From contig OZ076418.1 of NCBI GenBank assembly GCA_964187785.1, positions 54,808,001-54,872,000 of the forward strand: 64,000 bases of DNA, written 5' to 3'. Numbering within the stretch: the first letter of the stretch is position 1; each line of letters starts with the position of its first letter. This DNA comes from Amphiscolops sp. MND2022. Taxonomy: Eukaryota. The notes beneath the pieces were generated by a model that saw only the letters and a list, made by a program, of their open reading frames with translations, was not told where the DNA came from and did not search any database. This document shows positions 1 to 64,000 of this stretch, piece by piece. The position numbers and the translations under genes were made by a program.

Positions 1-3000
1 TCAGTTTGAGACCGTTAGGTGCTTAAACTGACCCGTTTCCTCTTTGTTTTTCTTCTTTTCCGCTTTTCTTGATAGGACAGTACTTTTCAGGCTGCTGGTG
101 ATGTGCAAGATGACAACAGGAAACCCGGCCTGCTTGCAGGATTGCCAACTACCTTCTGGGAAAAAGTTGTAGAGCTTTCCATTGGAACATTTCCCCCCTT
201 GCCGCAGTTTGGACCCGTGTAGTCTGTAGCTTGGACCCGTGAAGTGGGTGCAGCAATTTTGTAAGTACCAGAGGTGGAAGTATAAGAAAGTTGTATAATA
301 TATCTGTAATAGACTTTTTCATATGTTCACAAAAATCACATTCATGACATATCTTACATCTGACACGTTTTTCAGATATCACAACAATGGTTACAAGAAT
401 TGCTCTCATCGGTGCAAGTAATCTAGTCTCTTTTGAAAGTGAGCAGTGGGTTGCCTGTACCTGTGAAGCGACTTGTAAGGTCAAAGAGCACAGTCCTCAA
501 GTCCCCAATGACATTGTATACAAAGTTTTCGCTGCTGGAGGAGCAAAGTTTCGTCATCACAAACACCAGACGAATGCCGCAAATATGTTCACTAAAGCTG
601 TCGAAGAGTTCAAGCCGCACGTCGTTGTCTTATATCACGATATCACTATGAAATCCCTCACATTATCCTCTTTTGCGCCGCCCAATGCAACTGTTTTAAC
701 TCCGCAGCGAGTTTATGAAGATTTACGTGTTTTAGAAGGGGATTGCCCCGGCCATTTTGCTGTTATTCTATGTCGTAGAAGAAGACGTCATTAAGATTAC
801 GCCTTTCAATAAAGCTGAGAGAGACTAGCAGTTTGAATGTACATTAAAGCTACAGATGAATTGTTATTGGAAAGACCATTTCAACTATGTGAATCTGAAA
901 ATAACTGATTCAAGCTTCAAAGTTGATGATGTGACACATCAAACTATTGATTCGCTCAGTATGAGCATACAGAAAATAGTGAAATTTTATGGGTAACTGT
1001 TTTTCCCGTTTTCTCTTTTAACCTGCGCTTTGTCAGTTTGAGCCCGTTAGGTGCTTAAACTGACCCGTTTCCTCTTTGTTTTTCTTCTTTTCCGCTTTTC
1101 TTGATAGGACAGTACTTTTCAGGCTGCTGGTGATGTGCAAGATGACAACAGGAAACCCGGCCTGCTTGCAGGATTGCCAACTACCTTCTGGGAAAAAGTT
1201 GTAGAGCTTTCCATTGGAACATTTCCCCCCTTGCCGCAGTTTGGACCCGTGTAGTCTGTAGCTTGGACCCGTGAAGTGGGTGCAGCAATTTTGTAAGTAC
1301 CAGAGGTGGAAGTATAAGAAAGTTGTATAATATATCTGTAATAGACTTTTTCATATGTTCACAAAAATCACATTCATGACATATCTTACATCTGACACGT
1401 TTTTCAGATATCACAACAATGGTTACAAGAATTGCTCTCATCGGTGCAAGTAATCTAGTCTCTTTTGAAAGTGAGCAGTGGGTTGCCTGTACCTGTGAAG
1501 CGACTTGTAAGGTCAAAGAGCACAGTCCTCAAGTCCCCAATGACATTGTATACAAAGTTTTCGCTGCTGGAGGAGCAAAGTTTCGTCATCACAAACACCA
1601 GACGAATGCCGCAAATATGTTCACTAAAGCTGTCGAAGAGTTCAAGCCGCACGTCGTTGTCTTATATCACGATATCACTATGAAATCCCTCACATTATGC
1701 TCTTTTGCGCCGCCCAATGCAACTGTTTTAACTCCGCAGCGAGTTTATGAAGATTTACGTGTTTTAGAAGGGGATTGCCCCGGCCATTTTGCTGTTATTC
1801 TATGTCGTAGAAGAGGACGTCATTAAGATTACGCCTTTCAATAAAGCTGAGAGAGACTAGCAGTTTGAATGTACATTAAAGCTACAGATGAATTGTTATT
1901 GGAAAGACCATTTCAACTATGTGAATCTGAAAATAACTGATTCAAGCTTCAAAGTTGATGATGTGACACATCAAACTATTGATTCGCTCAGTATGAGCAT
2001 ACAGAAAATAGTGAAATTTTATGGGTAACTGTATTTCCCGTTTTCTCTTTTAACCTGCGCTTTGTCAGTTTGAGACCGTTAGGTGCTTAAACTGACCCGT
2101 TTCCTCTTTGTTTTTCTTCTTTTCCGCTTTTCTTGATAGGACAGTACTTTTCAGGCTGCTGGTGATGTGCAAAATGACAACAGGAACCCGGCCTGCTTGC
2201 AGGATTGCCAACTACCTTCTGGGAAAAAGTTGTAGAGCTTTCCATTGGAACATTTCCCCCCTTGCCACAGTTTGGACCCGTGTAGTCTGTAGCTGGGACC
2301 CGTGAAGTGGGTGCAGCAATTTTGTAAGTACCAGAGGTGGAAGTATAAGAAAGTTGTATAATATATCTGTAATAGACTTTTTCATATGTTCACAAAAATC
2401 ACATTCATGACATATCTTACATCTGACACGTTTTTCAGATATCACAACAATGGTTACAAGAATTGCTCTCATCGGTGCAAGTAATCTAGTCTCTTTTGAA
2501 AGTGAGCAGTGGGTTGCCTGTACCTGTGAAGCGAATTGTAAGGTCAAAGAGCACAGTCCTCAAGTCCCCAATGACATTGTATACAAAGTTTTCGCTGCTG
2601 GAGGAGCAAAGTTTCGTCATCACAAACACCAGACGAATGCCGCAAATATGTTCACTAAAGCTGTCGAAGAGTTCAAGCCGCACGTCGTTGTCTTATATCA
2701 CGATATCACTATGAAATCCCTCACATTATCCTCTTTTGCGCCGCCCAATGCAACTGTTTTAACTCCGCAGCGAGTTTATGAAGATTTACGTGTTTTAGAA
2801 AGGGATTGCCCCGGCCATTTTGGTGTTATTCTATGTCGTAGAAGAGGACGTCATTAAGATTACGCCTTTCAATAAAGCTGACAGAGACTAGCAGTTTGAA
2901 TGTACATTAAAGCTACAGATGAATTGTTATTGGAAAGATCATTTCAACTATGTGAATCTGAAAACAACTGATTCAAGCTTCAAAGTTGATGATGTGGCAC

Positions 3001-6000
3001 ATCAAACGATTGATTCGCTCAGTATGAGCATACAGAAAATAGTGAAATTTTATGGGTAACTGTATTTCCCGTTTTCTCTTTTAACCTGCGCTCTGTCAGT
3101 TTGAGCCCGTTAGGTGCTTAAACTGACCCGTTTCCTCTTTGTTTTCTTTTCCGCTTTTCTTGATAGGACAGTACTTTTCAGGCTGCTGGTGATGTGCAAG
3201 ATGACAACAGGAAACCCGGCCTGCTTGCAGGATTGCCAACTACCTTCTGGGAAAAAGTTGTAGAGCTTTCCATTGGAACATTTCCCCCCTTGCCGCAGTT
3301 TGGACCCGTGTAGTCTGTAGCTTGGACCCGTGAAGTGGGTGCAGCAATTTTGTAAGTACCAGAGGTGGAAGTATAAGAAAGTTGTATAATATATCTGTAA
3401 TAGACTTTTTCATATGTTCACAAAAATCACATTCATGACATATCTTACATCTGACACGTTTTTCAGATATCACAACAATGGTTACAAGAATTGCTCTCAT
3501 CGGTGCAAGTAATCTAGTCTCTTTTGAAAGTGAGCAGTGGGTTGCCTGTACCTGTGAAGCGACTTGTAAGGTCAAAGAGCACAGTCCTCAAGTCCCCAAT
3601 GACATTGTATACAAAGTTTTCGCTGCTGGAGGAGCAAAGTTTCGTCATCACAAACACCAGACGAATGCCGCAAATATGTTCACTAAAGCTGTCGAAGAGT
3701 TCAAGCCGCACGTCGTTGTCTTATATCACGATATCACTATGAAATCCCTCACATTATGCTCTTTTGCGCCGCCCAATGCAACTGTTTTAACTCCGCAGCG
3801 AGTTTATGAAGATTTACGTGTTTTAGAAGGGGATTGCCCCGGCCATTTTGCTGTTATTCTATGTCGTAGAAGAGGACGTCATTAAGATTACGCCTTTCAA
3901 TAAAGCTGAGAGAGACTAGCAGTTTGAATGTACATTAAAGCTACAGATGAATTGTTATTGGAAAGACCATTTCAACTATGTGAATCTGAAAATAACTGAT
4001 TCAAGCTTCAAAGTTGATGATGTGACACATCAAACTATTGATTCGCTCAGTATGAGCATACAGAAAATAGTGAAATTTTATGGGTAACTGTATTTCCCGT
4101 TTTCTCTTTTAACCTGTGCTTTGTCAGTTTGAGCCCGTTAGGTGCTTAAACTGACCCGTTTCCTCTTTGTTTTTCTTCTTTTCCGCTTTTCTTGATAGGA
4201 CAGTACTTTTCAGGCTGCTGGTGATGTGCAAGATGACAACAGGAAACCCGGCCTGCTTGCAGGATTGCCAACTACCTTCTGGGAAAAAGTTGTAGAGCTT
4301 TCCATTGGAACATTTCCCCCCTTGCCACAGTTTGGACCCGTGTAGTCTGTGGCTTGGACCCGTGAAGTGAGTGCAGCAATTTTGTAAGTACCAGAGGTGG
4401 AAGTATAAGAAATTTGTATGATATATCTGTAATAGACTTTTTCAAAAATCACATTCATGACATATCTTACATCTGACACGTTTTTCAGATATCACAACAA
4501 TGGTTACAAGAATTGCTCTCATCGGTGCAAGTAATCTAGTCTCTTTTGAAAGTGAGCAGTGGGTTGCCTGTACCTGTGAAGCGACTTTTAAGGTCAAAGA
4601 GCACAGTCCTCAAGTCCCCAATGACATTGTATACAAAGTTTTCGCTGCTGGAGGAGCAAAGTTTCGTCATCACAAACACCAGACGAATGCCGCAAATATG
4701 TTCACTAAAGCTGTCGAAGAGTTCAAGCCGCACGTCGTTGTCTTATATCACGATATCACTATGAAATCCCTCACATTATCCTCTTTTGCGCCGCCCAATG
4801 CAACTGTTTTAACTCCGCAGCGAGTTTATGAAGATTTACGTGTTTTAGAAAGGGATTGCCCCGGCCATTTTGGTGTTATTCTATGTCGTAGAAGAGGACG
4901 TCATTAAGATTACGCCTTTCAATAAAGCTGACAGAGACTAGCAGTTTGAATGTACATTAAATCTACAGATGAATTGTTATTGGAAAGATCATTTCAACTA
5001 TGTGAATCTGAAAACAACTGATTCAAGCTTCAAAGTTGATGATGTGGCACATCAAACGATTGATTCGCTCAGTATGAGCATACAGAAAATAGTGAAATTT
5101 TATGGGTAACTGTATTTCCCGTTTTCTCTTTTAACCTGCGCTCTGTCAGTTTGAGCCCGTTAGGTGCTTAAACTGACCCGTTTCCTCTTTGTTTTCTTTT
5201 CCGCTTTTCTTGATAGGACAGTACTTTTCAGGCTGCTGGCGATGTGCAAGATGACAACAGGAAACCCGGCCTGCTTGCAGGATTGCCAACTACCTTCTGG
5301 GAAAAAGTTGTAGAGCTTTCCATTGGATCATTTTCCCCCTTGCCGCAGTTTAGACCCGTGCAGTCTGTAGCTTGGACCCGTGAAGTGGTTGCAGCAATTT
5401 TGTAAGTACCAGAGGTGGAAGTATAAGAAAGTTGTATAATATATCTGTAATAGACTTTTTCATATGTTCACAAAAATCACATTCATGACATATCTTACAT
5501 CTGACACGTTTTTCAGATATCACAACAATGGTTACAAGAATTGCTCTCATCGGTGCAAGTAATCTAGTCTCTTTTGAAAGTGGGCAGTGGGTTGCCTGTA
5601 CCTGTGAAGCAACTTGTAAGGTCAAATAGCACAGTCCTCAAGTCCCCAATGACATTGTATACAAAGTTTTCGCTGCTGGAGGGGCAAAGTTTCGTCATCA
5701 CAAACACCAGACGAATGCCGCAAATATGTTCACTAAAGCTGTCGAAGAGTTCAAGCCGCACGTCGTTGTCTTATATCACGATATCACTATGAAATCCCTC
5801 ACATTATCCTCTTTTGCGCCGCCCAAAGCAACTGTTTTAACTCCGCAGCGAGTTTATGAAGATTTACGTGTTTTAGAAAGGGATTGCCCCGGCCATTTCT
5901 GCTGTTATTCTATGTCGTAGAAGAAAAGAGGTCGCCGTTAAGATTACGCCTTTCAATAAAGCTGACAGGGACTAGCAGTTAGAATGTACATTAAATCTAC

Positions 6001-7740
6001 AGATGAATTGTTTTTTTGAAAGACCATTTCAACTATGTGAATCTGAAAATAACTAATTCAAGCTTCAAAGTTGATGATGTGGCACATCAAACGATTGATT
6101 CGCTCAGTATGAGCATACAGAAAATAGTGAAATTTTATGGGTAACTGTATTTCCCGTTTTCTCTTTTAACCTGCGCTCTGTCAGTTTGAGCCCGTTAGGT
6201 GCTTAAACTGACCCGTTTCCTCTTTGTTTTCTTTTCCGCTTTTCTTGATAGGACAGTACTTTTCAGGCTGCTGGCGATGTGCAAGATGACAACAGGAAAC
6301 CCGGCCTGCTTGCAGGATTGCCAACTACCTTCTGGGAAAAAGTTGTAGAGCTTTCCATTGGATCATTTTCCCCCTTGCCGCAGTTTAGACCCGTGCAGTC
6401 TGTAGCTTGGACCCGTGAAGTGGGTGCAGCAATTTTGTAAGTACCAGAGGTGGAAGTATAAGAAAGTTGTATAATATATCTGTAATAGACTTTTTCATAT
6501 GTTCACAAAAATCACATTCATGACATATCTTACATCTGACACGTTTTTCAGATATCACAACAATGGTTACAAGAATTGCTCTCATCGGTGCAAGTAATCT
6601 AGTCTCTTTTGAAAGTGGGCAGTGGGTTGCCTGTACCTGTGAAGCAACTTGTAAGGTCAAATAGCACAGTCCTCAAGTCCCCAATGACATTGTATACAAA
6701 GTTTTCGCTGCTGGAGGGGCAAAGTTTCGTCATCACAAACACCAGACGAATGCCGCAAATATGTTCACTAAAGCTGTCGAAGAGTTCAAGCCGCACGTCG
6801 TTGTCTTATATCACGATATCACTATGAAATCCCTCACATTATCCTCTTTTGCGCCGCCCAAAGCAACTGTTTTAACTCCGCAGCGAGTTTATGAAGATTT
6901 ACGTGTTTTAGAAAGGGATTGCCCCGGCCATTTCTGCTGTTATTCTATGTCGTAGAAGAAAAGAGGTCGCCGTTAAGATTACGCCTTTCAATAAAGCTGA
7001 CAGGGACTAGCAGTTAGAATGTACATTAAATCTACAGATGAATTGTTTTTTTGAAAGACCATTTCAACTATGTGAATCTGAAAATAACTAATTCAAGCTT
7101 CAAAGTTGATGATGCGGCACATCAAACGATTGATTCGCTCAGTATGAGCATACAGAAAATAGTGAAATTTTATGGGTAACTGTAGTTTCCGTTTTCTCTT
7201 TCTTTTAGCCTGCGCTTTGTCAGTTTAAGCCCGTTAGGTGCTTGAACTGACCCGTTTCCTCGTTGTTTTCCTTCTTTTCCGCTTTTCTTGATAAAACAGT
7301 ACTTTTCAGGCTGCTGGCGATGTGGAAGATGAACACAGGAAACCCGGCCTGCTTGCAGGAATGCCAGCTATCTTCTGGGAAAAAGTTGTAGAGCTTTCCA
7401 TTGGAACCGTTTTCCCCCCTTGCCGCAGCTTGGACCCGTGAAGTGGGTGCAGCAGTTTTGTAAGTAGCAGAGGTGGAAGAATAAGAATGTTGTATAATAT
7501 ATCTGTAATAGTTTTTCATATGTTCACAAAAATCACATTCATGACATGTCTTACATCTGACACGTTTTTCAGATACCACAACAATGGTTTTAAGAATAGC
7601 TCTCATCGGTGCAAGTAATCTAGTCTCTTTTAAGAGTCAGCAGTGGGTGGCCTGTACCTTCTGAAGCAACTTGTGAGGTCAAAGAGCACAGTCCTCAAGT
7701 CCCCAATGACATTGTATACAAAGTTTTCGCTGCTGGAGGG
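1..7740. repeat. Tandem array of ~1.03-kb units (7 full copies plus a diverged, truncated 8th; left end runs off the window)
   Basis: The unit start TCAGTTTGAG(A)CCGTTAGG recurs near 1, 1033, 2066, 3097, 4125, 5146, 6181 and 7221. The same ORFs recur (387, 1419, 2450, 3478, 4500). Copies 6 and 7 form a near-identical pair, and copy 8 is the most diverged. Confidence 0.97.
387..996 (+). pseudogene. SGNH/GDSL-hydrolase-like pseudogene (one per 1.03-kb unit; first copy given)
   Basis: The 135-aa ORF has block I-like IALIGASN, block II-like AAGG and block III-like VVLYHD. A shifted frame continues DVIKITPFNKAERD*QFEC...SSFKVDDVTHQ...KFYG*, supplying a block V D-x-x-H. Copies 6/7 read through that junction in frame (CRRRKEVAVKITP) but carry other lesions. 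Confidence 0.6.
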
Positions 7741-8242
7741 TGCAGCAGTTTTGTATGTACCAGAGGTGGAAGTATAAGTGAGCGAAAAGTTACACAGAAA
7801 TTGAAAAACAAGAAACAGTTTTCAACGTTAGGAGCACCCAGGGAAGTTTTCAAGTATTCAGATGTGGAAAACACAAAGAAGAAGTTAGCATCAGAGATTG
7901 GTTTTTATCGCAACGAACAAACGACATGCCCGCTTTCTAAGTCGGCTCTCGATGAAAGTGCCTTGAAACAAAGATTACTTGTTGAGCAACCTAGGTAGAG
8001 TGAGCCACTTTTATTGCCGCGAGTTAGCATCACGTCCGAGAGGAGATCAGGACGAAGAAGTATTATTCAACGCGAGGTCAGGAAAATCGTCGGCTGAACT
8101 AGAAGGAACGGGTCATTGGTTTTGGAACGGGTCATCTGGCTAATTTTGAGTCGGCATAAGTTATGGTTGAACGTTCTCGAATACGAATTACACCACGAAC
8201 GTACATTCATGGTAGAAACCCCAAGTAAAGTACTGGAATAGC

Positions 8243-9550
8243 ATGGTTGTTCTGGTTAAATACTTTCGATCATACCACGATGAACTCTCTGGTCTGCGTG
8301 AGTCTAGCCCTTGGTTCAACTGGAATAATGTCGAGAACAAGACTTTGAGACTCTTGGAACAACTGAAAGTAAAAATAAGCGAAACAAGGAGAGTGGTCAA
8401 CTTCAGAAACGGCAACAACAACTCGATCCCCGTCGCGGCTACACATGGAACGACCTGAGCAAAGCCATCGACGTAGTTTACAACGGCAACGACGAAGAAT
8501 TAGGCATCGAAACGCTAATGAAATTACTGATAGAAGACTACACCGCGAAAGATTGTAGAACGTTCCAAACCTTTTGAATGGCTGTTTTGATTTACCGAAC
8601 GGGTCAACGACCGGAATGGATTAAAACTTCACCCTGAAGGATGGTATTCAGCATTGAAAACTTTGCCTAGTGGTACTTTCGTCTTGAACTTGGAACATCA
8701 TAAGGCGAAACATTTCAACAATATTGCCAGCGCCTTCGTAGACTCTGTCTACACCCCTTACTTTGTTCACTTTTTTGAGAAAGTCCGGCCAAGATATGTC
8801 ACTTTGCTCGGCGTAGCCCCAGAAAACGAGAACGGATGTGTAAAAAGTAAAGTTATCACCACTTCGAACGTGAATTTCCATAGTGAACAGGCGAAGGAAA
8901 CGTTTTATGCTTTCTTGTCCCAGACTTGTGGACAATTCGCATCGTGTCCCTTGTACGCACGCCTCGACAAAAATTACGAATTCCGACACATTACTTCAAC
9001 AAAAGCGAGGCACGTTTTCGAAACATCGACTCGTTGTCCTGAACTCCGAATGTCAAACTTGGAAATTGAAATACTGACAACTTCGCTGAATCATTCGAAA
9101 GCCGTCGCCGAACGAAACTTTGTCGATTACGGAGTTAACTATGCAGAGTACGACCGCATAATCACAGAAGCGAAGCGAAAATGGACGAAAGGTTTCTTCA
9201 ATCGGATAGGATTAGGGTTAGGAATGAATCAACCAATCAATTACGCTCGTAGTCTGTTAGATCGCCGTGAGTGGCCGAAATTCAAAGAATTTTTGTTGCC
9301 CAATGAAATGGAAGACTTGCACCAACGGGGTGACAAAGTGCAAGCGAACTGTTTGAGAGGTAAACTTGTCGAACGTTATCTGGACGATGAGATCCAGAGG
9401 TACATTGCTCTGAAAGCGGACCAAAATTTTGAAACGGAATTTTCGAAAGCGCGAACTACAGATGCAGCTCTTGGAATTTTTCGAAAACTAGAAGTTGGAA
9501 AATTGAAAGGCAAAAGTTGTGAAAACATAATGCAGCAAAAAAAGTTTTGA
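8243..9550 (+). pseudogene. Tyrosine-recombinase (phage integrase/Crypton-like) domain, fragmented
   Basis: ORF 8654..9550 has VLNLEHHKAK (catalytic-K strand), ITSTKARHVFET (HxxR-equivalent box) and SLNHSKAVAERNF (H...Y box with F at the expected Tyr position). Upstream frames from 8243 are broken by stops and shifts. Confidence 0.6.
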
Positions 9551-10214
9551 ATCGAGTCTTCGGTAGCATTAACAGGAATTTTAGCGAGAAACCAGTGGGG
9601 AAATCCTGCAGTAGGTCTCTTTTCAAAATGCCATCTCTGAGCAAATTGGACGCGGAGAGTCAGAAAAACTTGTACCTCCGTTGGATTTTGTCTTTAGACG
9701 GTCAATCTGATGATCCGATCATCAACGAAATAAGATTGCAGCAATGGACGAAAATTGAGATGAAGGACATCGATGCGGTGAAAGGAAAAGGAATCGTTGC
9801 CACCACAACCATTGAGCCCCAAAAAGTAGTGTGCGACTACCACGGTCACTACCTGACCCTGGCTCAGCACATTACTCATGATCGTGATGAGGTCGACGAC
9901 CAAAACCGCTACTTTTTTGTTTTGCAGGTTTACAATTCTTTGAAAAGAAAGGCGAATCACACCGTGGAGGAGCTAGAGACGCTAACCGCAATTGATGCGA
10001 GCTCCGGTAGTTGCCTGTGCCATCCGAAACTGGCTGCAAAAGGCCGTTTCATCAATCATTGTCATTACCAAAGATCGATCAATGTTTTAAAAACGAAAAA
10101 AAAACGTTGTTTTTGAAGGCCAAGAGTTGACTGATTCTCTTCAAAGCTTATAGACGCATTTTGCCCGGACAAGAGTTGGTCTATAGTTATAACGAAACTT
10201 TGCGCTTCGATTAG
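9547..10214 (+). pseudogene. SET-domain lysine methyltransferase, PR-Set7/KMT5A-like, frameshifted
   Basis: ORF 9547..10116 has KGKGIVAT, VCDYHG, AIDAS and CLCHP...GRFINH. The C-terminal motif LILFKAYRRILPGQELVYSY lies in another frame after an A-run (about 10133-10214). Confidence 0.8.
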
Positions 10215-10628
10215 ATTAGCTTCGCTCGCCCCTTCAAGTTCAGGACTTCAAGTGACTAGGCTATGTAGGTTGAGTGTTTAGGCTCAAGGTCAAAAAAGAA
10301 AATGGAGCAACTGTATTTTCAGCATCCAAAACCAATGGTTCGTAGGCATCGCCTCGTGTTGGTTTTGATGAGTGCAGTACACTCACCAAAAAATATAAAA
10401 AGAGTTGATGCAAGAGCAACTTCAATAACTCTAGTCAATAACTCGTAGGCTTCGCCTCGTGTTGACTGGGATGGATGTGGTTCTCCTATTCGTCTCGCAA
10501 AAACGAAAATAAGCACACAAATGAAATGGGCTGAGAAACCCACAAAAAAACAAAAAAAAGTTGAAGCAAGTGTAAATTCACCCATCTAGCCAGCAGTTCG
10601 TGGGCTTCGTCTAGTGTTGGCTTAGATG
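10145..10628. repeat. Start of the large repeated module (SET 3' tail plus diverged short repeats); other copies start at 33328 and 60109
   Basis: AGCTTATAGACGCATTT(T/C)GCCCGGACAAG... and about 0.5 kb after it are near-identical at 10145, 33328 and 60109. The copy here continues at 21627, after the Polinton insertion. Confidence 0.93.
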
Positions 10629-10644
10629 AGTAGTATAGGGGGTA

Positions 10645-11341
10645 TAGTATATCATCTTTCATCCAAAACTGTATAGCGTCCAGTTTTTCCTTATAAATAT
10701 GTTTATAAAGAACGAGGTTAGGTTCTCGAACAATTTTAGCACCAGGAGCCTCATTTAAGACAACAGTAAATAAAATATTTGATAGATATCCGTTTCGTAG
10801 AGAACCAACAATACAATCACAACAAATGTGAAGACGATGAATATCAATAATATTGACTTTGTTTTTAGAGTAGTTATATGAATCTGTTAAAATCTTTGAT
10901 TCAAATCCTAAGAGGTCTCTTAATGTGTTAGATTGTGTGAAATCAATTTGATATCCATCAGCAAGGCGTATAATAGAATGAAGAGTGGCTGTGTTAGCTT
11001 CAAGAATTATAAGACTTTGTTTCATCTGTAAAATTGACTTCAAGAGAAATTTGTCTGACAATTTCATCATTAATCTGTTCTATTTCATAAGCGCCGTATG
11101 GAAAAACAATTTCTTTCCAATTTAAGCCATCAAAATATCCAATTTTATTGTTTTTGGAGGTTACGTTGAATATAGAATTGTAAGTATTAAACGATGTAAC
11201 ACCCATGACGTAATTTCCGTCTGAAAGGTCAATGCTATCTAGTAGGTCCAATCTATATTCATTTGTTTTATATTCTACTTCTATAGGAATTTGAGGTAGA
11301 GGACGAGTATTTTTCTCAATTTGAATCAAAGTTTTCTCCAT
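10645..11341 (-). pseudogene. Polinton minor capsid (penton-like) gene, split by a frameshift and truncated at the element end
   Basis: ORFs 11000..11341 and 10486..11070 join into one protein with FPYGAYEIEQIN, LRDLLGF, IHRLHICCDCIVGSLRNG, PGAKIVREP and LYKHI motifs, which I recognise as Polinton minor capsid-like. Confidence 0.7.
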
Positions 11342-11786
11342 TTATATAATGAAAACGTTCATACCCTTTTCATATTCAGTGTTTGTTATTTCCTCCATTC
11401 GTAAAAGTTCGGCTAATATTGCTGAAGCCTCACGATAAGCATTTTTATTTCCTGCGAATGATTCACCAACTAGAACTTCTAACCTTTCAACTAAAGTATT
11501 TGGATCAGATGATAGAAATATAAAAGTAGTTCCCTGTCCCTCAATATTTTGGTATTGAGATTCTTTAATGTATTTGACTGTTTTATAAAGATTTGATTTA
11601 ACATCTCGTCCTAATCCACCAGCATAATCTACAAATTCAACAAGAGCTTCTTTTTCCTCATCGGATAGTTGTGTAAAGTCAGTTTTATTACCACTCAAAC
11701 AATTGATGAAAAATGGAGTTATTTCAAATTCAAGGTCGTTAAACTTTATCTTGTTATCAATAATTTTGAATATTGTTTTGATGTCA
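11342..11786 (-). pseudogene. 3' half of a Polinton-associated unknown ORF (5' half at about 18025-18475)
   Basis: FIFLSSDPNTLVERLEVLVGESFAGN is a motif commonly seen in ORFs next to Polinton penton genes. The frame extends upstream (IDNKIKFNDLEFEITP) across a 1-nt shift. Confidence 0.55.
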
Positions 11787-12315
11787 AGGGAATCGTTGAA
11801 ACCTTACGTTCAAAGCAAATCCGTATTCCACTGAACTGTTTTAGCAAAAACTATCAAATTTGTCTAACCTAACCGTGCCACCGACACTGTTCACCTTTCC
11901 TCTAAGCATAAGCTTCTTCAAGCCTCTACTGCAATCCATTTTAGCCTTCCTAGGGGCCTTTTATGTTTGCTGGAACGCACGCTACGGTCCTTGCTACATA
12001 GTTCTCCAGCAAGATCTAAAGCTACCACTCCCCACATTGTATTTAACCTGTTGTTATTAGTAAAGATCATTCTACAAATTCTGAGGGCAAGATTTCCCCT
12101 CTTCTACTGCTAGTAAACTATTCATCCAGTCTCCCCAACAATCTATTTATCTGTGAAACCTTTTCTGATACAGGCCATAATCCATCTGGACAGGAGCCCC
12201 TATCAGTCCGATTTTCAATTCTTGAGAACTTGCCCTTGCATCAAAAATATCTCCACATTAATCTCAACCCATTTCCTTCAGTACCTTACTTAGCAACCGA
12301 TTTATCACAGATCAA

Positions 12316-13575
12316 ATGGCTGAACCAGCAGCAGCTAACAACACTAGAGCAGCCAGAGATGCAGCCCATCGCCGAAACATGTCTGCCCTCATTAAGGAGA
12401 GTCCTCAGAACACTCCAGTGAGACAGTATGCTCAGCTCATGGTGGAAGGGATAAATGCTGCCCCTCAACAGGAAAGAGATGCTCTCTACGAAGCAATCTT
12501 TAAAAATATCACTGAGTATCCCATTGTGAACGATCCCAGCATAAGGTCAGCTCACTACAAAAAGCTCCTTGTAGTGATTAGCAAGTTCATTGCAAAACAC
12601 GGCCTTTATGATATGTTTTTGGCTCCTGTTCCCTCCACGATCAATCTAGCAGATATCCCCAATGATCAGATGACAAATCTGGCGGCGATAGTGACTGGCA
12701 TATCAGATAAAAAGAGACTGAATGCAAATAACAGAAATGGGGAAGGTGTGGGACCTGAATATTTCAGTGATTTCATTGAGATTTATCAAGAAGATCCCAT
12801 AATGGCATCTCAACTCTTTCCCAGATGTGAGCGCAGGATAAAGAATGGAGTCGGTAGGGGTATCATTTCTGCTGAGGAAGGAAGAGCTATGGCAGAAGCA
12901 TGTGGAGTGCTCGCCAATTATGAGGCTCTGGCTGCAACACCGGGAGCAGAGAACAACAATGCTGTCAATGAATGTGTCTACCCTTTCATTGCAGCATATA
13001 TGCTAGACAAACTCTCACAGGAAAAAGTCAAAAAGTACCTCAAGGCATTTCAGGTGAAGCCTGGGAAATCGGTGACCAACTTACTGATCAGAGAGCTTAG
13101 AGACACAGGCTGGCCTCTTTGTCCTGTTGGAGGGCTCTACGGGCATCCCTTTAACCTGACCGGGCTCAAGGCAGATGTATGCCTTAATATATTTGGGCCT
13201 ACCAGTGGTAAGGCATCTGTGTTATGCCTGCTCAAGGTGAAGGACATCATAAGAGCTATAAACGCACAGTACATTTACGAGCTAAACTCAGGCACCTGGA
13301 ACCTTGCGACAACAGACAGGGATGCAGGCTCCACCGCTATGTGGCTGGTAACGCAGCTGCAAATGAACTTCACTTGTATGTACTTTATGAAGAACTTCAC
13401 TGGGGCAGACAACAAGACTGTTGTCTTCAATATGGACCCAGACGCCGCGGCAGATGCTCCTGTGACTCCTTACCAGAACAGGACTGCTTCCAATGCAGCA
13501 GATGGCTGCAACACTGTCAGACAAGTGATGGGTGCCTTAAGGAAGGAAGGAACCTTTGGACACCTGAATTGGTGA
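12316..13575 (+). CDS. Intact 419-aa intronless ORF, putative endogenous RNA-virus nucleocapsid/capsid gene
   Basis: The frame is uninterrupted. The DNA is visibly more GC-rich and CpG-poorer than the AT-rich Polinton flanks. The product looks helical with an Ala/Arg-rich N-arm and has a size typical of viral N proteins. No diagnostic family motif was recognised. Confidence 0.45.
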   Translation: MAEPAAANNTRAARDAAHRRNMSALIKESPQNTPVRQYAQLMVEGINAAPQQERDALYEAIFKNITEYPIVNDPSIRSAHYKKLLVVISKFIAKHGLYDMFLAPVPSTINLADIPNDQMTNLAAIVTGISDKKRLNANNRNGEGVGPEYFSDFIEIYQEDPIMASQLFPRCERRIKNGVGRGIISAEEGRAMAEACGVLANYEALAATPGAENNNAVNECVYPFIAAYMLDKLSQEKVKKYLKAFQVKPGKSVTNLLIRELRDTGWPLCPVGGLYGHPFNLTGLKADVCLNIFGPTSGKASVLCLLKVKDIIRAINAQYIYELNSGTWNLATTDRDAGSTAMWLVTQLQMNFTCMYFMKNFTGADNKTVVFNMDPDAAADAPVTPYQNRTASNAADGCNTVRQVMGALRKEGTFGHLNW

Positions 13576-14164
13576 TCCTTTCTACACACCATATTTCAAC
13601 TCACCTAAGGACTACAACTTTTTCTACAACTAATTCCACGAAATTCTAATAATAAAGTCATGTAATTCATAACTTATATCATTAATTGTAACGTTTTATT
13701 GTGGCAGTTTCAGATGCTCAGGTTGTTCATGGCAAGGACCCCTTCCTATGATAAGTTGTCACGAACATATTCTAATTGTTGTGATAAACTTATTAAATAG
13801 GCTGTTTATTTCCCTTTTCACAAATTGAATTTGTTTCATATTAAATGCGCGCTGGGTGAGTAATAACATCAACAATTCGAAAGCCTCACCATCCCAGCCG
13901 TAGGTGAGCAGAAAGCGACACAGCTCTTGAGCTTTTACACAAACCCCAGGTGCGGCGAGGCACAGGAAGGAAAGCAACCAGTAACCCGAACAAAAGCATC
14001 ACCTCCAGGTTGTTTCTTTCCAAAAAAAAAGATCTTTTAAAAATCTCCGCTTGCTTTTATCGATATTTTACATTATTTTAAAAAAAAATGATTCTTGACC
14101 TGTCTTTTTAAATCAACGAGCATCCCATGATTGCGTACTTCACCCAGTTTTCCGTTTCAGCGAG

Positions 14165-14692
14165 ATGCCCCGGTTCAGCCCCAGACGTCTGAACAGGAAT
14201 ACCTCAAATCTTGTCATCGGCACTTCTAGAACGAAGTACATCAAAAGCAACGAAGTAGGCGCAGCAATTCATTCGTACAGAGGAGCAACATTGCCTGAAT
14301 TGAGCCATTTAGTTGAGTCGTACCCGTTCCAAAAGCTGAACAAGGTGGTGATTGTTGCAGGCTTCAACGATCACCGAGACAGTACTAGAGTTTTTAGCGA
14401 AAATTGGCGATACCTGATCCAGCTCGTGATCTGGAAATTTAACCCCTCAACCCTTATTATCCCTAAAACAATCAGCACCTCCAATAATAGAAATATTAAT
14501 AGTAAAATTTATCATTTAAATTATGCCCTTTTCAATTTAATTAACTCCCTGCGCCTGCCAATAATCTCCCCTAATTTTAACCTCGATTTTGACAGTAAGA
14601 TTTTTTCTCGTGACGGTGTCCATTTTTCAACCTTTGGTAATTTTATATTTACAAAGATTCTCCATTTCTACATGAATTCATTTATACCTTAA
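14165..14692 (+). CDS. SGNH esterase-like ORF1
   Basis: The four SGNH blocks appear in order: LVIGTS, SYRGA, VVIVAGFND, RDGVHF. Confidence 0.75.
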   Translation: MPRFSPRRLNRNTSNLVIGTSRTKYIKSNEVGAAIHSYRGATLPELSHLVESYPFQKLNKVVIVAGFNDHRDSTRVFSENWRYLIQLVIWKFNPSTLIIPKTISTSNNRNINSKIYHLNYALFNLINSLRLPIISPNFNLDFDSKIFSRDGVHFSTFGNFIFTKILHFYMNSFIP

Positions 14693-14737
14693 CAAATGTA
14701 TTCTGTGTGACATAACAATCGGCAGTCTTCCCTCATC

Positions 14738-14981
14738 ATGGCCGATCAGAAAGAATGTAGTCACTGCGATAAAAAACTCCACCAAAATGGAGTGTGGTGC
14801 GGCATATGCGGATACCTCCACGTCAAATGCAGCGGCCTGAAGAACAAGAAAGTGGAAGAAGGATTTCGTCTGCGTCAACTGCGAACCCCCACCGCTAGTC
14901 CCCCCACCACCGCAAATCCGTTCATCACCGCAAATCTCACCGCCACCGGACATTTCGCGAACACCTGGAAACTTTTGGAAC
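14738..14981 (+). pseudogene. PHD finger plus proline-rich linker, the frameshifted N-terminus of the RT ORF
   Basis: CSHC..WCGIC..YLHVKC is in one frame. After a shift near 14845 the RT frame reads KWKKDFVCVNCEPPP...NFWNMITAEH, completing the C4HC3 pattern and running into ATG 14982. Confidence 0.7.
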
Positions 14982-17738
14982 ATGATAACCGCCGAACATT
15001 GTCAAAAACTGAAACTAATATATAAAGAAATAGTTCACTGGCGACCAAAATTTTTCACCCTGAAAAAGAACAAAACAGGACACGCCTTTATAGATACTCT
15101 CCACACAACACTGTCAGCTCTCCTAGACAGATCCCAAGACGCCTTGTTGGTCGCTATGGTGATGCCCCATCTCGTACTCCCGCGAACGAAAAGCGAAAAT
15201 GATGGATCACAGAACCAAACGCTAACGCGACGGTTGGAAATGTGGCTGAACGGACAGTTCGACGATCTGTTTCATGAAGCCAAAGCCCTCCAACTACGTC
15301 TCAAGAGATATCAAACCAAACAAAGAGACGTTTTCAAAGAGTTCGATCACCACGTGACGACTGGAAAAATCTCGAATGCGCTTAGATGTCTAGAAGAAGA
15401 CCAGAAGGGTCATGTACTATCGCTAAGCGATAAAATTGATAACAAAACAGTTAACCAAATCTTGCTCGAAAAACATCCAGAGCCAGCAGATATGAAAGTA
15501 AATTACTTGGTCGAGAATCCCTTTGAACAAACTCTGCCCTTTCATCCTTCAATCTTTGACCAACTTAACGCCCGAACGATTCGAAACGCCGCCATGAAAA
15601 CCCAAGGTAGCCACGGACCGTCAGGTTTAGACGCAAATGAATGGCGACGTTTTTTGACACTTTTCGGGCAATCCTCAGTTAACCTCTGCAAATGCTTAGC
15701 GGATATAGCAAAGCTTATCGCCACAACCGAGCTACCTTCCGGAACCCTCGAAGCCTATAACGCTTGCCGTTTGATTCCATTAGACAAGAATCCCGGTGTC
15801 AGGCCAATTGGCGTAGGTGAAGTACTTCGACGAATAATTGGAAGAAGTATTCTAAAATGCCTCTCAAACGACCTCAAACAGCTGGGAGGCAACCTGCAGC
15901 TCTGCCTAGGCCAAAAATGCGGAATAGAATTCGCCATTCATTCTCTAAGAGACGCCTTTGACAAACCTGAATCTGAAGGAATGCTCCTAATTGACGCCAC
16001 AAATGCATTCAACAGTTTGAACAGAAAAGTAGCACTCGAAAACATAAAGGTCGTATGTCCATCCCTTCTCATCCCTCTGAAAAATTCTTATGCATCTCCC
16101 TGCTCTCTTTTTGTCAACGGTAAAGTGATTCTTTCACAAGAAGGCACGACTCAAGGTGAGCCTCTTGCAATGGCAATGTATGGAATTGCCCTTTTGCCAC
16201 TTGTGAAGCTACTAGAGAACACCGATATAGTTCAGAAGTGGTACGCCGACGACGGAAACGCCGTAGGAAAACTGGAAGATCTACATCGACTCCACGAGGC
16301 TCTAGCTGAACACGGCCCAGCGTTTGGATACCACATTACCAAGTGCCACATTATAGCAAAAAAGAATCACATAGAAAACGCCAAGGAAATTTTCAAGAAT
16401 AAAGATGTTGATGTCTTGGAAGGCCATCGAGTACTCGGATCGGTCATCGGCAGCACATCCGCCTGTCACGATTTCAAAACAAAAATAGTGTCAGAGCACG
16501 CAAAGACCATCTCGAAACTATCACAGCACGCCAAAACAGCCCCTCAGAATGTATATCAAGCATATACAAAAGGCATGCAAACGAAATTTTCCTTTCTAAC
16601 TCGTACAACGCCCGACATGGAAGAGTATCTGCAAGAGCCCGAAAAACATATCAAAGAAAATCTAATTCCGTCACTGACAGGAAAAAACACTGTAACGACC
16701 ACTGATAGAATTTTGTTCTCTCTACCCGTGAGAAATGGAGGCCTCAACATAAGCCTTCCGGAAGACAACATAAATAACCTCAGATGGTCCAAATCCCTCG
16801 GTGACTGCCTGTCTAACGCTGATCCCATGACAGCTGAAAACTCGCAACATAGGATTAAGCGCGTTATAAGAGAAGAAAAGAAGAAGATGTTGACGGAAAA
16901 AATAGACAAAGTGAAACAGGGTGCCACGGAAGATCAGCTCTACGCCCTGCAACTGGCGTCGGAGAAAGGGGCATCCAGTTGGCTCAACGCCTTACCCCTG
17001 AAAAGATACGGCTTCACATTAACGAAGACGGAGTTTCGCGATGGTCTTGCAATTCGTTATGGATGGGAACCGAAGAATATCCCAGCATCATGTCCATGTG
17101 GAGAAACTTTCAATCTAGCACACGCACTGCACTGTGCCAAAGGCGGATACACCCATATGAGACACAACGAAATCCGCGACACTTTCGCAAATCTCATGAA
17201 AGATGTTTGTTTCGATGTAGAACTTGAACCAAAGCTTCAGCCGTTAGAAGGTGAGTCCTTCGATAACAAAACAACGACCACTGAAGACGAGGCCAGGTTG
17301 GACATCAAAGCAAACGGTCTATGGGAAACGAGATTTAATCGTACGTTTTTCGACGTGAAAATTTTCAATCCTCATGCAAAATCCTGCCCCAGAAACATCA
17401 AAGAAGCCTATAAACTTCATGAAGCTCAAAAACGATTGAAATACGAGCAACGAATAGTCGAAGTTGAAAACAGCTCCTTTAACCCACTCGTATTTGCAAC
17501 CACAGGTGGAGCCGCCCCGACTGCCTCTAAGGTAATGAGCAGGCTTGCATTTAAACTTAGCGAAAAGAGTGAAGACACTTATGCAGAGGTAATGGGCTAC
17601 ATAAGAACGAAAGTAAGCTTTGCCCTACTGAAAAGCTCCGTTCTGTGCCTCCGTGGATGCCGTTCACTCAAACGACAACCTGAAATCATTGATTCTGCGA
17701 TCGGTGCAATAGTAGAAGAGGGAAGACTGTCCCAGTGA
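14982..17738 (+). CDS. Reverse transcriptase + CCHC knuckle + PD-(D/E)xK restriction-like endonuclease
   Basis: RT motifs are PGVRPIGVGE, LIDATNAFN, GTTQGEPL and WYADD. The C-terminus has CPCG...HALHC, RHNEIRD, RLDI...FFDVK and KRLKY. Confidence 0.93.
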   Translation: MITAEHCQKLKLIYKEIVHWRPKFFTLKKNKTGHAFIDTLHTTLSALLDRSQDALLVAMVMPHLVLPRTKSENDGSQNQTLTRRLEMWLNGQFDDLFHEAKALQLRLKRYQTKQRDVFKEFDHHVTTGKISNALRCLEEDQKGHVLSLSDKIDNKTVNQILLEKHPEPADMKVNYLVENPFEQTLPFHPSIFDQLNARTIRNAAMKTQGSHGPSGLDANEWRRFLTLFGQSSVNLCKCLADIAKLIATTELPSGTLEAYNACRLIPLDKNPGVRPIGVGEVLRRIIGRSILKCLSNDLKQLGGNLQLCLGQKCGIEFAIHSLRDAFDKPESEGMLLIDATNAFNSLNRKVALENIKVVCPSLLIPLKNSYASPCSLFVNGKVILSQEGTTQGEPLAMAMYGIALLPLVKLLENTDIVQKWYADDGNAVGKLEDLHRLHEALAEHGPAFGYHITKCHIIAKKNHIENAKEIFKNKDVDVLEGHRVLGSVIGSTSACHDFKTKIVSEHAKTISKLSQHAKTAPQNVYQAYTKGMQTKFSFLTRTTPDMEEYLQEPEKHIKENLIPSLTGKNTVTTTDRILFSLPVRNGGLNISLPEDNINNLRWSKSLGDCLSNADPMTAENSQHRIKRVIREEKKKMLTEKIDKVKQGATEDQLYALQLASEKGASSWLNALPLKRYGFTLTKTEFRDGLAIRYGWEPKNIPASCPCGETFNLAHALHCAKGGYTHMRHNEIRDTFANLMKDVCFDVELEPKLQPLEGESFDNKTTTTEDEARLDIKANGLWETRFNRTFFDVKIFNPHAKSCPRNIKEAYKLHEAQKRLKYEQRIVEVENSSFNPLVFATTGGAAPTASKVMSRLAFKLSEKSEDTYAEVMGYIRTKVSFALLKSSVLCLRGCRSLKRQPEIIDSAIGAIVEEGRLSQ

Positions 17739-18503
17739 CACCAGCACATGGTATCCCCGACGTGCATTTATTTGCTAGATTCCACTCTACAACGATCAAT
17801 GTTTAACATTGTGATAATATGCAGTATTTTATAAATTCTCCTCCACTTACCAAGGTTTACAATATTTATTTCTATGGGACCGTTAGTGACACTGCAAGGA
17901 GGCTCTGCAGCTTGCAGCGTAAATGACACCCTCTCCGACCCTTTCCCGACTCGCCCTCCTCTTAAAAACGGGCTCCTTTATTAGTTTGCAACGTGAAAAA
18001 TGGGTTTCAATACGCACGGTCCCTTTTTTTATTTTCATAATTTTGAATGGGTTTTCATTCACCTTGTAATTGTTAAAATTTTCTTTAGTGAATTTAAATT
18101 TTGCATGTGTGTTATCTTCGTTTAACAAGGCAGAAATTTTGTCAGATATATCACCATCCATTGAAAAAATATTTTGACTAACTTCATCTTCGGATGGACC
18201 TTCTATTGATTCTAATGTTTCATCTTGGGTTGTTGGAGCTGTGATTGCTTTTAATGTTTCAAAAGCTTGCTTTTGATCATCTTGTCCTTGTTTGATAACT
18301 TCAGTTTGTTTTTCTTGTAGTTTTGTTATAGGCGCGTATTGTTCAGCTAAATCATAATTCTGTGTGGTTTTTAATATTTTGTTGTTTAACCGTAGTTTTT
18401 TAATATCCTTTTTCTGGTTAATAATTTTTTGAGCTTTTCGAGGTCTTCAATATTGGTTGGTGTGTGATAGGTCATTTATAAATCAAAAATTTGATTTTTC
18501 CAA

Positions 18504-19250
18504 TCAACGAAAGGGGTTAGTAGAAGGAAGGTATAGGGTATTTAAATTCCTACGATATTTGCCATCGTTTTTCTTTTTGGTTAAATCAATAGTTATAAAG
18601 TTATAATCATCATTCCATACTTCATGACAAAATTGTTTGAATTCTTTTATTACCATATCTGTGGAAGCTAGTTGTCTATGAATACATTCTACATTGGCGA
18701 AATTATTTGTTATAAAGTGATGAATAATTGTTGAGTTTTCTCTAATAGTGTCCTTAGGAAGCTCATAAAATCCATGTGATATAACAAAAATAGAAAGATT
18801 ATGACGACCCCTCTTGAATAACATTTGAAAACGAGGGTCTTGTAATTGTTGTTTGTTTAAGTCATCAAGAATTATTACAGTATGTATGTCTGATTCATAT
18901 TCTTGAGGATCTTTCAATTCATCTATGTTGTCATAACTTTCACATTCTATATGCGATGATTCAAAGTCTTCATCGTTGATAATTTCTTCTATTATTGTGT
19001 CTAGTTCATCAAGAGGAATTTGTTCTTTTAAAATATTTTGAATAACATTCAGAGGTAAGAAACTATTGAAGCATTTGATTATAGTTTTATAAGTCGGTTG
19101 ATGAATAGTTGGAGAAAATATTAAAATTTTGTCAAAATCGTTGATTATCTTGAATAATATTTTGAAGAGAAGTGTTGATTTACCGCTTGCTGATTTACCT
19201 GAGATTATACAACGCACAGGTTTTTCAGGGTAAAGATATTTTTCAATCAT
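18504..19250 (-). CDS. A32/FtsK-like DNA-packaging ATPase (Polinton type)
   Basis: Walker A is SGKSASGKS and Walker B is VIILDD, followed by the KRGRH and VISH motifs. Confidence 0.85.
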   Translation of the reverse strand: MIEKYLYPEKPVRCIISGKSASGKSTLLFKILFKIINDFDKILIFSPTIHQPTYKTIIKCFNSFLPLNVIQNILKEQIPLDELDTIIEEIINDEDFESSHIECESYDNIDELKDPQEYESDIHTVIILDDLNKQQLQDPRFQMLFKRGRHNLSIFVISHGFYELPKDTIRENSTIIHHFITNNFANVECIHRQLASTDMVIKEFKQFCHEVWNDDYNFITIDLTKKKNDGKYRRNLNTLYLPSTNPFR

Positions 19251-19625
19251 TTATATTTTGAAAATCATTTCAAATAAATGTTTCCTAATAAATGAATTAT
19301 TGATTATTCGTTAACATTTCGACATATTTCATAAATTCCAAAACAAATTTCATATTCGTACTCTACACAATAATACCTTTCGAACGATATACAACACTTC
19401 ATTAAAATCAATAATTTCAAAAAATTTTCCATGCTTTTCCCAGTTTTTGCATTTAATTTTTCCATGATTTTTTTTGAACTATGTTTGGGATTCAATAACA
19501 ATTACAATAGTTATTTGAAGTCAATCGAATGGATATTCATGGAAAAATTAGTAAAAACCTGAGAGCAAGTTGATACAATTTAACACAGCGAGGGCATCGT
19601 GCCAAGTTTTGATAAGAATGATTTT

Positions 19626-20225
19626 TCAGTCTCGCTGCTCAAAATAGTACGTGAAAGTATTAGAAATCCATAACTTTTGAACTTTTGTTATAAAGTGATG
19701 AATAATTGTTGAGTTTTCTCTAATAGTGTCCTTAGGAAGCTCATAAAATCCATGTGATATAACAAAAATAAGATTATGACGACCCCTCTTGAATAACATT
19801 TGAAAACGAGGGTCTTGTAATTGTTGTTTGTTTAAGTCATCAAGAATTATTACAGTATGTATGTCTGATTCATATTCTTGAGGATCTTTCAATTCATCTA
19901 TGTTGTCATAACTTTCACATTCTATATGCGATGATTCAAAGTCTTCATCGTTGATAATTTCTTCTATTATTGTGTCTAGTTCATCAAGAGGAATTTGTTC
20001 TTTTAAAATATTTTGAATAACATTCAGAGGTAAGAAACTATTGAAGCATTTGATTATAGTTTTATAAGTCGGTTGATGAATAGTTGGAGAAAATATTAAA
20101 ATTTTGTCAAAATCGTTGATTATCTTGAATAATATTTTGAAGAGAAGTGTTGATTTACCGCTTGCTGATTTACCTGAGATTATACAACGCACAGGTTTTT
20201 CAGGGTAAAGATATTTTTCAATCAT
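19626..20225 (-). pseudogene. Truncated duplicate of the packaging ATPase
   Basis: The first ~180 aa are nearly identical to 18504..19250, then an unrelated tail follows. It results from a ~0.98-kb tandem duplication (about 18707-19684 / 19685-20655). Confidence 0.85.
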
Positions 20226-21008
20226 TTATATTTTGAAAATCATTTCAAATAAATGTTTCCTAATAAATGAATTATTGATTATTCGTTAACATTTCGACAT
20301 ATTTCATAAATTCCAAAACAAATTTCATATTCGTACTCTACACAATAATACCTTTCGAACGATATACAACACTTCATTAAAATCAATAATTTCAAAAAAT
20401 TTTCCATGCTTTTCCCAGTTTTTGCATTTAATTTTTCCATGATTTTTTTTTGAACTATGTTTGGGATTCAATAACAATTACAATAGTTATTTGAAGTCAA
20501 TCGAATGGATATTCATGGAAAAATTAGTAAAAACCTGAGAGCAAGTTGATACAATTTAACACAGCGAGGGCATCGTGCCAAGTTTTGATAAGAATGATTT
20601 TTCAGTCTCGCTGCTCAAAATAGTACGTGAAAGTATTAGAAATCCATAACTTTTGAACTACTGAATGGATTTGATCCATCGACATTTCATTTTACTCGTA
20701 TTGAGAAGAGAATTACAATAGTGAAAACCCGGTGTTAAAATTCCCAGTAGATGAGGAGATAATTTTGTGAGTAAAAATTGAGTATGAGTTATTGATAAGT
20801 GGTGTAGTTAAAATCATTCAAGTGGTTAAGTTTTTCGTCAACTACTATAAAAGTCATCCAGTCTTTCTAGTCAAAATAGTCGAACAGCATTCCATTTTTC
20901 TTCACCACATTCCGATGAGCTTCAGTTTAGAAAAATTACAGATATAAAAGAATGTGAAGAAAATTGGAATGTTCAGTTTTATTCTTGTGTAATAAGTTGT
21001 TTATTAAC

Positions 21009-21376
21009 CATGTCTTCTATAACTCAAGCAGCAGCAACTTTGCATAAAACGCGAGCTACACTATTGAAAAAGAGAAAAACATTACATCAGAAAAAGCAAC
21101 GCATAGAAGAAAGAGAAGATATTCATACAAGAGTTGGAATTCATGAAGGAGATGCGGGAGAAAATGAAGCAGAAATTCAGTGGTGAAACATTGGAGCAAC
21201 TACTATCTCGTCAGTTGACAGATATTGCGAGGAAACAAAAACAATTGGAGAAGATAAAACATGATTATAAACTGTTAATCATTGATATAAATAGTAATAA
21301 TGAAGAACAAAAACATATAGAGGATGAAATGAGTGTGATTGATAATTTCGAAGTTGAATTTATGGATATACCTTGA
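21009..21376 (+). pseudogene. Small coiled-coil ORF, frameshifted
   Basis: The ATG 21009 frame (MSSITQAAATLHKTRATLLKK) shifts into ORF 21134..21376 (EFMKEMREKMKQ...). Confidence 0.35.
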
Positions 21377-21452
21377 GAGAGTTTTCAAAATGTATGTGAA
21401 GGTATGTGAAGCAAGTAGTAAGTGAGAGCGACGAGTGAAGCGTTAGGGGATT

Positions 21453-21610
21453 GCGGATATGAGACCAGTTCAGAAAAAAGAATAAATAATAAAAAAACAC
21501 GAATGAATGAAATGAATGCGCGAAGCGAATGAATGAAGTGAATGAGAGTGAGTGAAACGAACGTTGTTTTTCATTATTTATTCTTTTTTCTGAACTGGTC
21601 TCATATCCGC
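21453..21610. repeat. Perfect 38-bp inverted repeat just inside the right Polinton end
   Basis: GCGGATATGAGACCAGTTCAGAAAAAAGAATAAATAAT (21453-21490) and its exact reverse complement (21573-21610) flank a GAAT/GAGT-rich loop. Confidence 0.92.
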
Positions 21611-22250
21611 ATACCCCTTTACTACTTAGATGGATGTGTTTCTCTTGTTAGGCTCACAAAAAACAAAAAAGGGGGGCCTAGACAACTCCAATTAAGAAAA
21701 CTTCAAAATATGTTGAAAAGGATAATGGGTTGACAAAAGACCAATGCATGACAACTCTTGAGTAGCAGCAAAACTTTTGAGTTGCTGCATGGCATGCAGA
21801 GTATCTTTGCCAAACTACGAAAAATAATGAGAAAATACAAAAACCATTCTGCCTAAAATAAAAAATTAAATGACATTAGATTAGATTAGAACTTAGAAAA
21901 AAGTGAAAAAGTAGGAGTCGGTCCAAATGCATCTGAATCATCTGTAGCCAATAGTTCGTAGGCTTCGCCTTATGTTGGCTAGGTTGGTTTTGAAGCGCTT
22001 GTTCCACTTCAAAAAATACAAAAAATTGAAGAATAAAACAAAAAATCTGAAAAACTCCAAAATCCAAAAATAGGAAAAGAGTCGGTGCAACTGCATCTTA
22101 TTCATCTGAAGCCAGTGGTTTGTAGGCTTCGCCTCGTGTTGGCTTGGATGGCTGTGATGCTCTTGTCCACTGGCAAAAAAAACGAAAAAATCTAAAATGA
22201 AAAATCGAACAAAAATGCAAATCCAAAAACTTTTTTTGGGGCCCAGATAG

Positions 22251-25200
22251 CGGCCCTGGGTACTGATGGAAAAACTGGTTGCAAGAGCGCTGTCAATATT
22301 TTTTGTCTGACAAAAATATTCTTTTTTCCATCTCTTCAAATCCAAGGAGAGAAGCAAATGCAAGTCAAAATTACAAATTTGTTTGTCAAAGTAAAAGTTT
22401 TTCTTTGAAAGGAGTTTATTTTCTCATTGAAATGCCTACAATTTTGCAATTTCTTTACTTTTAGTTTTTTTAGGATTCTTTGTTGCTACTCTCTGAAGTG
22501 ATGAACCGATCAGAAGAATATCCGCTTGTTTGCCCGATGAATTGTCCCATGTGCTTGGCACCTTTCAATGACGTTAAAACATTACAGAGACATCTACACG
22601 ATGTTCATTTTTGGCCCGTTCACGGAACTTTTGTGCACCAGAGAAAGTGCCAACTATGTCAGTTCTGTCAACAAAGCACGGACCACCAGCAATCTTCTAA
22701 AAAAAGTTGATTTTCGAAACACTACTGGAATGTACTTTTCACTCAACCAAAAAACATTGCACTTGCATTGATGTTGTTTTGGCAATCCTTTTTTGCTATC
22801 AAAATTCTACTTTTTGGCTATTTCGGATAACGAAAGAAGTTGATTGTTCTGAAGTTTGAAGTGAACGTGTAAATTGTGCTTTTGATATATTCATTCAAAG
22901 ATTGAAAATCAAACTTAGGTATCATTGATGGCATGAAATTTTCAATGAAGTAAAATTACATTCCAACACAACAGTGTTCGTATATGACGAAGGACCATCA
23001 ACATCGAAACGAAAACGTCCTTCCACAAATCAGTGAGGCCACACCGGCCCTGGGTACTGGTGGAAAAACTGGTTGCAAGAGCGCTATCAATATTTTTTGT
23101 CTGACAGAAAAATATTCTTCCTTTTCCATCTCTTCAAATCCAAGGAGAGAAGCAAATGCAAGTCAAAATCACAATTTTGTTTGTAAAAGTGAAAGTTTTT
23201 CCTTGAAAGGAGTTTATTTTCTCATTGAAATGCCTACAATTTTGCAATTTCTTTACACTTAGTTTTTTTAGGATTCTTTGTTGCTACTCTCTGAAGTGAT
23301 GAACCGATCAGAAGAATATCCGCTAGTTTGCCCGATGAATTGTCCCATGTGCTTGGCACCTTTCAATGACGTTAAACTATTACAGAGACATCTACACGAT
23401 GTTCATTTTTGGCCCGTTCACGGAACTTTCGTGCACCAGAGAAAACGCCAACTATGTCACTCCTGTCAACAAAGCACGGACCACCAGCAATCTTATAAAA
23501 AAATTGATTTTCGAAACACTACTGGAATGTACTTTTCACTCAACCAAAAAACATTGCACTTGCATTGATGTTGTTTTGGCAATCCTTTTTTGCTATCAAA
23601 ATTCTTCTTTTTGGCGATTTCGGATAACGAAAGAAGTTGATTGTTCTGAAGTTTGAAGTGAACGTTCAAATTGTGCTTTTGATACATTCGAAGATTGAAA
23701 TTCATACTTGGGTACCATTGATGGCATGAATTTTTCAATGAAGTAAAATTACATTCCAACACAACATTGTTCGTATATGACGAAGGACCATCAACATCGA
23801 TACGAAAACGTCCTTCCACAAATCAGTGAGGCCACACCGGCCCTGGGAACTGGTGGAAAAACTGGTTGCAAGAGCGCTATCAATATTTTTGTCTGACAGA
23901 AAAATATTCTTCTTTTTCCATCTCTTCAAATCCAAGGAGAGAAGCAAATGCAAGTCAAAATTACCAATTTGTTTGTAAAAGTAATAGTTTTTCCTTGAAA
24001 GGAGTTCATTTTTTCATTGAAATGCCTACAATTTTGCAATTTCTTTACACTTAGTTTTTTTAGGATTCTTTGTTGCTACTCTCCGAAGTGATGAACCGAT
24101 CAGAAGAATATCCGCTTGTTTGCCCGATGAATTGTCCCATGCGCTTGGCACCTTTCAATGACGTTAAAACATTACAGAGACATCTACACGATGTTCATTT
24201 TTGGCCCGTTCACGGAACTTTTGTGCACCAGAGAAAGTGCCAACTATGTCACTTCTGTCAACAAAGCACGGACCAACAGCAATCTTCTTTAAAAAAGTTG
24301 ATTTTCGAAACACTACTGGAATGTACTTTTCACTCAACCAAAAACCATTGCACTTGCATTGATGTTGTTTCGGAAATCCTTTTTTGCTATCAAAATTCTA
24401 TTTTTTGGCTAATTCGGATAACGAAAGTTGATTGTTCTGAAGTTTGAAGTGAAAGTTTAAATTGTGCTTTTGAAATATTCATTCGAAGATTGAAAATCAA
24501 ACTTAGGTATCATTGATGGCATGAAATTTTCAATGAAGTAAAATAACATTCCAACAACATTGTTCGTATATGACGAAGGACCATCAACATCGATACGAAA
24601 ACGTTCTTCCACAAATCAGTGAGGCCACACCGGCCCTGGGAACTGGTGGAAAAACTGGTTGCAAGAGCGCTATCAATATTTTTGTCTGACAGAAAAATAT
24701 TCTTCTTTTTCCATCTCTTCAAATCCAAGGAGAGAAGCAAATGCAAGTCAAAATTACCAATTTGTTTGTAAAAGTAATAGTTTTTCCTTGAAAGGAGTTC
24801 ATTTTTTCATTGAAATGCCTACAATTTTGCAATTTCTTTACACTTAGTTTTTTTAGGATTCTTTGTTGCTACTCTCTGAAGTGATGAACCGATCAGAAGA
24901 ATATCCGCTAGTTTGCCCGATGAATTGTCCCATGTGCTTGGCACCTTTCAATGACGTTAAACTATTACAGAGACATCTACACGATGTTCATTTTTGGCCC
25001 GTTCACGGAACTTTCGTGCACCAGAGAAAACGCCAACTATGTCACTCCTGTCAACAAAGCACGGACCACCAGCAATCTTATAAAAAAATTGATTTTCGAA
25101 ACACTACTGGAATGTACTTTTCACTCAACCAAAAAACATTGCACTTGCATTGATGTTGTTTTGGCAATCCTTTTTTGCTATCAAAATTCTTCTTTTTGGC

Positions 25201-28200
25201 GATTTCGGATAACGAAAGAAGTTGATTGTTCTGAAGTTTGAAGTGAACGTTCAAATTGTGCTTTTGATACATTCGAAGATTGAAATTCATACTTGGGTAC
25301 CATTGATGGCATGAATTTTTCAATGAAGTAAAATTACATTCCAACACAACATTGTTCGTATATGACGAAGGACCATCAACATCGATACGAAAACGTCCTT
25401 CCACAAATCAGTGAGGCCACACCGGCCCTGGGAACTGGTGGAAAAACTGGTTGCAAGAGCGCTATCAATATTTTTGTCTGACAGAAAAATATTCTTCTTT
25501 TTCCATCTCTTCAAATCCAAGGAGAGAAGCAAATGCAAGTCAAAATTACCAATTTGTTTGTAAAAGTAATAGTTTTTCCTTGAAAGGAGTTCATTTTTTC
25601 ATTGAAATGCCTACAATTTTGCAATTTCTTTACACTTAGTTTTTTTAGGATTCTTTGTTGCTACTCTCCGAAGTGATGAACCGATCAGAAGAATATCCGC
25701 TTGTTTGCCCGATGAATTGTCCCATGCGCTTGGCACCTTTCAATGACGTTAAAACATTACAGAGACATCTACACGATGTTCATTTTTGGCCCGTTCACGG
25801 AACTTTTGTGCACCAGAGAAAGTGCCAACTATGTCACTTCTGTCAACAAAGCACGGACCAACAGCAATCTTCTTTAAAAAAGTTGATTTTCGAAACACTA
25901 CTGGAATGTACTTTTCACTCAACCAAAAACCATTGCACTTGCATTGATGTTGTTTCGGAAATCCTTTTTTGCTATCAAAATTCTATTTTTTGGCTAATTC
26001 GGATAACGAAAGTTGATTGTTCTGAAGTTTGAAGTGAAAGTTTAAATTGTGCTTTTGAAATATTCATTCGAAGATTGAAAATCAAACTTAGGTATCATTG
26101 ATGGCATGAAATTTTCAATGAAGTAAAATAACATTCCAACAACATTGTTCGTATATGACGAAGGACCATCAACATCGATACGAAAACGTTCTTCCACAAA
26201 TCAGTGAGGCCACACCGGCCCTGGGAACTGGTGGAAAAACTGGTTGCAAGAGCGCTATCAATATTTTTGTCTGACAGAAAAATATTCTTCTTTTTCCATC
26301 TCTTCAAATCCAAGGAGAGAAGCAAATGCAAGTCAAAATTACCAATTTGTTTGTAAAAGTAATAGTTTTTCCTTGAAAGGAGTTCATTTTTTCATTGAAA
26401 TGCCTACAATTTTGCAATTTCTTTACACTTAGTTTTTTTAGGATTCTTTGTTGCTACTCTCTGAAGTGATGAACCGATCAGAAGAATATCCGCTTGTTCG
26501 CCCGATGAATTGTCCCATGTGCTTGGCACCTTTCAATGACGTTAAAACATTACAGAGACATCTACACGATGTTCATTTTTGGCCCGTTCACGGAACTTTT
26601 GTGCACCAGAGAAAACGCCAACAATGTCACTCCTGTCAACAAAGCACGGACCACCAGCAATCTTCTAAAAAAATTGATTTTCGAAACACTACTGGGATGT
26701 ACTTTTCACTCAACCAAAAAACATTGCACTTGTGTTGATGTTGTTTTGGCAATCCTTTTTTGCTATCAAAATTCTTCTTTTTGGCGATTTCGGATAACGA
26801 AAGAAGTTGATTGTTCTGAAGTTTGAAGTGAACGTTCAAATTGTGCTTTTGATACATTCGGAGATTGAAATTCAAACTTAGGTACCATTGATGGCATGAA
26901 ATTTTCAATGAAGTAAAATTACATTCCAACACAACATTGTTCGTATATGAAGAAGGACCATCAACATCGATACGAAAACGTCCTTCCACAAATCAGTGAG
27001 GCCACACCGGCCCTGGGAACTGGTGGAAAAACTGGTTGCAAGAGCGCTATCAATATTTTTGTCTGACAGAAAAATATTCTTCTTTTTCCATCTCTTCAAA
27101 TCCAAGGAGAGAAGCAAATGCAAGTCAAAATTACCAATTTGTTTGTAAAAGTAATAGTTTTTCCTTGAAAGGAGTTCATTTTTTCATTGAAATGCCTACA
27201 ATTTTGCAATTTCTTTACACTTAGTTTTTTTAGGATTCTTTGTTGCTACTCTCTCAAGTGATGAACCGATCAGAAGAATATCCGCTTGTTCGCCCGATGA
27301 ATTGTCCCATGTGCTTGGCACCTTTCAATGACGTTAAAACATTACAGAGACATCTACACGATGTTCATTTTTGGCCCGTTCACGGAACTTTTGTGCACCA
27401 GAGAAAACGCCAACAATGTCACTCCTGTCAACAAAGCACGGACCACCAGCAATCTTCTTAAAAAATTGATTTTCGAAACACTACTGGGATGTACTTTTCA
27501 CTCAACCAAAAAACATTGCACTTGCATTGATGTTGTTTTGGCAATCCTTTTTTGCTATCAAAATTCTTCTTTTTGGCGATTTCGGATAACGAAAGAAGTT
27601 GATTGTTCTGAAGTTTGAAGTGAACGTTCAAATTGTGCTTTTGATACATTCGGAGGTTGAAATTCAAACTTAGGTACCATTGATGGCATGAAATTTTCAA
27701 TGAAGTAAAATTACATTCCAACACAACATTGTTCGTATATGACGAAGGACCATCAACATCGATACGAAAACGTCATTCCACAAATCAGTGAGGCCACACC
27801 GGCCCTGGGAACTGGTGGAAAAACTGGTTGCAAGAGCGCTATCAATATTTTTGTCTGACAGAAAAATATTCTTCTTTTTCCATCTCTTCAAATCCAAGGA
27901 GAGAAGCAAATGCAAGTCAAAATTACCAATTTGTTTGTAAAAGTAATAGTTTTTCCTTGAAAGGAGTTCATTTTTTCATTGAAATGCCTACAATTTTGCA
28001 ATTTATTTACACTTAGTTTTTTTAGGATTCTTTGTTGCTACTCTCTGAAGTGATGAACCGATCAGAAGAATATCCGCTTGTTTGCCCGATGAATTGTCCC
28101 ATGTGCTTGGCACCTTTCAATGACGTTAAAACATTACAGAGACATCTACACGATGTTCATTTTTGGCCCGTTCACGGAACTTTTGTGCACCAGAGAAAAC

Positions 28201-31200
28201 GCCAACAATGTCACTCCTGTCAACAAAGCACGGACCACCAGCAATCTTCTAAAAAAATTGATTTTCGAAACACTACTGGGACGTACTTTTCACTCAACCA
28301 AAAAACATTGCACTTGCATTGATGTTGTTTTGGCAATCCTTTTTTGCTATCAAAATTCTTCTTTTTGGCGATTTCGGATAACGAAAGAAGTTGATTGTTC
28401 TGAAGTTTGAAGTGAACGTTCAAATTGTGCTTTTGATACATTCGGAGATTGAAATTCAAACTTAGGTACCATTGATGGCATGAAATTTTCAATGAAGTAA
28501 AATTACATTCCAACACAACATTGTTCGTATATGACGAAGGACCATCAACATCGATACGAAAACGTCCTTCCACAAATCAGTGAGGCCACACCGGCCCTGG
28601 GAACTGGTGGAAAAACTGGTTGCAAGAGCGCTATCAATATTTTTGTCTGACAGAAAAATATTCTTTTTCCATCTCTTCAAATCCAAGGAGAGAAGCAAAT
28701 GCAAGTCAAAATTACCAATTTGTTTGTAAAAGTAATAGTTTTTCCTTGAAAGGAGTTCGTTTTTTCATTGAAATGCCTACAATTTTGCAATTTATTTACA
28801 CTTAGTTTTTTTAGGATTCTTTGTTGCTACTCTCTGAAGTGATGAACCGATCAGAAGAATATCCGCTTGTTTGCCCGATGAATTGTCCCATGTGCTTGGC
28901 ACCTTTCAATGACGTTAAAACATTACAGAGACATCTACACGATGTTCATTTTTGGCCCGTTCACGGAACTTTTGTGCACCAGAGAAAACGCCAACAATGT
29001 CACTCCTGTCAACAAAGCACGGACCACCAGCAATCTTCTAAAAAAATTGATTTTCGAAACACTACTGGGACGTACTTTTCACTCAACCAAAAAACATTGC
29101 ACTTGCATTGATGTTGTTTTGGCAATCCTTTTTTGCTATCAAAATTCTTCTTTTTGGCGATTTCGGATAACGAAAGAAGTTGATTGTTCTGAAGTTTGAA
29201 GTGAACGTTCAAATTGTGCTTTTGATACATTCGGAGATTGAAATTCAAACTTAGGTACCATTGATGGCATGAAATTTTCAATGAAGTAAAATTACATTCC
29301 AACACAACATTGTTCGTATATGACGAAGGACCATCAACATCGATACGAAAACGTCCTTCCACAAATCAGTGAGGCCACACCGGCCCTGGGAACTGGTGGA
29401 AAAACTGGTTGCAAGAGCGCTATCAATATTTTTGTCTGACAGAAAAATATTCTTTTTCCATCTCTTCAAATCCAAGGAGAGAAGCAAATGCAAGTCAAAA
29501 TTACCAATTTGTTTGTAAAAGTAATAGTTTTTCCTTGAAAGGAGTTCGTTTTTTCATTGAAATGCCTACAATTTTGCAATTTCTTTACACTTAGTTTTTT
29601 TAGGATTCTTTGTTGCTACTCTCTGAAGTGATGAACCGATCAGAAGAATATCCGCTTGTTTGCCCGATGAATTGTCCCATGTTTTTGGCACCTTTCAATG
29701 ACGTTAAAACATTACAGATACATCTACACGATGTTTATTTTGGCCCGTTCACGGAACTTTTGTGCACCAGAGAAAGTGCCAACTATGTCACTTCTGTCAA
29801 CAAAGCACGGACCAACAGCAATCTTCGTTAAAAAATTTGATTTTCGAAACACTACTGGAATGTACTTTTCACTCAACCAAAAACCATTGCACTTGCATTG
29901 ATGTTGTTTCGGAAATCCTTTTTTGCTATCAAAATTCTATTTTTTGGCTATTTCGGATAACGAAAGTTGATTGTTCTGAAGTTTGAAGTGAAAGTTTAAA
30001 TTGTGCTTTTGAAATATTCATTCGAAGATTGAAAATCAAACTTAGGTATCATTGATGGCATGAAATTTTCAATGAAGCAAAATTACATTCCAACACAACA
30101 GTGTTCGTATATGACGAAGGACCATCAACATCGAAACGGAAACGTCTTTCCACAAATCAGTGAGGCCACACCGGCCCTGGTTACTGGTGGAAAAACTGGT
30201 TGCAAGAGCGCTATCAATATTTTTTGTCTGACAAAAATATTCTTCTTATTCCATCTCTTCAAATCCAAGGAGAGAAGCAAATGCAAGTCAAATATACAAA
30301 TTTGTTGGTAAAAGTAAAAGTTTTTTCTTGAAAGGAGTTTATTTTCTCATTGAAATGCCTACAATTTTGCGATTTCTTTACACTTAGTTTTTTTAGGATT
30401 CTTTGTTGCTACTCTCTGAAGTGATGAACCGATCAGAAGAATATCCGCTTGTTCTCCCGATGAATTGTCCCATGTGCTTGGCACCTTTCAATGACGTTAA
30501 AACATTACAGAGACATCTACACGATGTTCATTTTTGGCCCGTTCACGGAACTTTTGTGCACCAGAGAAAACGCCAACAATGTCACTCCTGTCAACAAAGC
30601 ACGGACCACCAGCAATCTTCTAAAAAAATTGATTTTCGAAACACTACTGGGACGTACTTTTCACTCAACCAAAAAACATTGCACTTGCATTGATGTTGTT
30701 TTGGCAATCCTTTTTTGCTATCAAAATTCTTCTTTTTGGCGATTTCGGATAACGAAAGAAGTTGATTGTTCTGAAGTTTGAAGTGAACGTTCAAATTGTG
30801 CTTTTGATACATTCGGAGATTGAAATTCAAACTTAGGTACCATTGATGGCATGAAATTTTCAATGAAGTAAAATTACATTCCAACACAACATTGTTCGTA
30901 TATGACGAAGGACCATCAACATCGATACGAAAACGTCCTTCCACAAATCAGTGAGGCCACACCGGCCCTGGGAACTGGTGGAAAAACTGGTTGCAAGAGC
31001 GCTATCAATATTTTTGTCTGACAGAAAAATATTCTTTTTCCATCTCTTCAAATCCAAGGAGAGAAGCAAATGCAAGTCAAAATTACCAATTTGTTTGTAA
31101 AAGTAATAGTTTTTCCTTGAAAGGAGTTCGTTGTTTCATTGAAATGCCTACAATTTTGCAATTTCTTTACACTTAGTTTTTTTAGGATTCTTTGTTGCTA

Positions 31201-32527
31201 CTCTCTGAAGTGATGAACCGATCAGAAGAATATCCGCTTGTTTGCCCGATGAATTGTCCCATGTTTTTGGCACCTTTCAATGACGTTAAAACATTACAGA
31301 GACATCTACACGATAATCATTTTTGGCCCGTTCACGGAACTTTTGTGCACCAGAGAAAGTGCCAACTATGTCACTTCTGTCAACAAAGCACGGACCAACA
31401 GCAATCTTCGTTAAAAAATTTGATTTTCGAAACACTACTGGAATGTACTTTTCACTCAACCAAAAACCATTGCACTTGCATTGATGTTGTTTCGGAAATC
31501 CTTTTTTGCTATCAAAATTCTATTTTTTGGCTATTTCGGATGACGAAAGTTGATTGTTCTGAAGTTTGAAGTGAAAGTTTAAATTGTGCTTTTGAAATAT
31601 TCATTCGAAGATTGAAAATCAAACTTAGGTATCATTGATGGCATGAAATTTTCAATGAAGCAAAATTACATTCCAACACAACAGTGTTCGTATATGACGA
31701 AGGACCATCAACATCGAAACGGAAACGTCTTTCCACAAATCAGTGAGGCCACACCGGCCCTGGTTACTGGTGGAAAAACTGGTTGCAAGAGCGCTATCAA
31801 TATTTTTTGTCTGACAAAAATATTCTTCTTATTCCATCTCTTCAAATCCAAGGAGAGAAGCAAATGCAAGTCAAATATACAAATTTGTTGGTAAAAGTAA
31901 AAGTTTTTTCTTGAAAGGAGTTTATTTTCTCATTGAAATGCCTACAATTTTGCGATTTCTTTACACTTAGTTTTTTTAGGATTCTTTGTTGCTACTCTCT
32001 GAAGTGATGAACCGATCAGAAGAATATCCGCTTGTTTGCCCGATGAATTGTCCCATGTGCTTGGCACCTTTCAATGACGTTAAAACATTAAAAAGACATC
32101 TACACGATGTTCATTTTTGGCCCGTTCACGGAACTTTTGTGCACCAGAGAAAGTGCCAACTATGTCACTTGTGTCAACAAAGCACAGACCACCAGCAATC
32201 TTCTAAAAAAAGTTGATTTTCGAAACACTACTGGAATGTACTTTTCACTCAACCAAAAAACATTGCACTTGCATTTTGAAAATCCTTTTTTGCTATCAAA
32301 ATTCTACTTTTTGGCTATTTCGGATAACGAAAGAAGTTGATTGTTCTGAAGTTTGAAGTGAACGTGTAAATTATGCTTTGGATATATTCATTCAAAGATT
32401 GAAAATCAAACTTAGGTATCATTGATGACATGAAATTTTCAATGAAGTAAAATTACATTCCAACACAACAGTGTTCGTATATGACGAAGGACCATCAACA
32501 TCGAAACGTCCTTCCACAAATCAGTGA
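22251..32527 (+). repeat. Tandem array 1 of ~793-bp C2H2 zinc-finger pseudogene units (13 copies)
   Basis: The same ORF starts at 22480, 23278, 24070, 24863, 25655, 26448, 27240, 28032, 28821, 29610, 30403, 31192 and 31986. Each encodes CPMCLAPFNDVKTLQRHLHDVH (C2H2). Confidence 0.96.
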
Positions 32528-33327
32528 TTCACCCAAAAGATTCGACATCCATATGGAGTCTTCGTTTATCTGATGATGAAGCGCGCCACTCGGTTCATAT
32601 TTTTTGCTTTTTCGATTTTCGAGTACTGTAAATTGACACTTGGAAGTCCTTTTGCTATTTTTGAGCCTTGGATATGGCTCCGAATTGCGCCGGTACCGGC
32701 TTGTTTCTCTTTTGAACGTCTTTAGGCGATTAGGAAGAATTGAAATAGGCCTGATTCCAGAGCATATCAATATTAAAGTAAGTTGCAGAAAAACACATTC
32801 TGCTCATTTTGATATCGAGTATAACAATGTAACGACAACTCTTTCGCATTTTTGAATATCATTAACCACTAATTAACCTCTCATCCAACACCCGACTGAC
32901 GACGACTTCTCCAATCACGTGGGTAACTTTCATTTTTTAACACTTTCCTGCCTTCTTGACTCCTTCCGTTCAACCGTGCACGTCTAGATCAGAGGAAATT
33001 CAACACAGATTTGCACAAAGCCAAGACCCTCCGAGGTTAGCCCATGTTAAAGTAGAATGGCCTCCATTTGCCCGATGTGCTCACACTCTTACTACTTGTA
33101 GGCAACGTCGACCCAATTATGTTTTGTCTATAATCAATTTCAATACATGGAGGGCCGACCTTCATACAACCGGTCTTGCTCTCAGGTATACTACGAACCA
33201 AATTGTTGGTTTTTTCAAACATTTCGAGCTTGTTTAACATTTCGCCAAAAAAGCTATATGGACACAATGAGCCGGAGGTGTAGTTAGAAATGTTCAATAC
33301 GATAGTTTTCATTGAGTATTACATTTG
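32528..33327. repeat. 'X' segment closing the large module (second copy 40768-41559 plus 60098-60108)
   Basis: The two copies are near-identical, with ORF shadows 32495/40735, 32956/41196 and 33037/41277. No recognisable product. Confidence 0.9.
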
Positions 33328-34431
33328 AGCTCATAGACGCATTTCGCCCGGACAAGAGTTGGTCTATAGTTATAACGAAACTTTGCGCTTCGATTAGATT
33401 AGCTTCGCTCGCCCCTTCAAGTTCAGGACTTCAAGTGACTAGGCTACGTAGGTTGAGTGTTTAGGCTCAAGGTGAAAAAAGAAAGTGGAGCAACTGTATT
33501 TTCAGCATCCAAAACCAATGGTTCGTAGGCATCGCCTCGTGTTGGTTTTGATGAGTGCAGTACACTCACCAAAAAATATAAAAAAGAGTTGATGCAAGAG
33601 CAACTTCAATAACTCTAGTCAATAACTCGTAGGCTTCGCCTCGTGTTGACTGGGATGGATGTGGTTTTCCTATTCGTCTCGCAAAAACGAAAATAAGCAC
33701 ACAAATGAAACGGGCTGAGAAACCCACAAAAAAACAAAAAAAGTTGAAGCAAGTGTAAATTCACCCATCTAGCCAGCAGTTCGTGGGCTTCGTCTAGTGT
33801 TGGCTTAGATGGATGTGTTTCTCTTGTTAGGCTCACAAAAAAACCAAAAAGGGGGGGTCTAGACAACTCCAATTAAGAAAACTTCAAAATATGTTGAAAA
33901 GGTTAATGGGTTGACAAAAGACCAATGCATGACAACTCTTGAGTAGCAGCAAAACTTTTGAGTTGCTGCATGGCATGCAGAGTATCTTTGCCAAACTACA
34001 AAAAATATTGAGAAATTACAAAACCATTCTGCCCAAAATAAAAAATTAAATGACATTAGATTAGATTAGAACTTAGAAAAAAGTGAAAAAGTAGGAGTCG
34101 GTCCAAATGCATCTGAATCATCTGTAGCCAATAGTTCGTAGGCTTCGCCTCGTGTTGGCTAGGTTGGTTTTGAAGCGCTTGTTCCACTTCAAAAAATACG
34201 AAAAATTGAATAAAACAAAAAATCTGAAAAACTCCAAAATCCAAAAATAGGAAAAGAAAGAGTCGGTGCAACTGCATCTTATTCATCTGAAGCCAGTGGT
34301 TTGTAGGCTTCGCCTCGTGTTGGCTTGGATGGCTGTGATGCTCTTGTCCACTGGCAAAAAAACGAAAAAATCCAAAATGAAAAATCGAACAAAAATGCAA
34401 ATCCAAAAACTTTTTTTTGGGGCCCAGATAG

Positions 34432-37400
34432 CGGCCCTGGGTACTGATGGAAAAACTGGTTGCAAGAGCGCTGTCAATATTTTTTGTCTGACAAAAATAT
34501 TCTTCTTTTTCCATCTCTTCAAATCCAAGGAGAGAAGCAAATGCAAGTCAAAATTACAAATTTGTTTGTCAAAGTAAAAGTTTTTCCTTGAAAGGAGTTT
34601 ATTTTCTCATTGAAATGCCTACAATTTTGCAATTTCTTTACTCTTAGTTTTTTTAGGATTCTTTGTTCCTACTCTCTGAAGTGATGAACCGATCAGAAGA
34701 ATATCCGCTTGTTTGCCCGATGAATTGTCCCATGTGCTTGGCACCTTTCAATGACGTTAAAACATTACAGAGACATCTACACGATGTTCATTTTTGGCCC
34801 GTTCACGGAACTTTTGTGCACCAGAGAAAACGCCAACTATGTCACTCCTGTCAACAAAGCACGGACCACCAGCAATCTTCTAAAAAAATTGATTTTCGAA
34901 ACACTACTGGAATGTACTTTTCACTCAACCAAAAAACATTGCACTTGCATTGATGTTGTTTTGGCAATCCTTTTTTGCTATCAAAATTCTTCTTTTTGGC
35001 GATTTCGGATAACAAAAGAAGTTGATTGTTCTGAAGTTTGAAGTGAACGTTCAAATTGTGCTTTTGATACATTCGAAGATTGAAATTCAAACTTAGGTAC
35101 CATTGATGGCATGAAATTTTCAATGAAGTAAAATTACATTCCAACACAACATTGTTCGTATATGACGAAGGACCATCAACATCGATACGAAAACGTCCTT
35201 CCACAAATCAGTGAGGCCACACCGGCCCTGGGAACTGGTGGAAAAACTGGTTGCAAGAGCGCTATCAATATTTTTGTCTGACAGAAAAATATTCTTCTTT
35301 TTCCATCTCTTCAAATCCAAGGAGAGAAGCAAATGCAAGTCAAAATTGCCAATTTGTTTGTAAAAGTAATAGTTTTTCCTTGAAAGGAGTTCATTTTTTC
35401 ATTGAAATGCCCACAATTTTGCAATTTCTTTACACTTAGTTTTTTTTAGGATTCTTTGTTGCTACTCTCTGAAGTGATGAACCGACCAGAAGAATATCCG
35501 CTTGTTCGCCCGATGAATTGTCCCATGTGCTTGGCACCTTTCAATGACGTTAAAACATTACAGAGACATCTACACGATGTTCATTTTTGGCCCGTTCACG
35601 GAACTTTTGTGCACCAGAGAAAACGCCAACTATGTCACTCCTGTCAACAAAGCACGGACCACCAGCAATCTTCTAAAAAAATTGATTTTCGAAACACTAC
35701 TGGAATGAACTTTTCACTCAACCAAAAAACATTGCACTTGCATTGATGTTGTTTTGGCAATCCTTTTTTGCTATCAAAATTCTTCTTTTTGGCGATTTCG
35801 GATAACGAAAGAAGTTGATTGTTCTGAAGTTTGAAGTGAACGTTCAAATTGTGCTTTTGATACATTCGAAGATTGAAATTCAAACTTAGGTACCATTGAT
35901 GGCATGAAATTTTCAATGAAGTAAAATTACATTCCAACACAACATTGTTCGTATATGACGAAGGACCATCAACATCGATACGAAAACGTCCTTCCACAAA
36001 TCAGTGAGGCCACAGCGGCCCTGGGAACTGGTGGAAAAACTGGTTGCAAGAGCGCTATCAATATTTTTGTCTGACAGAAAAATATTCTTCTTTTTCCATC
36101 TCTTCAAATCCAAGGAGAGAAGCAAATGCAAGTCAAAATTACAAATTTGTTTGTCAAAGTAAAAGTTTTTCCTTGAAAGGAGTTCATTTTTTCATTGAAA
36201 TGCCCACAATTTTGCAATTTCTTTACACTTAGTTTTTTTAGGATTCTTTGTTGCTACTCTCTGAAGTGATGAACCGACCAGAAGAATATCCGCTTGTTCG
36301 CCCGATGAATTGTCCCATGTGCTTGGCACCTTTCAATGACGTTAAAACATTACAGAGACATCTACACGATGTTCATTTTTGGCCCGTTCACGGAACTTTT
36401 GTGCACCAGAGAAAACGCCAACTATGTCACTCCTGTCAACAAAGCACGGACCACCAGCAATCTTCTAAAAAATTGATTTTCGAAACACTACTGGAATGAA
36501 CTTTTCACTCAACCAAAAAACATTGCACTTGCATTGATGTTGTTTTGGCAATCCTTTTTTGCTATCAAAATTCTTCTTTTTGGCGATTTCGGATAACGAA
36601 AGAAGTTGATTGTTCTGAAGTTTGAAGTGAACGTTCAAATTGTGCTTTTGATACATTCGAAGATTGAAATTCAAACTTAGGTACCATTGATGGCATGAAA
36701 TTTTCAATGAAGTAAAATTACATTCCAACACAACATTGTTCGTATATGACGAAGGACCATCAACATCGATACGAAAACGTCCTTCCACAAATCAGTGAGG
36801 CCACAGCGGCCCTGGGAACTGGTGGAAAAACTGGTTGCAAGAGCGCTATCAATATTTTTGTCTGACAGAAAAATATTCTTCTTTTTCCATCTCTTCAAAT
36901 CCAAGGAGAGAAGCAAATGCAAGTCAAAATTACAAATTTGTTTGTCAAAGTAAAAGTTTTTCCTTGAAAGGAGTTTATTTTCTCATTGAAATGCCTACAA
37001 TTTTGCAATTTCTTTACTCTTAGTTTTTTTAGGATTCTTTGTTGCTACTCTCTGAAGTGATGAACCGATCAGAAGAATATCCGCTTGTTTGCCCGATGAA
37101 TTGCCACATGTGCTTGGCACCTTGCCATGACGTTAAAACATTACAGAGACATCTACACGATGTTCATTTTTGGCCCGTTCACGGAACTTTTGTGCACCAG
37201 AGAAAGTGCCAACTATGTCACTTCTGTCAACAAAGCACGGACCACCAGCAATCTTCTAAAAAAGTTGATTTTCGAAACACTACTGGAATGTACTTTTCAT
37301 TCAACCAAAAAACATTGCACTTGCATTGATGTTGTTTTGGCAATCCTTTTTTGCTATCAAAATTCTACATTTTGGCTATTTCGGATAACGAAAGAAGTTG

Positions 37401-40400
37401 ATTGTTCTGAAGTTTGAAGTGAACGTTCAAATTGTGCTTTTGATACATTCGAAGATTGAAATTCAAACTTAGGTACCATTGATGGCATGAAATTTTCAAT
37501 GAAGTAAAATTACATTCCAACACAACATTGTTCGTATATGACGAAGGACCATCACCATCGATACGAAAACGTCCTTCCACAAATCAGTGAGGCCACACCG
37601 GCCCTGGGAACTGGTGGAAAAACTGGTTGCAAGAGCGCTATCAATATTTTTGTCTGACAGAAAAATATTCTTCTTTTTCCATCTCTTCAAATCCAAGGAG
37701 AGAAGCAAATGCAAGTCAAAATTACAAATTTGTTTGTCAAAGTAAAAGTTTTTCCTTGAAAGGAGTTTATTTTCTCATTGAAATGCCTACAATTTTGCAA
37801 TTTCTTTACACTTAGTTTTTTTTTAGGATTCTTTGTTGCTACTCTCTGAAGTGATGAACCGATCAGAAGAATATCCGCTTGTTTGCCCGATGAATTGTCA
37901 CATGTGCTTGGCACCTTGCCATGACGTTAAAACATTACAGAGACATCTACACGATGTTCATTTTTGGCCCGTTCACGGAACTTTTGTGCACCAGAGAAAG
38001 TGCCAACTATGTCACTTCTGTCAACAAAGCACGGACCACCAGCAATCTTCTAAAAAAGTTGATTTTCGAAACACTACTGGAATGTACTTTTCACTCAACC
38101 AAAAACCATTGCACTTGCATTGATGTTGTTTTGGCAATCCTTTTTTGCTATCAAAATTCTTCTTTTTGGCGATTTCGGATAACGAAAGAAGTTGATTGTT
38201 CTGAAGTTTGAAGTGAACGTTCAAATTGTGCTTTTGATACATTCGGAGATTGAAATTCAAACTTAGGTACCATTGATGGCATGAAATTTTCAATGAAGTA
38301 AAATTACATTCCAACACAACATTGTTCGTATATGACGAAGGACCATCAACATCGATACGAAAACGTCCTTCCACAAATCAGTGAGGCCACACCGGCCCTG
38401 GGAACTGGTGGAAAAACTGGTTGCAAGAGCGCTATCAATATTTTTGTCTGACAGAAAAATATTCTTCTTTTTCCATCTCTTCAAATCCAAGGAGAGAAGC
38501 AAATGCAAGTCAAAATTACAAATTTGTTTGTCAAAGTAAAAGTTTTTCCTTGAAAGGAGTTTATTTTCTCATTGAAATGCCTACAATTTTGCAATTTCTT
38601 TACACTTAGTTTTTTTTAGGATTCTTTGTTGCTACTCTCTGAAGTGATGAACCGATCAGAAGAATATCCGCTTGTTTGCCCGATGAATTGTCACATGTGC
38701 TTGGCACCTTGCCATGACGTTAAAACATTACAAAGACATCTACACAATGTTCATTTTTGGCCCGTTCACGGAACTTTTGTGCACCAGAGAAAGTGCCAAC
38801 TATGTCACTTCTGTCAACAAAGCACGGACCACCAGCAACCTTCTAAAAAAGTTGATTTTCGAAACACTACTGGAATGTACTTTTCACTCAACCAAAAAAC
38901 ATTGCACTTGCATTGATGTTGTTTTGGCAATCCTTTTTTGCTATCAAAATTCTACTTTTTGGCTATTTCGGATAACGAAAGAAGTTGATTGTTCTGAAGT
39001 TTGAAGTGAACGTGTAAATTGTGCTTTTGATATATTCATTCAAAGATTGAAAATCAAACTTAGGTATCATTGATGGCATGAAATTTTCAATGAAGTAAAA
39101 TTACATTTCAACACAACAGTGTTCGTATATGACGAAGGACCATCAACATCGAAACGAAAACGTCCTTCCACAAATCAGTGAGGCCACACCGGCCCTGGGT
39201 ACTGGTGGAAAAACTGGTTGCAAGAGCGCTATCAATATTTTTTGTCTGACAGAAAAATATTCTTCATTTTCCATCTCTTCAAATCCAAGGAGAGAAGCAA
39301 ATGCAAGTCAAAATCACAATTTTGTTTGTAAAAGTAAGTTTTTCCTTGAAAGGAGTTCATTTTTTCATTGAAATGCCTACAAATTTGCAATTTCTTTACA
39401 CTTAGTTTTTTTAGGATTCTTTGTTGCTACTCTCTGAAGTGATGAACCGATCAGAAGAATATCCGCTTGTTTGCCCGATGAATTGTCCCATGTGCTTGGC
39501 ACCTTTCAATGACGTTAAAACATTACAGAGACATCTACACGATGTTCATTTTTGGCCCGTTCACGGAACTTTTGTGCACCGGAGAAAGTGCCAACTATGT
39601 CACTTCTGTCAACAAAGCACGGACCACCAGCAATCTTCTAAAAAAGTTGATTTTCGAAACACTACTGGAATGTACTTTTCACTCAACCAAAAAACATTGC
39701 ACTTGCATTGATGTTCTTTTGGCAATCCTTTTTTGCTATCAAAATTCTACTTTTTGGCTATTTCGGATAACGAAAGAAGTTGATTGTTCTGAAGTTTGAA
39801 GTGAACGTGTAAATTGTGCTTTTGATATATTCATTCAAAGATTGAAAATCAAACTTAGGTATCATTGATGGCATGAAATTTTCAATGAAGTAAAATTACA
39901 TTTCAACACAACAGTGTTCGTATATGACGAAGGACCATCAACATCGAAACGAAAACGTCCTTCCACAAATCAGTGAGGCCACACCGGCCCTGGGTACTGG
40001 TGGAAAAACTGGTTGCAAGAGCGCTATCAATATTTTTTGTCTGACAGAAAAATATTCTTCATTTTCCATCTCTTCAAATCCAAGGAGAGAAGCAAATGCA
40101 AGTCAAAATCACAATTTTGTTTGTAAAAGTAAGTTTTTCCTTGAAAGGAGTTCATTTTTTCATTGAAATGCCTACAAATTTGCAATTTCTTTACACTTAG
40201 TTTTTTTAGGATTCTTTGTTGCTACTCTCTGAAGTGATGAACCGATCAGAAGAATATCCGCTTGTTTACCCGATGAATTGTCCCATGTGCTTGGCACCTT
40301 TCAATGACGTTAAAACATTACAGAGACATCTACACGATGTTCATTTTTGGCCCGTTCACGGAACTTTTGTGCACCGGAGAAAGTGCCAACTATGTCACTT

Positions 40401-40767
40401 CTGTCAACAAAGCACGGACCAACAGCAATCTTCTTTAAAAAAGTTGATTTTCGAAACACTACTGGAATGTACTTTTCACTCAACCAAAAAACATTGCACT
40501 TGCATTGATGTTGTTTTGGCAATCCTTTTTTGCTATCAAAATTCTACTTTTTGGCTATTTCGGATAACGAAAGAAGTTGATTGTTCTGAAGTTTGAAGTG
40601 AACGTGTAAATTGTGCTTTTGATATATTCATTCAAAGATTGAAAATCAAACTTAGGTATCATTGATGGCATGAAATTTTCAATGAAGTAAAATTACATTC
40701 CAACACAACAGTGTTCGTATATGACGAAGGACCATCAACATCGAAACGTCCTTCCACAAATCAGTGA
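34432..40767 (+). repeat. Tandem array 2 of ~793-bp C2H2 pseudogene units (8 copies)
   Basis: ORF starts at 34663, 35456, 36248, 37039, 37833, 38626, 39421 and 40216. Confidence 0.96.
40216..40767 (+). pseudogene. Best-preserved C2H2 zinc-finger gene copy (184 codons with two internal TGA)
   Basis: One frame runs from the finger through LIFETLLECTFH...CSEV*SERVNCAFDIFIQRLKIKLRYH*WHEIFNEV...EGPSTSKRPSTNQ*. The internal TGAs are at 40594-40596 and 40663-40665. Confidence 0.65.
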
Positions 40768-41559
40768 TTCACCCAAAAGATTCGACATCCATATGGACTC
40801 TTCGTTTATCTGATGATGAAGCGCGCCACTCGGTTCATATTTTTTGCTTTTTCGATTTTCGAGTACTGTAAATTGACACTTGGAAGTCCTTTTGCTATTT
40901 TTGAGCCTTGGATATGGCTCCGAATTGGGCCGGTACCGGCTTGTTTCTCTTTTGAACGTCTTTAGGCGATTAGGAAGAATTGAAATAGGCCTGATTCCAG
41001 AGCATATCAATATTAAAGTAGGTTGCAGAAAAACACATTCTGCTCATTTTGATTTCGAGTATGACAATGTAACGACAACTCTTTCGCATTTTTGAACATC
41101 ATTAACCACTAATTAACCTCTCATCCAACACCCGACTGACGACGACTTCTCCAATCACGTGGGTAACTTTCATTTTTTAACACTTTCCTGCCTTCTTGAC
41201 TCCTTCCGTTCAACCGTGCACGTCTAGATCAGAGGAAATTCAACACAGATTTGCACAAAGCCAAGACCCTCCGAGGTTAGCCCATGTTAAAGTAGAATGG
41301 CCTCCATTTGCCCGATGTGCTCACACTCTTACTACTTGTAGGCAACGTCGACCCAATTATGTTTTGTCTATAATCAATTTCAATACATGGAGGGCCGACC
41401 TTCATACAACCGGTCTTGCTCTCAGGTATACTACGAACCAAATTGTTGGTTTTTTCAAACATTTCGAGCTTGTTTAACATTTCGCCAAAAAAGCTATATG
41501 GAAAACACAATGAGCCGGAGGTGTAGTTAGAAATGTTCAATACGATAGTTTTCATTGAG

Positions 41560-43575
41560 TGTTTGTGAAGTGCTCTATTGTCTTTTGACTTATTAAGATT
41601 TTTGATGTACGAGTTTATTCAAGAAAAGAAATATAAGTCTCAATTCACTTTCAATTTACTTTCTAAAGTAATTATGCGAGTCCGATCAAGAATAATTATA
41701 AGCCTCAATTATAGTCTAATTCGTGAACTCTTAGTTCACTTTTCTTCTATTTTCTTGTTTGAAAACTAAAAGTAATCTCGTACTTAAAATTTTCGCGACT
41801 GTGCCTTCCTACACTTCAACAAAAGCTGTCTCAGGTGTGAGTTCGGATGGAAGGACTTTATTTCTACGACCCGGGAGAAGAGTGTGTTTTGGTTCAGAAA
41901 TATGTAAATTAAATCTGTTTTGGTTTATATTAAAGTTGTAATAAATGTCACTCATACAAAAGCAAAGTGCACAGATCAGCATGAATAGAAAGAAAATAAT
42001 TAAATCAAATCTAAAATCTATCTTTGAATAATACGAGTTAAGTTAGTTAGAAAGAAAGTAAGTTATTAAGTTGTTCTTGTGTTTTACCAGATCAAGAGGT
42101 GAAGCCTCTTTATAAGATGCAGCGATAGCTTGCAAGGTGTTTATAGTCCACTAATTGTCACGGACTGAAAAGAGAGCTACTTGCTTCTCTTGATTAAAGA
42201 ACAACAGATTGTTGTACTGGTTTTATAGAGTGTGCTATACAGCTACTCTTTGTCTCAGATTGAGAACTGTTCGACTTGAAGAGTCAAACAAAAACTAAGT
42301 TATTTAAGTCTCTTATAACCCAGCTAAAGCTGTGGTTCTTGGTTTAGAGTCAGTATATCTACCAGACTTTGGTTTAGAGTCTACTATAAAGCAGAGACTA
42401 TTCAATCTTTGTTAAACAAAGACGGTATGATAGCTTCTGTTCGAAGTCAAAAGTCAATTAGAACTCCAACGTAAGAGAAGGTTTGCTTTAACGATGAAAG
42501 CAGATTTTTGTTTTGTTTTAGATTGAAAATATTATAAGACTAAGACTTAGCTTGCCTTTACTTGAAGGCAGATTAGAAAATAGTTAAAGACTTTAATTGC
42601 TTCAATATGAAAGCAGAGTTGAAAAGCTTAAGACTTAATTTGTTTTGGCTCGAAAAATAAATCAAGATAAAATTGCTTCGCTTTGAAAGCGGATTGAAAA
42701 TCGTCTAAGACAAGTTTGCTTTAACAAGAAAGCAGGCTTGACAAAATATTCTAAGTTAAAATTGCTTTGCTTTGAAAGCAGGCTGAAAATCGTCAAACAT
42801 AAAATTGCTTTAACGAGAAAGCAGGCTTGACAAAATATTCTAAGTTAAAGTTGCTTTGATTTGAAAGCAGAGTGAAAATCGTCTAAGTTAAGACTGAGCC
42901 AAGACTTGTAAAAATTTAAGAGTTGCTGTTTAAAGTTTAAGTTAAGAAAAAGAAAAGACTTAGACAAAAAAAACACTAAGACAAAATAAGTTAAAGTTAA
43001 AGCTGAGAAAATATCTTAGAAAAATGAAAGCTCCAAAAGAAAATTGAAATGGTTTAACTAACAGTTACTGCGCCGCGCTGATGAAGGGGATTGAACCCAA
43101 GAAGAAAGATTGAGAAGTAGGAGTGTTCGGATTGATCGATTTTGTATTATTCCAAAAGAAGAGCTCTGAGAGGTGAAAATTTCGTCTGCTTTTATACTAA
43201 ATTTGACCGCTTCGTCAACCAATAAAATTCAATCACAGTTGTGATTGGCTGACGAGCATGACGTCATATGACGTCAAGTCATATGACTATACAAACGAAA
43301 GTGTTTTGTATGTGTTATTCGCAGGCATAGTGTCCACGACAAAATGATGTCATTTGACGTCATGATCAAATAAAGAATGTGTGCAGCGTCGCTGAACAAA
43401 GCGAGTGAACACGTTCGAGCGTGTTCAAAATTCAGAGCTGAGCGAGAAATTAATGAAGATAAACAGCGCAAGTTACAAAAGATAAAATTACATGTTACAA
43501 GTTTTAGAGTTTTATTCTTTTTGGATTTTGACGGTAAGTTTCTTTCTTTTTGTTTGCCATAAGTCGCACACGACA
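41560..43575 (-). repeat. 3' LTR (2016 bp)
   Basis: Direct repeat of 58085-60097 with only about half a dozen differences seen by eye. The minus strand reads TGTCGTGTGCG...CTTCACAAACA. Confidence 0.97.
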
Positions 43576-43590
43576 TCTCACCCGGGTTTC
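43576..43590 (-). other. Putative polypurine-tract position (atypical: GAAACCCGGGTGAGA)
   Basis: It abuts the TG start of the 3' LTR but is only partly purine-rich. Confidence 0.4.
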
Positions 43591-43633
43591 AAGATTGGAG
43601 AAATTGTAACTGGGGTACACAGGTTGTTTATGC

Positions 43634-44621
43634 TCACTTTGATTCTTCCAGGTTAACTTCGATGAACATCGTGTCATTCAGGATGAATGGGGAGTTGCTT
43701 TTGAAAAGTTGGCTGTGTGGGAAAGGGGATGATGAAGAAGGGGAAACATATGCTCGGGTTTCCATAGCTTGTACAAGGTCGTACAAAACAGGCTGAGTTT
43801 TTGTGGTCTTTTGGATCTATTGTTTTTGTTCAAGTATCAGTAGTCTCACTCAAATTTATCACATTGATTCGAAATATTAGTTTGAAAGGCCAAGGAAGAA
43901 TTGGGTCGAACTCACCAGGAAGGATGGTAATAACTAATGAAGCGCTTTCTCCAGTGGCAGGAGAGCATCCGTAAGGATAAAGCTTCATATGAAAACGGTA
44001 CCCGTGAGTTGATGTATAAAATGGAGGGCTCTGAAAATTGCAGGGTAATTTGGGGTGAGGGTCGATACCCTTTTGCAATTCTAGTTCAGCAGCCTTTGCG
44101 TTATCAAACATAAGGCTGAAGGAGCAAATTCTCCAGATTAGTTTTTTGTCTCTTCCGCAATCAATACTGTGAATACGGTCATAGAGGTCCATTATTAGGC
44201 ATTTGAAGGGTTTCAATTCATCAAGTCGTCTTTGTGTATCTGTTGATTCGGGTTCGGTTGGCGAAGGGGTATGAAGAGGAGTATTTACAGGTTGTTCAAC
44301 AGTAGGTGTTATTGTCTTCTTTTGAAGATTTTGGACGACAATTTGGAGTTGTTGAATAGTTCTGTCCTGTTGTCTTCGTAGGTTCTTTTCGTGCTCTAGT
44401 TGTTCGGACAGATTTGCAACTAGTAATTGCGTTGCGTGCAGGTATTGAGCGGTTTTGAGATTGCTGAGTGGAAACTTGCTGACGAGCATTTTCATCTGGG
44501 CGAGGTCGTTGTCGGTGCATGAAGGTAGGCTGGAATTTGTTATTTGATTTCGTATTGTTGTTATCTCATTTTCTACAGCAGCTAGTCTAAGAGTGGATTC
44601 TTCTAATAATTGTTTTTCCAT
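43634..44621 (-). pseudogene. TRAF-like protein (coiled coil + MATH/TRAF-C domain), with a nonsense codon and a frameshift near the C-terminus
   Basis: ORF 43830..44621 has heptad-rich N-terminal stretches, then LIWRI, SPPFYTSTHGYRFHMKLYPYG, SASLVITILPGEFDPILPWPF. Past TGA 43830-43832 the frame continues TKTIDPKDHKNSACFVRP...CFPFFI. A shifted frame gives the final strand FILNDTMFIEVNLEESK*. Confidence 0.85.
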
Positions 44622-44623
44622 TT

Positions 44624-45085
44624 TCAGATGAAGGCAGAGATAGCCCGTAGGGGTACTGATAATCTCTGATGTTTAAGAGTAGTATTTTCAATAGTAAATT
44701 CTTGTCTTTTTGAGTCCCAGAAGATAATTCTCCACTGATTGACTTCTTCTTTGAGAGTATAGTTGAGATTGTAATGAAATCTGGGATTTCTGGTTATCGA
44801 GTATTTTTGAGCGGCTTCTTCACTTCTTTTTTGTTTTTCTAAAGCTTGTTTCAATGAATATTGTGTTTTCTTCTTTTTAATACTACCGTTAAAGACAAAT
44901 GTATTAAGATTATTTGGAGGTGTAACAGTGGCGTCTAAGATTGTTTGACTGAGTGGTCGTTGAGGAATAGGAGATTCACATGAAGTGATGTCAAACATAG
45001 GAAAATCGAGTATGTCCTTCTCAGTTAGAGTTTCCTTTGAAAGAAGAAGTTCCAGATCTGATGAAAGAGAGGTGTGGTCGGTCAT
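44624..45085 (-). CDS. Unknown 153-aa accessory ORF
   Basis: Open frame lying 26 nt after the env stop and ending 2 nt before the TRAF-like ATG. Confidence 0.6.
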   Translation of the reverse strand: MTDHTSLSSDLELLLSKETLTEKDILDFPMFDITSCESPIPQRPLSQTILDATVTPPNNLNTFVFNGSIKKKKTQYSLKQALEKQKRSEEAAQKYSITRNPRFHYNLNYTLKEEVNQWRIIFWDSKRQEFTIENTTLKHQRLSVPLRAISAFI

Positions 45086-45111
45086 TCTTTGCTAAAAATA
45101 GAATACAAAAG

Positions 45112-47247
45112 TTAAATTGGTGATATTGTGTCTAAACGATTAGTTGCTGGCAGACGATTTATGACAGGGTAGATATGTTCAGAAGCATCTTGATTGTCTG
45201 TACTGAATGTTGTCATCGGAATATCTTTTGTAGAAGGATTGAACATTGAATGGAAAATTGAAACCATAAAAAGATTGTAAGTTGCAGATAGTAGAATTTT
45301 ACCGAATCCAACAGACGCTCCAGTAAGTCGGTGTATTTCAAAGGCTCTGACAATAGTTACTGTCACATCGATAATTAATTTTATGAAAAGGAAAACTGCA
45401 AACCAAATTCCACATTTTTCTAGCCAATATCCAATTGTACCAAATGTTTGTCTAAATTTGCTTTCAAAGTAACCAGGAGATATCATGTTATCAACAAAGA
45501 AATCCATTTTTGGTGCGTAGTATGTGTATCCTTCAGGTCCTTTCTTTGAGTGTGAAGGGACAATGAGTTTTCTTGTGAATTTTTGTAAAGCATTCTTCGA
45601 TGCAGAACTCATGAGGATGTTGTCCCAAAATTCGGTTAGCTGGCCTTTCGTGTACATTCCAGCGTTGATTGATTGGGGAAACTGATCCCTTGTGAATGGT
45701 GCTACATCTTTTGGCGAGAAGATAGCAGGTCTATCTCTATGTGTGATTTGCGGCGTTAGTGAGAACCAAGAGTTCTTATCGTCCATGTCCATTTGAAAAA
45801 GGTTCTTTATGTGGTCCGAACAGTTCTGAGGCATCGCATCAGGTAAAGTTTGCCTCGTGATGGGATCTACAAATTTGATTTGTCCTTTGTAAAATATGGG
45901 TATCTTATCGTAGCACTCGTTCATCGTGTGAAGAGGTGATCTGACTAGAGGACAAGAGTAAAGCCATGCAAGGCTTCCATCAGTTTCTAAGAACATTGAT
46001 CTGTTTCCAGTCAACATATATCCAGCTAGTCTTGAGTTCTCAAGTGAAAGCATCAGAATAGTAAGTATGTGTGATCGTTCTTGTTCACACTGATTTTTCA
46101 AAAGATGAAGTTCTGAGGCTTTGAGTGCTCTGGAGCTCTCAAAGAAAAGATAGTCCAGTTTAGTTCCTTGTTGTAATTCGTAGTCCATATTCAACCATGT
46201 TCCATAATATGGGTCTGAATGGTAGTTACTAGCAAACCAGAGTTTACTATGGCCTGGGTCATCTCTTTCTTGATCATTAGGGGAATAGTGCATCATGTGA
46301 ACTCTGTCCTCTTGTTGGATCATATTTCGTCCAGTTTTCATGTCAAATCCACCATAAAGGATAGCAACAAACAAAGATTCATAGGTTGTGGGATATACAT
46401 CTGATGGTTTATTACAAAGTTTTTGTGGTCTGTTTTTGACTTCAAAGAGATATTTGTTTTCTGAATTGTTCTTGCTAACAATATAATACTGGTCGTCATT
46501 TTTGATCATGTTTACGTACTCTTCTTTCAGTACGGTGAGAATACAGTTGTCTGGATTATCCCATATATAAGCATATGGGTCGAGTGAGGTGCTATCACAT
46601 CCGAGTTCATCTAGTTTGCAGGGTAGAGGTTGTCCATTTCTGTTCATTATAGTTCCGTCTCTGAGTTTGACGTTCAGAGTAATATCTTGGATGTGAGTCT
46701 CGAAGGTATCTTTTTCAATCCATTCAAAACCATCACATTCATTTTTGAATGTGTCGTCTGCATCGCCATTCCATCTAAGATGTTGTTCAATTACTCCTTT
46801 TTTCATTGTAATCTGATGATTTAGTAGAGTTATTGGTGATCCTTCAGCTGCGAGTCTGCATTGTGCAGGCGATAAATCGAGATATGAGGTAATAGTCTTT
46901 TGTTTGATATCGATGCTGGAGTGGTCGTGCATTCCACAATAGAATCTGTTCCTTTGATGTTTGACACTGCATATTGTAGCGTTAATTTCTGTTCGAAAAT
47001 GTTTTGTGTACATCTTGACTTTGGCATGGCTCATGTCTATGTTCTCAGGAGCCACGTTACAAGGTTTGACTTGGTTGAGAGAGTAGAGATTGTTTTCTGA
47101 CATTTCACTGCAATCGTAATGTGAGACTGTGACTGTAGGTGCGATATCATCCAGTATGGGCTGCTTTTGGTCGGCGTAGATGAATTTTATTGAAAACATC
47201 AAAATAAAAATAACCAAATATTTACAGTATATCTTTTCACTATCCAT
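45112..47247 (-). CDS. env: Envelope glycoprotein, chuvirus-G / herpes-gB-like (class III fusogen)
   Basis: N-terminal signal peptide, Cys-rich ectodomain with HYDC...LYSLNQVKPC...ICSVKHQRNRFYCGMHDH, and C-terminal hydrophobic segments (WFAVFLFIKLIIDVTV...). This pattern matches my recollection of chuvirus-like glycoproteins. Confidence 0.8.
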   Translation of the reverse strand: MDSEKIYCKYLVIFILMFSIKFIYADQKQPILDDIAPTVTVSHYDCSEMSENNLYSLNQVKPCNVAPENIDMSHAKVKMYTKHFRTEINATICSVKHQRNRFYCGMHDHSSIDIKQKTITSYLDLSPAQCRLAAEGSPITLLNHQITMKKGVIEQHLRWNGDADDTFKNECDGFEWIEKDTFETHIQDITLNVKLRDGTIMNRNGQPLPCKLDELGCDSTSLDPYAYIWDNPDNCILTVLKEEYVNMIKNDDQYYIVSKNNSENKYLFEVKNRPQKLCNKPSDVYPTTYESLFVAILYGGFDMKTGRNMIQQEDRVHMMHYSPNDQERDDPGHSKLWFASNYHSDPYYGTWLNMDYELQQGTKLDYLFFESSRALKASELHLLKNQCEQERSHILTILMLSLENSRLAGYMLTGNRSMFLETDGSLAWLYSCPLVRSPLHTMNECYDKIPIFYKGQIKFVDPITRQTLPDAMPQNCSDHIKNLFQMDMDDKNSWFSLTPQITHRDRPAIFSPKDVAPFTRDQFPQSINAGMYTKGQLTEFWDNILMSSASKNALQKFTRKLIVPSHSKKGPEGYTYYAPKMDFFVDNMISPGYFESKFRQTFGTIGYWLEKCGIWFAVFLFIKLIIDVTVTIVRAFEIHRLTGASVGFGKILLSATYNLFMVSIFHSMFNPSTKDIPMTTFSTDNQDASEHIYPVINRLPATNRLDTISPI

Positions 47248-47528
47248 TATCTACTAATGAAAACGGTACTCCGAAAATACTATAAAAGGTTTAAGAAAAG
47301 AAAGGTAGACTTGCTAACCTTGAAAAGGAAGCTTTGCTTTCGATGAAGCAGTGAGAAGAGCAGCTTTGCTTTCAATAGAGCAGCGAGAAATCTGTAGCAC
47401 TTGGCAATACAGAATGTTTGTTCAAATCGAACTGAAAAGAGAGCAAGAATGAATTCTGCTTGAAGTTGACAACTTAGTCAAAGATGTGAAATGGATGATA
47501 GTCCTTTTCGTGAAAGGCTTTGATGAAT

Positions 47529-48255
47529 ACACGTCTAAAAACCGTGTCTTCTCGCTTAAGAAAATATGATCTGTTTTAAACAGACAAAAAGAGCGAGGAG
47601 TTATTTATAGACGGCAGAGTTTGACACTTAGGTCGTTACCGTCTCTTCTTGCAAGGTAAAAGGAAAAGTAGCACACGTCTAAAAACCGTGTCTTCCTGCT
47701 AAAAGGAACGTGATCTCTTTGAGACCAAGAAGAAAAGAAAAATAGGAGCAGGGAGTTATTTATAGACGGCAGAGATTGATACTGAGATCGTTACCGTCTC
47801 TTCTTGCCTGAGAAAGAGAGAGTTAAGAAGGTTAAGTAAAGGCAAGGCTACACGTCCAAAAAACCGTGTCTTCCCACCATAGAAAAAGTCATCTAAGTGG
47901 CCAGCTTAGATCAAAGAGAGAAATAAAGGTAGGGAGTTATTTATACACGGCAGAGTTTGATACGAACCGTCGTTCGATCGTTACCGTGTCTTTGTCAGAC
48001 TTTTGTGACAAATTGTAATATACGTCTATACACCGTATCTTCGTTGAGCTTTGCAACGGAGTTATTTATACACGGCAGAGTTTGATACTGAGATCGTTAC
48101 CGTGTCTTCTTGCAAGGATAAAATTGAATACGCACGTCCAAAACCCGTGCCTTCCTGCTAGAGAGAAAAGTGATCTATTTTAGATCGAATAAAAATGAGA
48201 GCAGGGAGTTGTTTATACACGGCAGAGTTTGATACAAAGATCGTTACCGTGTCTT
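47529..48255. ncRNA. Five-unit tandem structured element (~150-bp units, multiple covarying stems) upstream of env
   Basis: Each unit has hairpin A, a CTTC.../...GGAG stem, TTATTTAT, and hairpin B with a conserved internal loop CAGAGTTT/GTTA. Compensatory base changes occur between units. Confidence 0.6.
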
Positions 48256-48340
48256 GCACCTAAAAAGAAGTTGAATAAAAGGTTTAATTAATCACAGTAC
48301 ACAGTAATAAAGAGAAAATAATAAAAGGTAGAGAACAGAT

Positions 48341-48739
48341 TTATTTTTGCAAGCTGAGGATTTCTTTTATTTTTGCAATGTAGAATTCTTCAAAGGAGCC
48401 AAGTCCCGTTTCCATAAAAGAAGACAATTCTTCTAGGAGTGGTAGATCAAAGAGTTGTATATTCGTCTCAGGGCTATCGATGTAGACTGATAAGGCGATG
48501 GCTAATTCAGCAAAGAATTTTGTTTTCTCTTCTACTCTTATGAAGACTTTGGTTTTGGGCTTTAATACTGTATAGCCTCTAGCTGTAAGCCAAAATTGGT
48601 ATCGGTATGACCACTGCAGTTCCTTCACAATTAATAGTTCAGGGCTTTTGATGGGGTCGACTAAATTATAGATTGATACTGGAAGTTTTAGTTTAACTGT
48701 TTCAATTGCGTCTTCTTCCCAGAGGTTGTGGATGAACAT
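48341..48739 (-). CDS. Unknown 132-aa accessory ORF (paralogue of 48879..49199)
   Basis: Open frame that aligns by eye to the 106-aa ORF (LQWSY/LKWSF; ELAIALSVYIDSPETNIQLFDLPLLEEL / QLSEALDNYAEEPESHITQFQLHILGEL). Confidence 0.7.
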   Translation of the reverse strand: MFIHNLWEEDAIETVKLKLPVSIYNLVDPIKSPELLIVKELQWSYRYQFWLTARGYTVLKPKTKVFIRVEEKTKFFAELAIALSVYIDSPETNIQLFDLPLLEELSSFMETGLGSFEEFYIAKIKEILSLQK

Positions 48740-48878
48740 TGATTTTTATTGATTTCTCCGTTTTCTATTTTGAGGGAGTTGATTTCTTGCTAATTGGGGG
48801 AGTAGTTGTGGAAGGATGCGTCTGGTCCAAATTTGTCTGACGATTTCTTCTCGTAGACTGAAGCTCATTCAATTTTAT

Positions 48879-49199
48879 TTATGCTGCTGTTGTATCGGCT
48901 AACTCTCCAAGGATATGGAGTTGAAATTGGGTGATGTGTGATTCAGGTTCTTCAGCGTAATTATCCAAAGCCTCAGATAGTTGTTCTCGGAGGAATCTAT
49001 TGTTAGCGATTTCTAAGGTGGAGACTTTGCTTTTGTTTTCTACAGGGTGTACTGTTATCAGAATGAAACTGGGTTTGATAAAGGACCACTTGAGTTTGAT
49101 GATATTGAAGTTTTCAGTGATGCCTGAAGGAGTAGTTATTTTAAAGGGGCAGTTGAATTCTACTTCATCAATTTCGCCTTCATCAAAAAATATGTCCAT
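48879..49199 (-). CDS. Unknown 106-aa accessory ORF
   Basis: Open frame whose ATG directly follows the TAA of the upstream ORF. Paralogous to the 132-aa ORF. Confidence 0.7.
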   Translation of the reverse strand: MDIFFDEGEIDEVEFNCPFKITTPSGITENFNIIKLKWSFIKPSFILITVHPVENKSKVSTLEIANNRFLREQLSEALDNYAEEPESHITQFQLHILGELADTTAA

Positions 49200-49415
49200 T
49201 TAAATACTATTGTCAGCATTCAGGAATGCATCCGTTGGTGCGTTTCCAAAGAATAGAAAGATGTGATGGAAATAGTCCCAGTATATAGACGTTGGGGGAA
49301 CAGTGATAATTCTCTTCTGTTTTGTTTGGTGGTGCTGAAGGGAAACGTGAAAAGTCAAATTTCGGAAATCTTGTCTAACTATTCTGTAGAAGTCGTTGTT
49401 TATCTTGATGTACAT
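49200..49415 (-). CDS. Unknown 71-aa accessory ORF
   Basis: Open frame with a TAAATG stop-start junction to the next ORF. Confidence 0.5.
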   Translation of the reverse strand: MYIKINNDFYRIVRQDFRNLTFHVSLQHHQTKQKRIITVPPTSIYWDYFHHIFLFFGNAPTDAFLNADNSI

Positions 49416-50962
49416 TTGCTAGATTCGTCAGTTGATTGTGTAGTTGTAGGCTATGCTAAAATACAAACAAAAACATGCGCATCGTTAAAACGATCGCTTT
49501 AAAGTTAGACAGAACATTTCTTTTGCTCAAAACAGAGGAGCTAGAGGTCAAAAAATGATTCGTGATATTAATTGAAGAATGAGACGCTTGGTGACTAAAA
49601 TGAGATTACAAGTTACAAATAAAGTCATAAATTACTTTTGAATACAACAAAGGAGTTTTGCGGCGAGATAATTAAATTGTTCTATTAAGGAGGAGCTGAA
49701 GTAGTTGGCGGCTAAAATGAAAGATAGTTATGGAGCTGAAAAGATAATAGACAAATACGTGAACAAAGACTTTAAATTACTTTTTATGTGAGATAAAAGA
49801 ATACATGAACAAAGCAATTATTTAATGAGTGGAGTTGTATGGTGGCTGAAAACAGAAGATGGTTGAGAACAAAAGTGATGCGTGAACAAAAGTTAAATTG
49901 AAGAAAGAAGTTGATGAGATAATAAAAGTTTGAACAAAGCATTATTTCATTTATTTATCTAGCTAAAGCAGGTTTGTCAAAAGATTTTATTTTATTATTA
50001 CGAACTAAAGAACAATAAGCTTCACAAAGCAAGTTATTTAAAACAGTAAAATGATGAGTTGTAACAGATGGCTAGGAGATATTCACAGAGGATTTTTGTT
50101 TTTGTAGTTTCTTCTTTGTTTTCTTCATTTTATCTGCTAATTTCTGGGCTGTTAGGTCGGGTGTTTTTCGGGTGTTATTTTCTGATTCTTGATTTTTTCT
50201 GACTATACAACTACGAAGTAGTCCCACCGCCATTGAACGAAAAATGAAAGTTTGAAATTTTTTGTTTGGTGTGTGCGCTCGCAAATTTTTGGGTTGGGTA
50301 GCCGGGAAATTTTTTGAGGTAGGGGGTGCTGAAAATGAAATTTAAATCCCTTTGTTTTTCAGAACGTTTTGATAATGAGTGCTCTTAATGACTTGGATTT
50401 CCCTATTCTTGATGTCAGTGGGGAAGTCTGGCAAACATTTTTCGGCGTTGAGGAACTGACTGCTCTAAAGGCTCTAGTTGAGGAACTTCAGCAGCCCATG
50501 CTAGGGATGGGAAGTATCTATCCCTTGGATGTAGGGCCTCAATTAAGTGCTGCTTTACAAATAGTTACGGAGTCAGAAGACGTGAGTTGTTGTTTATTTC
50601 ATTATTTATAATAGTTTTCATCTTCTGTTTCTGTAGTAGGAATGCAGTGTCCCTTTACAATTCTTTCTGTTTCAGTGGATATCCGTCTTATCGAATGGTG
50701 GGTTTCGGAGCAGACTTGCCATCAGAGAGCTTGAGAATATTCAATATTCTTATTCTATGTTGACTGCCCTCGCCAAAAGGGAGATCGTTATTCGATGGAA
50801 TATGGGGGACTATGTTCCCGTCATTAATTTTCTGCGAAAGCCGTTATTTTTAAGCGGATAGTTTCTTGTATATAGTTTTGTGTGCTGATGTGTATTTACT
50901 TTTTTGTTTATATTTTTATTCGGATCCTCTCCTGTAATACATTGTATAACTAAATATAATGT

Positions 50963-53900
50963 TTAGTCTTTGTATCCTTTTCTTTCTAGATCCCGTAGTG
51001 AGCTGTAAGGATGAGAGCGCTTGTATTTTGCTTTTACTTTTGACGTGAGATCAGCAACTTTATTTTTCTTTTTTGGCGATGAAGAAGTAGATTGCTCAGC
51101 TTCATGAAATTGCGGCGTTGTCCTCAAAATAGTAGGAACACGAATAGGCATAGGAGTCATAGGAAGTATAGGAGTTTGTAGCGGCGGCAATGGTGAAATT
51201 GTTAAATTTTGATAATTATGATCATCATTAGTAGACGTAGCAGGAGATTGAATTCCTGAGTCAGCAGTAGGTGAAAGAGTAGCGTGGTTTTTGTTCATTT
51301 CTTGATAATTAGTATTTTCTTGTAGCGGCGATATGATGAAAGGCATTACATCTAGGGAACATTTTTGTTGATTTGAATTGTAGTCATTTATTTGCGACTG
51401 CACTAGATGTTTGTAGAAATCACTATCTTTTGTTATAGGCGGCGTATAGTTAGTGATTAGAGGAGGGAGTCTTTCCTCTTTAGGAAAATATTCAATTAGG
51501 TGATTGCGATGAGTAACTTTAACGTTTTCTGGGTTAGCGTCCTCTTGAATTTCGTACGTCGTGTTTGTTATTTGTTTAGTTACTGTAAAAGGGCCAACAC
51601 GTAATTGTTTTAACTTTTGTGATCTGCTTAAGTCGGCAGTGTGATTCTCTAAGAATACTTTTTGTCCGATGTTGATAGGTCGTCCGAGTTTGAATCGGTT
51701 TCTGTATTCGTGTGCTTTAGAAGTAATTTGGCGGCATCGTTGATAGGTTGACGAATAGATTCGTTTGAAGTCGTTTTCACGAGCAATGAGTTCGTCTGAG
51801 AGTTGTGGCCTGAGTAATCGATCCAGGGATTTGTTCGGTAGTTGGTTTTCGCTGTGTGTATGGGGTTTCAATCCTTCACAGTAGTCGGATCTGCATTGTT
51901 TGTTCTTGTCTCGTATTAGTCCAAGTTTTAACGTCATAGGAACTTGTGGTTTTGTCCCGAACACTATTTCATATGGGGTAAGTCCCGTAGTGTAGTTTAC
52001 ACTTGTGTTATGAGCGAATGCAAATTTCGGTGCTAGTTTTGACCAATTATTACCTGACTCGTTAGTGAAGTTTCTCCAATATCGTGTAAGGTGCTGATTT
52101 TGTACTTCTACTTTTCCGTTTGTCCATGGTGAGTAAGTTGTACGTGGTGCGAGAGTTATTCCGAATTCTTTAGTCCAGTTGATGAAGTCACTGTTGATAA
52201 ATGCTGTCCCGTTATCGTGTATTATCTTCTGAGGGATTCCATAGGATGTGATCCATTTTTCTAATGCAGTAATAGTAGCTTGTGCGCTAGTATCTTTTAC
52301 TGGGTAGACACCAATGAATCTTGAAAATGCGTCAACTACTACTAAGCAATGGTTGTTAGAATTGCTACTAGGCCTGAGCGGGCCTTTATGGTCTATATGA
52401 ATGGTTTTGAAAGGTGTAGTTTCAAGTTCTCCCCATTGTTCCAAGGGAGCTTCGTGTAAGTCATGACGTTTTGACTTATTGGTTTGACATTCGATACAGT
52501 CTTCTATGAGATAAACTATCCATTTGTATCGTCCTGGCCAGAAGAAATATTGTCTAATATTTTCAAAGGTCTTAAATATTCCAGGATGACCACTGTGGCT
52601 GTGTGTGTGAGCAAGTTTGAAAAGTGGTAGAAACAATGATAGAGGAACACATATTTTCATCTCAGTTTTGCTTGTTTCCTGAACTGTCTCGTTGTAGCAT
52701 AGGAGGTTGGTTTCTTCGTCTATAAAGAGTTGCTCAAATCGGTTGAAGTATGACAGTAGTGCTTTAGATTGATTGATATCATGTGTTTTTGTTGGTCGTT
52801 TATCTGATTTCTTTATCCAACTGCGTACTTTTTGTAGTACTGGATCATTGAGTTGTTCTTCAACTAATGTAGTTACATCTAGATCAGCAGTTTTTGCAAA
52901 ATCACTCAATTTTTGTATCAATTCCTTTGTGTCTACCTCTGGGTGTAATTCTGAGTCTATGTTGGATTTTAGAATTGGTTTTCGTGACTGGTTTCTTCGG
53001 ATTGATTCGTTTGCAAGTGAGAAATCGTGTAAGAATTCGGAGTCCTTCTGATCGAAGTTTAGTTCTGCTATTTCGTTGTCGCTGTTGTAGCCGTCATCTT
53101 GTTGTTCTTCAATTTCGCTGTAGGTTTCCTCTTCGATGGTGTAATTTGTGAAGTAGGGGCAAACATCTGAGCAAAGTCGTTTATATTGGTTTATTGTCTT
53201 GCCGAGTTTAAAGCAATCGGTCATGTCTTGCATTGTAGCTAAGACTTCATTGTCTTCTATGTAATCTTCGACATATTGTTCGTCACCATCATTCTTTAGG
53301 TGTAGGATTTGTCTATCGTTTCCATGTTGGCAGATTATCGGAAAGAAGTCGTTGCATGAGATATCTTGGCTATCTTCGTGTTTGATAGTGTAATGCATCT
53401 GGTCTCCCTTTTCATCATAGAATGATATCTCTTTCGGTATTTCTTTATGCTGTAGCTGTAATTTGTTGATGTCGGACAGTGTTACGTTTCGGCTAAGTAT
53501 ATCTGGGAAAGCTAAGTTTGAACCTGGCGTCCAGATTATCTTCAAGTTGTGAAATTTTGTTATTATAACTTGGTACTTGAAGAACCGATGAGAAAGTTGT
53601 CCTTTTCGTCCCCATAAGTAGAGAATGGGTTTGTGGTCACAGTATAGGTAGATTGGAAATGGTGAGCCAATAATGTAGTGCTCATAGGTTTGTAGTGCAG
53701 ATACAATACCACAAAGTTCTCGGTGGAGGGTAGACATTTTTTGTTCTGCTTTATCAAAGACACGAGAGTTGAAAGAGACTATTCGTTTTCCTTCTGGAAA
53801 TTGTTGAACTAAGATACATCCAGTCCCTACATTCGAAGAGTCAACGTGAATATGAAAAGGGTATTCAGTTGAAGGAACTGCTAAAATAGTATCTTCTGAG

Positions 53901-56422
53901 ATTCTTTCTTTTATCTGGTTGAAAAGTGTTTCGTGTTGTTCAGTCCATTTGAAAGGTGTAGTGTCTTTTATCAATTCATAGAATGGTTGACTATCGACGT
54001 GTAGATTCTTGATATAGCAGCTATAAAAACCTAAACATCCAAGTACTTTCATTACGTCTCGTTTGCATTCCGGTGACTTCAAATTCTTCAAGTCTTGTAC
54101 TCTTTTAGCTACTGGTTGAATTCCGTCTTGAGATATAACATGTCCCAGGAATTTTACTTTTCTCAAGAAGAAGTGTGTCTTGTCAGGTGCGGCTTTTAGT
54201 CCGCCTTTTCGTAGGAGTTGGTGATACTCGTGTATGATGGTGAACATCTCGCCTTTGGTTTGCGATTGGAGAAGACTATCATCAAGATAGGTGATTGCTT
54301 GTTTCTTCTTTACAAGTGGTTCGAAGTTAATCGCCATCATTCGGCTGAACCATTGAGGGAGTCCACAAAGGCCATAGAATCCAACTTGATAGGTGTATTG
54401 TTTTCCACCTACGATGAAACTAGTTAGTTTCTGAGTTTCTTCACTAAGAGGTACTTGGTGATATGCACAAGAAAGATCACTTGCTGTAAAATACTTGCCG
54501 TTGATTCTTGTCATAATCATTTGGACTGGCTCGAGTGGCCAAGAGTAGTTTGTTAAGTCAGTGATAGAATTTAGATATCTAGCGTCAATAACAAGTTTAA
54601 CATAGTCAGCTTTAGGTAAGAGAATGATTGGATTTACGAATAGTGAACCAAGCTCGTCGTCGTCTCCCATTTCTCTAATGATGCCCGTTTCTTGTAGTTG
54701 TCCAAGAAGTTTTTCAAGCTTATCTTTCAGATGGAGTGGAACTTTGCTAGGACGTTGTTTGCGGAGTTCTGAGTTTGGTTTTAGAGTGACGTGAAACTTC
54801 TGTTTGGTTTGACCAATATCGAATTTGTGTTGTGAGTATACATCTCTGGAGTCAATGATCATATCTATTAACATAACAAGTTCTTCGTCTTCTAAATCGG
54901 TGTATTGAAAATCGAATTGCTTGATGAAGTCTTTTATTTCTTGAGGTTGATATTGAAGGTAGTAGTCAATAAGATCATTGTTTAACTCTTTAGGTCTCAG
55001 TATTGGAAATTGTTCCTTACACGGAGGCTGACATGATTTTGAATCCTTGGTAAAGTCTGTTTCTAGTTCGTCCTTTTCATCCGTCCATTCGTTCGTATAG
55101 TTGTCAATTTTATCTTCTATAGAGTTCGTAGACTTGTTAGCTATTTTACAGTCTAGTTCATTCCTGGAGATGATCTGAATGAGAATGCCAGAGTCAGTGA
55201 AAGTGTCTTTCAGTATTTTCAGTACTTCATTCCAAGAGAGCTTGTCAAGTCCACAACCAATCTTTGGCATTGTTATTATATGAACATTGTTGAGGAGAGC
55301 GTGACCTCTCATGTTCTCGAGTGATATCCGAAGGTTCTCAAGAGTAGGTTTTTCAAAGAACTTGTTCTTTGTGACATGGTTGTATATGAGTCTATTTGCA
55401 TCATTATCCCAGAAGGGAATGACTGAACCAACAAAAGCTTTTGACTTGTAACAATATTCTTGTAGTCCACTGATGTGGTTGGTGATAGTTTCAGCAAATC
55501 CTTTACTCATTTTTGCATCTGCTGATATGCAATGAGCAATAGCTGCTTGGCTTTCAAAGATTGTATCATCGTTCCCATTAATGATACGTACACCATCTCT
55601 GAAGTCTGATTCGAGTGGTAGTGTCGAGTGTAGTAAAAAGCATTCGTTATACTGATCATTCTCAGATAGTATACAGTTAACCATTTTAACACAATCTTTT
55701 ATTTGGTACTTTGGTCGTTCGTAGTCTAGTATGTCTAATGCTGAGTATCCCAAAATTCCTTTGTCAAGAGTTATTTGATGATTCTTGTTGTTCTCCATTA
55801 GAATTGGTAGATATTGTTCTGACTGTGTGCAAAGAACATTTACAAAGTCTAGTCCTGAGTTAGTTACTTTTTGATGAGGGATGAAGGTTGTTCCTGGTGC
55901 AAAGTTTATTTGTTCATCTTCTGGACGGTATTTGTAGACACGAGATGTCTTAGCATCAACATGTATCTGATGTGGCACTCGTATTGCTCTGATTAGTGAC
56001 AAATAGGGGTAAGGTTTAGTAGCACAAAGACTGCCATAGCAAATTGTATTAGGAGTGTCTTTGAGTTCTAATGCAGGAATATCGAAATGGAGTTTAGAGA
56101 TATACTTTCTACAGAATTCAATACCCAACAAAATTGCTGTTTTGGTTTCTGTTATCCAAAGTTGTAGTTGAAAACAGTGTTCTCCATCAAAGTCAAAACT
56201 GAAGTTTAGTGTTGTGTGACCCAACATAGGTATTTCTTCTCCAGTGTATGTTCTAGTCTTTTGTTTGCTTCTTATTACTGTGATTGGTTGAAGAAACTGA
56301 GAAATTTCATAAAAAGTGCGATAATTAATGATAGAGCAAGCTGCTCCAGTATCGACCATGAATTCGATTTCAAGTCCACTATCTTTTTTAGAGTCTCCGG
56401 TGGGAAAATAGAAAACGTTCAT
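50963..56422 (-). CDS. pol: Pol: aspartic protease - spacer - macrodomain - RT - RNase H - integrase (GPF)
   Basis: Motifs in order: MVDTGA (PR); AHCISAD...MPKIGCGLD (macro); YLDD (RT); HVDSS...YCDHKP (RH); HTHSHSGH...CIEC, IHIDH, VVDAFSR, HDNG and KVE (IN); VGPF. The frame is open upstream to the slippery site at 56476-56482. Confidence 0.97.
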   Translation of the reverse strand: MNVFYFPTGDSKKDSGLEIEFMVDTGAACSIINYRTFYEISQFLQPITVIRSKQKTRTYTGEEIPMLGHTTLNFSFDFDGEHCFQLQLWITETKTAILLGIEFCRKYISKLHFDIPALELKDTPNTICYGSLCATKPYPYLSLIRAIRVPHQIHVDAKTSRVYKYRPEDEQINFAPGTTFIPHQKVTNSGLDFVNVLCTQSEQYLPILMENNKNHQITLDKGILGYSALDILDYERPKYQIKDCVKMVNCILSENDQYNECFLLHSTLPLESDFRDGVRIINGNDDTIFESQAAIAHCISADAKMSKGFAETITNHISGLQEYCYKSKAFVGSVIPFWDNDANRLIYNHVTKNKFFEKPTLENLRISLENMRGHALLNNVHIITMPKIGCGLDKLSWNEVLKILKDTFTDSGILIQIISRNELDCKIANKSTNSIEDKIDNYTNEWTDEKDELETDFTKDSKSCQPPCKEQFPILRPKELNNDLIDYYLQYQPQEIKDFIKQFDFQYTDLEDEELVMLIDMIIDSRDVYSQHKFDIGQTKQKFHVTLKPNSELRKQRPSKVPLHLKDKLEKLLGQLQETGIIREMGDDDELGSLFVNPIILLPKADYVKLVIDARYLNSITDLTNYSWPLEPVQMIMTRINGKYFTASDLSCAYHQVPLSEETQKLTSFIVGGKQYTYQVGFYGLCGLPQWFSRMMAINFEPLVKKKQAITYLDDSLLQSQTKGEMFTIIHEYHQLLRKGGLKAAPDKTHFFLRKVKFLGHVISQDGIQPVAKRVQDLKNLKSPECKRDVMKVLGCLGFYSCYIKNLHVDSQPFYELIKDTTPFKWTEQHETLFNQIKERISEDTILAVPSTEYPFHIHVDSSNVGTGCILVQQFPEGKRIVSFNSRVFDKAEQKMSTLHRELCGIVSALQTYEHYIIGSPFPIYLYCDHKPILYLWGRKGQLSHRFFKYQVIITKFHNLKIIWTPGSNLAFPDILSRNVTLSDINKLQLQHKEIPKEISFYDEKGDQMHYTIKHEDSQDISCNDFFPIICQHGNDRQILHLKNDGDEQYVEDYIEDNEVLATMQDMTDCFKLGKTINQYKRLCSDVCPYFTNYTIEEETYSEIEEQQDDGYNSDNEIAELNFDQKDSEFLHDFSLANESIRRNQSRKPILKSNIDSELHPEVDTKELIQKLSDFAKTADLDVTTLVEEQLNDPVLQKVRSWIKKSDKRPTKTHDINQSKALLSYFNRFEQLFIDEETNLLCYNETVQETSKTEMKICVPLSLFLPLFKLAHTHSHSGHPGIFKTFENIRQYFFWPGRYKWIVYLIEDCIECQTNKSKRHDLHEAPLEQWGELETTPFKTIHIDHKGPLRPSSNSNNHCLVVVDAFSRFIGVYPVKDTSAQATITALEKWITSYGIPQKIIHDNGTAFINSDFINWTKEFGITLAPRTTYSPWTNGKVEVQNQHLTRYWRNFTNESGNNWSKLAPKFAFAHNTSVNYTTGLTPYEIVFGTKPQVPMTLKLGLIRDKNKQCRSDYCEGLKPHTHSENQLPNKSLDRLLRPQLSDELIARENDFKRIYSSTYQRCRQITSKAHEYRNRFKLGRPINIGQKVFLENHTADLSRSQKLKQLRVGPFTVTKQITNTTYEIQEDANPENVKVTHRNHLIEYFPKEERLPPLITNYTPPITKDSDFYKHLVQSQINDYNSNQQKCSLDVMPFIISPLQENTNYQEMNKNHATLSPTADSGIQSPATSTNDDHNYQNLTISPLPPLQTPILPMTPMPIRVPTILRTTPQFHEAEQSTSSSPKKKNKVADLTSKVKAKYKRSHPYSSLRDLERKGYKD

Positions 56423-56469
56423 ATGAAAACGTGATTTGAAGTTACTTTCTTCATCTGGTTGCGGAGACC

Positions 56470-57762
56470 TTAGTAGTTTAAAGCAAAGTAGTTGGAGATT
56501 GAGTTTACCATCTCTTGAGAGTCGTCATCAATGAATTGCACATTGTTAGAGAGAGCATTAGAATTGTTCTGCGGGAAATTTCGGTTATATTGAAAATTGG
56601 AGTTGTTATTCTGCCTTGCAGGAAAGTTGAAGTTATTTTGCCCAGTTCGCTGATTCTGTCCTTGATTAGAGTTACTCTGGTTGTTATGATTCTGGTTGTT
56701 GAAATTTTGGTTTCTATTATACGGCTGACTAAAGTTGTTATTATACCTTTGCGAAGAGTTGGAGTTGTGGTAGTTTTGCGATCCGAAGTTCGGTCCCTTT
56801 CTCTTGTTGTAGTCATTGGTGAAGGTTGGCTTTTTCTGCTGGTTATCACGATTGTATTGACGTTTTCGTTCATCATCGAAGGCTTTAGTTCTACAATATT
56901 GCAGTGTATGCCCGTTTCGCCTACAGTAGTGACAGAAGCGAGTTGCATTCTGTCTGGACTTATTATTCACATCGTTGGTTCGTGTGTTGGCTTGATTTAA
57001 AGCATTCACTTGTTGTTCTTTCAGAAGTGTTGAAAGTTCTCTGACTTGTTTCTCTAACGAATCTAGTTTGGAGTTCTGCTCGTTAGTTGGATTTGGTACG
57101 AAATCTGAGCTTACTGTATAGACCAAGTCCTTGTTGGCTATGTGGTCTTTGAAGTTATCCCAAGTTGTGTTAGGATGTTCTATCAGGTATTCGTGAGCTT
57201 TTCTTCTAAGTCCTGAAGGGGTTAGTCCCTTGGTTGTGAAGTCAATATACTTTTGATTTCTCAAGTTTTGTTGAGCGCCTCTTTCATCTTGATTAGCTCC
57301 GGCATCGATCGGCCATCCTTTGTCAACTGCTTGTTTGACTCGGTGATAGAAATTTTTGATTAGTTCTTCTTTTCCTCTGACACAGTTTTCAGCAGTTATT
57401 CTGTGTCTGTATTTATCTCTGTCATCTGAGAAGCGAGTTATGAAGGCTGTTCTGACTTGAATCCAAGTAGGTAGTGGGTTACCTACGTTAAATCCTTCGT
57501 ACCACTCTGCGGCTGGTCCGCGGAGGAGAGACGAGAAAAGTGCTTTCTTTCTGAAGAGGTATCTAGCTGCTTCGCCAGCATCATTCGGTGGTGATCCGAG
57601 AGAGAAGTCAATTTTATTTTCTACTGTTAGAAGAAATGATTTAACATCTTGGTCTGGGTCGTCCCCAGAGAACTTGTCCAATGCCAGGTCAGGAAAAGAG
57701 ACTGCGTTCTGAGCCATTCTGAGGGTTGTGATAGTTTGGTTCTTCTTGTGATTGAGTTTCAT
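56470..57762 (-). CDS. gag: Gag with C-terminal CCHC knuckle and Asn/Gln-rich tail
   Basis: Retrotransposon-gag-like LDKFSG...LLRGPAAEWY, knuckle CHYCRRNGHTLQYC (C-x2-C-x4-H-x4-C), and position between the PBS and pol. Confidence 0.95.
   Translation of the reverse strand: MKLNHKKNQTITTLRMAQNAVSFPDLALDKFSGDDPDQDVKSFLLTVENKIDFSLGSPPNDAGEAARYLFRKKALFSSLLRGPAAEWYEGFNVGNPLPTWIQVRTAFITRFSDDRDKYRHRITAENCVRGKEELIKNFYHRVKQAVDKGWPIDAGANQDERGAQQNLRNQKYIDFTTKGLTPSGLRRKAHEYLIEHPNTTWDNFKDHIANKDLVYTVSSDFVPNPTNEQNSKLDSLEKQVRELSTLLKEQQVNALNQANTRTNDVNNKSRQNATRFCHYCRRNGHTLQYCRTKAFDDERKRQYNRDNQQKKPTFTNDYNKRKGPNFGSQNYHNSNSSQRYNNNFSQPYNRNQNFNNQNHNNQSNSNQGQNQRTGQNNFNFPARQNNNSNFQYNRNFPQNNSNALSNNVQFIDDDSQEMVNSISNYFALNY
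56476..56482 (-). promoter_or_regulatory. -1 ribosomal frameshift slippery heptamer T TTA AAC
   Basis: An X XXY YYZ heptamer in the gag frame, one codon before TAA. The -1 frame (FKLLRSPQPDEESNFKSRFHMNVF) is open into pol. Confidence 0.85.
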
Positions 57763-58068
57763 TCAGTTAAGGTATGATTGAATAATATTTAGCGATGGGG
57801 TCTTCAAGGTGTATATTGAAAATGAGTGCACAGAGACAAGTGACAAGGGTGATGAATACAAGAAAGATTCCAACAAAGAGTAGGTAGTCCGGGTCTTCAG
57901 GAGATATCACTAATCTCATAGACCTCAGTTATGGTGGAGATGGGTTGATATCGTCCAGATAGTTAGTTTTATGACAAGTGTGACAAAGCTAGTGACAAGG
58001 TGAAAGAAAACCAAAAACCAGATTAGTGAATAGTCCGGGTCTTCAAAAGTTATCATGAAATGGGTTTG

Positions 58069-58085
58069 CCTCACTGGTCGCACCA
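58069..58085 (-). other. Primer-binding site TGGTGCGACCAGTGAGG
   Basis: Starts with TGG at the 5' LTR end. The priming tRNA could not be identified by eye. Confidence 0.8.
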
Positions 58086-60097
58086 GTTTGTGAAGTGCTC
58101 TATTGTCTTTTGACTTATTAAGATTTTTGATGTACGAGTTTATTCAAGAAAAGAAATATAAGTCTCAATTCACTTTCAATTTACTTTCTAAAGTAATTAT
58201 GCGAGTCCGATCAAGAATAATTATAAGCCTCAATTATAGTCTAATTCGTGAACTCTTAGTTCACTTTTCTTCTATTTTCTTGTTTGAAAACTAAAAGTAA
58301 TCTCGTACTTAAAATTTTCGCGACTGTGCCTTCCTACACTTCAACAAAAGCTGTCTCAGGTGTGAGTTCGGATGGAAGGACTTTATTTCTACGACCCGGG
58401 AGAAGAGTGTGTTTTGGTTCAGAAATATGTAAATTAAATCTGTTTTGGTTTATATTAAAGTTGTAATAAATGTCACTCATACAAAAGCAAAGTGCACAGA
58501 TCAGCATGAATAGAAAGAAAATAATTAAATCAAATCTAAAATCTATCTTTGAATAATACGAGTTAAGTTAGTTAGAAAGAAAGTAAGTTATTAAGTTGTT
58601 CTTGTGTTTTACCAGATCAAGAGGTGAAGCCTCTTTATAAGATGCAGCGATAGCTTGCAAGGTGTTTATAGTCCACTAATTGTCACGGACTGAAAAGAGC
58701 TACTTGCTTCTCTTGATTAAAGAACAACAGATTGTTGTACTGGTTTTATAGAGTGTGCTATACAGCTACTCTTTGTCTCAGATTGAGAACTGTTCGACTT
58801 GAAGAGTCAAACAAAAACTAAGTTATTTAAGTCTCTTATAACCCAGCTAAAGCTGTGGTTCTTGGTTTAGAGTCAGTATATCTACCAGACTTTGGTTTAG
58901 AGTCTACTATAAAGCAGAGACTATTCAATCTTTGTTAAACAAAGACGGTATGATAGCTTCTGTTCGAAGTCAAAAGTCAATTAGAACTCCAACGTAAGAG
59001 AAGGTTTGCTTTAACGATGAAAGCAGATTTTTGTTTTGTTTTAGATTGAAAATATTATAAGACTAAGACTTAGCTTGCCTTTACTTGAAGGCAGATTAGA
59101 AAATAGTTAAAGACTTTAATTGCTTCAATATGAAAGCAGAGTTGAAAAGCTTAAGACTTAATTTGTTTTGGCTCGAAAAATAAACTAAGATAAAATTGCT
59201 TCGCTTTGAAAGCGGATTGAAAATCGTCTAAGACAAGTTTGCTTTAACAAGAAAGCAGGCTTGACAAAATATTCTAAGTTAAAATTGCTTTGCTTTGAAA
59301 GCAGGCTGAAAATCGTCAAACATAAAATTGCTTTAACGAGAAAGCAGGCTTGACAAAATATTCTAAGTTAAAGTTGCTTTGATTTGAAAGCAGAGTGAAA
59401 ATCGTCTAAGTTAAGACTGAGCCAAGACTTGTAAAAATTTAAGAGTTGCTGTTTAAAGTTTAAGTTAAGAAAAAGAAAAGACTTAGACAAAAAAACACTA
59501 AGACAAAATAAGTTAAAGTTAAAGCTGAGAAAATATCTTAGAAAAATGAAAGCTCCAAAAGAAAATTGAAATGGTTTAACTAACAGTTACTGCGCCGCGC
59601 TGATGAAGGGGATTGAACCCAAGAAGAAAGATTGAGAAGTAGGAGTGTTCGGATTGATCGATTTTGTATTATTCCAAAAGAAGAGCTCTGAGAGGTGAAA
59701 ATTTCGTCTGCTTTTATACTAAATTTGACCGCTTCGTCAACCAATAAAATTCAATCACAGTTGTGATTGGCTGACGAGCATGACGTCATATGACGTCAAG
59801 TCATATGACTATACAAACGAAAGTGTTTTGTATGTGTTATTCGCAGGCATAGTGTCCACGACAAAATGATGTCATTTGACGTCATGATCAAATAAGGAAT
59901 GTGTGCAGCGTCGCTGAACAAAGCGAGTGAACACGTTCGAGCGTGTTCAAAATTCAGAGCTGAGCGAGAAATTAATAAAGATAAACAGCGCAAGTTACAA
60001 AAGATAAAATTACATGTTACAAGTTTTAGAGTTTTATTCTTTTTGGATTTTGACGGTAAGTTTCTTTCTTTTTGTTTGCCATAAGTCGCACACGACA
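58085..60097 (-). repeat. 5' LTR (about 2013 bp)
   Basis: Direct repeat of 41560-43575, ending ...GTCGCACACGACA at 60097 on the plus strand. Confidence 0.97.
59712..59884 (-). promoter_or_regulatory. Probable U3 promoter: TATA box, CCAAT boxes and three TGACGTCA (CRE) palindromes (same in the 3' LTR at 43190-43362)
   Basis: Minus-strand TATAAAA at 59712-59718, CCAAT/ATTGG about 30-55 bp upstream, and TGACGTCA at 59781, 59791 and 59877. Confidence 0.6.
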
Positions 60098-61204
60098 TAT
60101 TACATTTGAGCTTATAGACGCATTTTGCCCGGACAAGAGTTGGTCTATAGTTATAACGAAACTTTGCGCTTCGATTAGATTAGCTTCGCTCGCCCCTTCA
60201 AGTTCAGGACTTCAAGTGACTAGGCTATGTAGGTTGAGTGTTTAGGCTCAAGGTAAAAAAGAAAGTGGAGCAACTGTATTTTCAGCATCCAAAACCAATG
60301 GTTCGTAGGCATCGCCTCGTGTTGGTTTGGATGAGTGCAATACACTCACTAAAAATTATAAAAAAAGAGTTGATGCAAGAGCAACTTCAATAACTCTAGT
60401 CAATAATTCGTAGGCTTCGCCTCGTGTTGACTGGGATGGATGTGGTTCTCCTATTCGACTCGCAAAAACGAAAATAAGCACACAAATGAAACGGGCTGAG
60501 AAACCCACAAAAAAACAAAAAAAAGTTGAAGCAAGTGTAAATTCACCCATCTAGCCAGCAGTTCGTGGGCTTCGTCTAACGTTGGCTTAGATGGATGTGT
60601 TTCTCTTGTTAGGCTCACAAAAAAACCAAAAAAGGGGGGCCTAGACAACTCCAATTAAGAAAACTTCAAAATATGTTGAAAAGGTTAAGGGGTTGACAAA
60701 AGACCAATGCATGACAACTCTTGAGTAGCAGCAAAACTTTTGAGTTGCTGCATGGCATGCAGAGTATCTTTGCCAAACTACAAAAAATAATGAGAAATTA
60801 CACAAACCATTCTGCCTAAAATAAAAAATTAAATGACATTAGATTAGATTAGAACTTAGAAAAAAGTGAAAAAGTAGGAGTCGGTCCAAATGCATCTGTA
60901 GACAATAGTTCGTAGGCTTCGCCTCGTGTTGGCTAGGTTGGTTTTGAAGCGCTTGTTCCACTTCAAAAAATACAAAAAATTGAATAAAACAAAAAAACTG
61001 AAAAACTCCAAAATCCAAAAATAGGAAAAGAAAGAGTCGGTGCAACTGCATCTTATTCATCTGAAGCCAGTGGTTTGTAGGCTTCGCCTCGTGTTGGCTT
61101 GGATGGCTTTGATGCTCTTGTCCACTGGCAAAAAAACGAAAAAATCCAAAATGAAAAATCGAACAAAAATGCAAATCCAAAAACTTTTTTTTGGGGCCCA
61201 GATA

Positions 61205-64000
61205 GCGGCCCTGGGTACTGATGGAAAAACTGGTTGCAAGAGCGCTGTCAATATTTTTTGTCTGACAAAAATATTCTTCTTTTTCCACCTCTTCAAATCC
61301 AAGGAGAGAAGCAAATGCAAGTCAAAATTACAAATTTGTTTGTCAAAGTAAAAGTTTTTCCTTGAAAGGAGTTTATTTTCTCATTGAAATGCCTACAATT
61401 TTGCAATTTCTTTACTCTTAGTTTTTTAGGATTCTTTGTTGCTACTCTCTGAAGTGATGAACCGATCAGAAGAATATCCGCTTGTTTGCCCGATGAATTG
61501 TCACATGTGCTTGGCACCTTGCCATGACGTTAAAACATTACAGAGACATCTACACGATGTTCATTTTTGGCCCGTTCACGGAACTTTTGTGCACCAGAGA
61601 AAGTGCCAACTACGTCACTTCTGTCAACAAAGCACGGACCACCAGCAATCTTCTAAAAAAGTTGATTTTCGAAACACTACTGGAATGTACTTTTCACTCA
61701 ACCAAAAAACATTGCACTTGCATTGATGTTGTTTTGGCAATCCTTTTTTGCTATCAAAATTCTACTTTTTGGCTATTTCGGATAACGAACGAAGTTGATT
61801 GTTCTGAAGTTTGAAGTGAACGTGTAAATTGTGCTTTTGATATATTCATTCAAAGATTGAAAATCAAACTTAGGTATCATTGATGGCATGAAATTTTCAA
61901 TGAAGTAAAATTACATTCCAACACAACAGTGTTCGTATATGACGAAGGACCATCAACATCGAAACGAAAACGTCCTTCCACAAATCAGTGAGGCCACACC
62001 GGCCCTGGGTACTGGTGGAAAAACTGGTTGCAAGAGCGCTATCAATATTTTTTGTCTGACAGAAAAATATTCTTCCTTTTCCATCTCTTCAAATCCAAGG
62101 AGAGAAGCAAATGCAAGTCAAAATTACAAATTTGTTTGTCAAAGTAAAAGTTTTTCCTTGAAAGGAGTTTATTTTCTCATTGAAATGCCTACAATTTTGC
62201 AATTTCTTTACTCTTAGTTTTTTAGGATTCTTTGTTGCTACTCTCTGAAGTGATGAACCGATCAGAATATCCGCTTGTTTGCCCGATGAATTGTCACATG
62301 TGCTTGGCACCTTGCCATGACGTTAAAACATTACAGAGACATCTACACGATGTTCATTTTTGGCCCGTTCACGGAACTTTTGTGCACCAGAGAAAGTGCC
62401 AACTACGTCACTTCTGTCAACAAAGCACGGACCACCAGCAATCTTCTAAAAAAGTTGATTTTCGAAACACTACTGGAATGTACTTTTCACTCAACCAAAA
62501 AACATTGCACTTGCATTGATGTTGTTTTGGCAATCCTTTTTTGCTATCAAAATTCTACTTTTTGGCTATTTCGGATAACGAACGAAGTTGATTGTTCTGA
62601 AGTATGAAGTGAACGTGTAAATTGTGCTTTTGATAAATTCATTCAAAGATTGAAAATCAAACTTAGGTATCATTGATGGCATGAAATTTTCAATGAAGTA
62701 AAATTACATTCCAACACAACAGTGTTCGTATATGACGAAGGACCATCAACATCGAAACGAAAACGTCCTTCCACAAATCAGTGAGGCCACACCGGCCCTG
62801 GGTACTGGTGGAAAAACTGGTTGCAAGAGCGCTATCAATATTTTTTGTCTGACAGAAAAATATTCTTCCTTTTCCATCTCTTCAAATCCAAGGAGAGAAG
62901 CAAATGCAAGTCAAAATCACAATTTTGTTTGTAAAAGTGAAAGTTTTTCCTTGAAAGGAGTTTATTTTCTCATTGAAATGCCTACAATTTTGCAATTTCT
63001 TTACACTTAGTTTTTTTAGGATTCTTTGTTGCTACTCTCTGAAGTGATGAACCGATCAGAAGAATATCCGCTAGTTTGCCCGATGAATTGTCCCATGTGC
63101 TTGGCACCTTTCAATGACGTTAAAATATTACAGAGACATCTACACGATGTTCATTTTTGGCCCGTTCACGGAACTTTCGTGCACCAGAGAAAACGCCAAC
63201 TATGTCACTCCTGTCAACAAAGCACGGACCACCAGCAATCTTCTAAAAAAATTGATTTTCGAAACACTACTGGAATGTACTTTTCACTCAACCAAAAAAC
63301 ATTGCACTTGCATTGATGTTGTTTTGGCAATCCTTTTTTGCTATCAAAATTCTTCTTTTTGGCGATTTCGGATAACGAAAGAAGTTGATTGTTCTGAAGT
63401 TTGAAGTGAACGTGTAAATTGTGCTTTTGATATATTCATTCAAAGATTGAAAATCAAACTTAGGTATCATTGATGGCATGAAATTTTCAATGAAGTAAAA
63501 TTACATTCCAACACAACAGTGTTCGTATATGACGAAGGACCATCAACATCGAAACGAAAACGTCCTTCCACAAATCAGTGAGGCCACACCGGCCCTGGGT
63601 ACTGGTGGAAAAACTGGTTGCAAGAGCGCTATCAATATTTTTTGTCTGACAGAAAAATATTCTTCCTTTTCCATCTCTTCAAATCCAAGGAGAGAAGCAA
63701 ATGCAAGTCAAAATCACAATTTTGTTTGTAAAAGTGAAAGTTTTTCCTTGAAAGGAGTTTATTTTCTCATTGAAATGCCTACGATTTTGCAATTTCTTTA
63801 CACTTAGTTTTTTTAGGATTCTTTGTTGCTACTCTCTGAAGTGATGAACCGATCAGAAGAATATCCGCTAGTTTGCCCGATGAATTGTCCCATGTGCTTG
63901 GCACCTTTCAATGACGTTAAAATATTACAGAGACATCTACACGATGTTCATTTTTGGCCCGTTCACGGAACTTTCGTGCACCAGAGAAAACGCCAACTAT
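61205..64000 (+). repeat. Tandem array 3 of ~793-bp C2H2 pseudogene units (runs off the window)
   Basis: ORF starts at 61436, 62232, 63026 and about 63819. Confidence 0.95.

Follow-up and report, generated by a model that had tools for sequence, protein, structure and literature searches.

The analysed window, the whole stretch of 64,000 nucleotides from Amphiscolops sp. MND2022, held a single insertion at positions 11772-18036, made up of a foreign block and a retroelement. The insertion was bordered on the left (11760-11771) and on the right (18037-18048) by a 12-bp target-site duplication, ATAATTTTGAAT, identified from the sequence and from empty sites. The left flank had 67 matches in the genome. 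In all of the best 24 of these 67, which were non-self copies of a Polinton-like repeat, the left and right flanks were contiguous, and the 12-bp overlap was read directly in 21 of these 24 empty-site copies. Since the flanks are contiguous with a 12-bp overlap in other copies of the repeat, block and retroelement entered together. This agreed with the preliminary description, which had placed both in one interruption of a Polinton ORF; the boundaries given there, 11872-17875, were corrected to 11772-18036, with a block of 2.0 kb at 11772-13771. The left half of the interrupted repeat was located at 10650-11771 (-) by comparison of the flank with other copies. The right half, at 18037-20500 (-), carried an A32-type packaging ATPase at 18504-19250 that was partly duplicated (Pfam Pox_A32, E=4e-11), and given this ATPase the flanking repeat appears to fit a Polinton-like element. 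Elsewhere in the window, two overlapping frames, of which the second encodes a SET domain (E 1e-4), were present at 8591-10116 (+), and large tandem repeats with periods of ~1035 bp and ~790 bp occupied 5350-7636 and 22900-28000.

The foreign block (11772-13771, + strand) consisted of a 544-nt 5' UTR, an ORF and a 196-nt 3' UTR, and was without poly(A). The ORF at 12316-13575 (+) was intact, as described before, and preceded an RLE-type non-LTR element of the same orientation. Its 419-aa product matched no named family and was predicted, from low-confidence models, to be mostly helical. Searches of Pfam, PDB sequences, a 5.8-billion protein set and the ESM Atlas gave no named homologue, and no relative turned up in viral or metagenome contigs. 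An exhaustive search of 1.84 billion representatives gave four matches, namely one variant and three fragments of a distant homologue. The distant homologue was broken, showed 31-57% identity and was located on 281-kb and 439-kb ENA contigs of another assembly; it was absent from this genome. AlphaFold models of the family reached a pLDDT of 38.6 and 37.5, too poor for a fold search, and Foldseek with these models gave no meaningful match (best E 0.036 and 0.12) and none to a viral protein. The 419-aa protein defines an unnamed family. A second ORF in the 5' UTR was considered and discarded, as it was not conserved.

That the block is compositionally foreign was borne out by CpG depletion but not by GC content. 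The CpG o/e was 0.33 in the window ORF, compared with 1.03 in ORF2 of the adjoining retroelement, and 0.33, 0.34 and 0.47 across the three variants of the ORF described below. Values were 0.83-0.85 for the flanks, 0.76-0.97 for host HSP70 genes (n=9) and 0.6-1.1 for host transposons and retroelement ORFs. The GC content of the block was 47%, and both GC and GC3 were inside the host HSP70 range. The latter would suit a retrocopy or 5' transduction of a host gene, yet such an origin has next to no likelihood: no parent locus was found in the assembly, CpG o/e was far under that of HSP70, and no cellular homologue occurred among the 1.84 billion representatives.

The retroelement downstream of the block was an RLE-type non-LTR retrotransposon at 13801-18036 (+), with ORF1 at 14165-14692 and ORF2 at 14738-17738. 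ORF2 contained an RT that matched Pfam RVT_1 above the cut-off, and carried a frameshift near 14850 relative to five of the six sister copies read. C-terminal CCHC and restriction-like endonuclease motifs were read from the sequence, and the element is presumably CRE-like. The block was missing from all seven near-identical copies of the same subfamily, subfamily 1, so it is not a constant part of the retrotransposon family. The window carrier was young, with 99.1-99.7% identity to these seven block-free sisters. Four of the seven started at the position corresponding to 13772, one at 13774 and one at 13801, and one was truncated. A constant extra ORF of the family was likewise rejected, the ORF and 5' motif being present at three loci only.

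Block and carrier were joined by the 29 bases at 13772-13800 (+), which were nt 4-32 of the host spliced leader (SL). They had 1749 exact matches in the genome, against none for a reversed control, and match the SL of the acoel Symsagittifera roscoffensis as given in the accessible text of PMC9911081. The SL was numbered here from AGCC, the base preceding the published GCC being usually A. Thirty SL loci were read, of which 19 were SL RNA genes with a GTAAG/C donor and 11 were dispersed insertions with varied downstream sequence. Eighteen of the 19 SL RNA genes carried a AATTTTTG run, which we take to be the Sm site. Long arrays of SL RNA genes, repeating every 904 bp, were present at C1:16.23-16.42 Mb and beyond. 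In the fusions, the SL ran into carrier exons, whereas true SL genes continued with GTAAGT and the AATTTTTG run. A full SL was also found at the start of many dispersed retroelement insertions genome-wide, which shows that trans-spliced RNA is the template for several retrotransposon families: retroelement RNAs in this genome receive the SL by trans-splicing and carry it at their 5' end into new insertions.

The 419-aa protein had 18 matches in the genome, which fell into three loci: the window, an array of three units on C11 (40.55-40.56 Mb, 82% aa) and an array of 12 units on C10 (55.31-55.36 Mb, 77% aa). The C10 units, at C10:55310000-55355000, were tandem, ~4.1 kb long and ended ~55 nt past the stop codon, and most had an intact ORF. 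Past the SL, the last of them continued as an element of a second RLE subfamily, which had 65-68% identity to that of the window. Block-free copies of this C10 carrier subfamily began with the SL and the same exon. The C10 carrier was 98.9-99.2% identical to its sisters and was 3'-truncated, and its target-site duplication was not recoverable.

At the C11 locus, the carrier was an env-bearing LTR element. The block began 12 nt past the LTR, within the primer-binding site, and continued via the SL into an internal exon of the element. The carrier had an LTR-LTR identity of 99.4% and a 4-bp target-site duplication, GCGT. Ordinary copies of the LTR element had the same exon after the acceptor TTCTCAG in 6/7 cases (the seventh was read in the wrong orientation), and in one block-free copy that exon was headed by the complete SL. 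The C11 sequence downstream of the SL was considered as a second viral gene and rejected, as it belongs to an abundant LTR family with 40 matches. At C4:51.68 Mb, an LTR start was joined to the full SL and internal exon without the block; this copy is a natural LTR recombinant from trans-spliced subgenomic RNA. TTTT preceded AGC both in this copy and in the C11 fusion. An LTR retrotransposon related to the C11 carrier was present in the window at 43830-57762 (-), with gag, pol, env and an ORF with a MATH/TRAF domain. Its env matched Monjiviricetes_fusion (E 4e-39), and its pol included a segment that we assume to be macro-like, where Pfam gave no match. The units repeated in tandem on C10 and C11 probably arose afterwards, by duplication at the DNA level. 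Each variant entered once and recently, on a different carrier, namely two RLE subfamilies and one env-bearing LTR element.

All three joints were in the same register, at SL nt 4-5, and SL nt 5-32 were exactly those of the host SL at all three loci. No poly(A) was found at any of the three joints. Upstream of SL nt 4, block-free SL-headed copies had GC in 26 of 29 cases and AGC in 24 of 29, compared with TT in 3/3 fusions, in a gap-free register; the C10 fusion also had T at nt 4 itself. Eighteen further T-preceded SL copies besides the three fusion loci carried no related block. The preliminary description had proposed that the RT finished the element RNA and jumped from its end onto a viral mRNA. 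Such a chance jump from end to end, made by an R2-type RT to an ordinary mRNA of a virus and perhaps with later co-option, accords with the template jumping of R2 RT in vitro noted in the available text of PMC8857657, as well as with the single target-site duplication and the intact ORF. However, the same register was found in three captures, and the first SL bases were lost in 3/3 fusions while GC was missing in only 3/29 block-free copies. The lack of poly(A), the LTR carrier, the conserved SL-complementary arm and neutral evolution after insertion also argued against it, leaving such a jump very improbable and largely refuted.

The arm was located at 13745-13767 (+), just upstream of the joint, and was predicted to pair with the SL over ~19-21 bp, including G-U pairs and bulges. 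For the 45 nt before the SL, the predicted duplex had energies of -16.1, -15.5 and -17.0 kcal/mol in the three variants, and only 3, 0 and 1 of 300 shuffles, respectively, paired as strongly with the SL. In the window copy, the arm paired best with the SL among 391 segments of the block. The last 164 alignment columns of the three variants were without internal gaps. Among 19 copies of RLE subfamily 2, 17 were read at the junction and the arm was there in 0/17.

The opposite end of the block was also conserved. The 5' element at 11775-11845 (+) comprised a candidate 7-bp stem and two pseudoknot-like helices. Over the alignment of the three variants, 64 of 90 columns were invariant, the 5' 75 nt were conserved and the three candidate helices were kept in every variant. 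All 20 pairs were retained, with one two-sided change; this was not above shuffles (181/500), and with only three variants, each one event, such structure statistics have little power. Allowing two mismatches, the 5' motif occurred in the genome only in the 16 copies at the three block loci, and it had no match in Rfam. An HDV-like ribozyme topology, judged by eye, did not fit, and a 5'-3' panhandle of the block was unconvincing.

The block variants shared 71-77% nucleotide identity. Between them, dS was 1.5, 2.3 and saturated, dN was 0.10-0.17 and dN/dS was ~0.05-0.07; high dS with low dN indicates that the variants diverged outside these loci under purifying selection. No source or parent locus was found, the assembly containing no other copy of the ORF or of the 5' motif. 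Evolution after insertion was read from the C10 array, the window copy being single. Eight full-length C10 copies held three synonymous and 11 non-synonymous variants, as expected under neutrality with 304 and 953 sites, respectively. Among the 12 copies, two were frameshifted and two were one residue shorter, some of these perhaps by assembly errors. The co-option considered in the preliminary description therefore found no support in the arrayed copies, which vary neutrally. Selection preceded insertion and did not continue after it.

These observations also bear on a vertically inherited, non-autonomous hitch-hiker that encodes its own protein and attaches to SL-capped retroelement RNA, its masters being missing from the assembly. 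Conserved structured ends would be expected of such an element, the divergence of the variants is similar to that between the retroelement subfamilies found here, and the distant homologue sits on long contigs of another assembly. On the other hand, each variant is represented by one insertion that decayed neutrally afterwards, and the CpG o/e of the block is unlike that of host transposons. This explanation was regarded as improbable.

The block probably stems from a viral or other exogenous RNA. Like non-retroviral EVEs, the copies were intronless and bore an integration signature (a 12-bp duplication in the window, 4 bp on C11), and selection at the protein level before insertion was followed by neutral evolution; homology to a known viral protein was not found in protein sets or in viral and metagenome contigs. 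The earlier reading as an RNA-virus gene thus stood in part: the block behaves as foreign RNA, and no cellular or transposon homologue was found, but neither sequence nor fold matched a virus. Mononegavirus-like RdRp fossils were present in the genome, with 19 matches on C3 and C4 and a CpG o/e of 0.32-0.61. Those at C3:21796900-21818200 and C4:71708100-71708600 matched PF00946 (best E 1e-33) and were broken and tandemly repeated. The C3 fossils were interleaved with LTR-element integrase fragments, which are presumably BEL/Pao. The CpG depletion of the block (0.33-0.47) resembles that of the RdRp fossils and not host HSP70 genes. The fossils had no SL, arm, 5' motif or nucleotide match to the insertion and were unlinked to the block. 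At 506-544 nt, the 5' UTR of the block variants is longer than would be expected of an N mRNA from a negative-strand virus. An orthomyxo-like origin was considered because the accessible parts of PMC10101049 (section 13) and PMC12277240 report a PB1 in the transcriptome of an acoel; a search of the genome for PB1 gave no match, and neither did its control.

The retrotransposition of a foreign RNA in one event, as proposed earlier, stands on the target-site duplication and the empty sites. In our preferred reading, to which we assign a probability of about 0.5, the block is a reverse-transcribed foreign RNA, likely of an RNA virus, joined at the leader, likely by an RT switch inside the SL. The native RNA would have carried its own SL-like copy folded back on the arm, or would have docked via the arm on the SL of the carrier. 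On reaching the carrier SL, the RT would swap the end of its cDNA onto the foreign RNA and copy this to its 5' end. The insertion would be completed by TPRT in the window, with the 12-bp duplication, or by integrase on C11, with the 4-bp duplication. SL nt 5-32 would be exact at all three loci because the carrier supplied them. A blind jump from end to end would hardly yield a constant register in which the first SL bases are replaced. At none of the three loci was native sequence captured from past the SL, so that the SL-like copy of the native RNA is one that we infer. The SL-pairing arm may serve the replicon itself, by SL mimicry or recruitment of the capped SL, and capture in the genome would be a by-product.

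Alternatively, joining may have taken place on RNA, with the foreign RNA, equipped with an SL copy and a donor site of its own, acting as a giant spliced leader that is trans-spliced onto acceptors, or being ligated into a cleaved SL. It would thereby gain a host mRNA body and poly(A), and fusions with retroelement RNA would be copied into DNA. This tentative explanation accords with several features. All three joints end at the SL 3' end on true acceptors, and poly(A) is absent at the joint. Once flank homology stops, the blocks on C10 and C11 open with AGC, the three bases of the SL that the joint lacks. The sequence CTATTG(A/G)TAAGTTTT, with which the SL pairs in the stem of the SL RNA, is similar to the arm, and the LTR case requires just two co-packaged RNAs. 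LINE-1 chimeras also form by RNA pre-ligation and not by jumping, according to the available text of PMC8857657. Against this, the window copy begins with ATT rather than AGC, and the donor model requires a 28/28 host-identical SL copy in three sequences otherwise 23-29% apart. Arm pairing across the SL RNA donor site lacked significance, as 24, 68 and 357 of 500 shuffles were as strong in the three variants, and the T at SL nt 4 in C10 is awkward for precise cleavage and ligation. A specific form, of slightly lower probability, is an acoel RNA replicon that parasitises trans-splicing as a 2-kb spliced leader, starting with AGC and ending with the rest of the SL; it would attach to host mRNAs, by splicing or insertion, for cap, body and poly(A), with the three fusions as its fossils. 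The RT switch is favoured over joining on RNA, two routes that DNA alone cannot separate.

Retroelement RTs generate non-retroviral EVEs, as with bornavirus N and LINE-1 or insect EVEs fused to LTR elements. The present captures share with these a foreign intronless ORF, a retroelement carrier, a target-site duplication and several independent captures of related variants; they differ in that every joint lies in the host SL, the RT classes are unrelated, an SL-complementary arm is present and no viral homologue was found. CRE and SLACS are RLE elements that target SL genes. NeSL is another such element, according to the accessible text of PMC4640811. Like these, the RLE-type carriers adjoin SL sequence, but NeSL, CRE and SLACS insert into SL genes, whereas here the elements are dispersed and the SL comes from trans-spliced RNA. 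For the dinoRNAV of Symbiodiniaceae, the available parts of PMC10235124 and PMC9651163 describe a 5' spliced leader and propose molecular mimicry. As there, where dinoRNAV EVEs lie near SL relics and retroelements, an RNA virus (here a putative one) is tied to the host SL. In dinoRNAV the viral RNA has the SL at its 5' terminus, whereas in the present fusions the SL follows the ORF on its 3' side, comes after its own complement and is the point where a second RNA takes over. In U6-LINE-1 chimeras, which the accessible text of PMC8857657 cites as products of RNA pre-ligation, a defined non-polyadenylated RNA likewise lies 5' of retroelement RNA and is inserted with it as one unit. Here, by contrast, a coding RNA of 2 kb is the cargo, the carrier side has a constant start in the SL, and one of the carriers is an LTR element. 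In the literature covered, which took in few subscription journals, we found no case of a foreign RNA that is complementary to the SL and was captured there.

The capture, repeated and SL-directed, is a variant of retroelement-mediated endogenisation; the underlying replicon may represent a new kind. The findings suggest that selection has favoured base-pairing of a foreign RNA with the SL of an animal. The SL can act as a universal crossover point, at which unrelated RTs took the same cargo at the same position, and RNA viruses would thereby have a route into the genomes of SL-using animals that is directed by sequence. Should the joining occur at the RNA level, a replicon would be exploiting trans-splicing in a new manner.

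Follow-up and report, generated by a model that had tools for sequence, protein, structure and literature searches.

The stretch of DNA analysed here (the window, 64,000 nucleotides in full) carries on its minus strand an 18.5-kb Ty3/Gypsy LTR element, at positions 41561-60098. Read in the direction of the element, the layout consists of an LTR, a tRNA primer binding site (PBS), gag, a predicted -1 frameshift, pol (PR, macrodomain, RT, RNase H and IN), orf71, orf106/orf132, a hairpin array, env, orf153, a gene containing only a TRAF domain, a polypurine tract (PPT) and the second LTR. The individual features are as follows.

58086-60098, minus strand: 5′ LTR, 2013 bp, from the LTR pair alignment
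58069-58085, minus strand: primer binding site TGGTGCGACCAGTGAGG, able to pair with the CCA-terminated 3′ end of a tRNA
56470-57762, minus strand: gag, 430 aa, with a capsid-like domain and one CCHC zinc knuckle
56476-56482, minus strand: slippery heptamer TTTAAAC, in X XXY YYZ phase, 6 nt ahead of the stop codon of gag
50963-56482, minus strand: pol, 1819 aa counted from the first ATG at 56422
55172-55552, minus strand: TARG1/OARD1-type macrodomain, Pol aa ~291-417, between protease and RT
49200-49415, minus strand: orf71, 71 aa, directly abutting orf106
48879-49199, minus strand: orf106, 106 aa, one member of a small alpha/beta protein family, with 22 homologues
48341-48739, minus strand: orf132, 132 aa, a paralogue of orf106
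47513-48259, minus strand: hairpin array, five units of 116-190 nt, each with hairpins A, B and C
45112-47247, minus strand: env, 711 aa, a class III (Monjiviricetes G / gB-like) fusion glycoprotein
44624-45085, minus strand: orf153, 153 aa, between env and the TRAF-like gene
43634-44621, minus strand: TRAF-like gene, coiled coil plus TRAF-C/MATH
43577-43590, minus strand: polypurine-tract-like sequence (…CCCGGGTGAG), abutting the 3′ LTR on its upstream side
41561-43576, minus strand: 3′ LTR, 2016 bp, from the LTR pair alignment

In pairwise alignment the two LTRs are 99.65% identical over 2016 columns, with 4 mismatches and 2 gaps, and both house a 43-46/89-bp tandem repeat block (59170-59414 in the 5′ LTR, 42664-42891 in the 3′ LTR). 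The element locus sits in satellite DNA. Inspection of the flanks found no clean target-site duplication for the window copy. Relatives were compared at loci L001, L002, L003, L004, L008 and L009, which two ENA samples supplied; where measured (L001, L002 and L003), Pol is 58-96% identical to that of the window element. The 17-mer PBS is also found in L001, L002, L003, L008 and L009, GGGTGAG of the PPT-like sequence is common to the window element, L001 and L002, and the LTR pairs of L001, L002, L008 and L009 are 99.4-100% identical. The window copy is a young, recently inserted, nearly intact retrovirus-like element. An earlier, sequence-only reading of this DNA had described near-identical, recent LTRs of ~2 kb, which stands, while its bounds for the element were one base off.

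Gag matches Retrotrans_gag in Pfam (PF03732, 2.5e-6), carries its CCHC knuckle at aa 277 and shares 51% identity with its counterparts in L001 and L002. Pol lies in the -1 frame relative to gag, which it overlaps by 55 nt, and is predicted to be reached via a -1 frameshift at TTTAAAC, a heptamer that is found in identical phase in L001 too. By Pfam, the domains of Pol follow the order PR, ~185 aa without assignment, macrodomain, RT, RNase H, a ~300-aa bridge, IN and a 180-aa tail, with the motifs DTGA in PR, YLDD in RT and HHCC plus rve in IN. The best PDB match of Pol is Ty3 Gag-Pol (7q5b, 8e-61), whereas retroviral RTs are matched at 1e-22 or weaker. Env matches PF24664 (Pfam, 4e-39) and has a signal-like N-terminus (aa 5-25), one TM segment (~608-638) and 16 Cys, while a scan of the 711-aa protein found no furin motif. 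It is 52-60% identical to the Env of L002 and L001; the exact protein occurs on one contig only, identical sister copies not being seen. The reading frames of gag, pol and env are all uninterrupted in the window copy, in agreement with the intact Ty3/Gypsy-type gene set and the gB/chuvirus-like fusogen proposed previously.

The macrodomain within Pol is matched to the human TARG1/OARD1 structures PDB 2l8r/4j5q (phmmer, E 3e-22), with Lys352 and Asp393 of Pol aligned to the catalytic pair, Lys84 and Asp125, in human TARG1. The catalytic Lys is present in all family Pols examined and the Asp in all but two, which harbor Glu in its place. Viral macrodomains are mostly of MacroD type, not TARG1 type, and those of RNA viruses serve in counter-defence against antiviral PARPs. 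In plus-strand RNA viruses (coronavirus nsp3 Mac1, alphavirus nsP3, hepatitis E virus) the macrodomain is likewise embedded in a replicase polyprotein but, unlike in the window element, there is no reverse transcription. By analogy with these, the Pol-embedded macrodomain would most likely strip mono-ADP-ribose that host PARP-type enzymes attach to proteins or nucleic acids of the element or the host. A TARG1-type domain 43-46% identical to that of the window, with both K and D kept, lies in the polyprotein of Diabrotica undecimpunctata virus 1, a picorna-like insect virus (QIT20099.1).

The TRAF-like gene (Pfam PF21355, 6e-16) is broken in the window copy: compared with the intact L001 protein, a single premature stop and a single frameshift interrupt it. 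It is therefore dispensable for insertion. It is also broken, independently, in two sibling copies, so that the family can spread in the genome without it. The intact L001 protein covers the TRAF-N coiled coil and TRAF-C of TRAF1/2/3/5 (E ~3e-13 against the TRAF domains of TRAF1/5/2/3), and Pfam found neither RING nor zf-TRAF. The protein may interfere with TRAF-dependent innate signalling, as a decoy or in dominant-negative fashion, because the trimerising coiled coil and receptor-binding TRAF-C are kept while the RING/zinc-finger signalling half is absent. The sequence-only reading had listed a TARG1-like macrodomain and a TRAF-like protein as accessory parts of a possible immune-evasion toolkit. 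Both domain identities hold; however, the macrodomain is not an accessory ORF, since it lies inside Pol, and the full toolkit is wanting in the window copy, where the TRAF-like gene is broken. That reading also suggested that the element is infectious and counters ADP-ribosylation and innate signalling, which are putative properties read from domain identity.

Immune evasion is a plausible role for the macrodomain and the TRAF-like protein. Alternatively, both may serve the element's own life cycle, in which the macrodomain could clear ADP-ribose from element RNA/cDNA ends or from Gag/IN, or modulate PARP1-dependent repair at integration sites, and the MATH domain could be an adaptor that brings in a host protein to traffic particles or turn them over. 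Consistent with this, TARG1-type macrodomains in cellular proteins are fused to DNA ligase III, PNKP and NADAR modules, a link to the processing of nucleic-acid ends; MATH domains bind peptides as general adaptors; and the macrodomain is housed in the replicase polyprotein, beside RT. This alternative is nevertheless somewhat unlikely, as the macrodomain evolves faster between lineages than the rest of Pol (36-47% versus 58-69% identity), which is more typical of host-interface domains. In addition, the TRAF-like protein has more than a lone MATH domain, retaining the complete receptor-binding unit (TRAF-N/TRAF-C) found in signalling TRAFs, and the occurrence of the same macro type in a picorna-like insect virus fits counter-defence against antiviral PARPs.

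Upstream of env, the hairpin array bears out the structured non-coding array noted earlier, with five units of three helices each. Its consensus fold (RNAalifold) contains 24 pairs, 8 of them with double compensatory changes, and 100% of pairing cells are canonical, against 21-43% in slid controls and 94% in the best of 1000 shuffles. The fold z is -3.3 on the sense strand versus -1.8 on the antisense, and G-U pairs are confined to the sense strand. The core of hairpin A occurs ~11 times in L001, despite saturated synonymous divergence, in an array located upstream of orf72, not env. The array is absent from L002, L008 and L009 and is therefore not essential to the family. It is a candidate cis-acting RNA element, which would sit in the intron of an env mRNA and most likely provide a multimeric binding platform on unspliced RNA (export or packaging), with a logic like that of a CTE or RRE. 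Action at the DNA level, as an internal promoter/enhancer or insulator-like factor sites driving subgenomic env and accessory transcripts, would accord with the TATAAATA that each window unit carries beside hairpin A and with the distance of 280-1000 nt between the array and env downstream of it; internal regulatory arrays or promoters are used by Drosophila gypsy and foamy viruses. Yet the conserved core in L001 reads GGTAAATA, the TATA box not being conserved, and the different location of the L001 array also speaks against such a function. Together with the better folding of the sense strand, and with pairing kept in three helices by compensatory changes, including G-U valid only in sense RNA, this makes a DNA-level role improbable.

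The small genes surrounding the array and env were likewise traced in relatives. Orf71 is 41% identical to a 72-aa ORF at the equivalent position in L001. Orf106 yields an AF2 model with pLDDT 82 and pTM 0.71, for which searches of PDB and BFVD returned no fold match; it aligns with orf132, and the two match the same ORFs in L001 and L002. Orf153, with 54 homologues, has a Leu-rich, acidic N-terminus, a patch of basic residues and, at the C-terminus, a conserved domain of ~70 aa; its AF2 model reaches a pLDDT of only 51. Homologous frames occupy the interval from env to the following ORF in L001, L002, L008 and L009. Splice-acceptor-like polypyrimidine-AG sequences are present just upstream of orf71 (40 nt), env and orf153. 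Further candidates, namely a 100-aa LTR ORF, ORFs of 70 and 52 aa and one antisense ORF, were unsupported as genes.

In five diverged lineages, which together come from two samples, env is followed by an orf153-like frame, and a TRAF-like ORF comes next in 4 of the 5, wherever the next ORF is identifiable. By locus, a TRAF-MATH ORF follows in L001, L002, L003, L004 and L008. The measurable accessory genes are under purifying selection, dN/dS being 0.06-0.21 across orf71 (0.06), orf106 (0.20), orf153 (0.14-0.19) and the TRAF-like gene, compared with 0.04-0.08 across gag (0.08, versus L003), pol (0.04-0.08) and env (0.06). As judged from sequence, orf71, orf106, orf132, orf153 and the TRAF-like gene are real genes of the family, because of this recurrent order in diverged lineages and the dN/dS of the four genes measured. 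The earlier claims of at least five extra same-strand ORFs and of paralogues among them are thereby upheld, and where loss of the accessory block from sibling copies would have spoken against the earlier reading, synteny of the block instead extends across diverged lineages, with purifying selection acting on it. A coral metagenome, Ga0126343 from Cyphastrea sp. 2, also contains fragments that are 80% identical, a match that would make a scleractinian coral the probable host.

Host ORFs are acquired by LTR elements on the downstream side of pol (PMC6431247, PMC5408684), and a TRAF-like gene broken in three sampled copies could be taken to mean that the accessory genes are passengers, host fragments or genes of another element captured once and without a role. 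This is very unlikely in view of the identical gene order in lineages down to 58% Pol identity and from two samples, the low dN/dS and the macrodomain catalytic residues kept across lineages. That two elements were misjoined into an assembly chimera or nested composite, conceivable for a repeat-rich, metagenome-style HiFi assembly with the locus in satellite DNA, is extremely improbable, with LTRs, PBS and PPT in register, a single contiguous empty site at a paralogous locus that both flanks match to the exact base, and the full architecture assembled independently on at least 6 other contigs.

Among known systems, the ‘ancient errantiviruses’ are env-carrying Ty3/gypsy elements with an HSV-gB-type Env found across Metazoa, including Cnidaria (Chary and Hayashi, eLife 2026, PMC13524379). 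They share the GAG-POL-ENV order, tRNA-PBS LTRs, a gB-like Env of class III encoded after pol, recent multicopy families and probably cnidarian hosts, but their catalogue comprises gag, pol and env only, with no macro, TRAF, MATH or accessory ORFs in the text (PMC13524379), whereas the window family has a Pol macrodomain, at least 5 further genes, an RNA hairpin array and a length of 18.5-20 kb. Burro/GYPSM1, giant Gypsy-like elements of planarians (Arkhipova and Yushenova, 2019, PMC6431247), also combine a Gypsy backbone with a mononegavirus-like fusion glycoprotein, long LTRs, a MATH_TRAF_C module (a separate accessory ORF in one species) and an extra enzymatic domain between PR and RT. In Burro, however, this domain is a dUTPase, not macro, BIR, BCL2-like and ankyrin modules are present, and a single polyprotein of ~4900-5100 aa has env in frame between gag and pol (PMC6431247). 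The window element, by description, differs in its separate gag, pol, env and TRAF ORFs and in env lying downstream of pol, and Pfam returned no BIR or BCL2 matches in it.

Fish epsilon-like ERVs with macro-domain or CNPase ORFs (Basta et al., 2009, cited in PMC4977317) are likewise reverse-transcribing elements with an acquired macro domain; they are vertebrate Retroviridae with macro as an additional ORF, while the window domain is of TARG1 type and inside a Metaviridae Pol. Anakin, a mosquito BEL/Pao element (Dezordi et al., 2020, PMC7642597), is an LTR retroelement with a chuvirus glycoprotein of the Jingchuvirales/Monjiviricetes class III type, but its backbone is of Belpaoviridae type and its host an insect, with macro or TRAF genes not reported. 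Complex retroviruses (lentiviruses, deltaretroviruses, spumaviruses, lokiretroviruses) also carry several small genes around env, an env-proximal cis-acting structured RNA and acceptor-like signals before downstream genes, features that the sequence of the window element also suggests; its accessory genes, however, show no homology to theirs, and its RT groups with Ty3. Each part has precedent, and the combination of gB-type env, Pol macrodomain, TRAF-like gene, small genes and hairpin array, not found in the searchable literature, is apparently undescribed. The prior claim that the combination was without precedent stands to that extent, but was too strong for the parts (PMC13524379, PMC6431247, PMC4977317).

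On balance, the window element is probably a recent copy of a multi-lineage, env-bearing Ty3/Gypsy family (Metaviridae, ‘ancient errantivirus’ type), for whose parts a mechanism can be proposed. Env would give such an element a cell-to-cell or extracellular route, with replication otherwise as in any LTR retroelement.

The enveloped Ty3/Gypsy element is real. It measures 18,538 bp, is oriented on the minus strand, and represents a conserved family as a young and largely intact copy. Its LTRs lie on the minus strand at 41561-43576 and 58086-60098, are 99.65% identical over 2016 columns (4 mismatches, 2 gaps) and enclose a stretch of 14.5 kb. The element had already been recognised in the sequence-only reading, with ends that proved to be one base off. 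A 17-nt PBS, complementary to a tRNA 3' end finishing in CCA, adjoins the 5' LTR and a purine-rich tract (PPT) adjoins the 3' LTR; tRNA genes were detected neither in the window nor in the relative loci. The principal features of the element, and the spacer copies that surround it, are the following.

57762-56470, minus strand: gag, 430 aa, with a capsid-like match to PF03732 (2.5e-6) and one CX2CX4HX4C (CCHC) motif at aa 277
minus strand, after gag: pol, 1819 aa, with PR (DTGA), RT (YLDD), RNase H and IN (HHCC, rve, SH3-like)
48259-47513, sense orientation: array of RNA hairpins, five units
47247-45112, minus strand: env, 711 aa, a predicted class III fusion glycoprotein matching PF24664 Monjiviricetes_fusion (4e-39)
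32528-34430: spacer copy, empty, the internal empty-site control
40768-41560 and 60099 to ~61250: spacer copy that holds the element

The element is inserted in a spacer that separates arrays of a ~795-bp satellite. The satellite array, found at 22250-40767 and ~61250-64000, is interrupted twice by one type of ~1.9-kb spacer. In the empty spacer copy the flanks of the element are matched at 99% and 97% and meet at 33317/33318. Since both flanks match a single empty paralogous spacer, an assembly chimera is excluded. When the LTR ends are defined by the repeat, the flanks abut with zero overlap relative to the paralogous empty site, that is, with no target-site duplication. TG…CA ends become visible once 1 and 3 terminal bases, common to the PPT side and the PBS spacer, are trimmed, and with these ends the window copy has an imperfect 4-bp duplication (AATA/AACA). 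L002, a related locus, has a clean 4-bp target-site duplication, ATTG. The termini of the window copy may represent either an imperfect 4-bp duplication or unprocessed linear cDNA that was joined without duplication. At 41558-41566 and 60094-60102, the repeat-defined LTRs have a terminal A identical to the base that follows the PPT and a terminal AAC identical to the spacer that precedes the PBS. Both LTRs also contain a tandem block (42664-42891 and 59170-59414) of ~5 copies of a 43-46-bp unit, with an 89-bp higher order, each unit containing a short palindrome, TGCTTT…AAAGCA; the block is possibly an enhancer-like repeat in U3.

The coding core is that of a Ty3/Gypsy element. Six bases ahead of the gag stop is a TTTAAAC heptamer in X XXY YYZ phase, and pol lies in the -1 frame with a 55-nt overlap with gag; the related locus L001 has the identical heptamer in identical phase. 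Pfam matches along Pol follow the order PR (aa 16-105), RT (639-763), RNase H (826-957) and IN (1259-1642). The best PDB match of Pol is Ty3 Gag-Pol (7q5b, 8e-61); foamy virus, CaMV and other retroviral RTs reach 1e-22 at best. Judged by sequence, Pol domain order, RT affinity, the LTR, PBS and PPT, and a Gag with CCHC all place the element in the Metaviridae. Three parts of Pol are without Pfam or PDB matches: ~185 aa preceding the macrodomain, the 300 aa (958-1258) that bridge RNase H and IN, and a 180-aa tail. In the 'ancient' group of errantivirus-type elements, this bridge carries a 'mini' domain after RNase H (PMC13524379). Upstream of gag, at 57767-57919 on the minus strand, a 50-aa leader ORF with a 30-residue hydrophobic stretch is 90% identical in the sibling L003. 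Env begins with a hydrophobic signal-like N-terminus, contains a single TM segment and 16 Cys, and lacks a furin motif. As a third ORF downstream of pol with predicted signal and TM, it aligns the element, by sequence, with errantivirus-type Gypsy elements of the gB/class III group. Env had no sequence match in the PDB and no relative in IMG/VR.

The window corresponds to contig ctg178016 in the ENA assembly ERZ25074608, and six further loci were taken from ERZ25074608 and ERZ26859043. Degraded siblings of the window copy are L003, with 88% DNA identity to it, and L004. The LTR pairs of L001, L002, L008 and L009 are 99.4-100% identical and these are apparently young copies; Pol of L001 and of L002 is 69% and 58% identical, respectively, to that of the window copy. 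All family loci share the PBS, a Pol with a macrodomain, env and, immediately 3' of env, an orf153-like frame. A TRAF-MATH ORF follows the orf153-like frame in L001, L002, L003, L004 and L008, and the ORF in this position in L009 has no Pfam match. The variable region of the family is the block between pol and env. Against L003, dN/dS is 0.08 for gag, 0.04-0.08 for pol and 0.06 for env, and among the accessory genes 0.06 for orf71, 0.20 for orf106, 0.14-0.19 for orf153 and 0.18-0.21 for the TRAF-like gene. The accessory block had been claimed from the sequence as part of the element, a claim that siblings lacking it would have undone. It holds: the block is kept in relatives with low dN/dS and, being present and constrained in siblings, belongs to the family. 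Architecture, conservation and constraint are documented by these comparisons; the functions of the genes we infer. Beyond the two samples, the JGI metagenome Ga0126343, from the stony coral Cyphastrea sp. 2 (preprint), contains fragments with 80% and 52% identity to the macro-RT region. A G+C content of 36-38% and the polinton-like ATPase ORFs nearby agree with this, and the host is probably a scleractinian coral.

The window contains further features. At 18504-20225 on the minus strand two adjacent ORFs match the Pox_A32 packaging ATPase family (4e-11, 1e-9), and a similar Pox_A32-type ORF is located at 15474-15926 of L004, near the degraded element copy; the Pox_A32 ORFs are probably a polinton/polintovirus-like remnant. 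Polinton-like elements have been reported as widespread in stony corals (PMC11131425). A separate retroelement occupies 12316-17738 on the plus strand, where two ORFs without a Pfam match, 419 and 175 aa long, lie ahead of a 918-aa ORF with an RVT_1 match (3e-7). Positions 1-5000 form a tandem repeat of ~1030-bp period with a 135-aa ATG ORF per unit that has no Pfam match. A 189-aa ORF at 9547-10116 (plus strand) has a weak SET-domain match (1e-4); it is possibly part of a host gene or else cargo of an element.

Within Pol, between PR and RT (~291-417), is a domain that matches the human TARG1/OARD1 structures 2l8r, 4j5q and 2eee with E 3e-22 over 126 residues; the Pfam Macro model gives only 0.02. 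Relatives of the domain at E<1e-3 number 2482 and are mostly cellular-type proteins of ~140-150 aa. Pol Lys352 and Asp393 align with Lys84 and Asp125, the catalytic residues of human TARG1. Across the nine family Pols examined the Lys is present in all, and the acidic position is Asp in seven and Glu in two. By sequence, the domain belongs to the OARD1 branch of the macro fold, and it most likely would reverse mono-ADP-ribosylation, as in RNA-virus replicases. The polyprotein of Diabrotica undecimpunctata virus 1, an insect picorna-like virus (QIT20099.1), has its TARG1-type macrodomain at the N-terminus (43-46% identity). A partial RT protein, MGL4388093.1, carries one after RNase H; it is filed under a Brevinema MAG, probably through eukaryotic contamination. 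The occurrence of a TARG1-type macrodomain in these two proteins as well indicates that macro capture by replicating elements happened more than once.

The accessory genes, named by their length in aa, are ordered as orf71, orf106 and orf132 between pol and env, with orf153 and the TRAF-like gene after env. orf106 and orf132 are paralogues, and each element carries between one and three genes of the orf106 family. In two loci of sample ERZ26859043 an orf106-family gene is located in the 5' leader upstream of gag (L002 8193-8534, L009 6980-7327) rather than in the pol-env interval. The AlphaFold model of orf106 is confident (pLDDT 82) and contains four strands and two helices; a fold search with it returned no significant match, the best E being 0.15 in the PDB and 0.02 in BFVD. 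orf153 combines an acidic Leu-rich N-terminus with a basic patch and, at the C-terminus, a conserved domain of ~70 aa; it has no Pfam or PDB sequence match, and its AF2 model from 24 sequences is poor (pLDDT only 51). Several other frames were discarded. Downstream of pol, an ORF on the antisense strand contains an intron-like gap (GT…AG); it is not conserved in L001 or L002 and has no frame-specific conservation in L003 or L004. A 100-aa LTR ORF and two further ORFs (70 and 52 aa) are either unconserved or interrupted in sibling copies and were not counted as genes.

The TRAF-like protein is best described from the intact L001 homologue, which comprises a coiled coil (TRAF-N) and a complete TRAF-C (MATH) domain. 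Its residues 55-239 align with the TRAF domains of TRAF1, 5, 2 and 3 (E ~3e-13). RING and zf-TRAF domains were not detected in the TRAF-like proteins by Pfam at E up to 10, and their length is only 250-300 aa. Unlike TRAF2-7, they are therefore without the N-terminal RING and TRAF-type zinc fingers, and resemble TRAF1 in being TRAF-domain-only. In the window copy a single premature stop and a single frameshift break the gene, whose MATH half is interrupted; the L003 and L004 genes also have interruptions, of a different kind. A shared intron as the source of these breaks was rejected because the window and L004 are interrupted differently. A TRAF-domain-only protein of this kind may act as a decoy in TRAF-dependent signalling. 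According to a rival reading, the macrodomain and the MATH domain would both serve the element's own replication.

Upstream of the window env, the five units of the hairpin array measure 116-190 nt and contain three hairpins each. In hairpin A, an outer stem of 6-8 bp is followed by an internal loop and an inner stem of 3-4 bp; hairpin B is variable in sequence and length, and hairpin C is of 5 bp. The five window units and their five orthologues in L003 were aligned and folded with RNAalifold, giving 24 pairs, eight of them with double compensatory changes and no cell broken. All cells (100%) are canonical, compared with 21-43% when partners are slid by 1-3 columns; in 1000 column shuffles the best reached 94% canonical, and at least 8 covarying pairs arose in 1 of the 1000. 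The G-U pairs are on the sense strand, and the fold is more stable than shuffles by z -3.3 in sense as against z -1.8 in antisense. In L001 the hairpin A core occurs ~11 times as a 61-bp tandem repeat upstream of orf72, the counterpart of orf71. Synonymous sites are saturated between the window and L001 lineages, yet this core recurs. Rfam 15 gave no match at the gathering threshold anywhere in the window, array included. L001 also has, at 19990-20217 just upstream of its env, three 76-bp tandem units with two perfect short hairpins each, unlike the window array in sequence and similar in position.

The proposal that the array co-occurs with orf153 failed, as L002, L008 and L009 have orf153 and lack the array. 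A promoter, with a TATA-box reading of TATAAATA beside hairpin A, is weakened, because this motif is not conserved in L001. An acceptor-like polypyrimidine-AG is found 35 nt before the env ATG, and since the array is upstream of it, the array would mark unspliced RNA, perhaps for export or packaging.

Parts of this architecture have precedents. For Gypsy elements with gB-type env, a catalogue covering Metazoa, with Cnidaria among them, describes gag, pol and env only (PMC13524379). Planarian Burro is a Gypsy element that carries MATH_TRAF_C, a mononegavirus-like env and, between PR and RT, a dUTPase (PMC6431247). Burro, however, encodes one giant polyprotein in which the env part lies in frame, after gag and ahead of pol, whereas the window element has separate ORFs with env downstream of pol. 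Fish ERVs with macro-domain ORFs are reported in a passage of PMC4977317 that refers to Basta et al. 2009. In the full-text literature searched, no Gypsy Pol with a macrodomain was found described. The most far-reaching interpretation, which we consider unlikely, is that a lineage of coral Metaviridae independently evolved into 'complex' enveloped retroviruses, equipped with a replicase-embedded ADP-ribosylhydrolase, a TRAF decoy, small proteins of new fold and a multimeric RNA element that one of these would read in a Rev/RRE-like manner. If true, the regulatory complexity of retroviruses and their antagonism of host defence would have arisen a second time, in invertebrates.

The family demonstrates that some env-bearing Gypsy elements keep conserved extra genes under selection. 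It also offers a new small protein fold, predicted for orf106, and a covariation-supported RNA motif outside Rfam. Should the host be a reef-building coral, the family would also be a candidate for an active endogenous virus in an animal of ecological importance. Two of the extra functions, as proposed, point at host defence, namely ADP-ribosylation and TRAF signalling, targets otherwise known for RNA viruses and large DNA viruses. This raises the question of whether invertebrate retroelements meet PARP- and TRAF-based immunity, and with it that of the origin of regulatory complexity in reverse-transcribing viruses.

Follow-up and report, generated by a model that had tools for sequence, protein, structure and literature searches.

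Why does an LTR retrotransposon carry, next to its 3' LTR, a gene that looks like a host signalling adaptor, and what would such a protein do for the element? The question arises from a 64,000-nucleotide stretch of the Amphiscolops sp. MND2022 genome (contig OZ076418.1, positions 54,808,001 to 54,872,000), referred to here as the window. Its minus strand contains an 18.5-kb element with the order gag, pol, three small ORFs, env, orfX and, as the last ORF, a TRAF-like gene (Table 1). A previous sequence-only reading described this gene as a coiled coil plus MATH domain without RING, free of introns, broken by a TGA and a frameshift, and recently damaged in this copy. It proposed that a host TRAF had been retro-captured and that the protein, truncated by loss of its RING, acts as a dominant-negative decoy in TNFR/TLR-NF-kB signalling. 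The anatomy, the capture and the recent damage are all borne out by the data presented below, including both lesions. The decoy mechanism and its target are not.

Structure of the element

Table 1. Features of the TRAF-bearing element (window coordinates).
Feature	Position	Strand	Remarks
5' LTR	58089..60097	minus	4 substitutions in 2013 aligned bases vs 3' LTR
Primer-binding site	58068..58085	minus	putative; TGG-starting, 3 nt inside 5' LTR
gag	56470..57762	minus	open frame, 430 aa; PF03732 E=2.5e-6
pol	50963..56524	minus	open frame, 1853 aa; protease, weak macrodomain match, RT, RNase H, integrase
Three small ORFs	48341..49418	minus	134 / 106 / 72 aa; between pol and env
Degenerate internal repeats	47524..48255	minus	five with TATA-like motif; upstream of env
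env	45112..47247	minus	open frame, 712 aa; Monjiviricetes-type fusion glycoprotein, PF24664 E=4e-39
orfX	44624..45085	minus	~153 aa; stop 2 nt before TRAF ATG
TRAF-like accessory gene	43634..44621	minus	two helical coiled-coil segments, Pro/Thr-rich linker, MATH/TRAF-C; broken copy
Premature stop within MATH	43830..43832	minus	263-aa product without last strands
Frame break (place approximate)	43720..43735, near 43725	minus	private to window copy
Spacer, TRAF stop to 3' LTR	43576..43633	minus	58 nt; ends in purine-rich tract
3' LTR	41564..43575	minus	TG...CA by reading of junctions
Target-site duplication	41560..41563	.	4 bp, one mismatch; partner 60098-60101

The two LTRs of about 2 kb each are 99.65% identical. 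The measured spacer between the TRAF stop and the 3' LTR agrees with the roughly 60 bp given earlier. Its purine-rich tract is conserved in 16 copies of the same family (family A) and has a similar counterpart in three copies of a second family (family B), and would serve as the plus-strand primer site. An empty-site paralog of the insertion is found at ~33317, and one family B copy is flanked by a perfect 4-bp target-site duplication. The element has the LTRs, primer-binding site, short target-site duplication, gag, protease-RT-RNase H-integrase order and fusogen ORF of a Ty3/gypsy element with env. Typed by these features, it is a young Ty3/gypsy-type insertion.

The segment of pol between protease and RT contains a macrodomain-like insert (55160-55597, minus), with a Pfam Macro match at E=0.002, below the cut-off. 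Besides TRAF, the element has four accessory ORFs (48341-49418 and 44624-45085), which are assigned to no family, are all under purifying selection and are all shared with family B; orfX gave no Pfam match. The TATA-like motif of the internal repeats occurs five times against 0.18 expected, for a pattern taken from the same sequence, and the repeats may constitute an internal promoter. The tandem repeats that family B has between pol and its small ORFs look unrelated. In family A, no splice acceptor is evident immediately ahead of the TRAF ATG, and a scan for poly(A) signals was uninformative (91 found, 102 expected).

Tandem units of ~793 bp surround the insertion (window 22300-40350 and 61250-64000), and the element lies in a spacer that is duplicated at 32661-34526. 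In window 1-8000, the tandem units measure ~1030 bp and contain a 148-aa frame apiece; by eye, we take that frame and one of 197 aa (14099-14692) to be SGNH-hydrolase-like. Also by eye, the stretches 18504-20225 (minus), 10486-11079 (minus) and 14841-17738 (plus) hold a P-loop ATPase frame in two copies, similar to the packaging ATPases of Polintons/adintoviruses, along with a frame that may be minor-capsid-like and a non-LTR RT-like frame of 965 aa.

The TRAF gene of the window copy

The window TRAF frame starts with an ATG at 44621 and is closed after 263 aa by the in-frame TGA. The remaining MATH strands continue downstream of it in two frames, up to a final stop at 43634-43636. On its own, the 263-aa piece matches Pfam TRAF-mep_MATH (E=6e-16) and MATH_2 (E=2e-12) and has no Pfam match to RING or zf-TRAF. 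The two short MATH pieces past the premature stop, scanned singly, have no Pfam match. Without its last strands, the truncated product is unlikely to fold.

A protein identical to the 263-aa product (P0186) is encoded in another record, on a contig of 80.7 kb. The presence of the same truncated protein there makes an assembly error unlikely as the source of the stop, though that record may share raw data with this one. Both lesions occur at the window locus only, among 178 loci compared, many of which belong to other families or are the same place repeated. The window copy inserted recently and its TRAF was inactivated afterwards; the remaining large ORFs are open.

Sibling copies, a second family and selection

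Searching the 1.07-Gb genome at the DNA level returned 199 candidates, of which 40 were scored. The full 325-aa TRAF ORF, continuous and without intron, is present in 27 of the 29 best sibling loci (window excluded); as the closest matches, these loci are skewed to young copies. At the protein level, 150 of 527 candidates were scored, and 129 of the 150 are stop-free within the match (frameshifts not counted). Family A contributes at least 150 TRAF matches, spread over the chromosomes and mostly open.

For the analysis of selection, 20 copies were sampled across the identity range with long frames favoured. Sixteen with a stop-free TRAF and at least 88% coverage were kept and four dropped. Values of dN/dS are pooled pairwise Nei-Gojobori estimates with a codon bootstrap; the pairs are non-independent, but the values fall well short of 1. 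Family A TRAF has a dN/dS of 0.13 (CI 0.10-0.17) at a dS of ~0.45 (n=16). The value is lowest in the MATH domain (0.08), intermediate in residues 1-101 with the N-terminal coiled coil (0.16) and highest in the linker (0.39). In comparison, env reaches 0.04 (7 copies), the C-terminal part of pol 0.05 (12 copies), orfX 0.08, and the small ORFs of 134, 106 and 72 aa 0.19, 0.26 and 0.15, respectively. Synonymous variation shows no trough within the TRAF ORF.

The second MATH-bearing repeat, family B, surfaced in a Pfam search. Its gene order is that of the window element, TRAF slot included, in all four loci examined, three of which reach gag and show paired LTRs. Identity to the window element is 65-72% in pol (69%), ~60% in env, 44-49% in orfX and 28-32% in TRAF; the three small ORFs have family B homologs as well. 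We found at least 59 matches to the family B TRAF, which has a shorter N-terminus than that of family A. It is full-length and stop-free in 15/17 copies tested, with a dN/dS of 0.09 (0.06-0.12; 15 copies).

As judged from these codon comparisons, purifying selection on TRAF shows that the gene has a function, without saying which. The two outcomes named beforehand as speaking against a captured gene, disrupted siblings with neutral dN/dS and a local fragment of a host gene, are not what we observe. The TRAF gene is functional at the level of the family and dead in the window copy.

The genes of the same copies differ in dS (TRAF 0.41 versus env 0.20, 7 copies), and between copies L149 and L147 the MATH domain has a dS of 0.03 versus 0.22 for the whole gene. 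The unequal dS points to recombination that exchanges accessory modules among lineages. In another record, an orfX homolog (P0229) and a family B-like TRAF (P0076) each come from a 4136-bp contig. If the equal size means a single contig, this suggests that an env-orfX-TRAF-type cassette exists there too.

Predicted fold and binding groove

The protein of an intact sibling matches PF21355 (E=1e-22) as well as 28 PDB TRAF sequences (best E=5.5e-16), and has no RING or zinc-finger match. Long helices are predicted for residues 54-101 and 127-155, where 8/13 and 6/9 of the heptad a/d positions are hydrophobic. The first helix comes from a single-sequence fold with poor pLDDT (45), of which the helices alone were used. 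Residues 126-325 of a natural sibling, modelled with a 60-row alignment, form a coiled-coil helix and a MATH sandwich with a pLDDT of 94. In Foldseek, this model matches TRAF5, 3, 1 and 2 (TM 0.67-0.76, E ~1e-16). The top viral matches are megalocytivirus TRAFs (TM ~0.7). A search of the phage collection yielded no match, and the ESM Atlas returned generic TRAF clusters only.

Hot spots of the TRAF groove and their numbering are given in the available part of PMC6125299, and were mapped here by alignment. The polar pocket K213-x-Y215, which aligns with TRAF2 R393/Y395, is present in 16/16 copies. The serine finger reads S-A-C in the element, S-A-S in TRAF1, and I-A-C and L-Q-C in the host. The hydrophobic-pocket Phe of the host is replaced by V in family A and by C in family B. 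In these alignments the groove is conserved among copies, yet non-canonical, and because the pocket Phe is replaced, its partners may differ from those of the host protein.

Origin of the gene

A single-copy host gene at C3:90.867M has four exons and three GT-AG introns. Its predicted 493-aa model, read exon by exon from the genome, consists of a short Cys/His remnant, a coiled coil and MATH, with no RING. Aligned with the element TRAF, the model shows 47% identity along 195 aa and 41% along a coiled-coil stretch of 111 aa, and both contain a distinctive motif. The long host-type coiled-coil motif is kept in family A, and the N-terminal Cys/His remnant is missing from the element copy. A host paralog lies at C3:25.70M. 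Scanning upstream of these genes, over 24 kb for one and 16 kb for the other, revealed no RING-like or zinc-finger exon. As the nearest host gene model is also without RING, the element has probably inherited this absence from a host subfamily that was already RING-less.

The host introns lie at codons 267 and 425, and the last intron is common to both host genes and to copies on an inverted-repeat element (see below). The element ORF runs continuously through both host intron positions that it spans, which argues for capture via RNA. On this intron evidence, the element TRAF is a retro-captured host gene, derived from a spliced RNA of the host TRAF subfamily.

A TRAF-domain tree of 51 rows places 32 of them in one clade (support 100/99), which unites families A and B with both host genes, the inverted-repeat copies and unnamed relatives from databases. 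This clade stands apart from the RING-bearing TRAFs and from two other genomic loci, and a 26-row tree repeats the result (100/100). Grouping of A and B as one clade is neither shown nor rejected (p-AU 0.36), and branching within the clade is not resolved. All 12 clade members scanned contain MATH families only; several are partial predictions. P0055-type TRAFs, members of the clade from other records, gave no hit in this genome at E<=1e-45 and have no confirmed locus among the metagenome contigs.

A second multi-copy element type carries the same RING-less TRAF subfamily, with ~27 top matches (e.g. L113:5676-6767, L116:2593-3690, L119, L120 and L122). Here TRAF keeps the last intron, and in 7/9 loci examined it is flanked by inverted repeats, 1.7-3 kb or longer, in a foldback-like arrangement. 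Three extra genomic matches considered as further host genes proved to be copies of this element and were rejected.

Comparison with known systems

The closest precedent is Burro/GYPSM1, a giant Ty3/gypsy element of planarians that carries MATH_TRAF_C along with BIR and BCL2-like domains. In Dugesia tigrina, MATH_TRAF_C forms a separate accessory ORF, and a putative interference with apoptosis or ubiquitination has been proposed (PMC6431247). Like the element described here, Burro is an env-bearing Ty3/gypsy LTR element of high copy number with MATH_TRAF_C. However, its domain lies in or upstream of the ORF1 polyprotein, whereas TRAF is the last ORF after env in our element. Burro has an F-type env between gag and pol instead of a Monjiviricetes-type env. 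It exceeds 30 kb and encodes a giant ORF1 polyprotein with in-frame env, compared with 18.5 kb, separate gag, pol and env, and a weak macrodomain match in pol. BIR, BCL2-like, ankyrin or dUTPase domains of the Burro type were not found in the ten ORFs of the window element scanned. Because its architecture is unlike that of Burro, here compared by description, and because its TRAF groups with the subfamily of its own host, the element most likely acquired its gene in a separate capture.

Among host proteins, mammalian TRAF1 offers the nearest likeness, as a naturally RING-less scaffold of coiled coil and TRAF-C with an altered serine finger. The likeness is one of architecture rather than of demonstrated orthology: the element protein lacks a zinc finger and falls in a separate clade. 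According to the accessible part of PMC4858697, TRAF1 regulates both ways, is mainly anti-apoptotic and acts through other TRAFs. ISKNV ORF111L is likewise a viral capture of a host TRAF, but it belongs to a DNA virus, has a RING, is pro-apoptotic and is 18-19% identical to the element TRAF.

The overall layout resembles that of Ty3/gypsy 'errantiviruses' with gB-type env (PMC13524379) and of rotifer LTR elements (PMC5408684, available part), which combine gag-pol-env and a class III-like fusogen with extra ORFs captured at the 3' end. In the same part of PMC5408684, the rotifer ORF3s are enzymes, unlike the TRAF here. TRAF and MATH are not mentioned in the main texts, as distinct from the supplements, of PMC13524379 and PMC12440569. 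The literature searched contains no description of this element family; repeat databases, most subscription journals and supplements lay outside that search.

Discussion

We propose that the element TRAF is an accessory protein under selection that mimics a TRAF1-like scaffold of the host and damps death or defence signalling, a proposal in which our confidence and our doubt are about equal. Selection and capture are read from the sequences, whereas the trimer and its interactions we infer. A spliced RNA from a lineage-specific, already RING-less TRAF1-like host subfamily would have entered the element, where selection keeps the gene. The protein, whose monomer fold is predicted, would assemble into a TRAF trimer. 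Its retained coiled coil may allow it to join, or compete with, host TRAFs, and its MATH groove may bind partners of host TRAFs. In cells where the element replicates, or which it has entered, TRAF-dependent death or defence signalling would then be damped, which would favour survival. Damping rather than boosting is our judgement, since TRAF1 acts both ways and ORF111L promotes apoptosis.

A more far-reaching version, which we regard as conceivable but doubtful, takes the five selected accessory ORFs as a cassette like that of complex retroviruses. The TRAF mimic would counter a host defence run by the RING-less TRAF subfamily without NF-kB, and this subfamily would be a previously unknown signalling node against transposons or viruses. 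The idea stems from the finding that two element families and an unrelated inverted-repeat element carry the same subfamily.

Alternatively, TRAF could serve the life cycle of the element itself, as a trimeric scaffold that ties Gag, the Env tail or an accessory protein to host ubiquitin or trafficking pathways, with no effect on immunity or death. The tight env-orfX-TRAF cassette kept in both families and the drift of groove residues away from those of the host would suit such a role. We nevertheless find it unlikely. Elements with gB-type env are widespread and, going by the main text of PMC13524379, where TRAF and MATH do not appear, budding in general needs no TRAF. In addition, family A retains the long host-type coiled-coil motif.

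RING-deleted TRAF2 and TRAF6 are dominant-negative. The earlier proposal, that a canonical TRAF lost its RING on capture and so became an inhibitor of TNFR/TLR-NF-kB signalling, builds on the same logic. It can point to the lack of RING and zinc finger in the element protein, to the loss of the Cys/His remnant that the host model still has, and to eight TIR matches and one zf-TRAF locus in the genome. We nonetheless judge it quite improbable, as the element TRAFs cluster away from RING-bearing TRAFs and together with host genes that yielded no RING, and the clade members scanned show MATH families alone. The suggested target is unsupported too, despite the TIR matches. TNFR_c6 yielded one sub-cutoff match among 84 candidates in the genome. 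An exon-by-exon search of the genome for Rel-homology domains returned 0/1 candidates for RHD_DNA_bind and 0/3 for RHD_dimer; having no positive control, it does not show absence.

A mimic could also act as an agonist that adds to the normal signalling of the host subfamily, for example by a growth or death signal that aids spread. The architecture is the same as that of the host gene, and the top viral fold matches are the TRAFs of megalocytiviruses. ISKNV ORF111L binds TRADD and induces caspase-8 apoptosis, although it does so with a RING (both from the available part of PMC3352826), and a germ-line-inherited element would profit little from killing its cell. Such an agonist therefore strikes us as very improbable. 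Least credible by far is that the gene is a neutral passenger or a fragment of a local host gene: the window copy carries two lesions despite its young insertion, but copies of both families are numerous and mostly open across chromosomes, the gene is intronless and within LTRs, its dN/dS is far below 1, and overlapping constraint as the cause of that value is not indicated, synonymous variation having no trough.

The occurrence of MATH_TRAF_C in a Ty3/gypsy element is already known from Burro. New are the 3'-terminal position, the donor subfamily, the selection data and the presence of the same subfamily on an inverted-repeat element. Selected host signalling adaptors have rarely been shown in LTR retrotransposons; for Burro, the sole precedent we found, the annotation gives neither donor nor selection nor function. 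Here, a single genome shows the donor subfamily, the loss of introns and purifying selection in two diverged families. A TRAF expansion is described for planarians (PMC6109357, available part). The more than 200 MATH matches that are mobile-element copies in this genome indicate that apparent TRAF/MATH expansions of invertebrates can have this source. Whether transposons manipulate the death and immune signalling of their hosts, as viruses do, becomes testable with one small protein.

Follow-up and report, generated by a model that had tools for sequence, protein, structure and literature searches.

The window, i.e. the whole stretch of DNA that was analysed, comprises 64,000 nucleotides of contig OZ076418.1 from Amphiscolops sp. 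MND2022. On its minus strand it carries an 18.5-kb Ty3/gypsy LTR element with a class III env, such that the sense strand of the element is the minus strand of the window (Table 1). Paired LTRs, gag, pol in the order PR-RT-RNaseH-IN and an env open reading frame (ORF) were all found, which places it among the Ty3/gypsy elements with env. The element belongs to a large family (at least about 140 env matches), referred to as family 1 in the following. It was compared with a sister family (family 2), whose env is 59-60% identical, and with a third family (family 3; env P0009, 56% identical to that of the window), which is more distant in pol (68% vs 80%). A quick env tree of 735 columns was used for orientation only. 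For the env clusters P0002, P0014 and P0015, a search of the window's genome at a very strict cut-off yielded no own copies.

Table 1. Features of the element and of its array. Positions refer to the window, except in the last row.
Feature	Position	Strand	Remarks
5' LTR	58086..60098	-	CCAAT, TATA (about 59718)
Donor-like GTTAGT in 5' LTR	59584	-	motif; use presumed
3' LTR	41561..43576	-	99.65% identity to 5' LTR
gag + pol block	50963..57762	-	
gag	56470-57762	-	
pol	50963-56524	-	protease, RT, RNase H, integrase, Ty3/gypsy order
orf71	49200..49415	-	small accessory protein, 71 aa; kept in sister family (about 41%)
orf106	48879-49199	-	106 aa; paralog of orf132
orf132	48341..48739	-	accessory protein, 132 aa, no known family; paralogs: orf106 and two sister-family ORFs
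AATAAA overlapping orf132 stop	48340..48345	-	just upstream of array; putative poly(A) site
Five-unit structured array	47529..48253	-	stems located, folded, compared among copies
Hairpin A, units 1-5	47529-47547, 47673-47691, 47850-47869, 48020-48038, 48132-48150		
CTTC/GGAG stem (S), units 1-5	47548-47600, 47692-47755, 47870-47936, 48039-48061, 48151-48208		
Hairpin B + tail, unit 1	47600..47645	-	
Hairpin B + tail, unit 2	47755..47800	-	inner pair U-A 57 / C-G 25
Hairpin B + tail, unit 3	47936..47990	-	9-base paired apical-loop extension covaries (A-U 56, G-C 23)
Hairpin B + tail, unit 4	48061..48106	-	39/46 bases match sister-family unit
Hairpin B + tail, unit 5 (first in sense order)	48208..48253	-	model score 72 bits
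Stem S + hairpin A, unit 1	47529..47600	-	not present in sister family
Stem S + hairpin A, units 2-5	47673-47755, 47850-47936, 48020-48061, 48132-48208	-	layout as unit 1
Pyrimidine tract + YAG acceptor	47432..47445	-	97 bases downstream of array; use presumed
Splice donor	47313..47319	-	exon ends 47319, GT starts 47318; used in four env-less copies
Acceptor before env start	47280..47290	-	38-39 bases past donor; use presumed
env	45112..47247	-	class III fusion protein; Pfam Monjiviricetes_fusion, E 4e-39
Acceptor before orf155	45092..45100	-	joined to 47319 donor in four genomic copies
orf155	44624..45085	-	acidic N-part, basic patch, conserved C-terminal domain
TRAF/MATH-domain ORF	43830..44621	-	3' end of element
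Third-family array	L309:3465-4215 (G000:C4:25745100-25755099)	+ (sense)	nested in another locus examined

With five or more accessory ORFs, proven alternative splicing (see below) and a class III env, the host element is organised like a complex retrovirus. The protein encoded by orf132 is acidic. Counterparts of orf155 occur in all three families, and orf155 is a candidate regulator that may be translated from spliced RNA. The models of orf132 (pLDDT 75) and orf71 (pLDDT 76) gave no structure match above Z 4.7 or E 0.009, and both were without match in an Atlas search; Pfam and PDB searches with orf155 gave no family match. Among the accessory proteins no recognisable RNA-binding fold was found (best Z 4.7 and 4.4). 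Alignments of orf132 and orf71 matched the family-3 accessory ORFs weakly (E 0.016 and 0.059). The TRAF/MATH ORF has counterparts in all three families as well; in the window's copy a stop lies ahead of more TRAF-like codons. Many other copies of the element contain an extra orf106 paralog (about 290 bases more), which is missing from the copy in the window (48879-49199). Between protease and RT, at pol residues about 300-450, we found a weak Macro-domain match (E 0.085). The LTRs contain repeats of 43-46 bases with a short inverted core (59100-59400 and 42550-42880), and units resembling them are present at 47330-47460, within the short exon that separates the array from the env donor.

Read along the sense strand, each unit of the array consists of hairpin B, an A-rich tail, the variable stem S and hairpin A. 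Hairpin B is formed by a 7-pair helix, a 2-by-6 internal loop and a 3-4-pair helix with a bulged pyrimidine and a free apical loop, and is followed by the A-rich tail. A 30-base pattern derived from B matched five times in the window and not once in 100 shuffles. The shorter 16-base B motif had 994 matches in the genome (reversed control: 0), the first 100 of which were examined for B-bearing families. Folding z-scores ranged from -0.6 to -3.6 for the units and were -1.8 on the plus and -2.4 on the minus strand for the whole array. Since the folds are of modest energy, with little difference between the strands, the case for a structure rests on conservation and not on stability.

A sequence-only reading of the window had described five covarying units in which a hairpin A, an enclosing CTTC/GGAG stem and a hairpin B recur, and all stems that it listed were found in their places. 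Its enclosing stem of unit 3 was correctly positioned, but as written contains a C-A mismatch on the plus strand, which is a U-G pair on the minus strand. One side of the B internal loop, GTTA, turned out to be less constant than the supposed near-invariance: the copies have TTTA in 76/83 cases in unit 1, 31/83 in unit 2 and 40/82 in unit 3, such that the T-G pair closing the inner B helix is not kept. The variant TATAAACA noted for unit 5 is typical of the window's subfamily, while most copies have TATAAATA. A pseudoknot between the A loop and the tail was considered and dropped, as it was without covariation.

Five units are the common state of the array. Among 98 distinct family-1 copies, 89 had five units, 7 had four, one had two and L079 had three; array-less copies were not seen (0/98) in this sample, which was drawn from the best-scoring matches and thus favours intact arrays. 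L252, L281 and L294 were left out of the counting because the anchor was missing, and in L252 a deletion runs through part of the array. The unit spacings within family 1 are 126-183 bases and have no common phase.

For the analysis of conservation we used 83 distinct arrays (104 loci were given, 2 of these were skipped and the remainder were duplicates). Recurrent changes, i.e. those present in at least 3 copies, affected 22/352 stem columns vs 97/359 other columns (Fisher p 7e-7), where the latter figure may be inflated by indels in the A-rich linkers. Rare changes in the same columns amounted to 157 in stems and 204 elsewhere. Two-sided changes were found in the outer (C-G/G-C) and the inner helix (U-A/C-G) of hairpin B, in the extension of B in unit 3 (A-U/G-C) and in the inner stem of unit 3 (G-C/A-U). 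Between the units, positions 1 and 2 of hairpin A are swapped, and four differing S cores occur. The selection on structure that had been proposed from the window was thus borne out. The proposed covariation was recovered in part upon addition of homologues: several two-sided changes were seen, but in 24 chosen B variants (263/264 cells paired) only two pairs covary, each of which may be one event, and the RNAalifold consensus retained the outer B helix only. The inner hairpins are looser and show several uncompensated breaks. U-G and C-A positions beside swapped pairs were perfected in no lineage. Judged from these comparisons, the array is real and evidently under selection for pairing, with few independent two-sided events.

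Family 2 has only hairpin B and the A-rich tail, in 6-15 repeats with a period of about 51 or 60-61 bases. The repeats have the orientation seen in family 1 but occupy a different spacer, the one that separates orf136 from orf71. As family 2 is without hairpin A and stem S, these two are family-1 additions. Between the two families B is identical at 39/46 positions, compared with 29/45 for the best ungapped 45-mer of the other spacers and about 70% for pol DNA. Differences of B between the families are confined to loops, flanks, or both members of a pair. Among 389 family-2 units the helices and the internal loop are almost fixed, and variation is seen in the apical loop, at the bulge and at one position of the tail. 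A fixed internal loop together with a free apical loop suggests a recognition surface, for which this pattern would be expected. The conserved core of the array is hairpin B with its A-rich tail. The spacer after pol (50304-50343) contains a second non-coding motif common with family 2 (80% over 45 bases).

Immediately ahead of its env, family 3 has an array of its own that is unrelated and comprises 2-5 units (91 units in 29 arrays). Each unit contains a hairpin whose loop is able to pair 7 bases downstream (an H-type pseudoknot with invariant pairing), followed by three small stems with U-G/U-A/C-G and C-G/U-A variants. This array had no match in Rfam. A model of B matched neither the third family nor the remainder of a family-2 element (best E 1.7), and the word GTTTGATA common there was therefore treated as chance. 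In viral contigs we found 120 single 16-base B matches, none of them in arrays, and 0 matches of the long pattern; metagenome contigs yielded one short env fragment that does not include the spacer.

The sequence-only reading had pointed to Rfam for a family to which the array might belong. For positions 44000-52000 and E up to 10 no match to the array was obtained, and three unrelated weak matches fell outside of it. A literature search, with a scope excluding subscription papers and Repbase entries, found no description of the array. The array was also compared by eye with the consensus of Pistol, twister, hairpin, HDV, kink-turn, SECIS, IRE and Sm-site motifs, all of which were dropped. By its sequence signature the array is an uncatalogued, selected set of RNA-like motifs that is common to two families and has an analogue in the third.

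From the U-G wobble of the CTTC/GGAG stems it had further been claimed that the structure works only on the plus strand, antisense to the element. Most of the mid-helix G-U pairs do not support this. In favour of the plus strand there is one homologous mid-helix position, the invariant pair of CTTC/GGAG in all five units, plus a 3-copy variant. Four mid-helix positions favour the sense strand: the invariant U-G in B, position 5 of the unit-1 stem (75/80), the inner stem of unit 2 (78/83) and position 6 of the unit-3 stem (5/82). The rare changes split evenly between the strands (31 vs 32), as expected of a control. In the ensemble, hairpins B and A pair better on the sense strand and stem S on the antisense strand, the mean pairing probability being 0.83 in sense vs 0.64 in antisense for the B stems, and 0.82 in antisense vs 0.68 in sense for the S stems. 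In family 3 a C-A near the helix end in 35/91 units points to antisense; the pseudoknot loops of 1 and 7 bases suit the sense strand by the usual geometry of such folds. Overall the array more likely folds on the sense RNA of the element, according to a strand tally that is small and mixed.

Splicing of the element is recorded in genomic copies. Four env-less copies (L079, L272, L273 and L274/L018) lack exactly the stretch 47318-45092 that contains env, from the GT donor to the AG acceptor, from which it follows that the element splices its long RNA. They are not monophyletic: L018 is placed within a set of unspliced copies, and L272 and L273 stand apart. Their structure and placement indicate that the env-less copies go back to reverse transcription of spliced RNA, which happened independently at least twice. 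This proven intron is located on the downstream side of the array, and the array is retained in all four spliced retrocopies.

The array itself may be removed through splicing as well. In families 1 and 2 it is flanked by a poly(A) signal upstream and a conserved acceptor downstream. AATAAA or ATTAAA is present at the end of orf132 in 93/95 family-1 copies scored, and the YAG past the array was kept in 98/98 copies, which had been chosen by a fuzzy match to that very site. The splice donor at 47319 was kept in 93/98 copies, and 4 of the other 5 are the spliced copies. In 91/92 copies measured, the distance from this donor to the env acceptor is 38-39 bases (47318-47280 in the window), a very short intron if used; a donor-like word is found ahead of env in family 2 too. 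In family 2, AATAAA precedes the array in 38/40 copies and an acceptor-like end lies before orf71 in most copies; in family 3 the acceptor-like word was found in 23/29 and AATAAA ahead of the array in 0/29. The LTRs of families 1 and 2 contain a donor-like GTTAGT after the TATA, a putative donor. A probe for retrocopies spliced into the 47432 acceptor found none, as expected if the donor is located upstream of the primer site.

A fixed internal loop, a free apical loop, many copies and a position upstream of an acceptor fit a repeated protein site on intron-retaining RNA. We tentatively favour, as the leading possibility and short of regarding it as probable, that the array is a repeated protein docking site on the sense RNA, which would license intron-retaining RNA for nuclear export. 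Among the options named in the sequence-only reading, an RNA-export-type element would fit best. Transcripts would start in the LTR, and the LTR donor would be spliced to the acceptor just past the array. The array would thereby be spliced out of the mRNAs on the env side and be retained in genomic and partly spliced RNAs. One protein would bind to each B hairpin, with 5-15 copies providing avidity. The putative binder may be an accessory protein of the element (orf155, orf71 or one of the orf132 family) or a host export factor. Several observations count against this: the LTR donor is a motif only and no retrocopy spliced into the 47432 acceptor was seen; the accessory proteins are without recognisable RNA-binding fold and orf132 is acidic; TATA-like words per unit in two of three families and the 51/61-base period fit a DNA element; family 3 is without AATAAA before its array; and the S stems and the invariant CTTC/GGAG pair are better on the antisense strand. 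The question touched is how unspliced RNA of invertebrate LTR elements passes splicing, internal poly(A) signals and nuclear retention, for which the array is a candidate target, compact, made of multiple copies and with compensatory variants that occur naturally.

A precedent exists in the export elements of intron-retaining RNA (PMC3856414; PMC4588558). With the CTE of Mason-Pfizer monkey virus and the NXF1 intron, the array has in common a sequence-fixed internal loop, a donor-like word near the loop and a location, presumed for the array, on intron-retaining RNA; the CTE loops are duplicated in the virus, near a conserved 5' splice site (PMC4338338). It differs in that the CTE is a single hairpin with two loops, located close to the 3' end, in contrast to 5-15 separate hairpins in a spacer upstream of env. 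Rfam gave no match, and the two were set against each other by architecture and not by loop letters. For the C. elegans LTR element Cer1, the paper reports that CERV, made from spliced RNA, is required for export of the genomic RNA, and a word search in it returned no named cis RNA element (PMC10309623). The likeness to RRE/Rev and to CERV lies in the complex element, the small accessory ORFs and the alternative splicing. A used acceptor precedes orf155, which has a basic patch, but no Rev-like or RNA-binding fold was found in the accessory proteins, and the RRE, unlike the array, is a single branched structure. The RSV direct repeats, the musD MTE and the MLV PTE are likewise repeated or multi-hairpin cis elements outside the leader that have been tied to export, stability or packaging (PMC4588558; PMC3856414). 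They comprise, however, 1-2 copies of 115-1400 bases, whereas here a 46-base core occurs up to 15 times with a motif that differs between families. By analogy, the presumed working of the array was likened to CTE, RRE, RSV repeats and MTE, and it was assigned to none of them.

A more specific form of the docking idea is an own Rev/RRE-like system, in which an accessory protein of no known family binds the 5-15-hairpin array, and in which both partners are exchanged jointly from family to family. We consider this unlikely, if worth keeping in view. Families 1 and 2 have hairpin B and close accessory homologs in common, and in family 3 the array bears a pseudoknot and the homologs are barely recognisable. 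Kinship alone could yield this pattern, as there are three families only and family 3 is the more distant in pol. If a cognate protein indeed binds the array, this would be a new RNA-protein pair of uncatalogued families.

Among env-bearing elements, the Oikopleura elements Tor3b/4b with their Penv likewise have a regulatory spacer between pol and env; the consulted sections of the Tor paper describe no hairpin array, and in the present element the array is flanked by splice signals, and genomic copies document splicing (PMC4402516). Metazoan errantiviruses with HSV/gB-type env share the combination of a Ty3/gypsy pol and a class III env. The survey of these elements admitted pol-env gaps of up to 1000 bases, compared with the 3.7 kb with accessory ORFs and array found here, and the words tandem, stem-loop, accessory and splic are absent from the main text of that survey (PMC13524379).

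The main rival to the export reading is an explanation that we nevertheless hold to be unlikely: the array could act at the DNA level as a tandem internal promoter or enhancer that drives env (orf71 in family 2), its inverted repeats being protein sites on the DNA or hairpins at nascent-RNA starts. Tor3b/4b express env from an internal promoter, which in Tor4b lies in the spacer after pol (PMC4402516). The internal promoter suggested from the window alone fared unevenly with respect to TATA: TATAWAW is found in 4/5 window units and one TATA-like word per unit in 29/29 third-family arrays, but in 0/11 units of the family-2 copy scanned. The forkhead-like word RYAAAYA is present in 5/5 window and 9/11 family-2 units, but the forkhead-like position is A or G in 98/389 family-2 units. 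While the two family-2 periods are one helical turn apart, this 10-base step may be one event, and the family-1 spacings lack a common phase. Short LTR-like hairpin repeats lie downstream of the array, but the CCAAT boxes of the LTR promoters were not seen within it. The two-sided changes in stems and the swapping of S cores call for pairing and not for a duplex site, and the conserved acceptor past the array points to splicing from upstream. As a promoter, the array would be an unusual palindrome-array env promoter.

Ranked next, and rather unlikely, is a local regulator on the sense RNA that damps the upstream poly(A) site or the downstream acceptor (e.g. by U1 at the donor-like GUAA), blocks a 5'-3' nuclease, or recruits ribosomes for the next ORF on a sub-genomic RNA. 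The poly(A) signal ahead of the array and the acceptor after it in families 1 and 2 would suit such a role, but AATAAA is missing in the third family. A donor-like G|GUAA occurs in every B; GUAA is half buried in the B helix and is a weak donor. In published reports, U1 suppresses the poly(A) site of foamy virus (PMC3694450) and nuclease-resistant RNAs yield sub-genomic RNAs (PMC12397905), to which the H-type pseudoknot that the third-family unit can form might correspond. In families 1-2 there is, however, no covarying pseudoknot, the A loop being variable and its possible partner constant, and Rfam gave no xrRNA or IRES match.

That the array is a packaging, dimerisation or localisation signal on the genomic RNA, bound by Gag or a transport adaptor, appears improbable. 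It shares the logic of position with the export reading, and the four spliced retrocopies keep the array and were thus packaged with it; the RSV direct repeats have reported effects on both packaging and export (PMC3856414). On the other hand, the apical loops are free and not self-complementary, and partly spliced accessory RNAs would bear the array too. Moreover, packaging signals are mostly located in the 5' leader.

Still less probable is that the array represents a structured RNA made in antisense, a cluster of Pol III small RNAs or a new ribozyme that cleaves itself. The first and the last of these had been put forward from the window alone. The invariant CTTC/GGAG wobble and the A-rich loops on the plus strand, on which the S stems fold better, and AATAAA words downstream on that strand (48274-48320) would be compatible with antisense transcription, but the majority of the mid-helix wobbles are in favour of the sense strand. 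The fixed loop letters would agree with a catalytic core; the ribozyme was nevertheless not substantiated, as no ribozyme or small-RNA family of Rfam matched at E up to 10 and the hammerhead core CUGANGA occurred 0 times on either strand in families 1 and 2. Cleavage by a sense-strand ribozyme would, moreover, cut the genomic RNA 5-15 times. The A box and B box consensus of type-2 Pol III genes had 0 matches on either strand and no tRNA was found, and for a microRNA precursor the helices are too short.

A neutral tandem repeat, shared by the families through recent exchange and with apparent covariation from template switching, which can perfect inverted repeats, is the least probable reading: unit number changes fast (6-15 in family 2) and independent two-sided events are few, but the stem columns lack the load of recurrent changes, the U-G and C-A positions beside swapped pairs stay imperfect in every lineage, the differences between families fall in loops, flanks or both pair members, and the third family keeps an unrelated array at the equivalent place.

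Outside of the element, the window contains further repeats and ORFs. The element is inserted within a tandem repeat of 793-797 bases (about 22900-41500 and 60100-64000), and the ORF spacing at 1-7000 suggests a further repeat of about 1030 bases. The plus strand carries a separate RT ORF (965 aa) at 14841-17738, and the minus strand an ORF resembling the Pox_A32 packaging ATPase (Polinton-like) at 18504-19250.
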